Assembly: GCA_030295235.1 (NCBI GenBank)
Contig: AP026132.1
Location: forward strand, 496,001 to 560,000
DNA from: Fistulifera solaris
Lineage: Eukaryota
DNA: 64,000 nt
Direction: 5' to 3'
The translations under genes were made by a program, and so were the position numbers. Under the pieces are notes generated by a model. The model was not told the origin of the DNA and did not search any database. It saw only the letters and a list, made by a program, of their open reading frames with translations. How positions within the stretch are numbered: the stretch's first letter is position 1; every line of letters begins with the position of its first letter. Positions 1 to 64,000 of this stretch are shown here, in pieces.

Positions 1-3000
1 CGCATTCCACTACGACGGAGTTGATCTCAGCTGATTCTGGTTTTATCACCTTCATCAAGGCACCTGATTCTCGTACAAGTAACTTAACTGCTTCGTTGTG
101 TTCTAACATTTCTACCTCAACAGTGTCAGCAGCTGGAAGTAAGTTGCGGCGCCGACTCGTTGCAAGTGTCACGCATGAGCCCTCCTCTTCCTCGGGCGGT
201 ACTTGTGGCGTAAAATCAAACCAGTCTAAATCTGGGTCAAAGCAGACATCATCAAGAATGATAAGAACGTTCCTTTGCTCCAGAAACTCTACCATAGTCT
301 CTTTCACAAAAACCATGAATCCCTCTTCGCGTCTCCTTCTCTTTGCTTTGGATTCCCCGGGTGTGTGAAGCAATTCAGGGAACAGGGGCTCTTCCTCAGG
401 CTCTACTTCCAGTTGACCGATTAAATCCTGCAAACACTGTACATAGCGGGTGTAATTCAGTTCAGTTGGCCCAATGTAGACCCAGGCAATGCCATCATGA
501 AAAAAGCGGCGCACGTCGGGATGGTTCGCGACCATGGCAGCAATTGTAGTTTTGCCCACTCCTGCAACGCCTAAAGACTCCTCATCATCCGGGTCTTCGG
601 GAATGGAGGTCACTGAGACCAAAGTCGATGGGGAGAGACCAGCTGGAGCATCGGGGTTACGTATTTTGGGAAAACTATCTTTCATTCTCGTGTCAGTCAC
701 TACCTCGGGAGGAAGAATCCGTCGCAAGACGCTCGCCATAATCGGTATTCTTGTTAGGAATTCTCCATTGATCTTTTCTAGAACTTGCAATGCTGCTTCG
801 GGGGGAGGTACCAATTCATCATCATTCGGTTGAGCCGGAGTTTCGTCGTTTTCGTCGTCCTCTATAGCACAAATATCCATTAGAGCCTCAGTGTCGGGAC
901 ACCATTGGTCGCAACTAAGTAAAACCTCATAGCAGATCTGCCGAAACGTTGTCAAATCAGGGCTATGGAGAAGAGTGGTCGCTTCTTCGTCATGCCCCGT
1001 AGCTTCCCACGCAGACTGGATTTCTTGAGTAATTGTGTAAGCGGGAGTATCCACGTCGTCATATATACATGTAATTTCAAGTGTGTCTCGACCAAGAAGC
1101 TCTAAGAGGGTAAGATAGGAAGTGTTCGCACGTGCATTCCACTGTTGTTTCTCAGCAACACGATAGCAAAGGTCTCCCACCTGCTCCACGGTCAAGTTGA
1201 CGCCGTACAAGAAATCCTCCATCTCTTCGCTCATTTCGGTGTTTAACCCTTGTAATAAAATTTGCTCTAGTTGACCAAAAATATCGTCAAGCAGCCCAGT
1301 GTAGCCGAGCAACGTTTTCAATCCATCTATGGTCGCACGATCAGAACTCTTAGCGAATGTACAAAGCAACTCATATTCGTCGGAAAGCCGTAGCAAGATC
1401 CCCACAATTCTTTCAAAGCCTTGTAAAACTTTAGTAGATAGAGCCTCGCCATCTTCCTCCTCGTCCTCGTCGGATTTTTTGTGCTTCTTTAGCTTTATTC
1501 TCCGTGTTTCCCTTTTTCGCTTCAATGTGTTTATCAAGTTCGATCATTGCCTCATTGACTTTCGAGGCGAAATCTAGAAGAGCTTCACTTTTAACTTTTA
1601 TTCGACTCCGCTTTCTGTTCTTTTTCGGTCTATGTTCATCAGCAAGGTGCGCATCGTCTTCTGAAACTATCGTATTCCGAGGCAGCTCAATTAGCTTCTT
1701 AATTTGCTCTCGTGTGTAGCCAACTGCACCTGTTGGTCGTTCAACAGTACTCTTGACTAGTGCCTGCATACGACTTCTTCGACTTGAAGCTGAAGCATTG
1801 CTAACTTTCGAGTCGACTGATCTTTCGCCATCGGGAAGTTCTGACCCTTTTCCAGCGGCCAGCATCGTTGTTAGTGTAACTGGTCCGCTACTTTCCCCAA
1901 GTAAGTTTCCGGCTAGGTATGTTCGTTTATCGCTTTTGTTTGTACTCTGGCTGGCAATAGTATAGTTGTCTGTCGGTCCATCGTTTTTGTCCGAAAGTAT
2001 TTGTTGTTCAAGCCGCGTCGGTCGTGCGAAAGACCCTCTTACTTCGTCGGTTTTTGGCTTATCCTCTGAGTAAGTTCGATTATTTTGGCCGATTCCAACC
2101 CCAGATTTCGATGTAGATAATGATGAATCGGCGGCGAACGAGTCCACATTATCAGTGTTTTCACTAGAATGGACAGAGAAGCGCAGCGGATCTTCGCCGG
2201 GCATAAACTGCGACGCAACTCCTTGCCCGTAGCCGCTACTTTCGGATTGGGAGCTATTGTCGCTATCATTTTCTGAGTAGAATTGTTCGTTGTTCTCTTC
2301 CTCTTGAGAAAGGTGAGAAGCGTCTTCCGAAGGATTGGATTGGTCATTCTCATCAGAATAGTCCTCATCCTCGTGGTCGCTTTCATCGTGTTCATCTGAA
2401 TGATATGAGCTTTCCAGTTTACTAGAACCGTCATAATCGTCACCGTCAAAATCATCACGACCATTTTCTCCTTCTTCTTCCGAGTATGACCCGCCGTCGT
2501 CCCTAGAATGGTTGCTTCTGGATGATGACCGATCAGAATAATTTGATGCTTCGTCGACTTGGTTGGAGCTCCCATCATAATCATTATTTTCTTCGTCAAG
2601 ACGACTCGAGTCCATGGTCTGGGAGTTGGTAGTATACGAGCCTCCCTCGTCAATGCTTTGCGACGGATCATTCTCTTCATCGTCTGGATTCGAGTTTCCT
2701 TCGCCGGAATAATTTGAAGCGTCTTCCTCTTCCCCACGCTCGTCAGAATAATATGAACCGTCTTCATTTTCACCATGTTCGTCAGAATAATATGAGCCTT
2801 CCTCGTCTTCCCCACGCTCGTCGGAGTAATATGAGGCTTCTTCCTCTTCCCCACGCTCGTCGGAATACTGTGAAGCATCTTCCTCTTCCCCATGTGAGTG
2901 ATGACTATTGTCGTGTTGATCATTCAAAGAATTCGATCTAGGCCTTCCTTCTTCTGAATATTCTCTCGAATCACGCTCATTTGAATAATAGGAAGCGTCC

Positions 3001-3275
3001 TCGTCGGCATAAGACCCATCTTCGTTTTCGTCGTAAGAGCGATCACTATGCTCGTCTAAACTACGACTCTCCGATTCTCCTTCCTGTGACGCCTGTCCAT
3101 CATCATCGTTCGACTCGTAACTCCTTGAATGAGAGTCTCCATCATCCCTGCTGTTTCCCTCGTCGTAGCTGGCTTCGTCTGAATAGTAGCTCCCTTCCTC
3201 GGAATAGGGACCGGATTCACCGGATCCGTTTGAATCAGAATATTCATCTGGCTGATCCACGGAGCCACTACTCAT
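1..3275 (-). CDS. Large STAND NTPase (NB-ARC) protein: acidic low-complexity N-terminus, helical domain, NB-ARC; 3'-partial (runs off the window start)
   Basis: Manual translation of the minus strand 1..~1488 is stop-free and is missing from the ORF track. It contains Walker A GVAGVGKTT (~545-571), RNBS-A-like FFHDGIAWV, Walker B VLIILDDV (~245-268), sensor VTLATSRR and EAVKLLVRES. It joins ORF 1431..3275 through about two single-base frameshifts in A/G runs near 1410-1515 (inferred). An independent ATG at ~1453 cannot be excluded. Confidence 0.85.
2716..2894 (-). repeat. Coding tandem repeat, 39-bp unit x ~4.5 (peptide GEEEEASYYSDER)
   Basis: Units start at 2722, 2761, 2800, 2839 and 2878, e.g. 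tcttcctcttccccacgctcgtcagaataatatgaaccg. They encode GEEEDASQYSDER / GEEEEASYYSDER / GEDEEGSYYSDEH / GENEDGSYYSDER. Confidence 0.9.
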
Positions 3276-3915
3276 TGTATATTTCTCTGCGGGATTATAT
3301 TACACGTAAACTCGTTCATGACGACCCATTGACACCGAAACGAGGATGAAAATACGACGACTTGTTGTCATGCAAGTTTTCTTTTCACTTTTTGTTGCGT
3401 CTTGCTCGGTGCTCGGGTCCAGCTTGCGACTTGAAACGTGGTCATTCAATAATAGTAAAACGTGTTACTTAGAAGGTACGACATTGGCACAAGAGTGTTT
3501 TTGTTCTCGGCGGACATTTTTGTGCTTGTTTCCCCAAAATGTGAGTGCCACTCAGACGATCTGAATGTTGGCAAATAATAACGATAAGACAAAAGATGTG
3601 ACTCAAAGCTAGTTACCTAAGTTTTTACTAGTAAAATAGGCCCTTAGTCTACACAAGAAACGAAAAACATAATTAGACGATCTCTAGACGACTCCAGCAA
3701 AACTTTATTGGTCTTTAGGAATACAATTGATAGCGCGCAGGAAACAAACGCAGCATGTGATCCTTTGTCGACAAGTTTGTTTTTGGCAAACATAAAACTT
3801 ACGAAGAGTCGAACTGCAATGAAAAAATTGTGACTTTGAACGGGAATATCAAGAAACATTGCAAAGTAAGATTTTATCGGTCTCTGGTTAAAAGTGAATG
3901 CTAAGACTATATTGA

Positions 3916-4537
3916 TTAAAATTCGTCCTCGGCCAGATGCTCCGTCTCCTGAACACGTTTGACAAATTCCTCCTTCTCGACACATCCAACACATTCTACA
4001 CCTCGGTCGGCCAGAATTTGTTTTAGCTGCTTCACTCGGAGCTTTGAAATATCCTGCTTCTCCATATTATCTGTTTTTACGGGCAACTTGACGCTGCATA
4101 TTTCCGGATTGGATTTGTTGATTCGTTCACACACCTTGAGAGAAGGCATTCCCAGCGAGAAGGGTTGAGCAACATCACGTTTAATCGGATCAATGTAATA
4201 GCAAATCTTCTTTTCTCGGGAAGAAAGTTTGTTTCCTTTATTCGCGCAATACTTTCCAATCGCCGCCTCGATTTCCGGCTTTTTCTTACTGTCCTCTTTG
4301 CTCATTGACGCACGAACCTCATCCATGACTTTCACGCAGACTGAAAATGATGAACAGGGGTACAAGTTGTTGAGAGAACAAGGGAGAAACGTTTCATTTG
4401 AGACAAGAAATGACTTTACAGATCGTCGGAACAGTCCAAAGTCGCTCGTCTCGACGGAACGTACCTTCGCACTCCCCAGCGGATACCACACTGTTTGCGA
4501 GGCAAAATAAGGCAGCGAAAACGAAGAATACTTTCAT
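3916..4537 (-). CDS. MANF: MANF/ARMET/CDNF homolog (saposin-like + SAP-like domains; ER-lumen protein)
   Basis: Signal peptide MKVFFVFAALFCLANSVVSA. Removing intron 4341-4464 gives GECEVCVKVMDEV. Family motifs EKKICYYI, KVCERINKSNPEICSVK and KLRVKQLKQILADRGVECVGCVEKEEFVKRV are present; the protein ends AEDEF. Confidence 0.92.
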
Positions 4538-5135
4538 GATTCTTTGGAATAGATGGTTTCAGATGAACTTCTTTGGTATTGTTCGACGACAAGTGATTGG
4601 ATGGGATGACAAGCAAGAGAAAAAACGGTCGCGAATGACGATGGTCATCGTCCTGTTATCACAGAAACAGGTATTGTCTCAACGGTCGAAATTTGCCACG
4701 TGGAATATTGGAAGCGCTTCAAACGGGTGGATGACGTACCATTCCTACTAATCGAGCAATAGAAACACTTCGCACCGGCATCGAAGTGTAGTACATCTGA
4801 GAATGAACGCAAACTTCATTCTTTTTTCCCTTGGTGGACGAAGAAAGCAGAACAACGATGAATAAAAGAACTCATCCCAAAACGGGGTTGCATTCAAAGA
4901 TCAAAATACAGCGCAAAGATACAATCCATTCGAAATAGTCAACTTTCCCTCACACCAACAGAAAATCGACTCTGGGTTCTGCTACTTTCACTGGCGGTCT
5001 GGTCTGAAGATAAAATTACAGTTTGAATCATCATCAATCGTGATCCGTACTGCTCGTTCGAAGCTATTTCCTTTTCAAACCTACGAGATTATAAACAAAC
5101 AGATCTAGCTCTAGCACAAAGTTGAATTTGAAAGC

Positions 5136-8100
5136 ATGGTGCACAAATTATCGTTAGCGTCGGGTCTTGTTGTCCTTTTGACGCGAGAGATTTTGGCCAG
5201 GACCTCCGGAAAGACACTTCCGCTGGACCGAACGTTCGTCGATGCGAACAAAGAATTTTTAACAGCACAATTCTATGACAGCAATGACCCTGTTTCTTAC
5301 GAACAAGCCCAAGAGGATGACAAACCTTCCGAATTGGGTGACGACACCGAGAATCAAATCGTGGGTGTCAAACCGCATTCGAATCACCGAAAGAGCAACG
5401 CGGTCGGTGATCCAGATGGAGAAGGTTCGGACGATGACGATTCGGATGACGAAGATTCCGATTTTATGGAAGAATTGAGACGACTGTATCCGAGTGAGCC
5501 GCAAGTGCAAGTACAGTTGGAATTGGTGCAAGATGCGGAACTCGAGGATGAAACCAATCATAATATTCGGGAGATTGCCGCGCGGCGATCGGGAGGTGGA
5601 GTCGGTCTTCGCTTGGGTCAAAAGCTACAAAATCGACGCAAGAATCGCACCAAGACCAATCAAGAAGCCGAGCAGTTTCAACGAGCCATGGTGGATGCGT
5701 GGAATCCTTACGTATTTTGTCCTCCAACGTCTTTGACTGTCTTGAAGGAGAATGCACGAAAGTTGGATGGCGACTCCAAGTTACGTCTGGATCGAAGAAC
5801 ACTTTATGGGTGCTTGTTGTTGGAATGGCGTGGTCTCTGGACGACCGAGCGACGATTTTTGCAGCCCTCGACCTCGCAGGCTTTGCAGGCGGCACTCTCG
5901 CTGGCGACGCAGCCTTCGTGGCGCAAGTCCCTGGCCCAGGCGAGTGCACTGCGACTGTACGATTCGCAAAATCCAGATCAAGGAGCTACACTTGCCATGC
6001 AGGAGACTGTGGCATTGGCATTGGTAAGAGATTTTGCTGTGTGTTTCTATTGACATTCAAGGCACTCGCTAACGTTGACATTTTTTATCAAGGCACATTC
6101 ATTGGGTGCTGGTTTGGTATTTTTAGATGATGAAGTCCTCTCCTCAGTGCGGCAGCACTTGTTAGATAATGGTGTTCCTGAGCAAGAGTTAAAGCCGGGT
6201 GTTTTGATCCAATCGCTATTGAAGTTAGCAAGCGAAGGAAAACTGGAGGGAATAACGGGTGGGTCGATATCACAGTGCATGAGTAAGGACATTCGTTCCG
6301 GGTTGGATGATCCATTCGACGAAAGAGCATCGGACAGCTGCGCAAACATGAAGGATTGGGAGTTGGATATGTATCAGGCAACAGCTAATAAACCGCTTCC
6401 TCTTGTTGTATTTGTGCGGGCGAGTTCATCCAGTCTTTTGTTTCAGAGCAAAAGCGCTGTGGAGACGCTGTTACATGAATCGAATGCAGCGGACGGAATC
6501 AACCTGATAATTCTTGGCAAAGGTATTGATTCGAAAACACAGCGTGTTCCAGAAGAACCTGCCGTTCAAAATAATCAAATCTTTGACAATGGATTACAGG
6601 ATACCGTCATGCGGAACGCTCCTGGCGCAGCACCATGGTTTGGGTTTTCTCCAAATAACCAGAATGCTTCGGGACAGCATGATCCAGAAGGATCTCGACG
6701 CTTCAACATATTTCTGGCCCGTACTATCGATCCTGATGGAACCCCTGGTATTCTCGGTGCCATTGCTCCACCACAGGCTGGGAACCTATTTCCTCATATG
6801 ATGGCCATGCAAGCTCGAGAGCGCTTGCAAAACGAGGACGATGATTCACCGATAAAGGCTGAATTGGAACGTTGGGCTTCGCTTCTACAGCAGCAGATGC
6901 AGACGAATGGAGGTGCTCCACTTCCGCCTCCTCAGTTCTTTAATGCCAGTCTTTCTGGTGGCCCATTTGATGCCGATGGTTCTCTCCCTGTTCCGCCACC
7001 GCCTCATGTGATCCAAGAGACTCTTCAGCATGCCATGGCTGAGCTTCTGGACCGACTTGCTAGCTTGAACGACGAAGATGGTGATGAAAACGACTTTGAC
7101 TCTTTCTCTCCAGATTTACATAAAGCTTTCTCTCAAGTGCTTCGAAACGAAAACTTACGAAAGGGAATTGCAGAAAACCTCGCACGAGCGGCACCGGCTC
7201 TTTCAGACCCAAAATGCCAAGGAGTGATGTTGAGTGTTTATGTTCCACCGCCTCCCAATCACATCAATCGGGGGAAACTCCCCGAGAAATCAGGAGGGGC
7301 CCCCATGAGTGGATGGTTTCAAAAGATCTTAAATCACCAAGACGAGGCGACTCGTGAAGACCCTGACAATCCGGACAATCGTCGTAATTCACGCCAACGT
7401 CGGACCCGCACAATGGCGGCTGCAGCGGCTGTAATGCAAGCCAAAAAGGCGGAGGATAGTAAGGAAGCGGAGAAAATAGAAGATAACAAAGCTGAGAGAA
7501 ACCTAGCGAGATTGGAAGCAGTTTGCCGGCCAATTGTTGTGGAAGCTCCAACCGACCCCGTTCGTGCGAAGTCGTGGAATGCATGGATTCAGCGTGAGCG
7601 CGGTGCTGTGATCTTTCGGAATAACAGGAAAATGCTCATAGAAGCTTTGAAAGCCCACAATCTTGCAATTCAGGACCATACAGGGACGAGAGGAGCAGGT
7701 TCGTCACTCAGACAAATGTTAAGCGTGCGTGACATCACCGCTGATCTTCCGAAAGTGATCAAGCATGCGATTGAACTTGAGGCTTCAAGAAACCGAAGAA
7801 AAGAGGACGACACACACCGAAACGTTGAATCGATGGACAGCCTCGACGTCGATATCACACTCAGTCAATTGATGCTAACTGAAAATGGACTGGTTGAAAA
7901 CAATCCGGAGGCGCCAGCTGATGATGTGAGATTTGTTCACCCATCAACCTTAGAATCGGCGCTGACAATGGTATGCCGGATTAGCTCGTCGCCCTCCGGT
8001 GGATTGTCTTTGTCGGGAGCTGGGACTGTCGCGCATAGGACACGGGAAGAAATCACCGCTCTTGCGCAAGACAAGCACGAGCGCGCATTGATCTCCCAGG

Positions 8101-9126
8101 TTGTTTCTCCTCAGGATATCGGTGTCACTTACGACATGATAGGAGGTCTCTCAGAGGTCAAGGAGCTACTGCGCCAAAGCATCACTTACCCCCTCAAATA
8201 TCCGCACTTGTACAGCGAGGGGATAGCGAGGGAAGCTGTGAAGGGAGTATTATTGTTTGGTCCTCCGGGTAAGTACTCGAATCATGACGCCTGTTTGCCT
8301 AAGCGCTGATCTCACTTTTCGGTTTCCACAGGAACGGGTAAAACTATGCTAGCCAAAGCAGTCGCGACGGAAGGCGGGGCTAGTTTTCTAAGTGTTGACG
8401 CATCCTCTGTCGAGAACAAGTGGCTAGGCGAGTCCGAGAAGAACGCTAAAGCTGTTTTTACACTTGCACGAAGGCTGGCACCCTGTGTTATTTTCATCGA
8501 TGAAGTTGATTCACTTCTGTCTAGTCGCGAGGGATCGTCGGATGATTCTGCACACGGCACTCTCACCAGTGTGAAAACGACAATGATGAGTGAGTGGGAT
8601 GGCTTGAACTCTGGCACGAATGGAAGTGGCGACCGTGTTGTTGTGATCGGTTCCACCAACCGCCCCTTCGATTTGGACGAGGCGGTCTTGCGACGATTTC
8701 CACGACGCATCCTTGTGGATCTCCCGGATCTCAAAACACGAAGCGAGATTCTGGAGGTTACCCTTGCCGAGAACAGAATAGATCCAGCAGTAAACTTTAC
8801 AAAAATTGCGGAACGACTGGAAGGCTACACCGGTTCTGACATCAAGGAGGTTTGCAGGGAAGCTGTCGTACAAATAAGTCACGAACAAGCCAAGCAGCTA
8901 GACGAAGGACTGCAGGGGGGTCCGTATGGATACGTCTGTGGGATCGTTGCAAAGACTCAGGCCAGTAACAGTGGAGGATTTTGAGAAAGCGTTGAGCAAA
9001 CTAAAGCGCAGTGTTTCAGAGAATGGCCGCGAGTTAGCTAGGGTCTGGGAGTGGAACGCTGAGTACGGTGAGGTAAAGAAAATGGACAAGGACCATTTAC
9101 CTCATTTAGCTAATATGTATCTATAA
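5136..9126 (+). CDS. Large AAA+ ATPase of the meiotic clade (MSP1/ATAD1/spastin-like) with a long N-terminal extension
   Basis: IGVTYDMIGGL; Walker A GPPG|TGKT split by intron ~8269-8331; pore loop KWLG; Walker B IFIDEVD; SRH STNRPFDLDEAVLRRF; GYTGSDIKEVC; C-terminal WNAEYGE. Intron ~6023-6092; frameshift at the G-run ~8915. Confidence 0.9.
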
Positions 9127-9512
9127 AGTTTTCACGAAGCGCTCTCATATTTTGAGAACATTGTACCTAGCTCTAAAGACACAGTCGATGCAGTGCTTTA
9201 GTACGTTTTCCATCCTTGCCCTCTGCCCTCTAAGTCTAAGGTTAGCTTTCAGCTTTCATCGTCACAGACGGACGACGAGCAAGACGGAAATGACCGACAA
9301 CGGTCATTGCCTAATAATGAACGTGGTTGCGACAACAAAAAGTACTTCTTGGAATAGTGTCCAACAATACCAACCACGTTTGCGTTTTGCGTTATTTTGC
9401 GTTAACCTCGAAAGCCAAAACGGACGACAAGGAGAAAGAGGAACAAGCCATTGTGTTCTTGTTAAATACATTGTTAATCATATTCATCAATTAACACCTA
9501 AAAAGCTGAGAT

Positions 9513-10376
9513 ATGAGTTTCTTTCGAGGCTTTAGCAAACCGGAGGAGAAAGGAGGATTACAATCACCGTCTCCCGGAAAGGCCCCTCCGCCGCCCCCCA
9601 TCGTGCAAGACGATAACATCTCCATTCGACTTGAAGATGAACCGGAGGAAGATCCTGAGCGTACGGCTCTCGAAAGTGAAGTCAGAGATCGTGATAATCA
9701 AATATCAGTTCTAGAACGGGCTCGCCAAGAAAAGAAGGATCAGCTGGACGCACTCGAGGCGGAGTTGGAGAAAGAACGTCTCACGCAAATGTCCGAAGCT
9801 CTCATTCATAAAATCGAGTCGGAACGCATCAAGAGGATGACTTCGCATGCGGAAGATCGCTTACAAGCACTGGAGCAGGACATGCAAGACAAAGCGGCGA
9901 TTCACGAATATGCAAATCTCATCAAAGGTGTGGCCCCCAAAGGTGGAGTAGATAGTCAGTACGTTATGAAACTTCAGGCGCAGCTACAAAAGGCGGTGAA
10001 GAAAATGGAAACAACCATGGGTCAAATGAAAGAGTTGGAACAAAATGCCAGAGAAAATGTGGAGCAGCTTTCGGCTGAAATTATCCAACTGATTCAGGAA
10101 CGCTGCAAGACGGAGTTGGATCTACGAAAACAGATTGAAGTCATGGAAGAACAAAAGAAGGAGATGCAAGTGGAATACGAGGCCCGAATTCGCGAGAACT
10201 TGAAAACTCTTAAATCATTACGGGCAAAGGCCGTCAAGCAGAGCACCATCGAAGAGCTGGAAGAAGAATTACAGGAGACGGAAGCCAAACTCGAAGAGCT
10301 CAGCCGAATTCATGAGAAGCAAACCATTTCTATTGAACAACTCACCAAATCGCTTTCGTCGCAAGGTGATATGTAA
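9513..10376 (+). CDS. Coiled-coil protein of unknown function (287 aa, poly-Pro N-terminus)
   Basis: Intact ORF rich in E/K/Q/L heptads; no recognisable catalytic motif. Confidence 0.8.
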   Translation: MSFFRGFSKPEEKGGLQSPSPGKAPPPPPIVQDDNISIRLEDEPEEDPERTALESEVRDRDNQISVLERARQEKKDQLDALEAELEKERLTQMSEALIHKIESERIKRMTSHAEDRLQALEQDMQDKAAIHEYANLIKGVAPKGGVDSQYVMKLQAQLQKAVKKMETTMGQMKELEQNARENVEQLSAEIIQLIQERCKTELDLRKQIEVMEEQKKEMQVEYEARIRENLKTLKSLRAKAVKQSTIEELEEELQETEAKLEELSRIHEKQTISIEQLTKSLSSQGDM

Positions 10377-10433
10377 TTTCGATGATAAATGTCTAGTCCA
10401 TTTAAAAACTTAAGTACTTGTCCGTCCACAATC

Positions 10434-12035
10434 TTATAGATAGAATCTCAAAGGAGTTCTCTTCTTCTTACCGCTATCTTTTTTGGCGTCCTTCGTCGAT
10501 GCTTTTTCACTCGACGACGACTCAGTGGCCGAAGACGATTGTTTTCTGGCTGTTAACTCTGTGATGCGTGCCAGGAGACCAGCCGCAGTAGAAGCCGCTT
10601 TGGCTCGCTCAATAACCAACTCTTGATCCTTCTTCACGAGCTGCTGCTGCGCCGATTGAAGCTGTCTTTGAAGCTCCTGTACGTAAGCGGCATTCGTTCC
10701 TGCTCCCATAGATGAAGCCTGCTGCTCCGCTATGTCGCCCTTTAAGAGGTCCGCATCAAGCTTGGAAAACTTGCTGTCTTCTTTTACTCCATCGCTACTG
10801 GAGGCAATGGCCTCGATGCGACGGCTGGTTGCATCTTTCTTTAGGGCCTCAATCTGTCTATCTCTGATTTCAAGTTCTGCTTCCAATTGCTTGATCGTAC
10901 GGAACTTTTCCTCAATTTTCTTTTCAATCTCTGCGTACTGAGCCGACGATTGGTCGCCTTCCATAATGTCGGTTTCCAGAGCCTTGATACGACTTTTCAT
11001 TGCTTCATTTTCCAAGAACAAACGATCAACTTCGGATTCGGCTTTCTTGACTGCCTCCTTACTTTGCTTCTTGGTGTCAGCAACTTCGGCATGAAGTTTG
11101 CGAAGTTCGCCACGAAACAACGCCCTTTTCGCTTCCAGCGTCTCCACTCGTTTGCGCAGATATGTAACATCCGATTTATCACTCGACGACGCGCTGCTTT
11201 CACTGGCATCTTCCGCAAAACGGTCCGCTTCTCCCAATCGACTCTCGAGAATATGTACTCTCGTTTTTAATTCCTCCGCCTCGAGCTCCATCTTACCGAT
11301 GGTCGCCGCTTTTGCCAGCTTCTCTTCTTTGTAGCGTGATTCAAGGTCATCCAAATCGGCCAATAGTTTGGAAATCAGCTTTTGAGCGCGTCGTGGTGGC
11401 AGCTTTTTGTCTGGATCCGTCTCAGCGTCCCCGCTTCCTGCTTTTTGCATCGCTTGTATTTCCTTCAAGGCATCCTCACCAAGTTTGAATTGTTCTAAAG
11501 CATAATCCGTATAGTGAACGCTGTGTGTCTCCAAATCAAACTCCAATTCCACGATGCGGCGCAGCTTGTCGACCAATTCGTGACGAAGGTGGTCAATTTC
11601 GTTGTTTTTGGCCAGCACCTCATCTTCCAGTTTTTGAATGAGTTTCACTTGTTTCATAAAACCCTCCTGAATGCTTTCCATCTTTTCTTTCAGAAATTCA
11701 TCTCCGTCGGTCGCATTCTGCAATCGGGCGAGTTCATGTTCGAGTGCCGACTTTTCGTTTTCGACTTCTTGCATCTTTTGTTGTACCGAGCGCATTTGGC
11801 TGATGAAACTGTTTTCACCATCCCCACTGGTGGTTCGAACCAAGCTGGTAAGACGCATTTCACTCTGACGCAGCCTGGCACGAATGCTCTCGCGTTTGTT
11901 GACCGCATCGTCCTTCGTTGCCGCCGAACCAGGTGCATTACTACTCGATGGCGGGTCCGTCTCGTCCACCGAAACAACTTCGACCACATCGGCCGCCTCC
12001 TCCGGCTTTGTGGATTCTTCGTCGGGCATGTTCAT
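10434..12035 (-). CDS. Long coiled-coil protein of unknown function (~533 aa)
   Basis: Intact ORF with heptad-rich composition; convergent with the preceding gene. The start may be 12035 or 12029. Confidence 0.8.
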   Translation of the reverse strand: MNMPDEESTKPEEAADVVEVVSVDETDPPSSSNAPGSAATKDDAVNKRESIRARLRQSEMRLTSLVRTTSGDGENSFISQMRSVQQKMQEVENEKSALEHELARLQNATDGDEFLKEKMESIQEGFMKQVKLIQKLEDEVLAKNNEIDHLRHELVDKLRRIVELEFDLETHSVHYTDYALEQFKLGEDALKEIQAMQKAGSGDAETDPDKKLPPRRAQKLISKLLADLDDLESRYKEEKLAKAATIGKMELEAEELKTRVHILESRLGEADRFAEDASESSASSSDKSDVTYLRKRVETLEAKRALFRGELRKLHAEVADTKKQSKEAVKKAESEVDRLFLENEAMKSRIKALETDIMEGDQSSAQYAEIEKKIEEKFRTIKQLEAELEIRDRQIEALKKDATSRRIEAIASSSDGVKEDSKFSKLDADLLKGDIAEQQASSMGAGTNAAYVQELQRQLQSAQQQLVKKDQELVIERAKAASTAAGLLARITELTARKQSSSATESSSSEKASTKDAKKDSGKKKRTPLRFYL

Positions 12036-12378
12036 TTGTTATTTGTTGCACTATTTCTTTCTCGTTTGGAATTGTATAGACTTCGTGAAGGCTTCCGAGT
12101 TTGAAGTGAATGGAGGGACGCGGCTTTTTCTCCCCCCTGTAAAAATTTCGGGGTAACCAGTCACCAATCATCAATCATCAGACACGCTTGCATGTCGCAA
12201 AGAGAAAACGCTTGTACATTAAAGCGTTATATTCGTTGCCTGACTCTGCATAATACTGTTGTATAGTTGCAGTAGAAGACAGAAAACAGGTTTCAGATTA
12301 AGAGATTTATGACTGTGACTATCACCATGACTTTTTTCATTCGCCTTCCGCCGTCGGAGTTTCTTCTTCTTGGTTAAT

Positions 12379-12560
12379 TGATAAAACGTAGTGAATCGAT
12401 TGAATTGCAAACAAACAAAATTATAAAGTTAACGTGCGTTACATCGCTGGTTCCGCGAGGGTCTTTTCAGTCTTTCAAACCTTCGCTTCGCCGTTTATGT
12501 CGGCACCCGGCTAACCCCAATCCTTAGGATAGCCCGTGATCGACACACCACATTTTAACA
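12379..12560 (-). repeat. 3' LTR (182 bp)
   Basis: tgataaaacg...cacattttaaca; near-identical to 18987-19173. Confidence 0.95.
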
Positions 12561-12570
12561 CTCCTCTCAA
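12561..12570 (-). other. Polypurine tract of the retrotransposon
   Basis: Minus strand TTGAGAGGAG directly abuts the 3' LTR. Confidence 0.85.
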
Positions 12571-12735
12571 GTAGATCGTTGTGAAGCGGTCAACTTGCAA
12601 CAAAAGGTGTGTCATTCATTCACATCAAATTTAAGTGGTTCACACATGCTAATCCACTTGCACACAAGATGGTTCTTCTTCCACACTAGGAAGCTTACTT
12701 CCACCTTCACAAAGGGGCACATCTCGGGACCTAGG

Positions 12736-15700
12736 TTATTTTAACCCCGATCGAAAGATATGATGCAACAGATTGCTAACAAATCGAACTCTCTTCTCTC
12801 CATGAGGTAGTTGCTTTGTCAACAAATCAGCTTCATTATCATGAGTATTCACATAGCACGTTAAGCCACTCGCTGCGCTACACCCTCACGAACAAAATGG
12901 TACGCAATGCTTTGCGATTTCTTTTCAAAGTCGAATCCGGGATTGTTGTGTTAGCCAACACTGACTGATTGTCTCCTTCAATGTAACATGGCCCATCCAC
13001 AGGTATTCCCATCATATGAAGCTTGTATCTCAGTCCTCTGAGGTACTCGCAGCACTGTTTCATAGCGACAAACTCGGATCCAAAACTACTGCTCTCGACA
13101 CTTGTCTGTTTCTTTGAATGCCAGCACACAAGCGCCATATTCAAATACACAAGAAAGCCAGTTCGTGATCTCCTGGTCAGAGAGTCTGATGCGTGGTCAG
13201 CGTCAACCTTAGCTCGAATAACGAACCCAATCCCGGCGTGGTTCCGGCATGTTCGTCGGTATGGTCTCCTGACCTTGAACATGACCGAATTCACTCGAGG
13301 CCCAATCTCTCTCCTGGAACTTAGCCTCGTCAACAAAGGGTACAGTCGGATCAAATACCATCTCGGCATTATGATACTTCTTGAGATAAGCAAAGATATG
13401 CAACACCTGTCCGAAATGTCCTTCACGCTGGCATCGCCATGAACGAAGACAAAATCGAAACCTCAAGACAAATGTCGACTCTTCCAAGCTCAACAATCCA
13501 CCGTAGAACCCCAATCAAAGACATGTAATACGCGGCAAGCGTTGAATCCAATTCAGGACTTACATCTAGCTCTGATCGGTCGAAGTTCGCATTGGAGTGT
13601 CTGCTTTCGCCGGAAGATTCCACCGACCCAATTTTCCAACGTACTTTTCAACGTTTGCGACGGCTGCTTGGACATATTGCGATGAAGAAAAGGACCACGC
13701 TTGTGTGCCGTTCTCTAACTCCACTTTTCGCACACGTCCTCCAAGATAGATCTTCGGCGGTCCAATCGATTCTTCTTTCAATTCAAAGTACTTGCCGATC
13801 TCTTCCCTCAAAACCCGTTCAGGATTTTCGCTCACACACAAAGTATCATCAGTGTAGAGAAGGATGTATTCGTAGTAGCTAGAGCCATCAGCCTTCTTGG
13901 CCGGTCTCATCCAAACATCCGGATCAGCTAGACATGAAGTGAAACCAAGATCCAACATGCCAGCACGCAAGTGGTTCCGGAAATCTCTCCCAGCCGATTT
14001 TCCGCCATACAAGGCGCGATGTATTAGTGCCACACGACCAACATTCTCCAGTCCAAACTCGATGCCACAAATTACATAGTGCTTTTGCGAGGAAGGCTGC
14101 AAATAGGGCGCTATGAATATCAGCAGCACAGATGTCAACACCGTTAAGAGCAGCATACGTGAAAGCAATTCTGACGCTTTCCCTGGAGACAACACCAGCA
14201 TAGGTAGATCCAATCGGGTCAGCAGTCTTATGCCCGTCCAGAACCCATCGAGCCTTTCGAGTAAAGTCCATCTTCACGTCCGAAGACAAGATGTCCAGTC
14301 GCAGGCGTCCACCCAGGTGGTGCTTTCTTTCCTTCACCGAGGATCTCAAATGCCACTCCAACGTTGTACATCTCTTTGGCAATTGCATCTCGCCAGAAAG
14401 TGTTACCGTTTCGTCGGTCAATTTCGTGAGGCGCTACGTCCCTGGGTATCTCGATCCCGTACTTATGCGTAGTACGTCAAGTCTCGTCTTGAGCGCACCC
14501 AGGATTGCGTTCGCTTCCGAAGAGTCATTGGTACCCACCACGAAAACGCCGGTTCATCTTCAATGCCTCTTGCAACCGCAAATTCAGCCGTTTCAACTGG
14601 GTGGGAGTCTTTTAGATCCTTGAGATGAACCCACGACTCATTACCGTCACGCCATCGAACAAGAAGTTTCCATCCTTGGGTCGTTTTTACGCAATCGCTG
14701 GCTGTCCGCTGACGTGTGACAACACGAGCTTCACTCTTGCTTAGAGCTGTCTCCTCCTTCTTGTAGTCGACAATCCCTTCCATAAGGGACTTAGAGAATC
14801 CATCGTCGTCACATTGAGCAATCATGTTCTGAGCAATCAGGTTGGCGGAGTATTCACGAACAACACCGTCAGCAAACTCGACGTCGTACACAACAGTGTT
14901 CATTGCCGGGTTATCACTGTAGGTTCCAATTGTTCGCCCGTCGTCACCAATCGTTCGTCCCACTACTCTGGCCGTTTCCACTTCACCGCCATCCTTTTGA
15001 AGCTGTACTTCAGCATTGATGATGCGATCGTAGACTGGTTGCTCGTTGAGAAGCACACCATTGGAATCAACCGGCTCTTCGATGTCTGCAAATTCTCTAG
15101 GCGTCTTCGTCACCATCCTGGTACGGTTCCCACTCGTCACTGTCGTGCTCTTTGCGTCGATAATCCTTTTGTCGCACTGGTGAGTCAATTGGTGGCGGTA
15201 TCATTGCCGTCCCCCATCTCCCTCTCAATGAGGCCGTCAAAATTTCTCTTCGACGCTTCTCTGTATCACTGTGGAGCTCGGCAATGGTCAGCGAGCGTAC
15301 TGTGCGACGAGGAACGACTCGACCATTCGCTTTCAGTACCCATTGGGCCATTTCATTCCCAGCACCCTTTGCCGGTCCAAGAACGCGTCCAAGGATCTCC
15401 TTACTGACAGGAAAGTCGTTTTGCTGATCGCGGAAGTACACCCATTCATACCACCCAAATTGACACAAGTTGCTGATATCACCTGTATCACCTGTGACAA
15501 GAGTGTAAGGGTTCTGTCCGTGCAGATTGAAACGGTCCCGTGCAGTCATGTTATTGATCCGAGCGCGCCGCTCCAAGCAGTAGTCCCACAGAGGCATGGG
15601 GCTGTTCGCCTCCTTCATGTCTTTCCGAACAGCTTCCTTCAACAGTCCAATATAAAGTTCAGCCTTGTTCGACCACGGAGTATTCTCCTCTAAAGCACGT

Positions 15701-18700
15701 AATGTCGATCCAATGTCACGACAAAAGCGTCGCACTTCGAGACTCCTGGTTTGTTCGCCGGACGCGTCACAAATGAATGCATCGGGAGCTCCCACTTCCT
15801 TTGCGAATTCCTTCATCGCTTGCAAGACTTCACCCTTCGATCTCATCGGTACAACATGCACGAAACCCTTGTCTGACACAAACAGTTGACAACACGTGTG
15901 TCCTCGTTCAGACTTGCCTGTTTTGGACGTAGCAAAGAGGGTATCCATGTAGAAGTACTCTTTGATGTGCTTGTAGCGAAGCATGCGATCGTTCGTTCCA
16001 TAGTTGCGCGCCAACTTTGGGTTGTCTTGTCGCATTCGCGTTGATCGGTAACTTCAAGTGTCCGCTCGGCATCTTTGTGTTCAATTCGCCAAACCTTGGA
16101 CAAGTGTGCAGCATCAACTCCCTGGTGCCTAATCCCGTGGGCAGCAGAGACCATGAACTCATCTGACTCGTCTCCTAATCCGGCTCGGGCAAAGTACTCT
16201 TCAACTAGATCAACAGTGTCGTCTGCGATTGCGGCGACGGGAGCATCAGTCGCATCACCATCATGGTATAGATGTCGCTGAGAGGAAACAGTTGTCGCCA
16301 ATCGCCATAGAAAATTCACCGCATTCGAGACACTCCTTCATCCTGGCTAGTAAACTAGAACAGTCGAGTTGTGGCGAGAATGGAAGAAACACGTGCTCTT
16401 CATCGGCATCTTCTGTAAAAGTGAACTCTTTTTCGACGCGGCTCCTCTCCAGACTGCTTATGACAAATGATTCCCTATCGTTGTCTTGCACAGCCGTCAT
16501 GAGATAGCGAGTCTTTGGTAGAGGCAACACCATTTCTCCGTTACAATCCAGCATCGCCGCCTCATTTATCGCATAGCTGACGTTGTGAGGGTCCCATGTC
16601 GTCGGGCGTCAACATATAGATATTCTCCGACTGTTGTAGTTGGAGGAGACTCGGCTTGCTGGTTGGGAAGAAAGAAAACACACCGTGCAAAGAAAGCGGT
16701 ATCCGTAATCCCGTCTCCTGAAAATAAATCGCATGATTCTCAACGGTCGGATCCACAGTCTGAATCTTCGGAGTGTCGTCCACAGTGACACCAGCCTCGC
16801 GCATCACAAAAGGCGGTATCAAGTTGTTGTTCATATTCGGAACATAAAGTGCATTCCGAACAAGCAAAATGATTTCATCCCCACTGTATGGACACTAGAG
16901 CAAAGCTGCATCCACAAGTGAGCACTGCATCGGCTTGTAGTCTGGTGTGAGCGAAACATCCACAGTTTCTCCAGTTCTAGCAACCACAAATGCGTTCCGC
17001 CCGACGACTGGCATATTTGCATGTGTGTCCAATTCAGTCCTCGAAATCCCTGACGTATCTTGGTCATCAACGTCCATCGCACCGGTGTCCATGACAACAG
17101 CACGTGACGATGCAATCACGCTTGTCAGGTAATCGTTCGCGCGGTATGTCGTCCTCGGTCCCATGTTCGACGGTTCTCCGGCTGTGGCTTCTGACTTACC
17201 CTCCAATCATCATTGACTGGAGTAGTCGCTGCCGCCGGGCCCAGTCAACGAAGGTAGCGATGGCTCACAGGACGGCGAGGGCCAGCACGTCGGAGAGCTT
17301 CGTTCATACGTCTCCCGTCGCGCCACCTCAGATCCCGCCTTCGCTTCCTCTTCCGCATCCTGCGTTGGTCCAGAGGGAGACTCTTCTTGTGCATCCTTGA
17401 CCTCAACAGACGACACGTTTCCACCCTGAGATGCTGAACCCGTGATCATTTGAAGAAGATTGCGCGCTTGCTGCTCCACAGCAGAGATCTGCTTGTTTCC
17501 ACTTGTTTCCGTCGGTCGCCTGGCCACGGCTTTCCAAGTGTTTGTTCACCGCCTTCTCAACTGCAGCTGCTAGCGCCTTGGTCCGCTTGTCCTTCTTCTT
17601 CTGCTTCTTAGCTGGGTTCTTGAACTCGTCTGGGTTCTTGGCCCGGTAGTCCCGCAACTCGTTCCTTTGCTCAACGGTCAGTTTTGCATATTCCTTGTTC
17701 GTGTGGTAACGCAAGTGAACTCCACTCGACCCAATTCCTTGTTTCGCAGTTGCGCCGGACGACTCAGCATGTACATCAGAGATGGACGCATTATTTCTCT
17801 TGTTGGTCCCCGTCGTATTCTGGCTGGTTTGGCAACAGGATCCTTTGGGAGTAAATAAGCGACCGCATCTTCAAAATTGTGCCTCTTGCCTCCAGGTGCG
17901 TCATCATTCTCGATGTGGGCAATTGCTGCCTGCAACCCCGCATCGTCACAAATGATTTTGCTCAACAGGTCAGTCACTCGTATAACCATCAGGAAGCTGA
18001 TGAGGTACGTGCTCGGCAGCAGCAGTCATCTGGATGTAGGCCGTGCGATGCTGCTGGACAAAACTCTCCAACGTAAAGTTTGAATTGCCTTTCCATTCTC
18101 TACGCTGCAATGATGTCCTTGTGCTTCGCAATAATGGCGTCCCATTTGTCCTTTCCAGCATACTGCGCCTTGAGTGCCAAGTAAGCTCCTCTTCCGTCCA
18201 AAGTACGCTTAAACGGGGCAATCGAGTCGTGATAAACCGTATTCCGTGTCGCCTCTTCAATCTTGAAATACACCTCCAGCGTTGTCTTCCTTGAAGTTCG
18301 ATCGGAATGAGAAGAACGATGGATCAAATCCTCCACAATAGATCCATGCTTTTCGGTGTAAGGCTGACTTTGCGCTCGAGCGGGGCATTCCGCCGCAACA
18401 TCAACCGTATCCCGAATCACGGCTGCCAAAGGCACAAACCGAGTGCCAATGCACTGGTAGCAATGGTCCTTGAAAGACTCAATCCACTTGACAAAAGAGA
18501 CACCTTTTCCCAACTTGGGCACTTCGGGTTGCTCTTTTCTTCTTTTTCGCCTTCAAGGCGTCCCACAGCTCCTGGAAGTTCTTAATAACCGGAGTATACA
18601 TCATATCCTGCGCCGTAACCGCTCTTCCGATTGTATCATAGAAGTGAAGGAGCTCAATAGCCGCTTCCAATCGAATCTGCGATTTGATGGGGAAGGAAAA

Positions 18701-18946
18701 TGGCTTCGGGAATTGTCGCTCCAGCTGGCGGGCCACCAGCTAATCCTGCATTCGGATCAGGGACACGACCGGTGGGGCGTCGAAGGCTCTCTGCGATGCG
18801 CTTCACATCATCCCGGCTTGAATGACAGCAAGTCATCGAATGTAGAGATGCCATCTCTCACCAACTGCTCATGCGTCAGCGACCGGAATTCCCATCTGTT
18901 CTGCAGCAGTGAAGAACGCCAAGTGCTGTTGTTGTGTAACCACCAT
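12736..18946 (-). CDS. gag-pol polyprotein of the copia element, fragmented by many single-base indels
   Basis: gag from ATG 18946 (RYHTNKEYAKLTVEQRNEL). Protease ELDTHAN ~17030. Integrase YMDTLF...ICDASGE...NKAELYIG at 15270-16035. RT KARWVLDGH, ALYGGKSAG, LYTDD. RNase H VDADHA, SSFGSEFVA, GDNQSV, NEADLLTK. Confidence 0.9.
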
Positions 18947-18971
18947 GGTCACTTTCGCTGTCAAAGCTAAA

Positions 18972-18986
18972 CTGGGTCTGATAAAC
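18972..18986 (-). other. Putative primer-binding site (half-tRNA type)
   Basis: GTTTATCAGACCCAG directly follows the 5' LTR. It resembles GGTTATGGGCCCAG (tRNAi-Met anticodon-arm priming) rather than a TGG-starting 3'-CCA PBS. Confidence 0.55.
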
Positions 18987-19173
18987 TGATAAAACGTGAG
19001 TGAATCGATTGAATTGCAAACAAACAAAATTATAAAGTTAACGTCGGCGTTACATCGCTGGTTCCGCTGAGGGTCTTTTCAGTCTTTCAAACCTTCGGCT
19101 TCGCCGTTTATGTCGGCACCCGGCTAACCCCAATCCTTAGGATAGCCCGTGATCGACACACCACATTTTAACA
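18987..19173 (-). repeat. 5' LTR (187 bp)
   Basis: Same sequence as 12379-12560 apart from four small indels (5 nt in total). Confidence 0.95.
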
Positions 19174-19408
19174 TAATTTCCTCTTGGTTCGGTGCTTGTG
19201 TTCCAAATGTGCGTGTCTGCCTTTTGGTCGGTCGTCGTCCGTGCGTGGGCAGTCGGGTCATGAATTGGATACCACCAAAAAACAATACTGTAATTAACAA
19301 CAAAACAACAACAAAAATTTGTTGGAAGAAGATGATTAGACTTATGAATGGAATATCATTCTTGTTACCCTCCTGCCAGATGCTAGCGTTATAAAATCTC
19401 AAAGCATC

Positions 19409-21363
19409 ATGAAAGCAGCCGGACGCAAGAAGCACACTTCATGGAAGAATCTTCCCTCCTTCTTTGATGTGTCAGGATCGGTTTCTGTGGCTACCTTCGG
19501 TGCACGGCGATTACCCGAAATCAAAGCTCTGTGGTCGCAAGTCGAACAACAAAAAACACAACTACCTTCCATTAGCGCCAAGGCACTTGAAAGTGGAGGT
19601 GGGAAAACGTCATCGAGACATCTGCGTCGACGAACCACCAGGTAAGTTTGACGGCGGTGCATGCACTAATTTTGGACAACAACTCACACTTTTTTTCCAA
19701 GCTACAAGAGACGGATTCGTCATCGCTTTCCTACAGCTGAAAAGCCACCGAGTGAAAGTCAATGTCGAAAAGCGCGTCGTCGTCGCCTCCACATGCGGGA
19801 ATGTGAACCGACTCCTCCACCGGCCAGCGATGAATCGTCAATCCACTGGATCGCAAATCATATCTGGCACGCCAAACGGTTTCATATGTGCCACTTGTGG
19901 AACTGGCGTGTACCCCTGCTGCACACCAACCGCGGTGCCAAAGCGGCGTTACGATTGGCGCAAGAGCGGACTTTGGTGCAGGAAGCGACCTGGTGTCAGC
20001 GTCCCATTCATTGCACGTGTTCCGACGTGCCATTGCTCGCACAATGCCTCCAGCGCGTGATTCCATCCTTTTCGATCCAATCCTCTCGTGATGTTCATGT
20101 CGGTAGCGGTGTTGTGCATGAAGTGGACTCTTTTCCGAAACGCGCTTTGGGTCCTATCAGATGGATATGGATGAGGCAGGAAAAGTTTTTTAAAGGCGTG
20201 GACAATACTTCTGTTGTTCTTCTGGTGCATCCATGTATACAGCAATCCGTGCTAAGAGAACTTGAGTCTATCGCTGGTTTGAAACTATGTATATATACAG
20301 AGCAGAAGCTTTGTTGTTTGCGCCTGAGAGGATTTCAACCGGATGTTTGCATCGCAAAGGCATCTAAGGGGCTGTTTTCGCTTGATTCGCAGAATGAGGT
20401 TGACGCCTTTTTCAGTGATACTTCATTATCACATCTTGATGCTACTCAACTAAACGACGCAAACGCTGATCTGCTCATTGTGAAGGATGCAACACATGAC
20501 AATTCTGTTACTTGCAATCTAGGAGTACTTGGCTTTGACATTTACTGCTCGGCTGGCATTGCCAAGTCTTTCTTTCAAGCTCTTGTCCTATCCGGTGGTG
20601 CTGCTCCTATCGGTTTAACGGAATGGTCCCATTTATTGCAAGAAGCTCATCCCCCTGTGCCCGTTTTTCCGGGGGACTGGCCGGACACTCCTGCGGGTGT
20701 CGAGTATTGGCAAACGGACGGAGTTTGGAGTACTGTGCGAAGGTACTGGGAAGGTGGATCCGGTCGCGTCAATCTTTGTGGACCGCCTTTGCGAAGCGTT
20801 CAATGGGCGGAACTTATTGATGATGTGGAGAGCGAAGACGTTGTCGTCGTTCGAGGCGCCGATTTCGGAAAACCGTTTGAGGATGCTCTCGCTGCGAGTG
20901 GATCTGCTTACAACACGCATGAGACCTCACAGAATAATTCTCGGCGTCCGCGGCGGTCTTCTAGCCGACCTTTTGTTTCGACATCAAAGCTTTCGGTGGA
21001 AGACGCAAAAGCTTTCGTTGCTTCTTGTAATGCTTTGATTCAATCGTTAACTTTGCCGGCCTTGCTTCTCTGTCACATAACTGTATTTGGAAAGGAGTGC
21101 TTGGACCGAATGATAAAGTGTTTGTCGGTCAAGGACAGCTAGGAATTATCACGTCGGCATCATTTTCACCCGCACGGGGACAGTTTCACGGTATTGCAAT
21201 TATTGGTGCATCACGATTTTTGTCTCATGTCGCTGAGGCTGTTTCAAGCGGATCGAATGCATTTGCGGTACGAGAGTGCGACGGGAAGCGTTCTATTCAA
21301 CTTGGCGTAAGCGTTCGACGAGGTGATCAATTCGTGTTCGGAACTTTAGCTCTCATTCTTTAG
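19409..21363 (+). CDS. POP1: RNase P/MRP protein subunit POP1
   Basis: FGARRLPEIKAL, RHLRRRT and the hallmark NHIWHAKRFHM...WRVPL; PVFPGDWPDTPAG; C-terminal POPLD-like LGIITSASFSPARGQFHGIAII. Intron ~19642-19700; frameshifts near 19770 and 21095. Confidence 0.88.
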
Positions 21364-21476
21364 TTTGACTTGACGGAATAATGTAAAGCGGTGCTTAGAC
21401 CCTATCTTAGATAAAGACAGGATCTGGAAGTAGGGTAATGTAGGAAATTTACTAAAAGATTAATGAACAGGGTGTG

Positions 21477-22727
21477 TTATGTCAGAGTCGGCAAGGTGAA
21501 GAAACCGGTAGCACCGCCGGCGTTTTTGCTACTTTCGTCGTCAACGCTACTATCGTCCGAATCGTTCCGCATGATTGTTCCGTCCGGACCAATTATATTC
21601 TCTGGTGGGCTTGATTGAAGTGTTAACTTCATCAAGTAGCCGAATAATGCGGTGTTGATGATAAGAAGGAGCGTCCACGTAATGTTCTTCAAGCCAAGAA
21701 GTGCGAACACAGCCACTACTAAGGTGACCAGAATGCAAACGCCAATCACGTGAGGGTTGTTGCAGACCAGCCGCACTCATGGCGGCTTGCTCTAGAAGCG
21801 TATCCTTATTCGACATCATTTGTCGTTTGTGGGCAATTAAACCCAACATGATGGCTGCGAAAAGGACCATAATCGATAACAAAACCTGGTCTGACGTTTG
21901 CCACCCATTATTAGTATTTTCTTGACCAAGGCGTTTGCACTTTCCGTCGCATGTTTGCTTGTAAGTCCAGGCGGTCGCACACAAAGGTGCCTGCGTTTTG
22001 TGCATTTCGTAGTACTGATCGTCCACATTCTGGTTCATGTCAAACCAGTTCACGCAGTTTTGACATTGTTTGAAAGGTACCTGGAGTTGTGACACGTCAA
22101 TATTGGCGTCGTCGTAACCATCCGACGTGGAGCGCTTCTTGCAATCAATGTCCGAGTAAATGTTGACAGCTAATGCCTGATTCGAGTCGTCGGCGCAACC
22201 AAGCTGCAAGTATATGTATTTGTTGTTTTGAATTTTCTGTGGTACGCAATACACGTATTGACTAACAGAGGGCTCTTCGTATTCGAGACCCTGGTCCTGG
22301 TAGTCCTGGCTTTGCTGCTGCAAATAACCTTGTACAAAGTTTCCGACAGGAACCATGTAAGTACCCACCGGCTCGTCGCCGCAATGATTGTATGCCTTAT
22401 CGTACACTGAAAACACAACAACATCTTCGCGATTGCTACGAAAGGAAAGACGGTGTGAGATAGGCTCAATTTCTGAACCTGTGGACGAAGCATGTCGACT
22501 TACTATCGGATACAGCGTTTCGGTAGAATTGCGTATTCGGTCCAATATTGAATGTATTCGCCACTGCTTTGCTGATTGCCGTTGTTGTAATATCCTTGCT
22601 GGTAGTCGATCGCGTCCATGTTTCCATCTATGTCGTCATTGTACCCATCTTGATTGCCATAATCGTCCGCTCGGGTGTCTCTTGACACCATCAACAGAAC
22701 GAATAAAATGAAAGAAATGCTTCTCAT
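21477..22727 (-). CDS. Secretory-pathway membrane protein with a Cys/N/Q-rich lumenal domain (silicanin-like) and three C-terminal TM helices
   Basis: Signal peptide MRSISFILFVLLMVS; intron 22436-22503; D/N/Q/Y-rich region; motifs VVVFSVY...C...GTYMVPV..FVQGY and YLQLGC...LAVNIYSDIDC; TM helices after GWQTSDQ; frameshift ~21752. The CDS itself is well supported; the silicanin assignment is inferred. Confidence 0.6.
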
Positions 22728-23412
22728 AATAGATCTGTCAATTGTCGTGTTCGAAATGCCCGCGGTGTCGTCAGCTTTTGCCTCTTTTATCTAAATTATT
22801 CCCGAGCAATTCCGAAACAAAACTGCAATTGCTTTTCTTATCTTCCTTTTCACCTATTTCTCACATGCAATAGATAATGATCATCAACAAAGGTCGATCG
22901 TTCATTTTTTTGCCTTGCGGCGTTTTCCACGCGCGATGAAGCCGGCGAGCGAGACGAAAGTACATTCCACTATCAAGAATCCAATGCAACGTAAACCTGA
23001 AGTAGGACCAACAATTTTCAACGGAGAAACCATCTCAACTTTTATTATTTAGGAAACGTCTTAGCCGACGACCGGGACGTTCATCCATAGTGTTCCACTT
23101 ACTTAACGAATAACGGTGCCGGTGTGACGCTATACAAAAATGAGTCCGGTTGCGGTTGCGTCTGTTCGAAGTGTTTTGTTTCGAGCCGTTCATCATTGCT
23201 CCTCATCCTTGTTATTATTTGTTATGCATTACATACAAAACGATTTTACATACGAGTCCATAACCAGCTTTAAAAAGAATTAGAGGTAGTCAAGTTTCTG
23301 GGTACGATAGACAAGACCTTCGGAGAGTGACTACAATTGACGACTCCTTGCCCTGCACGTCGTATGCATCGTGGAATATGAAATCATTTGCATAATACGG
23401 TAAACATTAATA

Positions 23413-26400
23413 ATGCCGAAACAAGCTATTGTTGCAGGTAAGTATTAATCGCATGAAAATTTTGATGACTGAAAGCTACTCATTCATTGATATTGATAGC
23501 TCTGGAAGAGGTTTTCGGAGAATACGTTCTCAATCTTTCCAAAGATGACCTGAAAATCGCCGCATTGAGAGGTAAAATTGCGCTGGAAAATGTACAGCTC
23601 GACGGCGATATGATTGGTGGTCACATATTGGGAGCTTTTGGCCTGACAGGCTTTGGTGTCTTATCGTGCTCGGCGAAATCCGTCAAAATGCATGTGCCGT
23701 GGAAGAATCTAGAGAAAGAAACGACGCGGTTTGAAATTCGCGGCATACATTTGGTTTGCGTTCCCCTGATTTCTAGCACAGCCAACAATCTGTATGGGGC
23801 TGGCACGAGGCAGGATCCGATTTGTACGTTGAAAACTCGAGCGAAGCGACTGGCGCTCTCGCGACTCGAACGGAATTTCTGGAATGGTCTGATACCCGGT
23901 GAAGGCCCTCCTATGAAGAAAAATTAGTCGAGCGGTGAAAGAAGTCGAGAGAGAGCTACGAAAGAGTCGGAAGCGTCGAATGGTACGAGATAGAAAAATG
24001 GAAAGTGAGTTAGATCTCGAGGATGCCATGAATAGTTTAGTGGACGATCTGCAATCAACTGTCATTCATAACGAAGAAAGCGAAGAATTGCTTGAACAAG
24101 TTGATCAACTTCCGGAGCTACCACGTGATTGGAAAGTCAAACTACGTGAAAAGGTGTTGAGAAATATGGAAGCGTCAATTTTCGATACACACATACGATG
24201 CGAAGTTCCAGCTACTTCGGACAGCGGCGATAATGCTTTTGCTTGTGGGTTCACGCTAGATGCCTTCACTGTTCGAACAGCAAATGAAAAATGGCAAGCT
24301 GGAAGCCACGACAAAAGGAACGAGAACGATGGGTCGCCAATGTCGTCGGCACAGGGACACCTTGGACCAAATGAGTACGTCGTGAAAAACAACAAAATTG
24401 GGTACTTCAAAAATCTTTCTCTATACTGGGACGATCAACCTCCATTATTGCTAGCGGAAACGGAACTTCTGCAGGGAAATTCAAAGAAGCTATCAGCAGA
24501 AAAGATTGTCTCACGGGTAGCTGCTGCAATGGAGGTAATGTCGTCGCAGCAGGAGCCAGGCATCATTGTAAGGAATTCCCTATCCGTCACGCGTCAAGCG
24601 TAAGTAAACGCGCATTCCCGGTGTTTCCTATTGCATTTATCTAACAGTTTTTTAGCAAGACCGACCCCGTAAATATTCAAAGTGTACCCCACCAGTATAT
24701 TTGCCAGGGGTTTGACTCTGAGATCCGTTCCAGATGTAGCGACCGAACACAACCTGGTCCCATTTCTTGCTCTGCTGATGTTCTTTCTTGCGAGATAAAT
24801 ATTGATATTCTTCCGGAGCAGTACGCTCAATATCAGAAGTTGAAGACAGACCTGAAAGCGCAGCGACGGTTTGATACGATGTTCCGACAAAGGCCATCTA
24901 GAAACGCGGTGGAAGATCCGCGAGCCTGGTGGAAATACGCCTTTGCATGCGTGATTTCGCGCCCAACTTCTCGCCCTTGGGAAGACATTAAGATTATCTG
25001 CCGAAGCCGATCCAGGTATATGGAGCTAATTTCAAAGAAGAGTCTCAAACCAAAACGGAGTCACGGTTTTCACGCCGGGCTATCCGAGGCGGAAAGCGCT
25101 GAACTGTTGGAACTAGAAAGTCTTTTGCCGTTAGAGGCTCTCCTCGCATTTCATTTGCTTGCTTTAAGAAAGGTATATTGGCTTCAAAAGAAAGAATCTG
25201 ATCCGGGAATTTCGAAAGAGAAAAGTTTGTCCGCCAAATCTCTCAGTCCTTTTCGACTGCTCCGACAAAGAAATTCCAGGCGAGAGAAGAAAGGAGACAC
25301 CAACAAGACTGATTCGCCACTGAGAAGTAGTGATACCGGGGAAAGATTACAACAGTCTTTTAAGGGGTTCTCATTGTTCGATGCCATGACACTTCGGTTG
25401 GGTAAGAAAATGTGGTTCGTTGACTGGCGGCTTCATGATATGACAGTGAATATTGCAATTCACAATACGATTCAGCGCGAGCATTCCTTAAGATTGGTTA
25501 TTCGTACCTCTGGTCGTTCTAGAGTGTTTGGTTTGGGGAACAGAGATTTCTTTTTCGACATCAACCAATGTGACTTGAGCCACGGGGAAGATAAAACACT
25601 CTTCACGCGCTTTCATGGTGGGGTCGAAGAGAAGGAAGAAGATTTGGACGAATTTCTTGAATCGGAGGAGCGCCTTTCGACGTTGTCATTTTGTGACAAA
25701 AGTCAAGGTGCGGGTTTAGACTTGAACACATCGGCAGACTTTCTCGAACTTCCACCAGTGGGTACAGTTTGCCGTATCGCAGCTGGTCGTACGAAGGACT
25801 TGCTTAAAGTTAGCGTCTCAGCTCATCCGTTGACTCTACTTTGGACATCTTCTCTTTTGATTCCATATCGGAATTCATGGGGAGAAGCGACCCTGGTCTG
25901 AAGATCGAACTTACTGAGCATATAAAAAATGCCACACCGCTTGCCAGGAAAGCGCAGCTCGCGTTTCTATCACCAGCTTCTTCCGCTTTACACATCAATG
26001 TCGCAGCTCCAAATATTTGGATTCCAGTTGTATCGAATGGAAGAGAAGGTGCACTTTTGTTGACGCCGGAAACATGAAATTCTCTTCGCACAAAAGCGAA
26101 GGAAAGGTTGAATCGGACTGGGATATCAGGGCATCTGATTTGCAGGTCAATTTTGTTCGTGGTTATAGTGTATCTCGTTTAAATCACGAGTCCCTATACA
26201 TAGATACATTTTACAGAACGGAAACGTCTGTGATCAGACCGTTTTCAGTTGAGGCATACAGCAAGATATGGGATGAAGGTAATCAATTAGACGACTCGAT
26301 CGCGAAGTGCGGTGCAGCGCTCTCTGGACAAATCAGGTGCCAGAACGTTGTTGTCAGTCCAATTTGTCTTAGTCTGGTAGATGCAGAGGTACTTGCTCGA

Positions 26401-29400
26401 TCTTTTGGAAAGATATATACGAAAGGAATTGGTCATCTACAAAGTAGGGAAGGAGAAGACAATAAGGCAACTACTTTACATCTCCGCCGTGAAGACAGAA
26501 AGCTTGATCTTCTTATTCGCTCAGGCATACCACGGCGCTTCAACATGAAGATAGACAAGATCGAAATAGCCGTTGAAGGGCACTCCAAACGACGATCGCC
26601 TCTAGCAACGGATGATAAGACCATTCTATCAATGGATGATACTACCCTATATGACGTTGCTCCTCCTGTTAGAATATATTTGGTCGAAATCTTTCACATC
26701 TGCTTGGAGCGATCGATAAGGGGAGAAGTCGAGACGGCGAAGCTGTCCCTGTTCGATGCCTCGATCACCCGACTTCGCGAAGGCTCATTCTACACACCCC
26801 TTCGGCTTGACCGAGTACCTGTCGAGTCTGAGAATCGCATTTTGCAATATTCTCGTCAGCGTCTCGAAAATGTTAGCGATAATCATGGAGGGGATTCTCA
26901 ACTTTACGTACTCAGTGTATTATTCCTTCGGGACAAAGTGGCCAATCTGGATGAAATAGAGATTGAACTAAACTTTGTCACGGTGCGCGATACACCAACA
27001 ACCTTGAAGGATTGCGCAAAAGCTTTTAGAAAGATACTTGAATTGGTGCAATTGGCAACGAAAGAAATGGAACGAAAGGTTCACGAAGCTGGTCGCAAAG
27101 CTCGTCGAAACAGATTCGGTAAGTCGTTTGCGTTAATCTTTACATAGTGGGTCTTGGTCTTCCTGACGAATCTTCCAGCACATGGCCCGCAGTCACGCCC
27201 AACTAGTCCAGGATTGACGGGAAGGCCCTTTTCTCCTTCCATGTCTACTTCAGAGGATAAATCGACGATGTTGACACCTCCGGGAACCCCAGATTCCAGA
27301 CTAGCTTCAGATTCGAGTATCTTACTAAAAATCACCCTCAATGAAAATACGATCTTGGCCGGAAGACCAACTTTACTTTACGCGGAAAGATCGCAGCTAA
27401 TGGGAGAGCGAGCGCAGTACGCTGTTATACAGATTTTGTCGAACGCACGAATCATGTTTCAAAGCATAGAGAATCCAGATGGGACAGGCACTAAAACTCT
27501 ACACGTCAGCGTGGAGGATGTTTCTTCGCTGGTTAACACCGAATTTGAACGAGTAGCCAGATCTGAAGCGCCACCGATGATCGGACCATTCGGTTCGGAG
27601 TTTCGAATTGTTTACGCGACGGAGAACCTCGGGTGTGTGGTATCTCAAGATGTTTCGCTGGATTGCGAAACCATAAAATGCCGCTTGACTCCAAACGATC
27701 TCTCAATCATCATTTCCATATTACGGCGGATGTATGAAAGATTCAGAGACTTTAGCGCGGGATCGAATTTAGCCGATGAATTGCGCTCTACTCCATCGCG
27801 AAATACTATTCACAATTTTGTACGGTATCAGAAGAAAGGGACTGGGGTTGCAACTACTGTGCGGGCTGAAATTTATGCCTTTTCTTTCGTTCTACTAAGA
27901 GCATTTAAGTCTCATGCTGGCGCTCCTGAGTTTTTGGATTTCAAAATTCAGCAAATCAAGCTCAAGCTGGAAGGTTGCCTTTCGGCGCTCTATGGCGACT
28001 GTTCAGCTCTTTTGTCCATCAATTCATTTAACTCTGATGCCGAAGACTGGGAATACACCGTTGAGCCCTTTTCTTTCGTTATTTCTTTGGATCAAATGCC
28101 TAACGAGATGGTAAGTGCTTGTTCGTGTGTGGTTTAAGTGGCGCATTGCCTTTCTCATTTTCTTTATATAAGTCTATGAATGCGCGTTGCAGCGGTCGAC
28201 TGAATCTTAATTTAACCGGCGTTCTTCTGAGAGATTTAGCTCAAATGAAGCTCGATATTTCTAAAGACGACGACACTGATAGTTTCCATGATAACATAAG
28301 CCGATCGGCACTTTCGACCGTCGGTTTGAGACGGGCGACGGAAGCCAAAACAATCAAAATGACCAACGTGACAGGCCTTGACTTAAATGTGCAGCATAAC
28401 TTGGCCCCGGCAGGTCGTCATATGATTTCGGTTGCAGGTAATACCGAAGTCGTTTTGGGCCATGTAGCGGAGGAACAAGCACATGATCAATACGCGATGT
28501 CAGTAGGACTTACCTCCTCATCTACAGCACTCATTGGCGCGCGTCAGCCACTTGACGACATACCAATATCTTCGTCATCCCTTGGCGACTTTCGCCTCTA
28601 CGTTTTGTATCCTGCATCCTCTGAACTAGGAAAGAAGAAAGAAACTGAATTATCGAGCCATAACGTTGAGCCAGTAGTTGAGTCGTGCATCCGCAACGAG
28701 AGGCTAAAACCAAGCATCAGCGATGTGTTTGGGCTTTCCAAGGGAAAAGATCTACTTTCGTCAGAAGTTTGGCCCTTGGACGAAGATAATACCGAAAGCT
28801 TTCTTAGCGAGGTCTCAGGAAAAGAAATTGGGAGAAACATTCTCTACGGTCAGAAGACCCGACGAAGTGACCCGGGAAATTGGATAAAACCATATTTAAA
28901 GAGCGATCCCCCCTGAATGGAGTGATATGACGGGCAGTCAAGTTGAAACAAGGAATGTATGTAAGCAGCGTTGTGCATTTAAAACTTTTCTTCATTTCGA
29001 TGCTAAAATTCTTTTCCGTTCGTCACCTGTGGTTAACAGCAATTTAAGTTGCCTGACAAACGTTGGTTTTGGGTGGACGACTGGTCTGTCAATTTGAATG
29101 GTAAATTGGGGCTTCACACCGACGCTGACGGCTGGGAATACCATGCAGAGTTTGAGACATTTACAAAAAGCAAACGTTCTTACCAACGAGGCGACGTATG
29201 CAGACGTCAACGTTGGTCGAGGACTAGAATGTTGCATCCCCGTAAAGGGGACGAGTTGTTTCGTCCAATAAAACTGATATGGGAAACGTCACGCGATGAA
29301 AATGGTAATTACTTTGTATCACTGCGGAGCAACCTTCGAGTCTTGAACAAGACTGGAGCACCCTTGTCAGCATTACTATATTGCCCATCGTGGGATAATG

Positions 29401-32400
29401 ACGAACTGGCAGGAACCATGCAACCGGGTGAACACCTGGACGTGCCTGTGATTTTGACCTCTGCTATTTATATGAGAATTGCTACGCCTCCAAGTACGCA
29501 GCAGGCAACAATGAAGGAGTGTATGTCAACGGACCGCTTCCTGATAGTACCGAAATCTCAGGAATCCTCAAACTTCATACGTACTTCTATGGATTTAAGA
29601 GACATATCAGGGACGACTCTTCATTATCTTGTTGAAATCAAAAGTAAAGGTGGGACTGTCGATATAATTATTGAATCTGTATTCCGGGTTATGAATCTCC
29701 TTCCTTGCCAGCTAGAATGCCAGATTGGACATTCCCGGGTAGCGCAAGGGGTACGTTCCATTGCACAAACAGAAGTGTTATCGATCAGCACCGGGAAAGA
29801 AGGGTTCTGTACTGCGGTTAACCCTTGGCGTACACCACACATATCTTTACGAGTACCGGGGTACAGATGGAGTTCTTGGCATCGAATTGTGAATAGAAAT
29901 GCCAAATCGGATACGTGGCGTCCGTCAACGAAAGAGGAAAACTCGCATTTTACATTTCACGGAGACTCTGACTTTGCTAATGAGCTTACAACGGTCGTAA
30001 CTTTTGAGAGGATAGGGAGATTTGGTGATCCACTAACATTACTTTTGAGTGTAGAGTGTGGTCACTGCCCTGTCCTTCGTGTATACTCCCAATACTGGAT
30101 CGTAGATAAAACCGGTTTCGGATGCCGTTTTTCTGAGGGATTTCTCGACATCTTAGCTTCAACTCCCGATAATCAAACATCGCGCCGCTCTCATCTACTC
30201 CCCGAAGAGAAAAGCAATCCTGAAATGAGGAAGGATTTGACGATGGCCGGCAACCAGTGGTCGATTGGCATGAACGGAATGACCTTATACTTCTCGAAAA
30301 GGGAAAAGTTGACAATGTGCATCGAGGTTCGTAACGGGTATACTAGATCTGATAGCGAGAGAGTTCGCACAAAATGGATATCCCCTCTTGATATCTCGAA
30401 CGTTTTACCAAAAACAGTCTTCTCCGTGGAAGAAAGCAACGGTGAAAGGCTTTTTGAGCTTGCATTTAATGTTACTGTGTGCCCAGGTGTCTTCTGCCGA
30501 ACAAAAATCATCACGCTGCTTCCGCGATTTCAAATCATTAATTTGCTTCATCGTGAACTGGTCATTGGTCAAGATGGAAGTCTTGACAGTCCCACAGTCA
30601 TATCATCTCAGTCTACTTCAACCTTCCATTGGGAAAATGGGTCCCTTCCTTTGAAGGCACGACTCGGAGCACCAACGGGCGATGAACTGCGACGGAAAAA
30701 TTACGATAACTGCTGGAGCAACGGAGTTTTTCAGATCGATAGAGTAGGGATCACATCGTTGCGACTACCCGTCAGTGGCAACGTCGTGGTTGGCCCCATG
30801 GTAGTACAGGCTGAAGTGAGACTAGCAACGAAAGACCAACACTCGGCCGTTGTTGTGGTATTTTGGTCAGCAAACGACAAGTCCAATCCTCTTTACATAT
30901 TGCGAAATCGAACAAGGTACACTATACTCTGCCGCCAGCCGATCAGCACGCACCCTTCAACCAAAGAGGACGATAAAGGAATTCATACAAGGGTGATAGC
31001 TGAGAGTTGTACACCAAGGGCATCCTTCGACACTGATCTTCCGTGTGGGGCTGAACTGGCTCCTGCTATGAGTTCTTTTTTCGGTGTTGAACAAGTACAT
31101 GAGTTCGTTTGGACGATCGAAAGCAACCAGGAGACTTGTTTTGGTTTCGACAACCCAGACAAACCTCGCGTTCTTGAGTGGTGCTGCGTGACGAGCAAGA
31201 AGATTTCTTTTGGTAATGTCAAAAATCCCTCGTACATTGAAATAGATGAAATGGGATCTTTTAGTGTCTTTCGGCTACCAGGAAGAAAACAAATCCAATG
31301 TACTATCAAAGCGGAGCACTCGACGAAAGTGGTGGAATTTGTGGAGGACAATACATATTGCTTGTCACCATCATTTCGTGCCCAATTTGATAGTGATGTG
31401 CTTGGATCTCTGGCGGAGGCCGGAGTTGGGGCTGGTGTAGAACCTGTCAGCATGATGAAGGAAGATAAGGAACATGAAGAAGAAATTGCTTTCGGTGTAA
31501 AGATATGCATCCCCTCGCTGTTCGTAAGCGTTATTGATAATGCAGACCCTCACGTCAATGGACGCGAAATCTTGGTCGCACGAGCAGAAAAAATCTATTT
31601 CGGCTTTTCTCAAACAAGAGAGGGATATCACGAGTTGGAATTGACAATAGGTACTTTCCAAGCGGACAACCATGTCCGGAATTCTATTCACCCAATTTTA
31701 GTGAGTACAATTGAGATTTTTTTCGACCATATTTTCCACGAACTTCGTCTCTCACATTCCTTTGAAGGTCTTTTGTCCCCAAAGTGATCCAAAGGATCCC
31801 CTTGTGCACATGTCGGCAGTACGCCGTATCCAGGATTTGCGCAATACTTTCGTGTTCCAGTATGCTGCTATTCGGCTTCTCGAGATCGAGATTTACTTGG
31901 ATCGAAGGTGCGTGAGAGTAGGTGACATTTATGTTTGCATGACAGGCGCTAACAGATCAATCTCCCCAAATCCCAGAACTGCCGAAACAATTGCTCGTTT
32001 CATCGAGCCCCTTACCACGCCTGCAGAGAATCGCGTAGAAGAGATTGACTGGGTCGCCAAGCTTACGCAATCGATTGAAGCATCCTTCACAAATCTAGAC
32101 CATCGTGTCCCCAAAGAAATCGAGACAATGATACATATGGCGAATTCTGGTCGAATTTATTTTGAAAGGCTGCATCTACACCCAGTGCGGATTGGGCTTA
32201 CCTTCACACAAGAGTGGATGGACTGGACACCCGGCTCGGAAAGCATGATGCTATTCCAATTTCTTCGCGGAATGGTGCGTGTCTGAACAAATTTTCTTCA
32301 TAACTTGGGATTCTTTCTTACACTCTATCTCGTTTTTCATGATAGACATCGATATCCAATGCCCCTCTTGTTTTCACGTCCTTTGTCGTTGGGCATGTCT

Positions 32401-34161
32401 TCGAAGCCCCACAGACCTTGATGCGCGTCATCGCCACACACTATTCTTCGCAACTAACAAAGCAAATTTTTGGGATTTTGGGAAGTCTAGCTATTCTGGG
32501 CGCTCCAGCGGATTTCATTTCAAACGTGGGGAGTGGTGTGCGGGACTTTTTTACGAGCCAATACAAGGCGCTGTTCACGGCCCCCGCCAGTTCATAGAAG
32601 GGCTTGAGGCAGGGACGCAGAGCCTCGCTCGAGGAGTGTTTGTCGGAGTGGTTCGAGGAGTGTCGAATGTCACAGAAGTTGTAAATACTAATCTCGCTGG
32701 CTTGACTGCCGACGATGAATTCATGGACGAGAGACGCGCGTACCAACGAATCATGACGGATACGATCAGTAGAGGACTAGAACACCGTACTTTCTCGGAT
32801 TCTCTTTATCTTGCTGGGGCCAGTGTGGCCCGAAGTGTCAGATCGGGCGCATTGGGCATTGTTGAACAGCCTGGGGTTTATGCTTCTAAACAGGGGCCCG
32901 TTGGTTTTGCTAAAGGTGTTGGAAAGGCCTTAATTGGCGCCGTGGTCAAACCCGTGGTTGGCATTGGTGATGCAGCTGTCTTGGTAATGAATCATCTCTC
33001 GGATGCAACGAGCAAGAAGAGGATAATTCCGAAATTACCAATCCGGATGAGGAGAGCTTTACCTTGTCGCTCTATTGAGAAGATAAATTGCGTGCGGTTG
33101 GAACCGTTTGACGAGCGAGCCGCTAAAGCACAGAGAATTGTGACAGGAGGCGACACTTTGGATGATGTCTACATCGGACACATCGACATCCCGAATCATC
33201 TGATCATCGCTAGTGAGCAATGTCTCTGGGCTATTGATAGGAGATCTCGAGAACCATGGTGCGTTGATTGGGAAGAAATAAGCCATTTCGGAACATCGGA
33301 TGGGGGGATTCGTATTGTTATATTTAGTCAGAATGGCGTGAAAGCTTACATGTTTCAGACGGAGAGTATTGCTCAATCGACACAGCTTCATAATCTCCTG
33401 TCCATGCAAAGTCGAAAGATGGTAAGTCTCGCAATAATTATCCCATGAACGGTGTGTTGTGAGTTGTACTCATGGCGCATTTTGATTACTTGGAAAGGCA
33501 AATTGCTCGGAACTTGAGGGCGCAATCTTGAGTGCTGACCCTGATAGCCTGTCACGGCGAACCATTCCCGGCATCAAAGCCAGACAAGTCGACCACGTGT
33601 TCGGGAGTATCAACAACTCTAAACGAAGACTCGGAAGCAATGTAAAAGATGAAGTTGACCTAGTGGAGCAATGTCGTGCGCGTGTTCGTGCTATCGGAAG
33701 TGAGTCGTCAAGCTACTTTAGAAGTCTTGATGACGAGGCATGGACGCTTGTCTCCAATTGGGGACAAGTTTTTTCTGGTCTGAGTTCCCGCAGGTGCATC
33801 GTAGCCAGCATCATCAATGGCACTGGCGGGCCCCTGCAAATCAAATCTGCTAAGCTACTGGAAGGCGGTAGTCCTTGCTATTCCATCCCCACAAAAGAGT
33901 ATAACGCACAACAGGGAATTTTGTACTCGGGCGGATGTATTCTTTTTTTTTGCATGGGGCGTAGCACCGAACTTGCTCCAAGCTGGAAACGTCTTCATGC
34001 ATATCGAAACAAATGCATTTGAATGCGAACTGGCGGATCACAAAGACCGTGCTACGTACGGGAAAGCGATGCCCGGTTACAAAGTAGGATTCCTAGAAAA
34101 AAGCTACGATGACAGTGGCTGGTGGGCAAAGTATTGGATACTTGCTCGCTCTGTAAAATAA
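23413..34161 (+). CDS. VPS13: VPS13-family bridge-like lipid transfer protein (~3300 aa, multi-exon)
   Basis: Exon 1 MPKQAIVA, intron 23438-23499, then chorein-N LEEVFGEYVLNLSKDDLKIAALRGKIALENVQL; PRAWWKYA; WEYTVEPF; DysF-like insert; VAB repeats (YSQYWIVDKTG, RTKIITLLPRFQIIN, YILRNRT); VPS13_C IYFERLHLHPV, ILGSLAILGAP; ATG2_C-like GFAKGVGKALIGAVVKPV; PH-like end. Several homopolymer frameshifts. Confidence 0.93.
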
Positions 34162-34551
34162 TGCTGTATATTATGCAAGACCTGCCTCGTTGTGCGTTTG
34201 AGAGGTTTTACTAGTCTTTTTCTCGGTGCCCTAATAGTCTACGCCAGGACCCAGGACGTATTACAGTGAGTGAGTCACTATCGTCCCGCGACTCGAATCT
34301 TCAGTTTATTACGTAGTAGTTGGCGGTTGGCGGTCTTCTTTTAACGAAAGCAGTACCGGATAGTGTTGCATGGTACTAAGAGCTGGAGAAAACGCATCGT
34401 AACCTTAGCGTGAAAAGATGACTGACTTCTTTTTGAAAGAAGTAGAGATCGAGAAGGCTTATTACTTGTATTGCATTGTTGCGATGCGATTCCACTCGCA
34501 TTTAATACCTTGTTTTACTTCCTCGCTGACAGGCATAATCACCTTGATCAA

Positions 34552-36124
34552 ATGATCCGAGAACGAAAGAACAGCAGCAGCTTGTCGATAACGACGACCA
34601 GGCTGCTAGGTTTACTCGCAATTCTGAGTTGTTTCGCAGCGTGCGCCGCCCACAAAGATCGATATACCATTTCGACTGCTCGAAGTTTTGTGCCTCTCGG
34701 TGATCCATTTGGCTTCGAAAAGGGAGGGCACTTCGAACTCAAAGTTTTTCACTATGAACGGAAACAGAAAACAAAGGGGACCAAGCTTGTCAGAATGGAA
34801 GGAGGCTTCTTTTGCAACGATTTAAAAACGAAGCGGAATTTACCAAATTTAGAGAGAATGTGCAGAACAATCACAGCATTTGCGTTTTTGATTACGACAC
34901 GAGTGACGATCCGTTCGACGGCATGTCCGGAGAGTTTGGGGACGGCGGAGAGATCGAATCGGCCGAGGGCGGCATTTTGCTCTCGATGGAGTCAGGGACG
35001 AAGGCAATCTCTTACACGTTCCGAGCGGGCGAAGAGGGGCTCTACTTTCTCATGTATCAAGTTTGTCCTTATCAACCGATCACTTTATCGCGTTTCGAAG
35101 TGGAATTTCACTGGTACAACTTCGACCGTTATGGGAACCGCTCGTATTTACCGGTGGGCGAGATGGATCTGCCTTCCATTTACTTCTTCTTTTCGATATG
35201 CTACCTCGTTTGCTTCCCTAGCATGGGCGGTAAATATCGCAAAGATTCAACGAAGCGGAAAAGGGATTTTCACGAGGGCATCAGATGGGTCTGGTCGACC
35301 AGTTGTGTTTGCTATACATCAGCTGATGTCGTTCCTTATATTTCTCAAATGCCTATCGATATTTGCCGAAAGTATTCGTTACCATTTTCTCAAAGAGAAC
35401 GGTCATGCTGACGTCTGGTCATTCTTCTTTTACGCTCTAAACTTTGTGAAAGGGATTTTTCTATTTACGGTGATACTCTTGATCGGCTCGGGATGGAGTT
35501 TTGTGAAACCCTTTTGAGTCAAAAGAAAAGAAGATCATCTGCGCCGTCCTTGTGCTACAAGTTATGAACAGCATTTCTCTAGCCGTCCTTTCCCGGGAAA
35601 TCAACGGAGAACAAGGATACAGTAAATGGACCGCCGTCATGCATTTAGTTGACATTATCTGTTGTTGTGTCGTTCTCCTTCCGATCGTTTGGCAAGTCAA
35701 TGCCTTGGAGCAGACTGTCAACCCCGACGGTGAGGCGTACGATGAAGACCGGGGAAGTGAGTTGGAATCGGGAAGCAGAGGGCAAATCATCTCAAAGCTC
35801 AAACTGTTTCGATCCTTCTATCTCTTAGTCGTGGCCTACATATATTCGACTCGAATCCTTACCTACATGTTGGGTTCCATGCTCGACTACCGACATACTT
35901 GGGTGCGCCACGCTGTCGTTGAACTAGTGACGCTTGCATTTTACGTGATTGTCGGTTCCATGGTAAGTCTTTTCTTGTGACTTGATTGGTGCTTTTGTAA
36001 AATGACTTCATTCTCACTTGTTACACCCCATCAGTTCCGTCCTATGCCTCATAACCCATATTTGAGCGTCAGTAATACAGATGACACCGAGGGAGATAGA
36101 GAACTCGTCATTAGCAAAGTTTAG
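34552..36124 (+). CDS. GPR107/GPR108 (lung seven-TM receptor / LUSTR) family Golgi protein
   Basis: Signal peptide; PFGFEKGG; SYLPVGEMDLP; KGIFLFTVILLIGSGWSFVKPF; HLVDIICCCVVLLPIVW; KLKLFRSFYLLVVAYIYSTRI; final FRP...NPYL after intron ~35962-36033. Frameshifts at ~34810, 35215 and 35515. Confidence 0.92.
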
Positions 36125-36208
36125 TGTCACGATCGTTAGTTTCAGTGCACCGGTTGGTTAGGATTCTTCTATAAATACATGCTACTAATAAATATTTGTT
36201 GACGTACT

Positions 36209-37294
36209 CTACGCTGACAAGGGAACTTTTCGTCGGGGACCCGGTGTTCTTCTCCACATCAAGTCCTCAATAACATTTCCTTGATTGTCGCGCACATCGA
36301 ATCGGAGAGGAAGAAAGTAGTCGGAAAGACCGACGGGAGTATTGATTTGGATCCCCTGCAAAACGTACGGTGAGACCCACCGTAATATAATCATTCGACA
36401 CAAAAGCAACAACATAAAACTCTTACTCCGAGCATTGCAATGCGCGTATTCGCATCTACATCGGCGCGCGTCACAATTTGCAACATCATATCGTCCATGG
36501 GCTGAAACAGGGCGTACGGCAGTTCGACCATGGGATCGAGGGCTTGTTCGATTTGTGCCGCATACGGCAACAAAGTGGACGCCACGTACGCTTGTTGGGC
36601 ATCCAAGGCGGTCGCGATGGAACGCACCGGAGCGGCGTCTCCCCGGTACACGGCGCTCGCGTACTGCGCCGCGGCAATGGCGGAACCGCAACACGTCCCC
36701 AATTGCCGTTGCCCGCGGCGTTGCAGTTTACCGATTTGACCATCGGCACTGATCCCGACGTGAGGACCGTACACCACCAAACACGAATCGGGCATGCGCG
36801 AGGTCATGGCCATGAATCCGGAAAGACCCGCAAACGGAAATCCCGCCAAGCCTCCCAACGTAAAGTGCGATCCGAAATAGTTCTGCAGAGATTCTTCGAG
36901 CGGACGATTGACTTCATCGGAACACAAGGAAGTTGCCACGAGTGTATCGGGTCCGTATCCGTACGGTTGTAAGGCGGCGTAGACTTTCTGGACGAGTTCG
37001 GCGTTGGTGACGGCATTTTTATAACAGTTGGCGACTTGTGCAACGCAGGTCTGTTGGATGCATGTGAGAGAAAAGAAAGGCACGTCTGCGGAACAACATG
37101 CCGACTTACTTTGTAGGGATAGTTGTCGGCTGCTTGGGAGGGAAGAGGGAGGAGTGCTCCGCTGACCATGGGTCCAAAGAATTCACGACGAGTGGCCTGC
37201 CGTGGAGTGAAATTTGTTGTATCTTTTTTGATAGGAAAAAAGCTGCCGTCGCGTGAAGCGATACTAAAGTACATAACAGTGTTCTCCTGGGCAT
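36209..37294 (-). CDS. Theta-type carbonic anhydrase / LCIB family protein, plastid-targeted
   Basis: ATSLCSDEVNR, FTLGGLAGFPFAG, YGPHVGI, RRGQ...CCGSA, DAQQ and LG|GIQINTP...DYFLP. Introns 37051-37109 and 36356-36426; one base missing in the T6 run at ~37240. Confidence 0.92.
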
Positions 37295-37696
37295 TATCAA
37301 ATGGACTAGATGATGTAATAGACGAAGGAATGATTTGATAAGTATGCAGAAAGCTGTCTGATTGTCAAAGGCAAAGTTATGAGCGAGGTGCGCCTTGTTA
37401 GTGACGACTTATTATAAGTGAGTTGTGAGTGTCAGAGCGCACCTTAAATGTAGCGTACCGGTACTCTTTGTACCTAAGTAGTCACACATAAGCCATATTC
37501 CCGAAAACGTTTCAACTCGTAGCGTGTTCGATCTTTTGTAACAATAAAACAACGATCTTTTGTCGCGATAAACGATAAACAAAACAAAATAATGCGACGA
37601 TCGAGAACTTCGACACACGATCTTGCAATTCTAGTGTTTTTCTTACGTCGTTAAGATCACGAAGAGGTTTCTATTGAACAGCAACAGCGAAACAGC

Positions 37697-39222
37697 ATGC
37701 GGAAAATTCGCGTCATAACAACGATCATTCTGGGCTTGTCGTTGAGCCAGGCCCTCTTGTTCAAATCGAAAACTCGCGTTCCTTCCTTGCAGCATGCGTG
37801 GGCCGACAGTAGTTATGAACGCGACATTCCGACCGAAACCATGGCGGCCGTACCGGAACCCGCGGTCGTGCCTTCGCAACCCAAGATTGTGGTGTTGGGT
37901 GCGACGGGGAAAATTGGTCGTCTTGTTGTGAGTCAACTCTTGGAAACGAATGGGGAAGCGACCATTGTCGCCGTCGTCCGCGATTACGACAAGGCGTGTC
38001 GAGTGTTATACGATGATTTGATTACCGTGAACAAGAAAAAGCGTCCCGTTTTACAAATTGTCGAGGCCAATTTAGTGCCACCGGAGGAATTGCCGGGGTA
38101 TTCGAACATTGACGAGGACGAGGAAGAGGAATGGAGGAAACGTGCAACGTCCGCGGCGGCGTTTTATGGAACTTCCATTCAAGACTACAACAATCAACAC
38201 GCATATCCGGCCGATGAAGTACTGGAAGATGCCATTCGGGGATGTACAGCCATTATCAGTTGCGTCGGATCGGTCCGACCCACGAATTTGTGGACCGACT
38301 TTTGCTCCTCTGGAGGGTGTGGCGGAAGGATGTCAGTGCGTGGTGTTCCGATGCGCGGCATCCGTACTACGTGCATTATCGGAGTACCCGGAGAGCCTTG
38401 GCACTCGCGGAAAAAGAACAATTGCGACGACAGTCTCTGCAAACACTCGAGGAGGACGATACCTTGAAACGAAAAAGTACGGACGTACCGTCGCGTATTC
38501 GCTTTGTGCGCATTTCGGACCTGTGTCTGCAGCAACAACCCTGGCACTTTGTTCCGCTGCTGACGAATATTATGCACTCGATGGTGTTTCGCTATCAAGA
38601 CATGACGGAACAAGTGCTGCAATCGAGCAGTTTGGTTGATACCATTGTACTTCGACCGGGGGATCTTTCCGATGACGAGAGAAATGTCAACACGACGGCC
38701 CTTCAAGTCGATCCATCCGGAAAACTGCCGTCACCATCCCGAGTGGGTCGGGAGGATGTGGCTTCCTTGGCCGTTTCTTCGGCCTTGTTTCGTATTCCCA
38801 ACGCCACACAGGCGTCTCATTACACGCTGGCCGTGCGGTGGGTGGGAGAAGATTTACATCCGTATCCCGCACAAGGAACGATGAAGGATGGTTTCGCGAA
38901 TGCACACGCTTGTCTCCGTCATGCATTTCAAAAGAAAATAGCATCTACCGCCCGACGGCGGAACATCAAACCGTATGCACTCTTTACGACCATTCCGGTC
39001 TACACGATGTTGTTTCTACTATTGAGATCACTGACGCATAATCTTCTACCTCTCGTTCTCTCTCATTTACCGGGAAAAACAATTTTGTTGCCGTTCATTT
39101 CTCGCATCGGCAAACTAATGGCGCTCGTGTGCGGCGTCCTGGCGGGGCAATTGGGTGCGCTGCAGCAGATTTCTTTTTCGCGATTTTTCGCCAAGAGTGC
39201 TCCGAAATTCATTTCCTTTTGA
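37697..39222 (+). CDS. Atypical short-chain dehydrogenase / NAD(P)-binding protein (NmrA/TIC62-like), probably plastid-targeted
   Basis: Signal peptide; KIVVLGATGKIGRLVV Rossmann motif; AIISCVG; IVLRPGDL; VGREDVA; hydrophobic C-terminus; frameshift ~38300. Confidence 0.8.
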
Positions 39223-39330
39223 AACAAACTACTGTAACTATTAATTCATTCATAAGCAACTAAAGCGTTCTGTATCCATAATATTGTCTGTCGACACAAT
39301 TCTTTGAAGCAGATTTCTACAAAATCTTAA

Positions 39331-39754
39331 TTATCCGAGTCGCTGCTGCATTTGAGCCATATTTTGCTGTTGTTCTAATTGCGCCTCATTCGCCTTTTGC
39401 AGAATGACTCCGACACGTTGCTGCGTCTCCAAATATTTGGAAACGCATCGGTCCTGTGGGGCAAAGTTGAGCGAGAATCATCCAACGATGCAAGGAAGCA
39501 ATCGCGTCTACTACTTACGGTGCACGTCATTTCCCCCAATGTAATATCCGGATCGCGATGACGCCGAGCGGCACACTTGGTGAAGCAAGAAGAAGCAATT
39601 TTATTGAACAGATCTGCAGGAAAAGTGAGAGTAGTGACGTATAGCGGACTCGACAGTTCCAGCATCACGTACCTGTGTACATTTCCATTTCAACTTTCGC
39701 CGCCTGTACCGGATCCGGCCCTTGTTGTTGTTGTCCACCGGAAAGCCAGCTCAT
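39331..39754 (-). CDS. TIM10: Mitochondrial small Tim chaperone Tim10
   Basis: Three exons give MSWLSGGQQQQGPDPVQAAKVEMEMYTDLFNKIASSCFTKC...LGEMTCTDRCVSKY, with twin CX3C motifs. Confidence 0.9.
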
Positions 39755-40156
39755 GTTTCCGTCGCTTTCTTTCGAGATTATCTAATTAGCAAGACAACGA
39801 TAGTCGCTTTGGTTGTGAATGAAGGGCAAGCTATGAGGGCATTTTCGTGTGATGTTGCTCCGCAAAAATAGGACGCCTTTCTACTTTTTGAACAAGGGAA
39901 ATTCCGCATTCCTTCTTATCAGTATAAATCTTTTATGTAGGCGCAAGATTGTATCAGTCACGGATAAGGACTTTTACCTATAACCTTAACGAAAACAAGA
40001 AAATCAGGTTTGCAGTTTGCAGTTTGCGCAGAGACACCACGACGAGATGCGAAACAGATTTTTTGTTTGATATCATAACAATAACATCCTGTCATGGTCA
40101 TCATCGTCAAAGCGTCCGAATAAAGAGTTGGGCGGATTCGCTATACTATTGCAAGG

Positions 40157-43100
40157 ATGTCAGAGATGTCCTCCGTCGCCGATCTCGCCGAGGAAACAAA
40201 ACTACCCGAAAATCTGATCGAATTCGATAAACTCGTCGAGGATGCTTATCAGCAAGAAATTGCCTTATTTACAATACGCGGTCAAAGTATCCCCACGGCT
40301 TTATCCGTTCATGATCTTACGGAGAATACGAAACGACGAGAAGAAACGCGTCTCGATGTCATTGATGCATGGCGAAGACTCTTGCAGCAGATGAAACACC
40401 GCGCGGTTTTCATCGAGCACGTGACCTCCCTCGAGCGTGCGTTTCTTGATATCGAAGATATTCACAAAACAGAATATCGTCGCCTAATCACACTGGTCGA
40501 CTTATTGACGCAGACGGTGGAACATTCGGATCGGGATGTTTCTTGTCGCTTTGTCACTCTGCTCGAAGTCTTATTATCGTATTCCGACGACTGGGTCCTT
40601 TCGAACGACATTGCGCCATTCTGGGAACGTCTTCAACACGAAGTGCCAGCATCGAAGATAGCCCCGGCAAGTTTTCGGAGACGGGCCTATCGTGTTCTGG
40701 TATCACTGTCGTGGGTTCCGAGTAGCAGCGGACTCTTGGACGCCTGTTCGTTCGATTTCAAAAAGTTGACCACCAATTATGCGGACGCCCCGACTCTGTT
40801 ACAACGCGAAGTATTTTGGAAAATTCGGGGAGGTCAACCACGACCACGACATGATTCGGTGAATCAGATACTGGATCGTCTTAAAGATGAAGCAGGCGTT
40901 TGTATCTCGATTTGGTCGACCAAAGATGGGATGGGAAGACGACCCTCGCCGCACAAGTGGCGAGCAACCCGTCCATTTTGCGAGTGTTCACCGTGGTTTG
41001 GTTGAATTTGGACAAGGAGGAGATGAGCTACGCCAAATATATCGAGTATTTGTCTGAATTAAGTCGACAGATGTCCGTCGATCTCCGATGGCCAGACGCT
41101 GTGGACCGTATCGAAGAACGGGGACTCCGGCAAGTCAGAGAGCAATCGCTGATGAGCGAAGCTCGCAAAATTATGGCAGAATATGTCGAGCGCGAAGAAT
41201 TGAGTGTCTTGCTAATACTTGATGATCTAATCGACTCAAGATGGATCAAGTGGTTTCAATTCAGTGACAGTCAGTCCATCATACTCACTACTTTGAAAAA
41301 AGAGATCGATGGGGTTGATTGGCCAGTTCAGCTCGGTGTTATGGATGAAGGGGAAGCAATCGAGCTTTTCCTTACTGAATCCAGTCTCCCTGTAGACCAT
41401 ATTTTAGGAACTACAGCTGAATTGAAAGAAATTGTAACAAGGTGCGAATTCAATCCTCTGACCGTGCGATCTGTGGCAAGATGGTTTCATTTGAAACAGG
41501 TTACGGCTGGGCACCAAAAAGCGATCGAAGAGATTTTGTTTGACATGGAGAGCTTGGCTCAATCAGAACGAAGGGAGACGAGCGAAGACGAACACGAAGA
41601 GATGGACCCAAACATGTTTGTTTTTGACGTCTTAAGTCTCATGATGGGTCCTACGACAAGCAACACAAACATAACATCGGTGGTTTTCGTCCTGTGCTTC
41701 GCAGCGCTCGAGGTTGTCTTTCCTCACCGTGTTCCTCTGGACGCTGTGTTACTGCTCTGGGAACAGGCTCTTGCGACTGAGTCTCTTGCAAGAGATGAGC
41801 TTCAAGTCACCGGCGTCTCACAAGCCGGCATACCGAAACTTGCCTGGTTCATCGCAGAAGGGTTGATACACATGGGTGTAATTCATGTTTTTGACGACGA
41901 GCAAGGAAACCCTTGGGTCCAAATTCACCACAAATTGTACGGAGAATTCGCTGCTTTGATGGCTAGAGAGATGTTTGTAAAGGCTTCGTTTGAAGTGACC
42001 GCCTCTAAATGGAATGAGGCATTTGTCACAACTTTTGTTACGCGGAGAATTCAGGTAAACATGAAAGAAGCCACATCGTGTAGCATGGAGTACGCCCTAC
42101 GACGACTTCCTGAACATATGTTGAAAGGAAACATGCTCACCACAGCGGAGAAGATCCTTACCGACGAACAATTCTTTAAAGCTCGCATCGATACTCTAGG
42201 ATGGGACAAGGCGATGGATATCCAGCTACTAAATTGTGTTGCCTTACAAGAGCGATTCGGAGAGGAGCTCGAGGGAGGAGTGACGGTAGTATTTAGACGG
42301 ACAGTCGATATGGTGAAGGAACTGGCAGGGAAAAGTTTTGATAGTGTCGAACATGCCAATCAAGCGGCTGCGCATATTTACAACAGGATTGGCTTTTTAC
42401 TGACTGGGTTGAAATTCTATGGAATTGCTATTGGTTACCTTGAGGAAGTTCAGCGTATGAACGTCCCTGACGCGATTGTGGCAACATCTCTCTACGGGGA
42501 AGGTATTTGTCATTTGAATCTCAATCAAACAGATATCGGACTGCAGAAAGCGAAAAACTGCCACTCAATCATGGAACTAGGATCTGACCTTCATGTTCTC
42601 TACACGAATATGCTACAGCTGGTTTCGTCGGCGCTGGTGGCTGCGTGCCACTACACCGAAGCCGCCCAGTTTTACCATGTCATCTGCGACAAGCTTCGAG
42701 CGGATCCGGAAAAATGGAAGCTGGAACTAAGCTCGATTTTGCTTGGACAAGCACAACTTTTTTCAGTACTGGGCGATTTTGAGAACGCCGAAACGTTTTT
42801 TTCTTGAGTGTTTGCAAATGAAAGAGAGGGCGAACGAGAAAAGTCTCGATTTGGTATCCGCGTATTCATACCTAGGGGATGTTTTTATAGAACTTGACCG
42901 GGCTGACGACGCTAAGGAGCGATATGAAGCTGCTATCGACATTCTAAGCTGTTTAAACGCCGATGACATTGACGGTGAAATTATTTTACTTTTGAAGGGA
43001 AAGCTTCATTTTCTCCGAGGTGACTACTACTCCAGCTCCGAGGCTTTTACGGTTTCCGCCGATTTGATCAATAAGTCCCCAACTTTGCTGCTCGACAAAT

Positions 43101-44494
43101 CTGCATATGATCTTCGGTTCATGGCAAGAACGTTTTTCCTAAGAGGGGAATCTGAAAAAGCTGTCGAGTTGCTCAAAGCTAGCCTTGAACTTTCCGATGA
43201 GCGCCCGATATCACTGGAACGTGCAGCCGGACTGACTGATCTTGCACATTCTCTCATAGATATGGGGAATTTGAATGAAGGCATCACGTTCTTGGAAAAT
43301 GCTCTTGAAATTCAAATTACACATTTTGGAGAGAGTCTTTTTGTTGTTGATAGATTGAAGGCGATTGGAGGTGTTCATTGCGCTCTCAAAGCATACGATG
43401 AGGCAATCGCCGTGTATGACAAAATCCGCGAAATACTGCAACGAGTCCATAGCGAAGATACGGACAGGATGGCCGATATCATATTTGCGATAGGCGACGT
43501 TCTCGAGCAAAAGGGCGAAGTGGATGAGGCGATACAAGCCTTCACACAGTTCATCAAAGTCGTCGAAAGCACTAAATCCTCGGATCATCCCGAAATCGCG
43601 AGATCGTACCAACGGATGGGAGAAATTGAGCTGAAACGACATTCAGTTGATGAAGCCGAGGGTCACTTCACGAAAGCGTACGCTATCCGCAAAGTTCATA
43701 ATCAAGATTCGTTGATAGCGGAAACTTCTCATTTCCTCGGTGTTTTGGCAAGAATGCGCCGCGATCAGAATCTTGCTCTCGAGTATTTGACGAGCGCACT
43801 GGAAGTTCGAAAAGGTTACGACAAAGCCGGAGAAACATGTCTAACATTATTCGAAATTGGTAATGTCTATCGAATGCAGTGGGAGTACGACAGCGCTATC
43901 AGCGTCTACGACAAAGGTCTGGAGATGATCGACAAAAGCTCCGAAATGGCAGGGAGAATTGAGAATGCAAAGGGACACGTAATGGTCGGCAAAGGCGATT
44001 TGGAGGACAGTCTTAGCATGTTTAGCAAGTTCCGCGAGACCAGACTGGAGCGATTCGGTAGAGATCACATTTTGACTGGAAACACTTCGAGGAGTCTCGG
44101 CCTTGTTCATTTCTTGTTGAATCACGTCGATGAGGCCCTGGTTCATTTGAACGAATTCGTCCGTGTATGCGAATTGCAAGAAGACGAGGATACAAGTGAA
44201 ACCATAGACTACGCAATGGCTGTTTTTCTTCTCGGAGAACTCCACCATCACAAAGGCAAGACCGATCAAGCGGAAGAAGTGTGGACCGTAAGTAAAGAGG
44301 TTTGCGAGGATAATGGATTTGACGCAGTTTATCCAGAGTTCTTTGCCATGGTGAGCCGCCGTCTCGAACCAGGCGCCGAGGCAAAACCAAAAAGTACGGG
44401 GCTATTCTCCCGACTCACCGGGGAGGCGCAAATTCTCACTGATCCCGACGAACGACGGGTGTTGCAACAGATCGCCTTCATGGACGACGAATAA
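40157..44494 (+). CDS. STAND NTPase: helical N-terminal domain + NB-ARC + APAF-1-like helical domain + TPR array
   Basis: Walker A DGMG(K)TTLAAQV, restored by one A at ~40935; FTVVWLNL; Walker B LLILDDL; IILTT; CEFNPLTV (GLPL-equivalent); IHH (MHD-equivalent); EYALRRLPEHM...LTDEQFFKARI; many TPRs at 42330-44300 (e.g. DHPEIARSYQRMG). Frameshift in the T-run at ~42800. Confidence 0.88.
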
Positions 44495-44599
44495 CTGTGT
44501 ATTTACAATTTTGAACTTTCTCATTTGTGAAGCATCCACAGCAGCGGAATTAGAAGAACAACTTTCATTAAAGAAGCTTTTTATTGTTTCATAGAATGT

Positions 44600-45772
44600 T
44601 TATTTACGAAGGTCAACGACGACCGGACCATTCTTGAATGCTGGCATCTGGATTTTGGCAGAGTCTTCCTTCCAGTTGGCGTTTCCCGGACCAACGTCCT
44701 TGACTGCCTTTGCCTCCGAGATTGTTTCTTCGTCCTCTACCGAAACCATCGTCAATGATACTTTTCGGTTGGCGATTTCCTTGACACGGACTTGTACTTT
44801 CTCGTTGACCTTGACCGCGCTATCGACCGAGCTGACGCGTCCCACCGACAAGGCCGAAATGTGTACCAAACCGTCCAATTCTCCTTCCACTTCCGGATTC
44901 AAGTCTGCGGCATTAATTCGAACAAACGCTCCAAAATCGACAGTACTGATTACGGTACCCTCTACAAATTTGTTTTGATCCCAACCCTTCTCCTTCAAGC
45001 CATTCACGACCGCACTGTCGTCCGATCGCTGCTGTCGCTGCTGTCGTTCCTTTTGTTGACGAGGAGCCGGGGCTTGTGCCTTGGCTTCTTCGGCTTGTTC
45101 GGCCGAAAGAAGAGACAAAGCCACTTGGTTCTTCTTCTCGTCAATATTGGTGATGCGGACATCAATTTCCGAGTTGAGTTCGAGGATCTCCTTGACGTCC
45201 TTGACGAAACCCACCGAAAGCTGGGAGATGTGCAAAAGGCCATCCGTCTGGGCACCGATATCAATGAAAGCACCGTAACTGGCAATCGTCTTGACTCGTC
45301 CTTTCACGGTATCGCCGACCTTGTACTCACCGAGTGGTTTGCCCTGGGGACCTTTCTTTTCAATGATTTTCGAGCGGGGCGTTCGGCGTTGTGCGCTTCA
45401 TCTTCACTTTCAATACCATCCATGGCAGCGACTTCTCCGGGGACTTCTGCGACGTCGGCAAAGAGAATCATGGTTTTGCGACGCGAGCAAGCCGCACAGA
45501 CGCATCCCGAAGCATGGGAAGCGACGACATCGGCGACGGGCGGAGATACTCCCGAGGATACTCGGCTCGCAACGAAACCTGAAGAAATGAAAGTAGAATA
45601 ATTAGGTAACGCGTCGGTAACAAAAATTTCAATTCGGAATAAACAAATTTAGGTGCTTTTTCGTAATGGAACGCTTGCAAGAGAACTTACCCGAAACAGG
45701 AGCGGGAGAGAAGGCTGACACGGAGCCAACCGAGAAAAGGAAGGCAGAAACAGCAGTTGTTGAGAAGTGCAT
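44600..45772 (-). CDS. Plastid-targeted protein with two S1 RNA-binding domains (PSRP-7/ribosomal S1-like)
   Basis: Presequence MHFSTTAVSAFLFSVGSVSA-FSP (ASAFAP type); intron 45579-45690; S1 motifs GRVKTIASYGAFIDIGAQTDGLLHISQL and GTVISTVDFGAFV...DGLVHISAL. Confidence 0.85.
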
Positions 45773-46155
45773 GCTTGATATGAATTACAATAGAACAATC
45801 AGATGATTTATTCCGCTTGCACAAAGGTAACAGCAACCTAGAATCGCAAATCGATGTGTCAGTCAACTTTTTCTGGTTGCTGTTGTTGTTTTCAGCGGTC
45901 AGCGTTGATGGGCAACTTCGTCTGTCTGCAAGGCGTCGGGTCTTCTATGACGTACTTCCATCTTCTTTCTTGTATGAAACACAGAGTAGATTGAGTACCG
46001 TTTTGTTTCATCTACAGTCTCGTAGTCAGTAGTCGGCAAAAGCGGCAATTGCACGCCACACATCAACCGCTTTGTTGCAATCGAACAAAAAACTTATCAT
46101 CTTTGTCGGCAACAATCATCGACAACCTCTTTGTTTTTTTCTTTATTCAAATACA

Positions 46156-46496
46156 ATGATGCAACTTATTTCCTTCCTCCTTGCTCTTCTGATTGCGAAT
46201 GCTGCGGCATTCGCTCCGTTCGGCGTTGTTTCCGATCGCTCTCGGTACGTGTCGTTGCGTTCTCAGTCAGTCACGCTTTACCATGACTGACATCTTTTCG
46301 CTTGTGCAGAACAATCTGCTTTGCCAAGCACGCCAACGATAAGGGTGCGAAATGGGCCAAGTCCAAGCGTCCGAAAAAGTCCAGCCCGGCTGACATTAAC
46401 CGAAAGCCGGTCGTCTACGAATTGACGAGCATGGTGAAACCAGCGGAATTCACAATCTCCAGCGAACCCGCCACATCGGTCGCCAAGTCTGGTTAA
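46156..46496 (+). CDS. Plastid-targeted small basic protein, PSRP6 (cL38)-like
   Basis: Presequence MMQLISFLLALLIANAAA-FAP; intron 46245-46309. Mature part KGAKWAKSKRPKKSSPADINRKPVVYELTSMVKPAEFTI matches the recalled plant PSRP6 pattern K..RPKK....D..R.P.VY......PAEW.I. Confidence 0.75.
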
Positions 46497-46569
46497 ATTG
46501 AATTAGTACTCTATTGAAACACGAGAAAAACACAATCGTTAACATGTTTGCGTATCCTGTGATTATAAG

Positions 46570-48120
46570 TTAATGGTTCTTGGCGCGCTCCAAAAGTTCC
46601 GGAATGTCTTGCGAAAAAACTTTGTCCATTTCTCGTACCAGTTTCTTGTCCAACTTGGGAAAGTCACTCAGATCCTTGATTTCGTACAAAGCTTGCCTCA
46701 TAGGCTCCAGCGCCGGGAAATCTCCTTTGGCAACCCGTACCGCCGCGCGGCCGCCAAAAACTCCGATTCGAGCCGTCCAATCAGTCTCTTTTGTTTCTCT
46801 CGTTTTCCCCATGTTAGAGGCAACTGTTTTCTCAAATAGTGAATAATATACGCGTGCACTTTCACACTGCGCGCCCGTTTCACCATTTCGTTAATTCGTC
46901 GCATCACGGCGTGTTGCGGCAGCATCATAATATCACGCAACAAATCCATTTCCTCTCGTTGCAAAAGTTCGGCCTGCTCGGTGCACTGTAACGGAGCATC
47001 CCAGAAGCTTCCCATGTAGACACGGCACACTTCCGGAGTATTCATTACCTTCCCCAACGACCACATGAGGGCTCCGTACACGCGCATGAGCTGTTGTGTC
47101 GAAATACTGTCGGCCTTGTTCAAAACAATCCGTATTTTATCCAGATGAGGGATCATGAGTTCCATGACCGATTTTAATTCATCCGAAATATCCAGCTTGT
47201 GCGCATCAAACATGACAATGATCAAGTCGGCACGTTCGGCAAACCATTTCATGACACCTTCGTAATCGTAATTTCGCGATCGCTGCTTCTGTCCCGAAAG
47301 AATGCCCGGAGTGTCAATAATGGTCACATTCCGCAACAGCGGCGCATCTAACTCGGCCGCTTCCATCCGCGACAAGAAGTTGTTTCCAAACGGATTCAAT
47401 CCGGTGAAAGGACGGTCGGCTTGGGAACAGAGTGCGGCACCGGGTATGATCTTGTCTTGGCCTCCCCACAATATGGCCGTAAAGCGATCCGTCGTCGGTT
47501 CGGGTCCCACACGAATGCCGGGAAAATCACGGCCCAGTAAATACTTGACAAAGGACGTTTTCCCCACACTGTATTGACCCAGCAACAAGATCAAGGGAGG
47601 GGCATCAAAGTCCGATGGCGACAGTGGAGGCGAATGGAAGTGACCGTAACGCGAAGCGAGTTCCAGAGGAAGAATCTTCTTTCGATACAATCGAGCCAGT
47701 CCTCTTAATATGAACTCTTTATCAAAGTTGGAAAGATCCATCGCTCCTGAATCTTGCTGCGTGTTGGATAAATCCTCTTGGCTTTCCCAATCCTCCTCTC
47801 TGTGTGTCGGTGGGTGCTGAAAGTCACGGGAGAAATCTTCTTGCGGAGGTAACGGCGGTGGCGGCATATTGTTGTTATTGTGATAGGAAGGAACATCCTC
47901 CCTCGTCGTACAGGGGTGGTGGGAGTTCGGGCGTGTCCGGAAACGACGGAGGTAGATCGGGCGGCGGATAATACTGACCATCCTGTGGATACGACGATCC
48001 TGCCCGTATTTGATGTATCCGATTCAGAAACGGAACGGCTGAACATGATTGGAGAAGAAGGACAGATGAAATGAGTAATCGACAGATGCCGCCCGTGTGT
48101 ATCGAGGATACTCTCTGCAT
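46570..48120 (-). CDS. EHD/RME-1-type dynamin-like NTPase with an N-terminal signal peptide and no EH domain
   Basis: LYRKKILPLE, GQYSVGKTS, GPEPTTDRF, IDTPGILSG, FDAHKLDISDE, LNKAD, LMRVYGALMWSLGKV, RVYMGSFW; ends after DIPELL. Frameshifts at ~47900 and ~46725. Confidence 0.9.
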
Positions 48121-48548
48121 ATTACAAAGACTTCCCGTGGTTGCGTTCTTTTGCAGATCAATGACCTCTAGTTCTAGTCGAGGGTACGGATCGAAGAAAA
48201 AAGGTTCAAGACTTTCGTTATGAATTGCATGAGAAACTTTTTGTCGAAGTGCTGCTTCGTAAAAAATGCAATTAAATGGGTCCCCCTAAATCCAGTCACG
48301 AGTAAATCGAATTCCACGTGTCGTCCTTGGAAGAAGGGACATGAATAATGTGTCGCATCGCAGAAGTAGGCTACTTTAAAAACGATATAGAATAGGAACT
48401 ATATATTTTAGAGTTTTATCAACGGACATCCGGTACTCCCACCACAACGCGGTGCAAAACTGCAACAATAAAACATGCAACGCAGTTCATTTGCATCGAA
48501 TCATCCATCATCATCTCGACATTTTTACAACTAACTTGACCATTTTCG

Positions 48549-49357
48549 ATGCCTCCTCTTTTAACGCAAGTCGCCCGCACATCGGATTCGTTGCCACTAG
48601 TGGCGTGCACGACCGCCACACATACATTGCCGGTAACGAGTAAGCATCAACAAGATGCGCAGCAGCTCATGAAACGTATGACTACAGGGTCCGTGCCTGC
48701 GGTGCCTTTGTGCTACTGTTTCTTTTGAAACTCACATTCTTTCTTACAGATCTCCGAATAAAATGTCGATTGCTACCGGCAATTACTGCTTTTATTACAT
48801 GTCACGAGATAATCTCTGTTTCTTAACGTTGTGCGAGGAGAGTTTTCCGAAGCGTTCGGCGTTTTTGTATCTAGAAGAAATTGCGGATCTGATTTTGCAG
48901 GAAATGATTCGGGAATATGGGAATGATGTAAGTACTGCAAACGAACGGAAACCTTCATTGCCAGGCATAGGCACATACTCAAATTGCAGATTGCAGTGGC
49001 GAAATCAGGTTGACCAAGCGGCACGGCCCTTCCAATTCATTCACTATGATCCCATCATTCAACGAAAGCAACGCGAATACCGAGAACAGCGACCTCAAGC
49101 ACGATCGCAGTTGAACGAAGACTTGAATGAGATTCACAGCATCATGCGCAAAAACATTGACGAGATTCTAAATCGCGGGGAAAAATTGGATCAAGTCTCG
49201 AATATTAGCAACGACTTGCGCAGCAAATCGAAAGACTTTAAATGGGGAACCAAAAAGTTGACTTTGCAAGCGCGATTACAACAATACGGACCGATGGTGG
49301 TCGGTGCGACGCTCTTTTATTATTCTTTACGTCAAAATATTTCACATCGGATTTTGA
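48549..49357 (+). CDS. SEC22: Longin R-SNARE Sec22
   Basis: Exon 1 MPPLLTQVARTSDSLPLV (absent from the ORF track); longin FLTLCEESFPKRSAFLYLEEI; ARPFQFIHYD; SNARE LNEDLNEIHSIMRKNIDEILNRGEKLD; C-terminal TM with a frameshift at ~49316. Two introns. Confidence 0.92.
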
Positions 49358-49544
49358 GGCAGTAAACCATTTGTCTTATTCCGTGCTGCATCTTCAAGTC
49401 AGAGGTTTATAGGCTGCGTCTGAGAGGAACAAAATTTAGCGACTAATTTGAAAAGTGAACTGCAATATTGAGTAAGGAACGAGCCAAAGTTTGTCCTAAA
49501 ATATGTAAAAGAAGAGATACTTTAACCAATCGATTCTTATTCAT

Positions 49545-50942
49545 TCATTGCACTTCCAATGTCTTTGGTCTATGAAACTCAAGTATACGGTCCTCGTCGG
49601 ATTTTTCGCTGATCAGACGAGAAATATCGTAAGGAGCCAGATGGCTTATTTTTTCGTCGTTCAAATTTATGATATAATCGCCCACTTGCACTCGGCCAAA
49701 CAACGGTGACGTTGATTTAATGGCGTGTATAGCAGGCCCGGAACCGTCTTTGTCATCCAAAACGATACCTAGCTTCCCGGGAGGCACCAATACCTTGATT
49801 ATTTGCGTGTCTTGCTGATCATTCATACCGTCACCCAGAAACTTTTCAAAATCGAGCTCTTCGTCGTCGTCATACTGATCATCAAACGACTGGTCGTCTG
49901 CTAAAAGGGAACCACTCATGCCGATACTCATTTTCGTGTGTGGCGTTGCTTCCGTGAAGCAATCTTGTGCCGGGGCCTCCTCCTGATCAGGCTTGGTGAT
50001 ATCCTTACTGTAATCGTACGCGAGTGACGAAGCTGTTGTCCGTTCATCAAGTTTGCTCACTGTTGTTGCACCACAATAAGGATCTCCCAAAGTGCTGACA
50101 TCATCACCTCCCGTATTGTTAATCACAATTTCCATGCGGTTTGTTGAGTCTGTCGATTGAGCATCGACAATTTTAGCCTCCTCCACTTTCTTTCGGCAAC
50201 AAACGAAGTACGCGAGACAACCAACTGCGACGCCAACCACAACGCCCCCTAGAATACCTATTATTGTTCCGACCCCCACTGATTCGGAGGCAGTTGACGA
50301 AGGCGCAACGGAAGTATCCCGTTCCAACTTCATGTTTTGAAGCTGTTGAATATCCCCGTTATTCCTTTCACCCAGCAAAGTAATAAAGGCAGCTCGCTCA
50401 GCAGCCGTGTCGAACGCATCCCTGACCCACCGCGTGATGTCAACAACTTCACCAGAAGGCGGCGCAATGTATTGAAAATTGACGCGAAGAAAGAGCTGAA
50501 GCAAATAGTTGCCCCCGGTTCTTTGTCCCAAATTATTCTCCTTCAAAATGCGTACTCGGGTGTTGAGCACGTTTACATTATCGGTAATAGACAACTGTAT
50601 AAAACTTCCCATCGTGAGACTAAAATCCGCTGGGGAGACTATATTCGCCTCACTCGCTGTAAGGTTCACTTCAACAATGACGTTTTCCGAGATTTCCTCA
50701 AACGTAGTTGTTTGGGCTCGCCGTAAATAATTGCAATCTGTATTATCCCCCCAACAGCTATGCGGAGTGATCGGAAAGGAATTTTGTACCTCTGAAAGAC
50801 GAAAGGAATATAAGAAAGACGATTACGAGTGACATAGACCCTCAACGAACGCGAACTTACCTCCTCGGACGGTTGTGGAGACGCACATTGCAAGAATCGC
50901 CACGCCGAAGAGTATGCGTGGGAAGCATTTCCATGGTTTCAT
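49545..50942 (-). CDS. Single-pass type I membrane protein with a cytosolic C-terminal PDZ domain
   Basis: Signal peptide MKPWKCFPRILFGVAILAMCV; intron ~50792-50860; TM IIGILGGVVVGVAVGCLAYFVCC followed by RKK; DDVSTLGDP; PDZ VPPGKLGIVL...IHAIKSTSPLFGRVQVGDYIINLN. Confidence 0.82.
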
Positions 50943-51560
50943 AGTTGTATTGATAGCAGACAATTGCTTGGTTTCTCACAGCTCAATCATACTAATACTC
51001 ACTTCAATTTGAAGGGATTGAAGAAGTGGGGCACAAACACTGGACGGGAATTTTTTTACGGAATGCGGTAAACCGGGGCGGATTGGCGGGGTGGCAATAA
51101 AGCCAAGGAGGTAAAGCCGGTTCCCAAAGCTTTCAATCTAAGTAGAGTTTTAGCCAATGTCGTACACCTTAGCGAAATTTGTCATCACTTTGGAATCGTG
51201 TGAATTGTCCCTCCAGTTTGATTATTCTAAATTTCTAAATTTCTTCCGAACTAGACTACACTTGAAAGTAGGCTAGGCCAGCGTTACTTAGCTGAGTTAG
51301 TCACTCTGCGAATGAACTACGCTAAATGAATGGTATTGGGCGGTTAAAACGGTTCTGGAGAAACGGTAAGTCGTGCTAATAATCCTAAATACGGAGTACT
51401 TTCAAGCGTATAGTTCGGTGCGGGGCGCTTTTTGATAGCTCCAACCTTAATGAACGTATAATAATGAGGGGGGAGAAAAATGCGACGGCGACCACAAAAA
51501 CGAATAAAGTTCTTACCTCACAATGACGTTCCCAAATCAACAGCATTCAACATCACTTAC

Positions 51561-53071
51561 ATGCCTTTTCCAGTGACTCTCTCTCCATCACCTGTCAGTG
51601 AAGTCTTTTCAGGAATTCAGGAGAATCCACTGGAAAAGTTGGCTCTCTCTGACCCCGAAAAGTCCCTGTTGCGAGCTGCTGAAGAAAATCCTCTCGAGTA
51701 CACGTTGAATGACCACAAGGATGCTGAATCATATGCACTTCTTCTGCTCAAAGTGATAGATCTTACTTTATCATCATCGGAACACAATAAAAACTCCAGA
51801 GTTTACAAGTTGTCCCTCGATCAATCTCTTTCCGACGATGAAGCCCATCAATTACTTTTCGTCGATTTTCATGGAGTTTGGCTCCACTACGCCATCTCAA
51901 AGTTTTCTGAAGTCATAATAGCGCTCAAATCAACGAAAAGACCAATTCAACAATCGCAAATACATTTTTTCCTTCTGGATTGTTACTCGAGGACTGGCGC
52001 ATTTTGCACAGAGTTCTATCGGCAACCAAATCGGATCCGTTCGCTCAAAGAGGTGCTGCTTTTTGTTTGGCTTGTATTCTCTATGAGGGTTGTTTACTGG
52101 AGGAAAGGTGTCAGCTATTTTCGTCGCTATCATCTATCTTGAGAAATTTTGTTACGTGGATCACTTTCCGGCTACAATCGGCCACTTCTCCAACTTTTCT
52201 GGCCGCCGTCACCCCCAGCATGACAATTATTCTAGAAATCAAAAAAGCCCGTCTTCTTTTTATCGACAACGGGGGCCTAAATTTTCTTTCTCGTCATTTA
52301 CATACCTCCGACAAGGATCCCAACGACCTTCCGAGAAAAGCGGGAGCTTCCGTGCAGCAACTCTACGAACTCACGTATTGTTTGTGGCTGCCGTCGTTTG
52401 ATTGCTGCGACCATCACAGTCTGAGAAAGCATTTTCATCGGGATGGTGCTGTACCAGCACTGGTGGATTTGGTGGCTGCCGCTACGCGCGAAAAAATTAC
52501 TCGACTGGCTCTATCGACATTGCGCAACTTGGCAACGTTCCACACATCAGAAGACAGTTATGATGCACTCGCCTTTCGTACCGAAATGATTGGTTGCGGC
52601 TTGCTCACACGTCTCGAACGATTAAAAGAAGCTGCCAAGTGGAACGATCCGGACATGATCGACGACATCGACATCTTAGAAGGACATTTACAACAAACAT
52701 TCCGTCACATGACTCGTTGGGACCTTTACCAAGCCGAAGTGGAATCATCTCATCTACAATGGGGTGTCTTGCATACCGAAAAGTTTTTTCGAGAGAATAT
52801 AAAACTCTTCGAGGGAGATGACGGGCAGTTCAAAATCATCCACGATCTAGTTCGATTGACTTCGAGTGAGGACGAAGAAATTGCGTCATTAGCATGCTTT
52901 GATCTAGGGGAGTTTGTTCGTCACTACCCGAATGGAAGGTTATTAGCCTCTCGTTTAGGGGCTCGCGACGCTGTCATGGCGCTAATAGATCACAGCCATG
53001 AGGAGCTTCAGAAACAGGCTTTGCTAGCGGTTTCCAAAATGCTAATCCAGAATTGGAAGGCCGTCGAATGA
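51561..53071 (+). CDS. VHA-H: V-type H+-ATPase V1 subunit H
   Basis: QQLYELTYCLW, REKITRLALSTLRNL, WNDPDMIDDI, LQWGVLHTEKFFREN, ACFDLGEFVRHYPNGR, ALLAVSKMLIQNW. Frameshift(s) at ~51935-51970; start codon uncertain (51480 or 51561). Confidence 0.93.
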
Positions 53072-53513
53072 ACAGTTTTGATATGATTCTCTTGTCTTGT
53101 ATTCATCGCTTAGACAGTTTTAGGACTCTAAACATCTTATTGTGTTGTCTATAAAGTGTTGCACCTCGTAGTACCTAGTACCTACAAAGCCTATTAGCAA
53201 GGAGCAAGGAGGATAACAACGATCCTTAGATTGCCTTGCCTATACCGGTGCGGTGACTTGTATAAAAAACTGTGACCATCACACGTTTTATCATATATCG
53301 GTTGTTGTTGAAAGGACAAGACCACGTTATTGACTATGCGGCTCAGGCGCACCTCCACCTCCATGACGAAATGACGCAAAAGAAAAATGAAAACATGCAC
53401 TGCAAACTGCAAACAAAACCGCAAAAGAGTCAACGAATCTTAGCACAGCTTAGCATGCCTTTCAATAGATTCAACGTTTTTCCAATTTTGTCTTGATAAT
53501 TTTAGCAACGGAA

Positions 53514-55109
53514 ATGTGGAGATACCCTCGAAGAAAAATCGCTATCGTTTGTGGACTTTTTCTTCATCTTTTTCTACTGCTTTGAGAACTTCGAATGGGT
53601 CCAGCACGTGATATCCTTCCCCAAATTCGACCAGATCTCTACCACCGAGCGTGCGGGGATCGTCCCGGAAGAGCTTCTGGGAACAGTGTACAGCTCTAGT
53701 GATTTTGTGAATGACCGAGGTATTTGGCCACCATTCTGGAACTGTGAAGGTAACCGATGCAACATTACAAGCGAATGGGGCCCGTGTTATGCCAGTCACG
53801 AAGAAATAACGTGGAGCAAAGAGGTCGAATTCTTCACCACAAATCCTCCGTCCTATACTCGCGTTTCATACATGTCGAAATCCACGGATTTAGCTGGACT
53901 TTGTAGACCTGGTTTCATCATCATAGGAGCGGGTAAATGCGGAACAAGGTATGGGTTCTCGTTTGCGATTAATGTGATAATGTTTGCTCTGACTCGTCCT
54001 CACTCCATTCGAAGCTCTCTATACCACTATCTTGTGGATCATCCGAACGTTTTGCCAGCTTCGGAAAAGCAAATTCATTATTTCAAGGTAAGTGCTTCTA
54101 GATTGTATCAGTCCGTCGAAAATACTATCTAACACAAGCCTCTTCAGTATTACGCGCACTACCCAATGAAATGGTACTTGAGTCACTTTCCCACGACAAT
54201 TAGCTTTTTGGCGTCCGGCGCATTGATGACCGGCGAAGCGAGCCCGGGATACTTGCCTTACCCGGATGTTGCACACTTGATCCGCGAGCGTCTCAAAGGA
54301 CCGAAAATCATTGCCGTAGGACGCGAACCGATCGATCGAGCGTATTCTTCTTATCGTTACAACTATCTGACACCCTCAATAGAGAAGATGAAGAATGGGA
54401 AAGTGAAAGGCATTGAAAAAGGTCAGCCGGACTCTTACTATCTCGACTTTTTGTTCAGTTTTGAGGACATGATCAAGGCTGAACTTCAAGTTTTGCGAGA
54501 GTGCTTTGCGGTAGACGGACCGGGCATCGTTGGAGCGCGTGAGAAGTACGGAGCTAAAACGTGGGCTCAACCAGAGTTTCAACGAAGATCAATTGCTGAT
54601 GAGCCGCCCTTAGTTGATCTCGATGGGTTTTGTTATGGTGGGAAGGTGAATTCTACTGTCCTCCGAAAGCAATGGTCTGACCTGCAAACGAATAACCCGG
54701 AAAAGGTGATTCGTGATAACAACCTACACCTAGTACAGGCATTCATTGGGCGCGGCCTGTATACTTTGCCATTGGAATGGTGGTACGCTCTTTATCCGCG
54801 ACAAGAAATCTATTTCATTTGTACCGAGGATCTTGGCGATCAAAGTGGAAGCGCTTTGAACGACTTGGGCCAATTTTAGGCCTCCCCTCATTCAACTTTT
54901 CCGAAGTTATCACCAAAGGAGCCTACAATGTTGGCGGGCACCGGGGCTATGACGAAGAAGTCACCTGGGATATGATCCAACAAGAGAACCAAAGAGCGTC
55001 GAGTCAAGCAATTCCTTTATCGAATGAAACAATGGCTGAACTAAGAGCGTTTGTCAAGCCTTACAACGAAAGGTTGTTTGCGCTAACAGGTAGGAGGTGT
55101 AGATGGTGA
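53514..55109 (+). CDS. Type II membrane (Golgi) PAPS-dependent sulfotransferase, heparan-sulfate-ST-like
   Basis: MWRYPRRK + TM anchor; 5'-PSB FIIIGAGKCGTS|SLYHYL..HP (intron 53949-54014); EKQIHYF; GEASPGYL; 3'-PB REPIDRAYSSY; FVKPYNERL. Intron 54088-54147; frameshifts at ~53558 and ~54875. Confidence 0.88.
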
Positions 55110-55315
55110 CATAGACATAATAGTTAATGTAGTAAATATTATTCAGATAGTCAAACTCTCTCTAATACCTAGGAAACCTTACGACGGACAGACGAAGTTG
55201 CGATAATCGGCAATCGGCTCGTCGTCGAACTTGACAATTGACAAAAGACTTTGTTCCACAATATCCATTATTTACAATACGAGCATTGCGCTATTAAACA
55301 GAACGAGCAGTCGCG

Positions 55316-55904
55316 ATGGTAGATTTGTCGGAATACGTCGTTGGAGTAGTCCTCTCGGTTGAATCATCGTCAAAAGGCAACAAAACACTCAAAACATGTC
55401 GCATCAACATCGGCGACGAGAATAATCCCATTACTGTTGTAACCAACGCTCCCAATGTACGAGAAGGGTCAAGGTAAGCACATGAATGGTGCCAAACTGC
55501 GTGTGCTAGTGCTTCTCAAAAAGGCTTTGTCAAAGATTGGCAGTGGCTCCGGTTGGCTCCACCATTGTGAACGAAGAAGGAGAAGAAATTGAAACCAAAA
55601 GACTGCCGTCGGAGGTGTCATGTCCGAAGGTATGCTGTGCGATTCTCGAATGCTAGGTTGGTCGGGAGGCGCGGAAGGTATCGCCGCTCAAATACCCGAC
55701 TCTGTTGCAATTGGGGCATCGCCCCCGAGTTCAAAACCTCGACCAAAAGAAGGACAATCGGAGTTAGCACCTGTGAGTAATGAGGATTCGCTGTTTAAAA
55801 AAGAAACTGACGAAAGAAGAGAAGAAAAAAGCTAGCCGAAGAGAAGAAAAAATGCCCGAAAGGCTGCGAAAGAAGCTAAGAAAGAAGAGTCGTCGTCCTC
55901 TTGA
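55316..55904 (+). CDS. Stand-alone tRNA-binding OB-fold protein (PheRS-beta B2/Trbp111-like) with a Lys-rich tail
   Basis: Manual assembly gives MVDLSEYVVGVVLSVE...LKTCRINIGDENNPITVVTNAPNVREGSR|LAVAPVG...(K)TAVGGVMSEGMLCDSRMLGW...KKKLTKEEKKKLAEEKKNARKAAKEAKKEE. Intron ~55474-55535; A-run frameshifts. Confidence 0.8.
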
Positions 55905-55910
55905 CGCATT

Positions 55911-55926
55911 GAGAGAGAGAGAGAGA
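55911..55926 (+). repeat. (GA)8 microsatellite
   Basis: gagagagagagagaga just after the stop codon of the OB-fold gene. Confidence 0.85.
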
Positions 55927-56286
55927 GGAAGAGCCATAAATCGTCATAATAACGGGGTATGAATAAAAACATAGAAGAACATGGTGTGATCTACATTTTT
56001 ATTGTAATTATGCCTAATTTAGTTTCAAGGGTTGGAGAAGGGAGAGTTCAACCTTGCTGATGTGTGATTCGTTCAGTCGTGAGTCCATTTGACAGCATGA
56101 TGTGTCGCTCCGTTTTTCACGCTTACTCTCCACACCCTTTGCCACTTCGTGCACGTGACGTGGATGACGACGAGAAAGCATGGAGGCGTTATTGTTTTTT
56201 GTTGCGCTTTCTTCATGATGAAACTGACAACAAGAGCATTGAAGTAGAACGGGTTGAAAGCGCATCCAACAGAAGCATCGACAGTC

Positions 56287-56901
56287 ATGATCCGTTTCGC
56301 ATCACGGACCCTGCCGTTGCTGCTATGTATAATTATGTGGCACCCAGCCGTCAGCTTGATCACACCCGAGCTTCGTCGGCTCCGGCATCCACCATTGCGG
56401 GCGGAATCGTACACAGTCACGGTTCAATACGAAGGGACATCCTGCGATATTCAAGTCAGAAACTCGGAAACGATTTTGGATGCTCTGGAACGAACGGGGG
56501 CGGCCGATACGCTCGCACTGCCGGAAATGCCTTCGGATTGCCGGCGGGGCAACTGCATGACGTGTTCGGCCCGAGTAAAAGATCATCAGCACAACAATTT
56601 GGTGGTACGATCTGACGACGGTCTTTCACCGGAAGTATCACAACAATTGAAAAAGAGCGGCTATTTGCTCATCTGCAGTAGCTACGTACAAAGAGATGGA
56701 CTTACGCTCGAATTAGGCCAGAATCACGGACTCTGGGATATTGTATATCGACAACGATTTGAGAGTGAAAGTGCTCGATTAGCTGCGAGAGCGGCGCTAG
56801 CTCGTCTTTTAAGAAGAAATGCAGAGAATAACATTGAGCAATGGACCGTGGAAATGGAGGCCATGCTAGAAAAATCCGGCAACGAGGATTTAAGCCTATA
56901 A
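56287..56901 (+). CDS. Plant-type 2Fe-2S ferredoxin with a C-terminal extension (FdC-like), probably plastid-targeted
   Basis: Signal/transit peptide; ETILDALE; CRRGNCMTC; GYLLICSSY; helical C-terminal extension of roughly 60 aa. Confidence 0.88.
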   Translation: MIRFASRTLPLLLCIIMWHPAVSLITPELRRLRHPPLRAESYTVTVQYEGTSCDIQVRNSETILDALERTGAADTLALPEMPSDCRRGNCMTCSARVKDHQHNNLVVRSDDGLSPEVSQQLKKSGYLLICSSYVQRDGLTLELGQNHGLWDIVYRQRFESESARLAARAALARLLRRNAENNIEQWTVEMEAMLEKSGNEDLSL

Positions 56902-56980
56902 TTTTAAAGTAGCATTCTGTAATATAGAAGAGTCATGATTCTACTAAACAAAATAAGAAATCTCATACAAAGGTCGCTAA

Positions 56981-59380
56981 TTACACGATGGCGTTCGGCG
57001 AATTGTCGTCTACTTTCTCAATTGCCGCACGGGGCCATCGTTTCAGAAGGATTGTGTTGATTTTCGGACCAAGCTTTGTCTCAACAATAAGCTTCTGGCG
57101 CTCGCTCAGCCTGTAGAAAGGAATCCAGGGTGCTTCGCATTCGTCTCCTTTCCCACCATCGTCGAATCGGTATCTCCACAGTCGGTGATTGTCCTTGTAG
57201 AATTCGCGGTCGTCTTCATTGACATGTGCTGCTACCAACTCATACTCACTTACACAAAGATTTTCATCGACCGACTCTGTGTCAGACAAAGAAAACGTCA
57301 GTGATTGCATGTCGTTTGTTTGAAAGCAACCAGCCGACACACGCAGAAGTGAAGTACTTTGCTGCCCAGGCCAACAGCAGAAGTGCGTCATTTCGATGAC
57401 AGAATCGGGTTGGTCTGCTTTGGCGAATACTTCACCTTCTTCATGTCCACTGCTCATCCAGATGACGGAATACAAAGAAGGACCTTGCAGAATCCAAACA
57501 GGTTTACCGGGTCTGGTGAGGCCTTTGCCTATTTCGTTACTGTTATATGAAAGCACACCCAGACCGAGCACCCCCGTGGACCATCCCTTCAGTGTGGAGT
57601 GAATTCGACCCGTCAACAGCAAACTGATAAGCTCAATAGACATGCATTTGGTAGACTGGGGAAGTGCTTCCATCAACTCCTTAGTTTTAAAACGTTGCCG
57701 GAGTTGCTGTGGTGGGATCTTCATATGCCTGTTAGCATCATCACAGTTACATTGTATGAGTGACTTAATCGATGAAAAGCAACCACTGTGACGGCGTGCC
57801 TCTTGAATCATACGCAAAATAACTCCTTTTCCATGAATTCGAGTAATAGTCTCAAGAAAAAGTGCACATCCTCCTCGAGCTGTGAACGAACGCATGTTGC
57901 TTAGAACGTACGATCGGAGTTCTTCGATATTCGTGTAGGAAGTCGCAATTTGCAGTTTGTCAGACTCTCGACCTGCCGGGAGACGCAATTCTCCACTTCC
58001 GTCTGTTTCCCACCAACAAGTTGGACATAATCGTAGTTTTCTCTCAATTTTCTGCCATCTTCGAATATCCGTAGGATCTTTACTCTTTTTAGCGTAGCTA
58101 AAGCTTTCTCTTTTCTGGCTAGGGAAACCTTCGCAGCAATTTGAAGCAAAACGGCCAGTACGTCGGCAAGTCTAGATTCAAACTCACGCTTTTTGTCTTC
58201 TTTGCTGAGATCAGCGAACGGTACACGTGCGGAAGAGGCACTGATCGAAAGTTTTTGATATGAGACGCCAGTGTACAACAATCCTGTCACAATGGAGAGC
58301 AGCGCTGAGACAGACCCGCAATGATACGGAGGTGGAGGATTATCTTGTACAGTTCCGTCCGCTTGCTGTTGCCATCCAAAGTAAGTAATGTCATCCTCGG
58401 TGGGCGGGGGTAAAATCAAGCCCATACCATCTTCCGAGAGCGAAAATCCTGCATTAAGCCATGATCTCGGGATACCAGAATATCTGTTAGTCGATTGCTC
58501 GTCAAAGTCATCATCTTCTGCAATGACGTTACCCTCAACCTCACCAGCTGGTTCCGGTTCTGGTAGAGCACGTCTCGGTCTCGGTGCTGAGTTAGTCGAT
58601 TGACGTGAAGGTGTAGAAGGCGAACCCCACAATAGTTCAAAGGGATCGCAGAGTGGAATCTGTTTTCGACTGTCGAACGAATCCCAGACCCAGTCACTAT
58701 CACTAAGGAACCCGTCTTCATCAACAGAGGTTTCTTTTTTCTTCTGTCTTTCTGCGCTTCCTTGCAGGAAGTCCCTCTTCCTCCTCATCTTCCTTGACAC
58801 GATGTTTTAAGCTTGCAGCGATTCCTCCCACGACTTTCCACACTCCTCCACACTCATCGTCGGAAACAGAGACGCTTTCATTTTCAGGATGAGCTCGATT
58901 CGCTAAGAGCTCTGCTGCTCGCGCAGCAAGTCTCCCTACAACCACGTTGCTACCATCACCCTCATTTTCACCAGCTCTTTCACCCATTTCACGAGCGACC
59001 CGCGCCATTCGGTTCGTTTCCTGAACATCCTCCCGCAAGCGGATACGTATACCCTCGGCTAATTCTGCTTCTTCATCTATTTCTTCAATTTGATCGTTAA
59101 AATCTGGCTCCAGTCGTCGACGAACTTCGTCTTCATTGATCATTTCATCCGGTGGCGCGACATCTTCTTCCGGCTCCTGATTTTGTTCACGATTGCGTCG
59201 TGCCATATAATCATCCCAGTATAACTGAGATGCTATATCAATGTCACCATCAGTAACTTCTAGTATCGTACGGCATTGCTCTACATCAATCGCTTCCTCT
59301 ACGGAAAATCCGGCCGCTCGAGCGAAGTGTGTTAATTGCTCAATCAAGTATTGAAGGAGATCTTCTTCCACCCCCGCCAT
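56981..59380 (-). CDS. UBA-like + MINDY-3/4 (DUF4205)-type deubiquitinase-like protein
   Basis: N-terminal UBA-like CRTILEVTDGDIDIASQLYWD; HCGSVSALL; GGCALFLETI; SIELISLLLTGR; IGKGLTRPGKPVWIL; INTILLKRWP. Frameshifts at ~58735 and ~57980-58080. Confidence 0.72.
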
Positions 59381-59826
59381 TTTTGATATTTTATTTGCGA
59401 AAATCAGAACAAGTTTGATAACAACGTATAGAAAGTCACCAGTTTGTTTATGATGATTATTCGTTCGACTTCGGAGTGCACTTTGAATGCGATGATCCTT
59501 TGCGCAGCTTTGCGGTGCTTGCGACGACACCGTTTTTCACACGGGTGTAACCTACTTATTACTCTTTGTGGGTGGTGGGTGTGACTATCGCGTTTTGCGT
59601 CATTGTAAGTTCATGTCACAAAAGCATCAACGTATAAGTATGTGTACGCAATAATAACGGTTAAACGGAAAACTACACAGGCATACAAACTTCACGTCCC
59701 TCTTTGACGCGGCTTCTTTTATTGTTTACGTTTAAAAAACGATTGTAACCCCCTTTCTGGACATAATTTTTCGATTAATTAAATTCATAAGCTAGGAAGT
59801 GATGATTAAGAGTACGATAATATTGT

Positions 59827-60320
59827 TCAAGTTTCATCCTTAATTGCCATGTTGCCTGTTTCGTTCACGGTCCCATCGAGGGCGTCTTGATTGGTATTTG
59901 GTGTGCTCGTGGCAGCCTCTTCCTTCGAAAAAGATGCAATAAATTGAAGTAGTTCTTTTGCTGACGATCCGTCATACGAGCATGCAAATCTTCAACCAGC
60001 AAATGCAATTCCACCGGTTCCGTCGGCATGCTATTCACAATTTGCAAACTTTCCGCATCGGTCAATGCGAACCCAGTAGAAGACTTTTTGCTACTTTGCA
60101 ATGATGATCGCAATTCGTCGCGACGACTCGCATTCAAACGAACGCACGGTGTCTGTTGGAGATGCTGGACAACTTTTTCTTCGATCCATTCGCAATGTTG
60201 CAATTTTGACGGACGCTTTCGTTTGTTGGGTCTATTCTTCATACGTCGTTCCAGTATTTCCATCACTTCTTGGTTACTGATGAGAACCGGTGGGCGGGTT
60301 TCTTGCTTAATGGTCGGCAT
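59827..60320 (-). CDS. RPC9: RNA polymerase III subunit RPC9/C17 (Rpb4-like)
   Basis: LISNQEVMEILE...VVQHLQQTP...LTDAESLQIVNSMPTEPVELHLLVED...RMT; frameshift in the A-run at ~59957. Confidence 0.82.
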
Positions 60321-60597
60321 TCTCGAACGTGTGTACGGTAGAGAATCTTATTTTTACGTGCCGCCTGGTCGCTTTTCTGAACAGATAACGAGAATGTACG
60401 ACGTCCTGACTTTAAGAAAAGGCTAGGTACTGAATTTTGAATTATAAAGGTGGTATTTGATTGAATGTATTACTCCGTATAGACCGCAAGCAAAAACATG
60501 GGGGAAAAGTGCGGTTGTCGATACTTTTTCTTTTTCGGACGATCGCGCGCGGTCGCGATGACGGATCTTGATCTGTCTGTCGGCCGTCATGTGACTC

Positions 60598-62315
60598 ATG
60601 ACCCCGATCTCCAAGCACGTTCATGACGTCACTCATTTTGAAAACGCTACGAGCTACGAAAAAGACCGCGATGACGATGGGAGCGAACCGAAGATTCACG
60701 AAAACAGCAAAGATTCCGCTTCGAAGCAAAACAACTTTGGGTCCAAAAGACCCAAAGTCATACGCTCCAATCAACAGATATATCTGAACAGCACCGGTCA
60801 ATCCAAGGGAGCCGTGCGTGTCGTCATTGTACCTGTGGCGGTCGTGAGAAAACAACAGAGACCCCATCATTCCGTTCCTTCGCCCATCACTCTGTCAAAG
60901 CATTTTTCGCTCTTAGTCTCATGTCGCCTCTTGAAGTTTGGACCGCTGCGCAACTGATGGGTGATGGATCATCCAATGTGACGAGCGATCCGATGCTCTG
61001 GGGTGTACCTGGTCATTTGACCCAAGCAGAGACGGATGCATTCTTTCGATTCAAGGAAGAAATCGAAAAGCGAGGAGGCGATTTTCGCTCGACTGTGTAC
61101 TCGTTTGGGGAAGAGGAAGGAGAAGCATGGGCGCTTTGTCGCTGGCTCCGTGCTCGTAAGTTCGTGGTCGCGGACGTCATCACTATGGTGGAACAAGCCG
61201 TAGAAACCAGCTCCGAACCGAGAGCGAAGGGATTCTACCCAAATCCGGTCGATGCACTGGGTTGTGATGCGAGGTTATTCTTTGCTAACTATCCCCAGCT
61301 GTATCATGGTGTATCGAACAATGGAGTTGTTGTATTCTTTTCGAAGCCTGGCATTCTTAGCGTAGATGGAATGGAGTGCATTACGACACTAGAAGGAATT
61401 CTTCGTTTCCACTGGCACATTATGATGCACGACTTTTCTCGCCGCCTTCGTGATTTAAAGGCCAAAGACCCCAACTTCAAACGGTAAGTTTTTTTCGAAC
61501 GTTGAAGCAATTGGCTGACAAAGTTTTAAAACGCTAACATTCTGCGATTTTCAGGTTTGAATGTTTTTGTGTACTCGACCTAAACGGACTAACAATGGCA
61601 CAGCTAACGCGAAAAGCCTTAGCCATCGTCAAGGAACAAGCCGCCATCGACTCGGTTTGCTTTCCGGAGACAATGAGCAAAATGCTGATTATTAACAGCC
61701 CTTCATTCTTTGCTACGTCTTGGCGTCTGATCAAATCGTGGTTAGATCCTCGAACGGCAAGCAAAATCGAAGTCATTGCCGGGAAAGCGCAAAGCGAAAA
61801 GAGACTTTTGGAGCTCATCCCCAAAGCTGAGTTGCCTTCGGACTACGGTGGTACCGCGAAGGACACGAATGCGATCATTATGGAAGATTTTGGAGGCGAC
61901 GCAGATAGGATGGAGACGCACATCATGTACCTGCGGTAAGTGATGTAAAGATAGAAAACAAAGAGAGTAGATGCAATCATTCTCACAGTATGTTCGTCAC
62001 ATCCAAAGTGGTCATAATTCACAGACCTTGGAAGTTGGCGCCAACGAAAGTGTCACGATCACTGTCTACACACGATCAACCTCTGGTGCGGTGTTCACTT
62101 TGCATGACAACAAGCAAAAGACTATGATCCAGGATGGTGTCGTAGCTATAGATAGATCGGAAAACGAGGACGATCCAGTCGATACGCGGATGACTGTCTT
62201 GACGGAGAAACCTATTGCAGGACCTGCATCCCTGAAGATTAAAGTCGATTCGAAAGCAGGGAGATTTACCACCCAGAACTACTTCTTGGTGTTTGCTTAT
62301 AAAAACAAAAACTAA
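60598..62315 (+). CDS. SEC14/CRAL-TRIO lipid-binding protein with a C-terminal GOLD-like domain
   Basis: GVPGHLT, LCRWLRARKF, CVLDLNGL, CFPETMSKMLIINSP, WRLIKSWLDPRTASKI, LPSDYGG. Introns ~61484-61554 and ~61936-62008. The start is uncertain (60598 with a frameshift at ~60905, or 60921). Confidence 0.9.
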
Positions 62316-62359
62316 GCCGAGGTCAAGTACAAACATGTAAACATTCAGTATTTAACCTA

Positions 62360-64000
62360 TTAGATGTACTCCTCCTGCACTGTTGCGCGCCACGCATCCA
62401 AAGCATTGTCAAGTACTTCCAGGGACTTATTACTGATCGGGCGTTTCCTTCTGCTCCTTACCAAGCAGCTTGCCATCGTGTGGTCCAAGCGAAGACCGGG
62501 GACGGTCTTTCTATCCAAAGCCGTCTTCACGGCCTTTTCATCTGTCGGGGCAACAGCAATCATTTGTTCTTCTAAAGCCTCGAGTTCCTCAATAATCCTC
62601 TTCTCATCAGCAGGATTGACCAGGTGATATAAATCTCCAATAACGAAACGAGTAATGGCAACGTTCTTTACTTTCTTTTGAAGAAGAATAGCAAAGTCTT
62701 CAATATCACTGGAAGATAATCCTGCAGCAATGGAGAGAATCTCCATTACCGAGTCGAGTGCGCCGAACTCTTGCTCAATGACCCGCGCCAAGGTTGGCAT
62801 AGCGTCGACAAGACCCTCAAAATATTCACGAATGATAAGAATATCGGCTCTCATTCGCCCTAATGCCATCATATTGTCACCGAATGCACCAGCACGATTG
62901 TCGTTGTGAGCGGAAGACTTGCTCAGCAAGGACTTGATGTAAAAATTAACGCTGGAAGCGACCTGGGCTTCAACGGCTTTCTGAACCATCACCTCGTCTA
63001 GGAACTCCTCCAGATCCTCCATGAAATCATCCAATGTTCTTACAAGCGTCAAAGCCAACTCGTTGTGAGTTAGGTTCCTCTCCCATTCCAAACCGAATAG
63101 CTCGGTCGAAATAGCATCTTCAATTGGCTCGAAACAATACACATGAGTTTTCTGCGCTGCATATACGGCGTCCGCGCTATACAAGGCAAGAATGGTGAAT
63201 GACTGCTCTTCGAGTGTGTCGATGGCAGCCTTCGGCAAGTCGCACTCGTCTTTAATTTCTTCGATTATCTCTTCACACTTCTCGCTCATACGAACAAAAT
63301 CATTAGCAGCTGCGCAACATGTCTCAAAGTCGATACAGAAGCTTTCGCGTGATTCAATTTGCTTCTTGTACAAAGTCTGCAATACGACACCCACAGCCTG
63401 GGCCATTGCTTCAGATCGTCGTGTCAGACGGTCTCGAATAGTTCGCAACTGTGTTCCCGCCACAGCAAATACATCCTCGCATAACGATGTGACCAAGCGA
63501 CCCTCCGAAGTTTGTGTTCGCATATGTTTGTCTCGGTTGCTGCAAGGAAACCAAGTTTCAAAGTTAGAAATGAAACAGGAATGACAATTGCTTGCAGTAA
63601 TAATAATTGAACGTACCCGTAAACGTTTGCGAGCCACTCTCGGGTCTGATTTTGTGTTCGACGAAGGAAGTCAACCTTGGCCATATCATGAACTTCCCAT
63701 AACGTACTTTGTACCCAAGCCAGACTATCGCGGGCAACTTCAATATCAACCTTCTTGCCATCGTCGGAAAGGAGATTGGGTGGCTTATCGTTGTATCCAC
63801 GCTTCGAAGTGCTTTCGCCCAGATTGGGGAACGTTTCTTCGATGATATCGCGGAAAGTCTCTACCCAGGCAACTAAATCAAGCAACTGTGCCGCAGACAA
63901 GGATTCGAGATTTCTACCCTCGAGACCTCCGATCTGTTGGAGAATATTTGTGGAGCACACATGAGCTACACATGTAGTCCACAAAGTCTCAATTTCCCAG
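62360..64000 (-). CDS. SEC6: Exocyst subunit Sec6/EXOC3 (5'-partial)
   Basis: All-helical CATCHR-like sequence: LLDLVAWV, GRLVTSLCEDVF, CCAAANDF, ELFGLEWE, TLVRTLDDFMEDLEEFL. Intron 63540-63616. Confidence 0.72.

Follow-up and report, generated by a model that had tools for sequence, protein, structure and literature searches.

Helical N-domain shared by two conserved clades of NB-ARC–TPR STAND proteins in diatoms

Described STAND systems and the Fistulifera solaris locus

NB-ARC STAND proteins such as Apaf-1, CED-4, and the plant R proteins (PF00931) arrange an N-domain, a NOD, and a repeat region in tripartite order. Among bacterial and archaeal STANDs with TPR sensors, the MalT-type proteins and AfsR act as transcription factors whose output domains bind DNA. 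The model of TPR-sensor STANDs described in PMC6468293 holds that the resting monomer is autoinhibited and multimerizes once inducer binds. An NB-ARC–TPR family of the brown alga Ectocarpus, chosen for signs of rapid evolution and reported under a title that names exon shuffling, is presented as a group of candidate defence genes (PMC3341825). Fungal NLRs, as portrayed in 10.1101/2022.03.16.484565, combine NB-ARC and TPRs with varied, often unannotated N-terminal effector domains and reach a high architecture diversity.

We analyzed a 64,000-nucleotide stretch of Fistulifera solaris DNA (the window) that harbors two NB-ARC STAND genes (Table 1). Gene 2 (public protein P0001, FisN_34Hh014, 1442 aa) is a member of what we term clade A and gene 1 (P0059, 2156 aa) a member of clade B; in both clades, an ≈220-residue helical N-domain is followed by NB-ARC and a long TPR array. 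The proteins share the tripartite order of the NB-ARC STANDs, with Pfam NB-ARC above its gathering cutoff of 23.5 bits (52.6 for gene 1 and 34.6 for gene 2), a P-loop, a Walker B motif, and a His at the presumed MHD place. The repeats, however, are TPRs instead of WD40 or LRR, no CARD, TIR, or CC is found by Pfam, and clade A appears to lack the sensor-1 Arg. Assignment as a strict-sense NLR (NOD plus LRR) was rejected, since the C-terminal part matches TPR families only and no LRR by Pfam; membership in the Apaf-1 family was rejected with neither CARD nor WD40 detected by Pfam in either gene. No solved NB-ARC protein in the PDB was reached by sequence at E ≤ 1e-3, and the PDB sequence matches of the gene 2 TPRs are only consensus or kinesin-light-chain-like TPRs.

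The Ectocarpus family likewise comes from a stramenopile and joins NB-ARC to TPRs, but rapid evolution is what PMC3341825 emphasizes, whereas the diatom clades are conserved, TPRs included; no Ectocarpus protein surfaced in our exhaustive N-domain HMM search, the named matches of which are all diatom. Fungal NLRs, on the account in 10.1101/2022.03.16.484565, share the three-part layout with TPRs and have N-modules that are often lineage-specific; the diatom N-domain, in contrast, is tied to a single architecture across two conserved clades. With a TPR sensor and an autoinhibited NOD switch, the MalT-type and AfsR proteins, as described in PMC6468293, provide a mechanistic template, and NCBIfam AfsR matches the TPR part only (47 and 79.6 bits versus a cutoff of 1430). 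In nephrocystin-3, too, kinesin-light-chain-type TPRs follow a P-loop NTPase, and the TPR_NPHP3 (PF24885) cutoff of 100 is passed by six clade-B-like proteins and the unplaced P0130 (112–141.6 bits). The diatom NTPase, however, is NB-ARC (NPHP3_N, PF24883, reaches 15.6 bits, below its cutoff of 24.8), the gene 2 TPRs score 44.2 bits, below the TPR_NPHP3 cutoff, and the N-domain is unrelated.

Gene models and homology of the two genes

A reading of the window made from sequence alone (the sequence-only reading) had correctly taken the source for a diatom and had placed the limits of both genes correctly, except that gene 1 in fact extends past the left window end, with the first ≈1090 of its 2156 residues inside the window. 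The genes lie 37 kb apart, and their neighbors are ordinary housekeeping genes. Ser makes up 18% and Asp+Glu 25.5% of the N-terminal extension of gene 1, which carries repeats resembling SYYSDE. P0059 is continuous across the A6 run of gene 1 (reading KAKEAQK-SDEDEEEDGEA), as is P0001 across both breaks in gene 2. Among public run contigs, a G is inserted behind 40932 in three of three covering runs, and one base is dropped at 42796 in two of two. Because the public proteins are continuous and independent run contigs correct both gene 2 breaks, both genes are intact and the gene 2 frame breaks are homopolymer errors in the window; for gene 1, we infer an assembly error from the two confirmed gene 2 cases.

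Table 1. Coordinates of gene 1 and gene 2 features in the window
Feature	Position	Strand	Evidence
Gene 1	2-3275	-	ORFs 2..1537 and 1431..3275
Gene 1 low-complexity N-terminal extension, residues 1-600	1476..3275	-	ORF; 600/600 residues as in P0059
Gene 1 frameshift site, A6 run	1475..1480	-	One A too many for an open frame
Gene 1 N-terminal helical domain, P0059 residues 608-844	743..1453	-	HMM envelope, HHalign, alignment A2; no Pfam match
Gene 1 P-loop GVAGVGKTT	545-571	-	Translation
Gene 1 NB-ARC, cut by left window end	2..571	-	Pfam NB-ARC E 5.2e-14, ORF residues 323-492
Gene 2 whole coding region, no visible intron	40166..44494	+	ORFs 40157..41005, 40900..42807, and 42743..44494; DNA; P0001
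Gene 2 N-terminal helical domain, P0001 residues 13-230	40202..40855	+	HMM envelope, AlphaFold2, HHalign
Gene 2 NB-ARC	40928..41538	+	Pfam NB-ARC E 1.6e-8, ORF 40900-42807 residues 12-213
Gene 2 P-loop G-M-G-K-T-T, start of NB-ARC, spans missing G	40928-40944	+	P0001 reads STKDGMGKTTLA
Gene 2 homopolymer error 1, one G short	run 40933-40935	+	P0001 continuous here
Gene 2 homopolymer error 2, one surplus T	run 42796-42802	+	P0001 continuous here
Gene 2 TPR array, sensor-type repeat region	42875..44314	+	Pfam TPR_12 E 1.9e-49, 7 stretches; other TPR families; ORF 42743-44494
Gene 2 extreme C-terminal tail AFMDDE-COOH	44474..44491	+	Translation

The regions upstream of the P-loop align by BLASTP over 74 residues with 28% identity (E 3e-6), and for the NTPase parts the alignment spans 188 residues at 27% identity (E 5e-17). 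Profile–profile comparison of the N-regions with HHalign, using profiles built from 53 and 34 relatives of the two genes, returned a probability of 97.2% and an E of 2.9e-11 over 159 columns, compared with 0.065 for a reversed alignment and 0.12–0.93 for 10 column-shuffled alignments. The shared core maps to ≈713-1315 (-) and ≈40406-40885 (+), overlapping the common helical region that had been drawn at 880-1410 and 40340-40720, and the match extends unbroken into the helix just ahead of the P-loop strand. The residue pairs on which the sequence-only reading had based its case for homology hold up: TTFRQICYEVLLSCDQWCP and ASFRRRAYRVLVSLSWVP lie inside the BLASTP alignment, SYLTLLELL and RFVTLLEVL form one column block of a 14-sequence alignment (A2) that includes both window genes, and all four NTPase pairs fall inside the 188-residue alignment. 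Its proposal of a paralogous NB-ARC STAND pair with alignable N-terminal regions is thus borne out.

The ATPase motifs GKT[TS] and hhhhDD are kept in the family, together with a conserved His at the presumed MHD place. Walker A reads GVAGVGKTT in gene 1 and GMGKTT in gene 2, where Thr replaces the first Walker-A Gly, and the Walker B consensus reads LLvLDD for clade A and VLIiLDDV for clade B. In the RNBS-B region, with positions assigned by eye, clade B conserves TtRrR and clade A has ivTT, which lacks what we take to be the sensor-1 Arg of the RNBS-B "TTR"; at what we take to be the MHD place, assigned by eye rather than by structural alignment, clade B has MH and clade A HH. The apparently missing Arg and the replaced Gly suggest that the ATPase cycle of clade A may be atypical.

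Fold, distribution, and conservation of the N-domain

Modeled by AlphaFold2 with the NOD left out, the N-domain is predicted to be all-helical with nine helices (pTM 0.77; for gene 2, pLDDT 83.7 over the whole domain and 87.3 in the core), the first four of which (residues 15-119) pack as an up-down bundle. The domain lies upstream of NB-ARC in both genes, where NLR effector domains sit, and matches nothing recognized, both as originally described: no Pfam family is found in either N-region at E ≤ 0.1, no WD40 and no HeLo, CC, CARD, or other effector family in a scan of 14 members at E ≤ 10, and neither a sequence match nor a clear fold match in the PDB. The best structural matches are designed bundles (top Z 9.1), and no death fold is among the matches listed for the whole-domain and core models. 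A fold check against the MLKL and CC four-helix bundles, proposed in the sequence-only reading, ended at noise level: MLKL (4btf; Z 5.5, 87 residues aligned, rank 34) and the Rx CC domain (4m70; Z 5.4, 80 residues aligned, rank 38) score no higher than the noise that the tool states for helical models, and the MLKL and CC families are absent from the best 50 structural matches of the core model. Alignment A2 contains 14 columns invariant across both clades, with the profile F..LE..W..FR...Y.V..S..W.P....L...C; none is His, Asp, or Lys, which argues against an enzyme. The most conserved stretch is the NOD-proximal half, common to both clades and outside the helix 1-4 bundle. The N-domain profile scores P0001 at 268 bits and P0059 at 177 bits in a local hmmsearch and describes a candidate new Pfam family.

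An exhaustive search of 1,835,955,588 representatives with the N-domain HMM recovered 64 proteins at E ≤ 1e-3, 59 of them at ≤ 1e-10. All eight named proteins are from diatoms (Fistulifera, Mayamaea, Epithemia, "Psemu1," a Bacillariaceae MAG, and Attheya), in agreement with the lineage restriction suggested earlier; as judged from these matches, the family is diatom-specific. Pfam scanning of 22 new matches found NB-ARC at E ≤ 1e-5 in 17 (15 also with TPRs), AAA_16 only in one, and nothing in four short ones; 11 of the 26 matches shorter than 800 aa continue into the P-loop, and the others end within or just past the domain. Every protein long enough to judge consists of N-domain and NB-ARC, with or without TPRs, and no other architecture was seen among the 64 matches.

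A FastTree analysis of 100 of 134 proteins, which flagged long branches and is rooted at the midpoint only, separates two clades (60 and 40 rows), both at a support of 100. Clade A proteins are ≈1450 aa in length and clade B proteins ≈1800–2500 aa, the latter with a disordered acidic extension of 350–1900 residues ahead of the N-domain. Of 58 clade A proteins, 45 have exactly 26 residues between the end of the N-domain and the P-loop (five more have 32); in 34 of 37 clade B proteins, this distance is 61–64 residues. Mean pairwise identity in clade B is 18% for the N-extension, 54% for the N-domain, 65% for the NOD, and 77% for the TPRs, the most conserved part; in clade A, the values are 46% for the N-domain, 51% for the NOD, 41% for the middle region, and 40% for the TPRs, which are about on par with the rest. 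The C-terminal tails are oppositely charged, acidic in clade A (F-[IV]-D-D) and basic in clade B, and a hydrophobic-hydrophobic-acidic-acidic terminus is present in 40 of 52 clade A proteins longer than 1300 aa. Both clades include one named or window-encoded protein each from Epithemia clementina and from F. solaris. A word-indexed search with the gene 2 NOD, which can miss distant NB-ARC genes, returned clade A members in 50 of 50 matches, with no expansion seen and only two homeologs named for F. solaris. Tree shape, uniform lengths, and the few named matches suggest one copy per clade per genome.

These patterns lend no support to the NLR-like, pathogen-sensing immune family that had been proposed: there are only two deep clades of uniform length, the NOD search stayed within one of them, the TPR sensor is more conserved than the NOD in clade B (77% versus 65%) and about as conserved as the rest in clade A (40% versus 51% for the NOD), and the two genes lie 37 kb apart amid ordinary housekeeping genes. 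A diversified immune-receptor repertoire was rejected on the same grounds, the two uniform clades, conserved TPRs, and lack of visible expansion arguing instead for a conserved STAND pair. Single-copy, housekeeping-type conservation in a match to a known non-effector domain had been named as evidence against a novel effector domain; the conservation found is close to that pattern, but no known domain is matched. Such strong conservation favors a conserved cellular switch over a fast-evolving pathogen receptor. It is compatible with a death or immune role, as Apaf-1 is itself a conserved single-copy gene.

Putative role of the switch pair

On balance, we lean toward the interpretation that these proteins represent a diatom-specific group of STAND ATPases split into two ancient paralogous clades, a switch pair in which an array of N-domains would provide the output surface. 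The switch cycle, TPR sensing, and N-domain output are features we infer from known STAND proteins. At rest, the TPR array and an ADP-bound NB-ARC would keep the protein closed. Binding of a conserved cellular ligand or partner by the TPRs, more likely than that of a variable pathogen molecule, would lead to nucleotide exchange, opening of the NOD, and oligomerization; the N-domains, at a fixed distance from the P-loop, would thereby be gathered into a defined array, the surface of which most likely recruits a partner that lacks the N-domain.

Fixed spacing and high conservation would suit a regulatory NOD accessory equally well. We regard it as possible, if rather unlikely, that the N-domain is such a clade-specific element, a lid or part of the oligomer interface, with output via partners of the TPRs or of the terminal tails. 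A positional parallel is the FISNA region, which precedes NACHT in certain animal NLRs, and the exact, clade-specific linker to the P-loop, the HHalign match unbroken into the helix ahead of the P-loop strand, the peak of conservation in the NOD-proximal half, and the constant company of NB-ARC among the 64 matches all fit an accessory. However, ≈220 residues in nine helices, with a confident fold of their own in a model that omits the NOD, are large for a lid, and clade B tolerates ≈37 extra residues between N-domain and P-loop.

That the proteins are immune or cell-death receptors with the N-domain as direct executioner, for example, by membrane insertion like the plant CC, fungal HeLo, and MLKL bundles, seems to us improbable. 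The NLR-like tripartite layout places the N-domain at the effector position, as in those switch proteins, helices 1-4 form an up-down bundle, and MLKL and Rx CC do occur among the structural matches. With the N-domain private to this family, no separate adaptor carries it and homotypic signaling to one is impossible, which leaves direct action as one option; in addition, PMC5599023 discusses a T. pseudonana NB-ARC+TPR protein as cell-death related. Against this, the MLKL and CC matches rank below designed bundles, inside the noise range, and drop out of the best 50 for the core; HeLo, CC, and other effector families give no sequence match in the 14 members; and tree, identities, and NOD search reveal neither expansion nor sensor diversification. 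The ZAR1-type mechanism uses a free N-terminal helix, but the 350–1900 disordered residues ahead of the clade B N-domain leave that domain away from the N terminus and clade B without such a helix.

A bolder proposal, which we consider quite doubtful, is that clades A and B form an obligate diatom-wide pair (sensor/helper or hetero-oligomer) that meets via the N-domains, each clade being the sole homotypic partner of the other's private N-domain. This pair would be the upstream platform of regulated cell death in diatoms, an equivalent of the apoptosome that would act on metacaspases or some other executor, with the charged tails and the acidic disordered arm of clade B tuning the pairing. Despite three frame breaks across the two window genes, it is scarcely credible that the similarity arises from chance or composition or that the loci are decaying pseudogenes, given the HHalign E well below that of all 11 controls, the correction of both gene 2 breaks in every covering run contig, public proteins continuous across all three breaks, and dozens of full-length orthologs.

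What is known here is the NB-ARC STAND architecture with TPRs; what is new, as judged by sequence comparison, is a diatom-only N-domain in a conserved switch pair, for which an effector, immune, or cell-death role may be considered putative only. An NB-ARC domain with repeats is by itself no proof of an immune receptor, and in clade B the sensor is the best-conserved part. Diatoms account for much of the photosynthesis in the oceans, and their blooms end by death processes with largely obscure machinery; for phytoplankton programmed cell death, PMC8455989 describes the molecular components as unknown except for metacaspases. Two conserved diatom-only STAND switches offer defined entry points, namely two genes with clear domain boundaries and clear switch residues, and this value holds for stress signaling, death, or defence alike.

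Gene models and surroundings of the two genes

Gene 1 and gene 2 lie 37 kb apart in the window, and Pfam assigns an NB-ARC domain to both (E 5.2e-14, 52.6 bits and E 1.6e-8, 34.6 bits, respectively; cutoff 23.5). The last of the gene 2 ORFs also carries a strong TPR array (TPR_12, E 1.9e-49). Pfam returns no match upstream of the P-loop in either gene at E<=0.1 and none on the 614-aa acidic ORF of gene 1; PADLOC and NCBIfam match the TPR part only, the NCBIfam matches all falling far under cutoff.

Both genes are split into overlapping ORFs, and every frame break is located in a homopolymer. The first gene 2 ORF has 100% identity to P0001 (FisN_34Hh014 of Fistulifera solaris, 1442 aa), a public protein whose frame remains open across both breaks of the gene (...STKDGMGKTTLA... 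and ...ETFFLECLQ...), where contigs assembled from public runs also differ from the window by single bases. The window's own gene 1 protein, P0059, matches the acidic ORF at 600/600 residues and passes through an A-run into the second gene 1 ORF; its 2156 residues make up gene 1, of which the first ~1090 lie inside the window. Since the breaks are homopolymer errors of the window across which the public proteins read, both genes are intact: the breaks are errors rather than gene lesions, as confirmed by run contigs for gene 2 and inferred from the public protein for gene 1. No introns are found in the public-run contigs aligned to gene 2, which may be DNA. The VPS13-like gene and the gene for an NAD(P)-binding protein appear to be broken in like manner, so that ORF-based calls underestimate gene lengths in the window. 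In run X1 (organism A), contigs contain a second gene 2 form beside that of the window, which fits P0002, the second F. solaris homeolog; in the environmental metagenome run X2, 81% of the sampled gene 2 words are present.

Between the two genes are found an AAA ATPase fragment, a POP1-like RNase P/MRP subunit, the VPS13-like giant gene, a GOST-type membrane protein, an LCIB-type beta-carbonic anhydrase, and the NAD(P)-binding protein, with no sign among them of a defence island or operon-like system. Algal CO2-concentrating mechanisms include the LCIB/C-type beta-carbonic anhydrase family. Immediately downstream of gene 2, an ORF on the opposite strand contains two stretches that look S1-like by eye, ..GAFIDIG...GLLHISQLS.. 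and ..GAFVRIN...GLVHISALS...

Features of the two genes and their surroundings (window positions; model helices in residues)
Feature	Position	Strand	Remarks
Gene 1 (clade B, P0059)	2-3275	-	
Gene 1 ORFs	2..1537; 1431..3275	-	overlapping; standard code
Gene 1 homopolymer error	1475-1480		A-run; inferred from public protein
Gene 1 N-extension	1476-3275	-	600 residues
VPS13-like gene	23935-33448		at least 4 ORFs with Pfam VPS13 matches, unassigned ORFs between
LCIB/C-type beta-carbonic anhydrase ORF	36391-37083	-	PF18599, E 6e-57
NAD(P)-binding protein	37697-39222		two overlapping ORFs
Second gene 2 form, run X1	40100-44550		90-95% likeness
Gene 2 (clade A, P0001)	40166-44494	+	
Gene 2 ORFs	40157..41005; 40900..42807; 42743..44494	+	overlapping; standard code
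Gene 2 homopolymer error	40932		G inserted behind by run contigs, 3/3 covering runs
Gene 2 homopolymer error	42796-42802		one base dropped at 42796 by run contigs, 2/2 covering runs
Gene 2 C-terminal tail	44474-44491	+	
ORF downstream of gene 2	44600-45307	-	tandem S1-type RNA-binding domains by eye
N-domain model helices	15-38, 62-79, 83-98, 101-119, 126-137, 149-155, 167-180, 187-193, 210-217, 228-243		AlphaFold2, whole domain

A helical N-domain common to both genes

The sequence-only reading had described the two genes as paralogues with an unrecognised N-terminal helical domain in common. BLASTP alignments span 74 residues in the regions that precede the P-loop (28% identity, E 3e-6) and 188 residues in the NTPase parts (27% identity, E 5e-17), and all six sequence pairs matched by eye are recovered in these alignments or in A2, a 14-sequence N-domain alignment drawn from both clades. 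When the N-regions are compared with each other, each together with its relatives (53 and 34 sequences), HHalign matches 159 columns with 97.2% probability (E 2.9e-11), versus E 0.065 for a reversed target and E 0.12-0.93 for ten column-shuffled targets; the homology is therefore genuine and, as judged by alignment, reaches well past the NB-ARC motifs. The common N-domain is likewise borne out, with no Pfam family, PDB sequence, or clear fold that matches it.

AlphaFold2 models built from 51-row alignments are confident and all-helical, both for the whole N-domain (250 residues; mean pLDDT 83.7, pTM 0.77) and for the core common to both clades (146 residues; pLDDT 87.3). Helices 1-4 of the model form an up-down bundle; the portion in common with clade B begins at helix 3 and contains the most conserved stretch, which reads ...CRFVTLLEV.LSY..W.PS....FW.....FRRKAYRVLVSLSWVPSSKGLL.ACSF... 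in clade A. Fourteen columns of A2 are invariant in both clades (F, L, E, W, F, R, Y, V, S, W, P, L, C, and R), and His, Asp, and Lys are absent among them. The last helix, which by position is the first helix of the NOD (the NB-ARC switch part), is followed by a strand and then the P-loop. Between the end of the N-domain profile and the P-loop lie exactly 26 residues in 45/58 clade A proteins and 32 in 5/58 (7/58 are incomplete profile matches and 1/58 has no P-loop found), and 61-64 residues in 34/37 clade B proteins. These data show an N-domain rigidly joined to the NOD.

Searches with relaxed thresholds provide no consistent lead: at E<=10, Pfam returns 14 different families for the 14 N-domains, each matched by a single member, and the best match of the A2 profile among all PDB sequences is at E 0.15. 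In Foldseek searches of the PDB, neither model has a match at E<=1e-3 (best E 1.1 for the whole N-domain and 2.4 for the core), and the best match among BFVD viral models is at E 0.37. Among 48,161 chains, VIA-align ranks two designed helical bundles highest for the whole N-domain (Z 9.1 and 8.2) and a plant invertase inhibitor for the core (Z 6.3, none >=8), values that correspond to the tool's stated background for helical models and that barely cover residues past ~190 and ~120, respectively. This background also includes MLKL at rank 34 (Z 5.5, 87 residues aligned) and, at rank 38, the Rx CC domain (Z 5.4, 80 aligned). The ESM Atlas offers only sub-threshold HEAT/ARM-like leads for gene 2 (best score 0.88) and no usable match for gene 1.

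Distribution, clades, and sequence conservation

Word-indexed searches with the gene 2 N-region retrieve 58 proteins, 52 of which exceed 1300 aa (range 1373-1724, median 1466), and with the gene 1 N-region 37 proteins, 34 of which exceed 1700 aa (range 1806-2543, median 2237); their Pfam lists contain NB-ARC, AAA_16, and TPR-type families only. The lineage-specific family proposed earlier also stands up to a HMMER search of 1,835,955,588 representatives with the A2 HMM, which returns only 64 proteins at E<=1e-3 (59/64 at E<=1e-10 and 44/64 at E<=1e-30). Among the 22 new matches, NB-ARC is present at E<=1e-5 in 17 (15 of these with TPRs), AAA_16 only in one, and nothing in four short ones. Twenty-six domain-bearing proteins are shorter than 800 aa: 11 continue into the P-loop, one breaks off in the strand that precedes it, and 14 end inside the N-domain or no more than ~70 residues past it. 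Across the 64 A2 matches and the word-search relatives, we observe no architecture other than N-domain plus NB-ARC (with or without TPRs) and no convincingly stand-alone N-domain. A word-indexed search with the gene 2 NOD alone retrieves 50 proteins, all from the gene 2 clade or fragments thereof, and in F. solaris the two homeologs only.

The eight named N-domain proteins are all from diatoms: F. solaris (two homeologs), Mayamaea pseudoterrestris, Epithemia clementina (one per clade), 'Psemu1' (which we take to be Pseudo-nitzschia multiseries), a Bacillariaceae MAG, and Attheya sp. CCMP212, a non-pennate diatom whose match is weaker (E 6.6e-13) and partial. The weakest matches, P0126 (Attheya sp. 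CCMP212), P0130, and P0133, cover the profile core only (generally positions ~70-181; 70-220 in P0130 and 47-128 in P0133), with the P-loop, where found, 75-125 residues downstream. Non-pennate diatoms may thus carry more divergent N-domain forms that are barely within reach of the A2 profile.

A FastTree phylogeny (midpoint root, long branches flagged) of the N-domain plus the first 330 residues past the P-loop accommodates 100/134 proteins; the remaining 34 were set aside because they have no P-loop within 150 residues, because the sequence behind it is shorter than 330 residues, or because their N-domain match begins past profile position 60. The phylogeny resolves a 60-row clade of all 53 gene-2-type proteins and seven new ones, and a 40-row clade of all 34 gene-1-type proteins and six new ones on a stem of 1.44, each with SH-like support of 100. 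ATPase motifs are retained in both clades: clade B harbors TtRrR and MH, and clade A harbors ivTT without Arg, and HH, with Thr in place of the first Walker-A Gly in the F. solaris clade A protein.

Mean pairwise identity in clade B (39/42 rows) is 18% in the N-extension, 54% in the N-domain, 65% in the NOD, 62% in the middle, and 77% in the TPR/C-terminal part; the corresponding values in clade A (46/50 rows), which has no N-extension, are 46%, 51%, 41%, and 40%. By these sequence identities, the TPR sensor is the most conserved part of clade B and is no more variable than the rest in clade A, which is the reverse of diversifying pathogen receptors.

In the gene 1 N-extension, Ser accounts for 18% of residues and Asp+Glu for 25.5%, and ...SYYSDE(R/H)GE... 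units recur; the extension is probably a disordered, phosphorylatable arm, and its length is highly variable in clade B, where the P-loop lies between residues ~445 and ~1927. At the C-terminus, clade A proteins have a conserved tail of two hydrophobic and then two acidic residues (F-[IVM]-D-D in 40/52), and clade B proteins have a basic tail rich in Lys and Gly (G.[QRK]L within the last 12 residues in 12/34); a G-[LMV]-F-[SGN]-[RK]-[LIM] motif is found 20-40 residues before the end in both. EEVD-type peptides bind TPR grooves, and by analogy the acidic tail of clade A recalls such peptides.

Candidate roles of the N-domain

STANDs with TPR sensors are described as monomers held at rest by autoinhibitory contacts that multimerise once an inducer binds (PMC6468293). 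By analogy, a conserved cellular ligand would free the TPR/NOD lock, the NOD would oligomerise, and the N-domains would then assemble as an output array. As no other type of protein carries the N-domain, a CARD/PYD/TIR-like homotypic contact with a separate adaptor cannot be its mode of action; we favor an N-domain that recruits a partner without an N-domain, with contact to the N-domain protein of the other clade as a possibility. A complex prediction for the two N-domains (score 0.00), run without family alignments and with an uncertain partner fold, counts neither way. It is also possible that the N-domain serves as an accessory of the NOD, or that it acts directly as an executioner. Finally, the original suggestion of a novel effector serving an immune or cell-death system is a possible but unsupported reading, and its receptor-repertoire form is weakened by the conservation pattern.

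Stramenopile NB-ARC+TPR proteins have been described before: an Ectocarpus family has been proposed as defence candidates (PMC3341825), and a Thalassiosira pseudonana 'TPR protein with an NB-ARC domain' (Thaps3_22882) is discussed among cell-death-related proteins in a paper that cites Nedelcu 2009 for diatom-genome cell-death domains (PMC5599023). For a T. pseudonana NB-ARC/TPR protein, that paper gives a 0.78-fold level when N is limiting and 1.21-fold when P is limiting. In the portions retrieved by our literature search, neither the N-domain nor the two clades are described. Collectively, the data show two NB-ARC-TPR switches that are ancient, conserved, and restricted to diatoms, with a private N-terminal domain in common.
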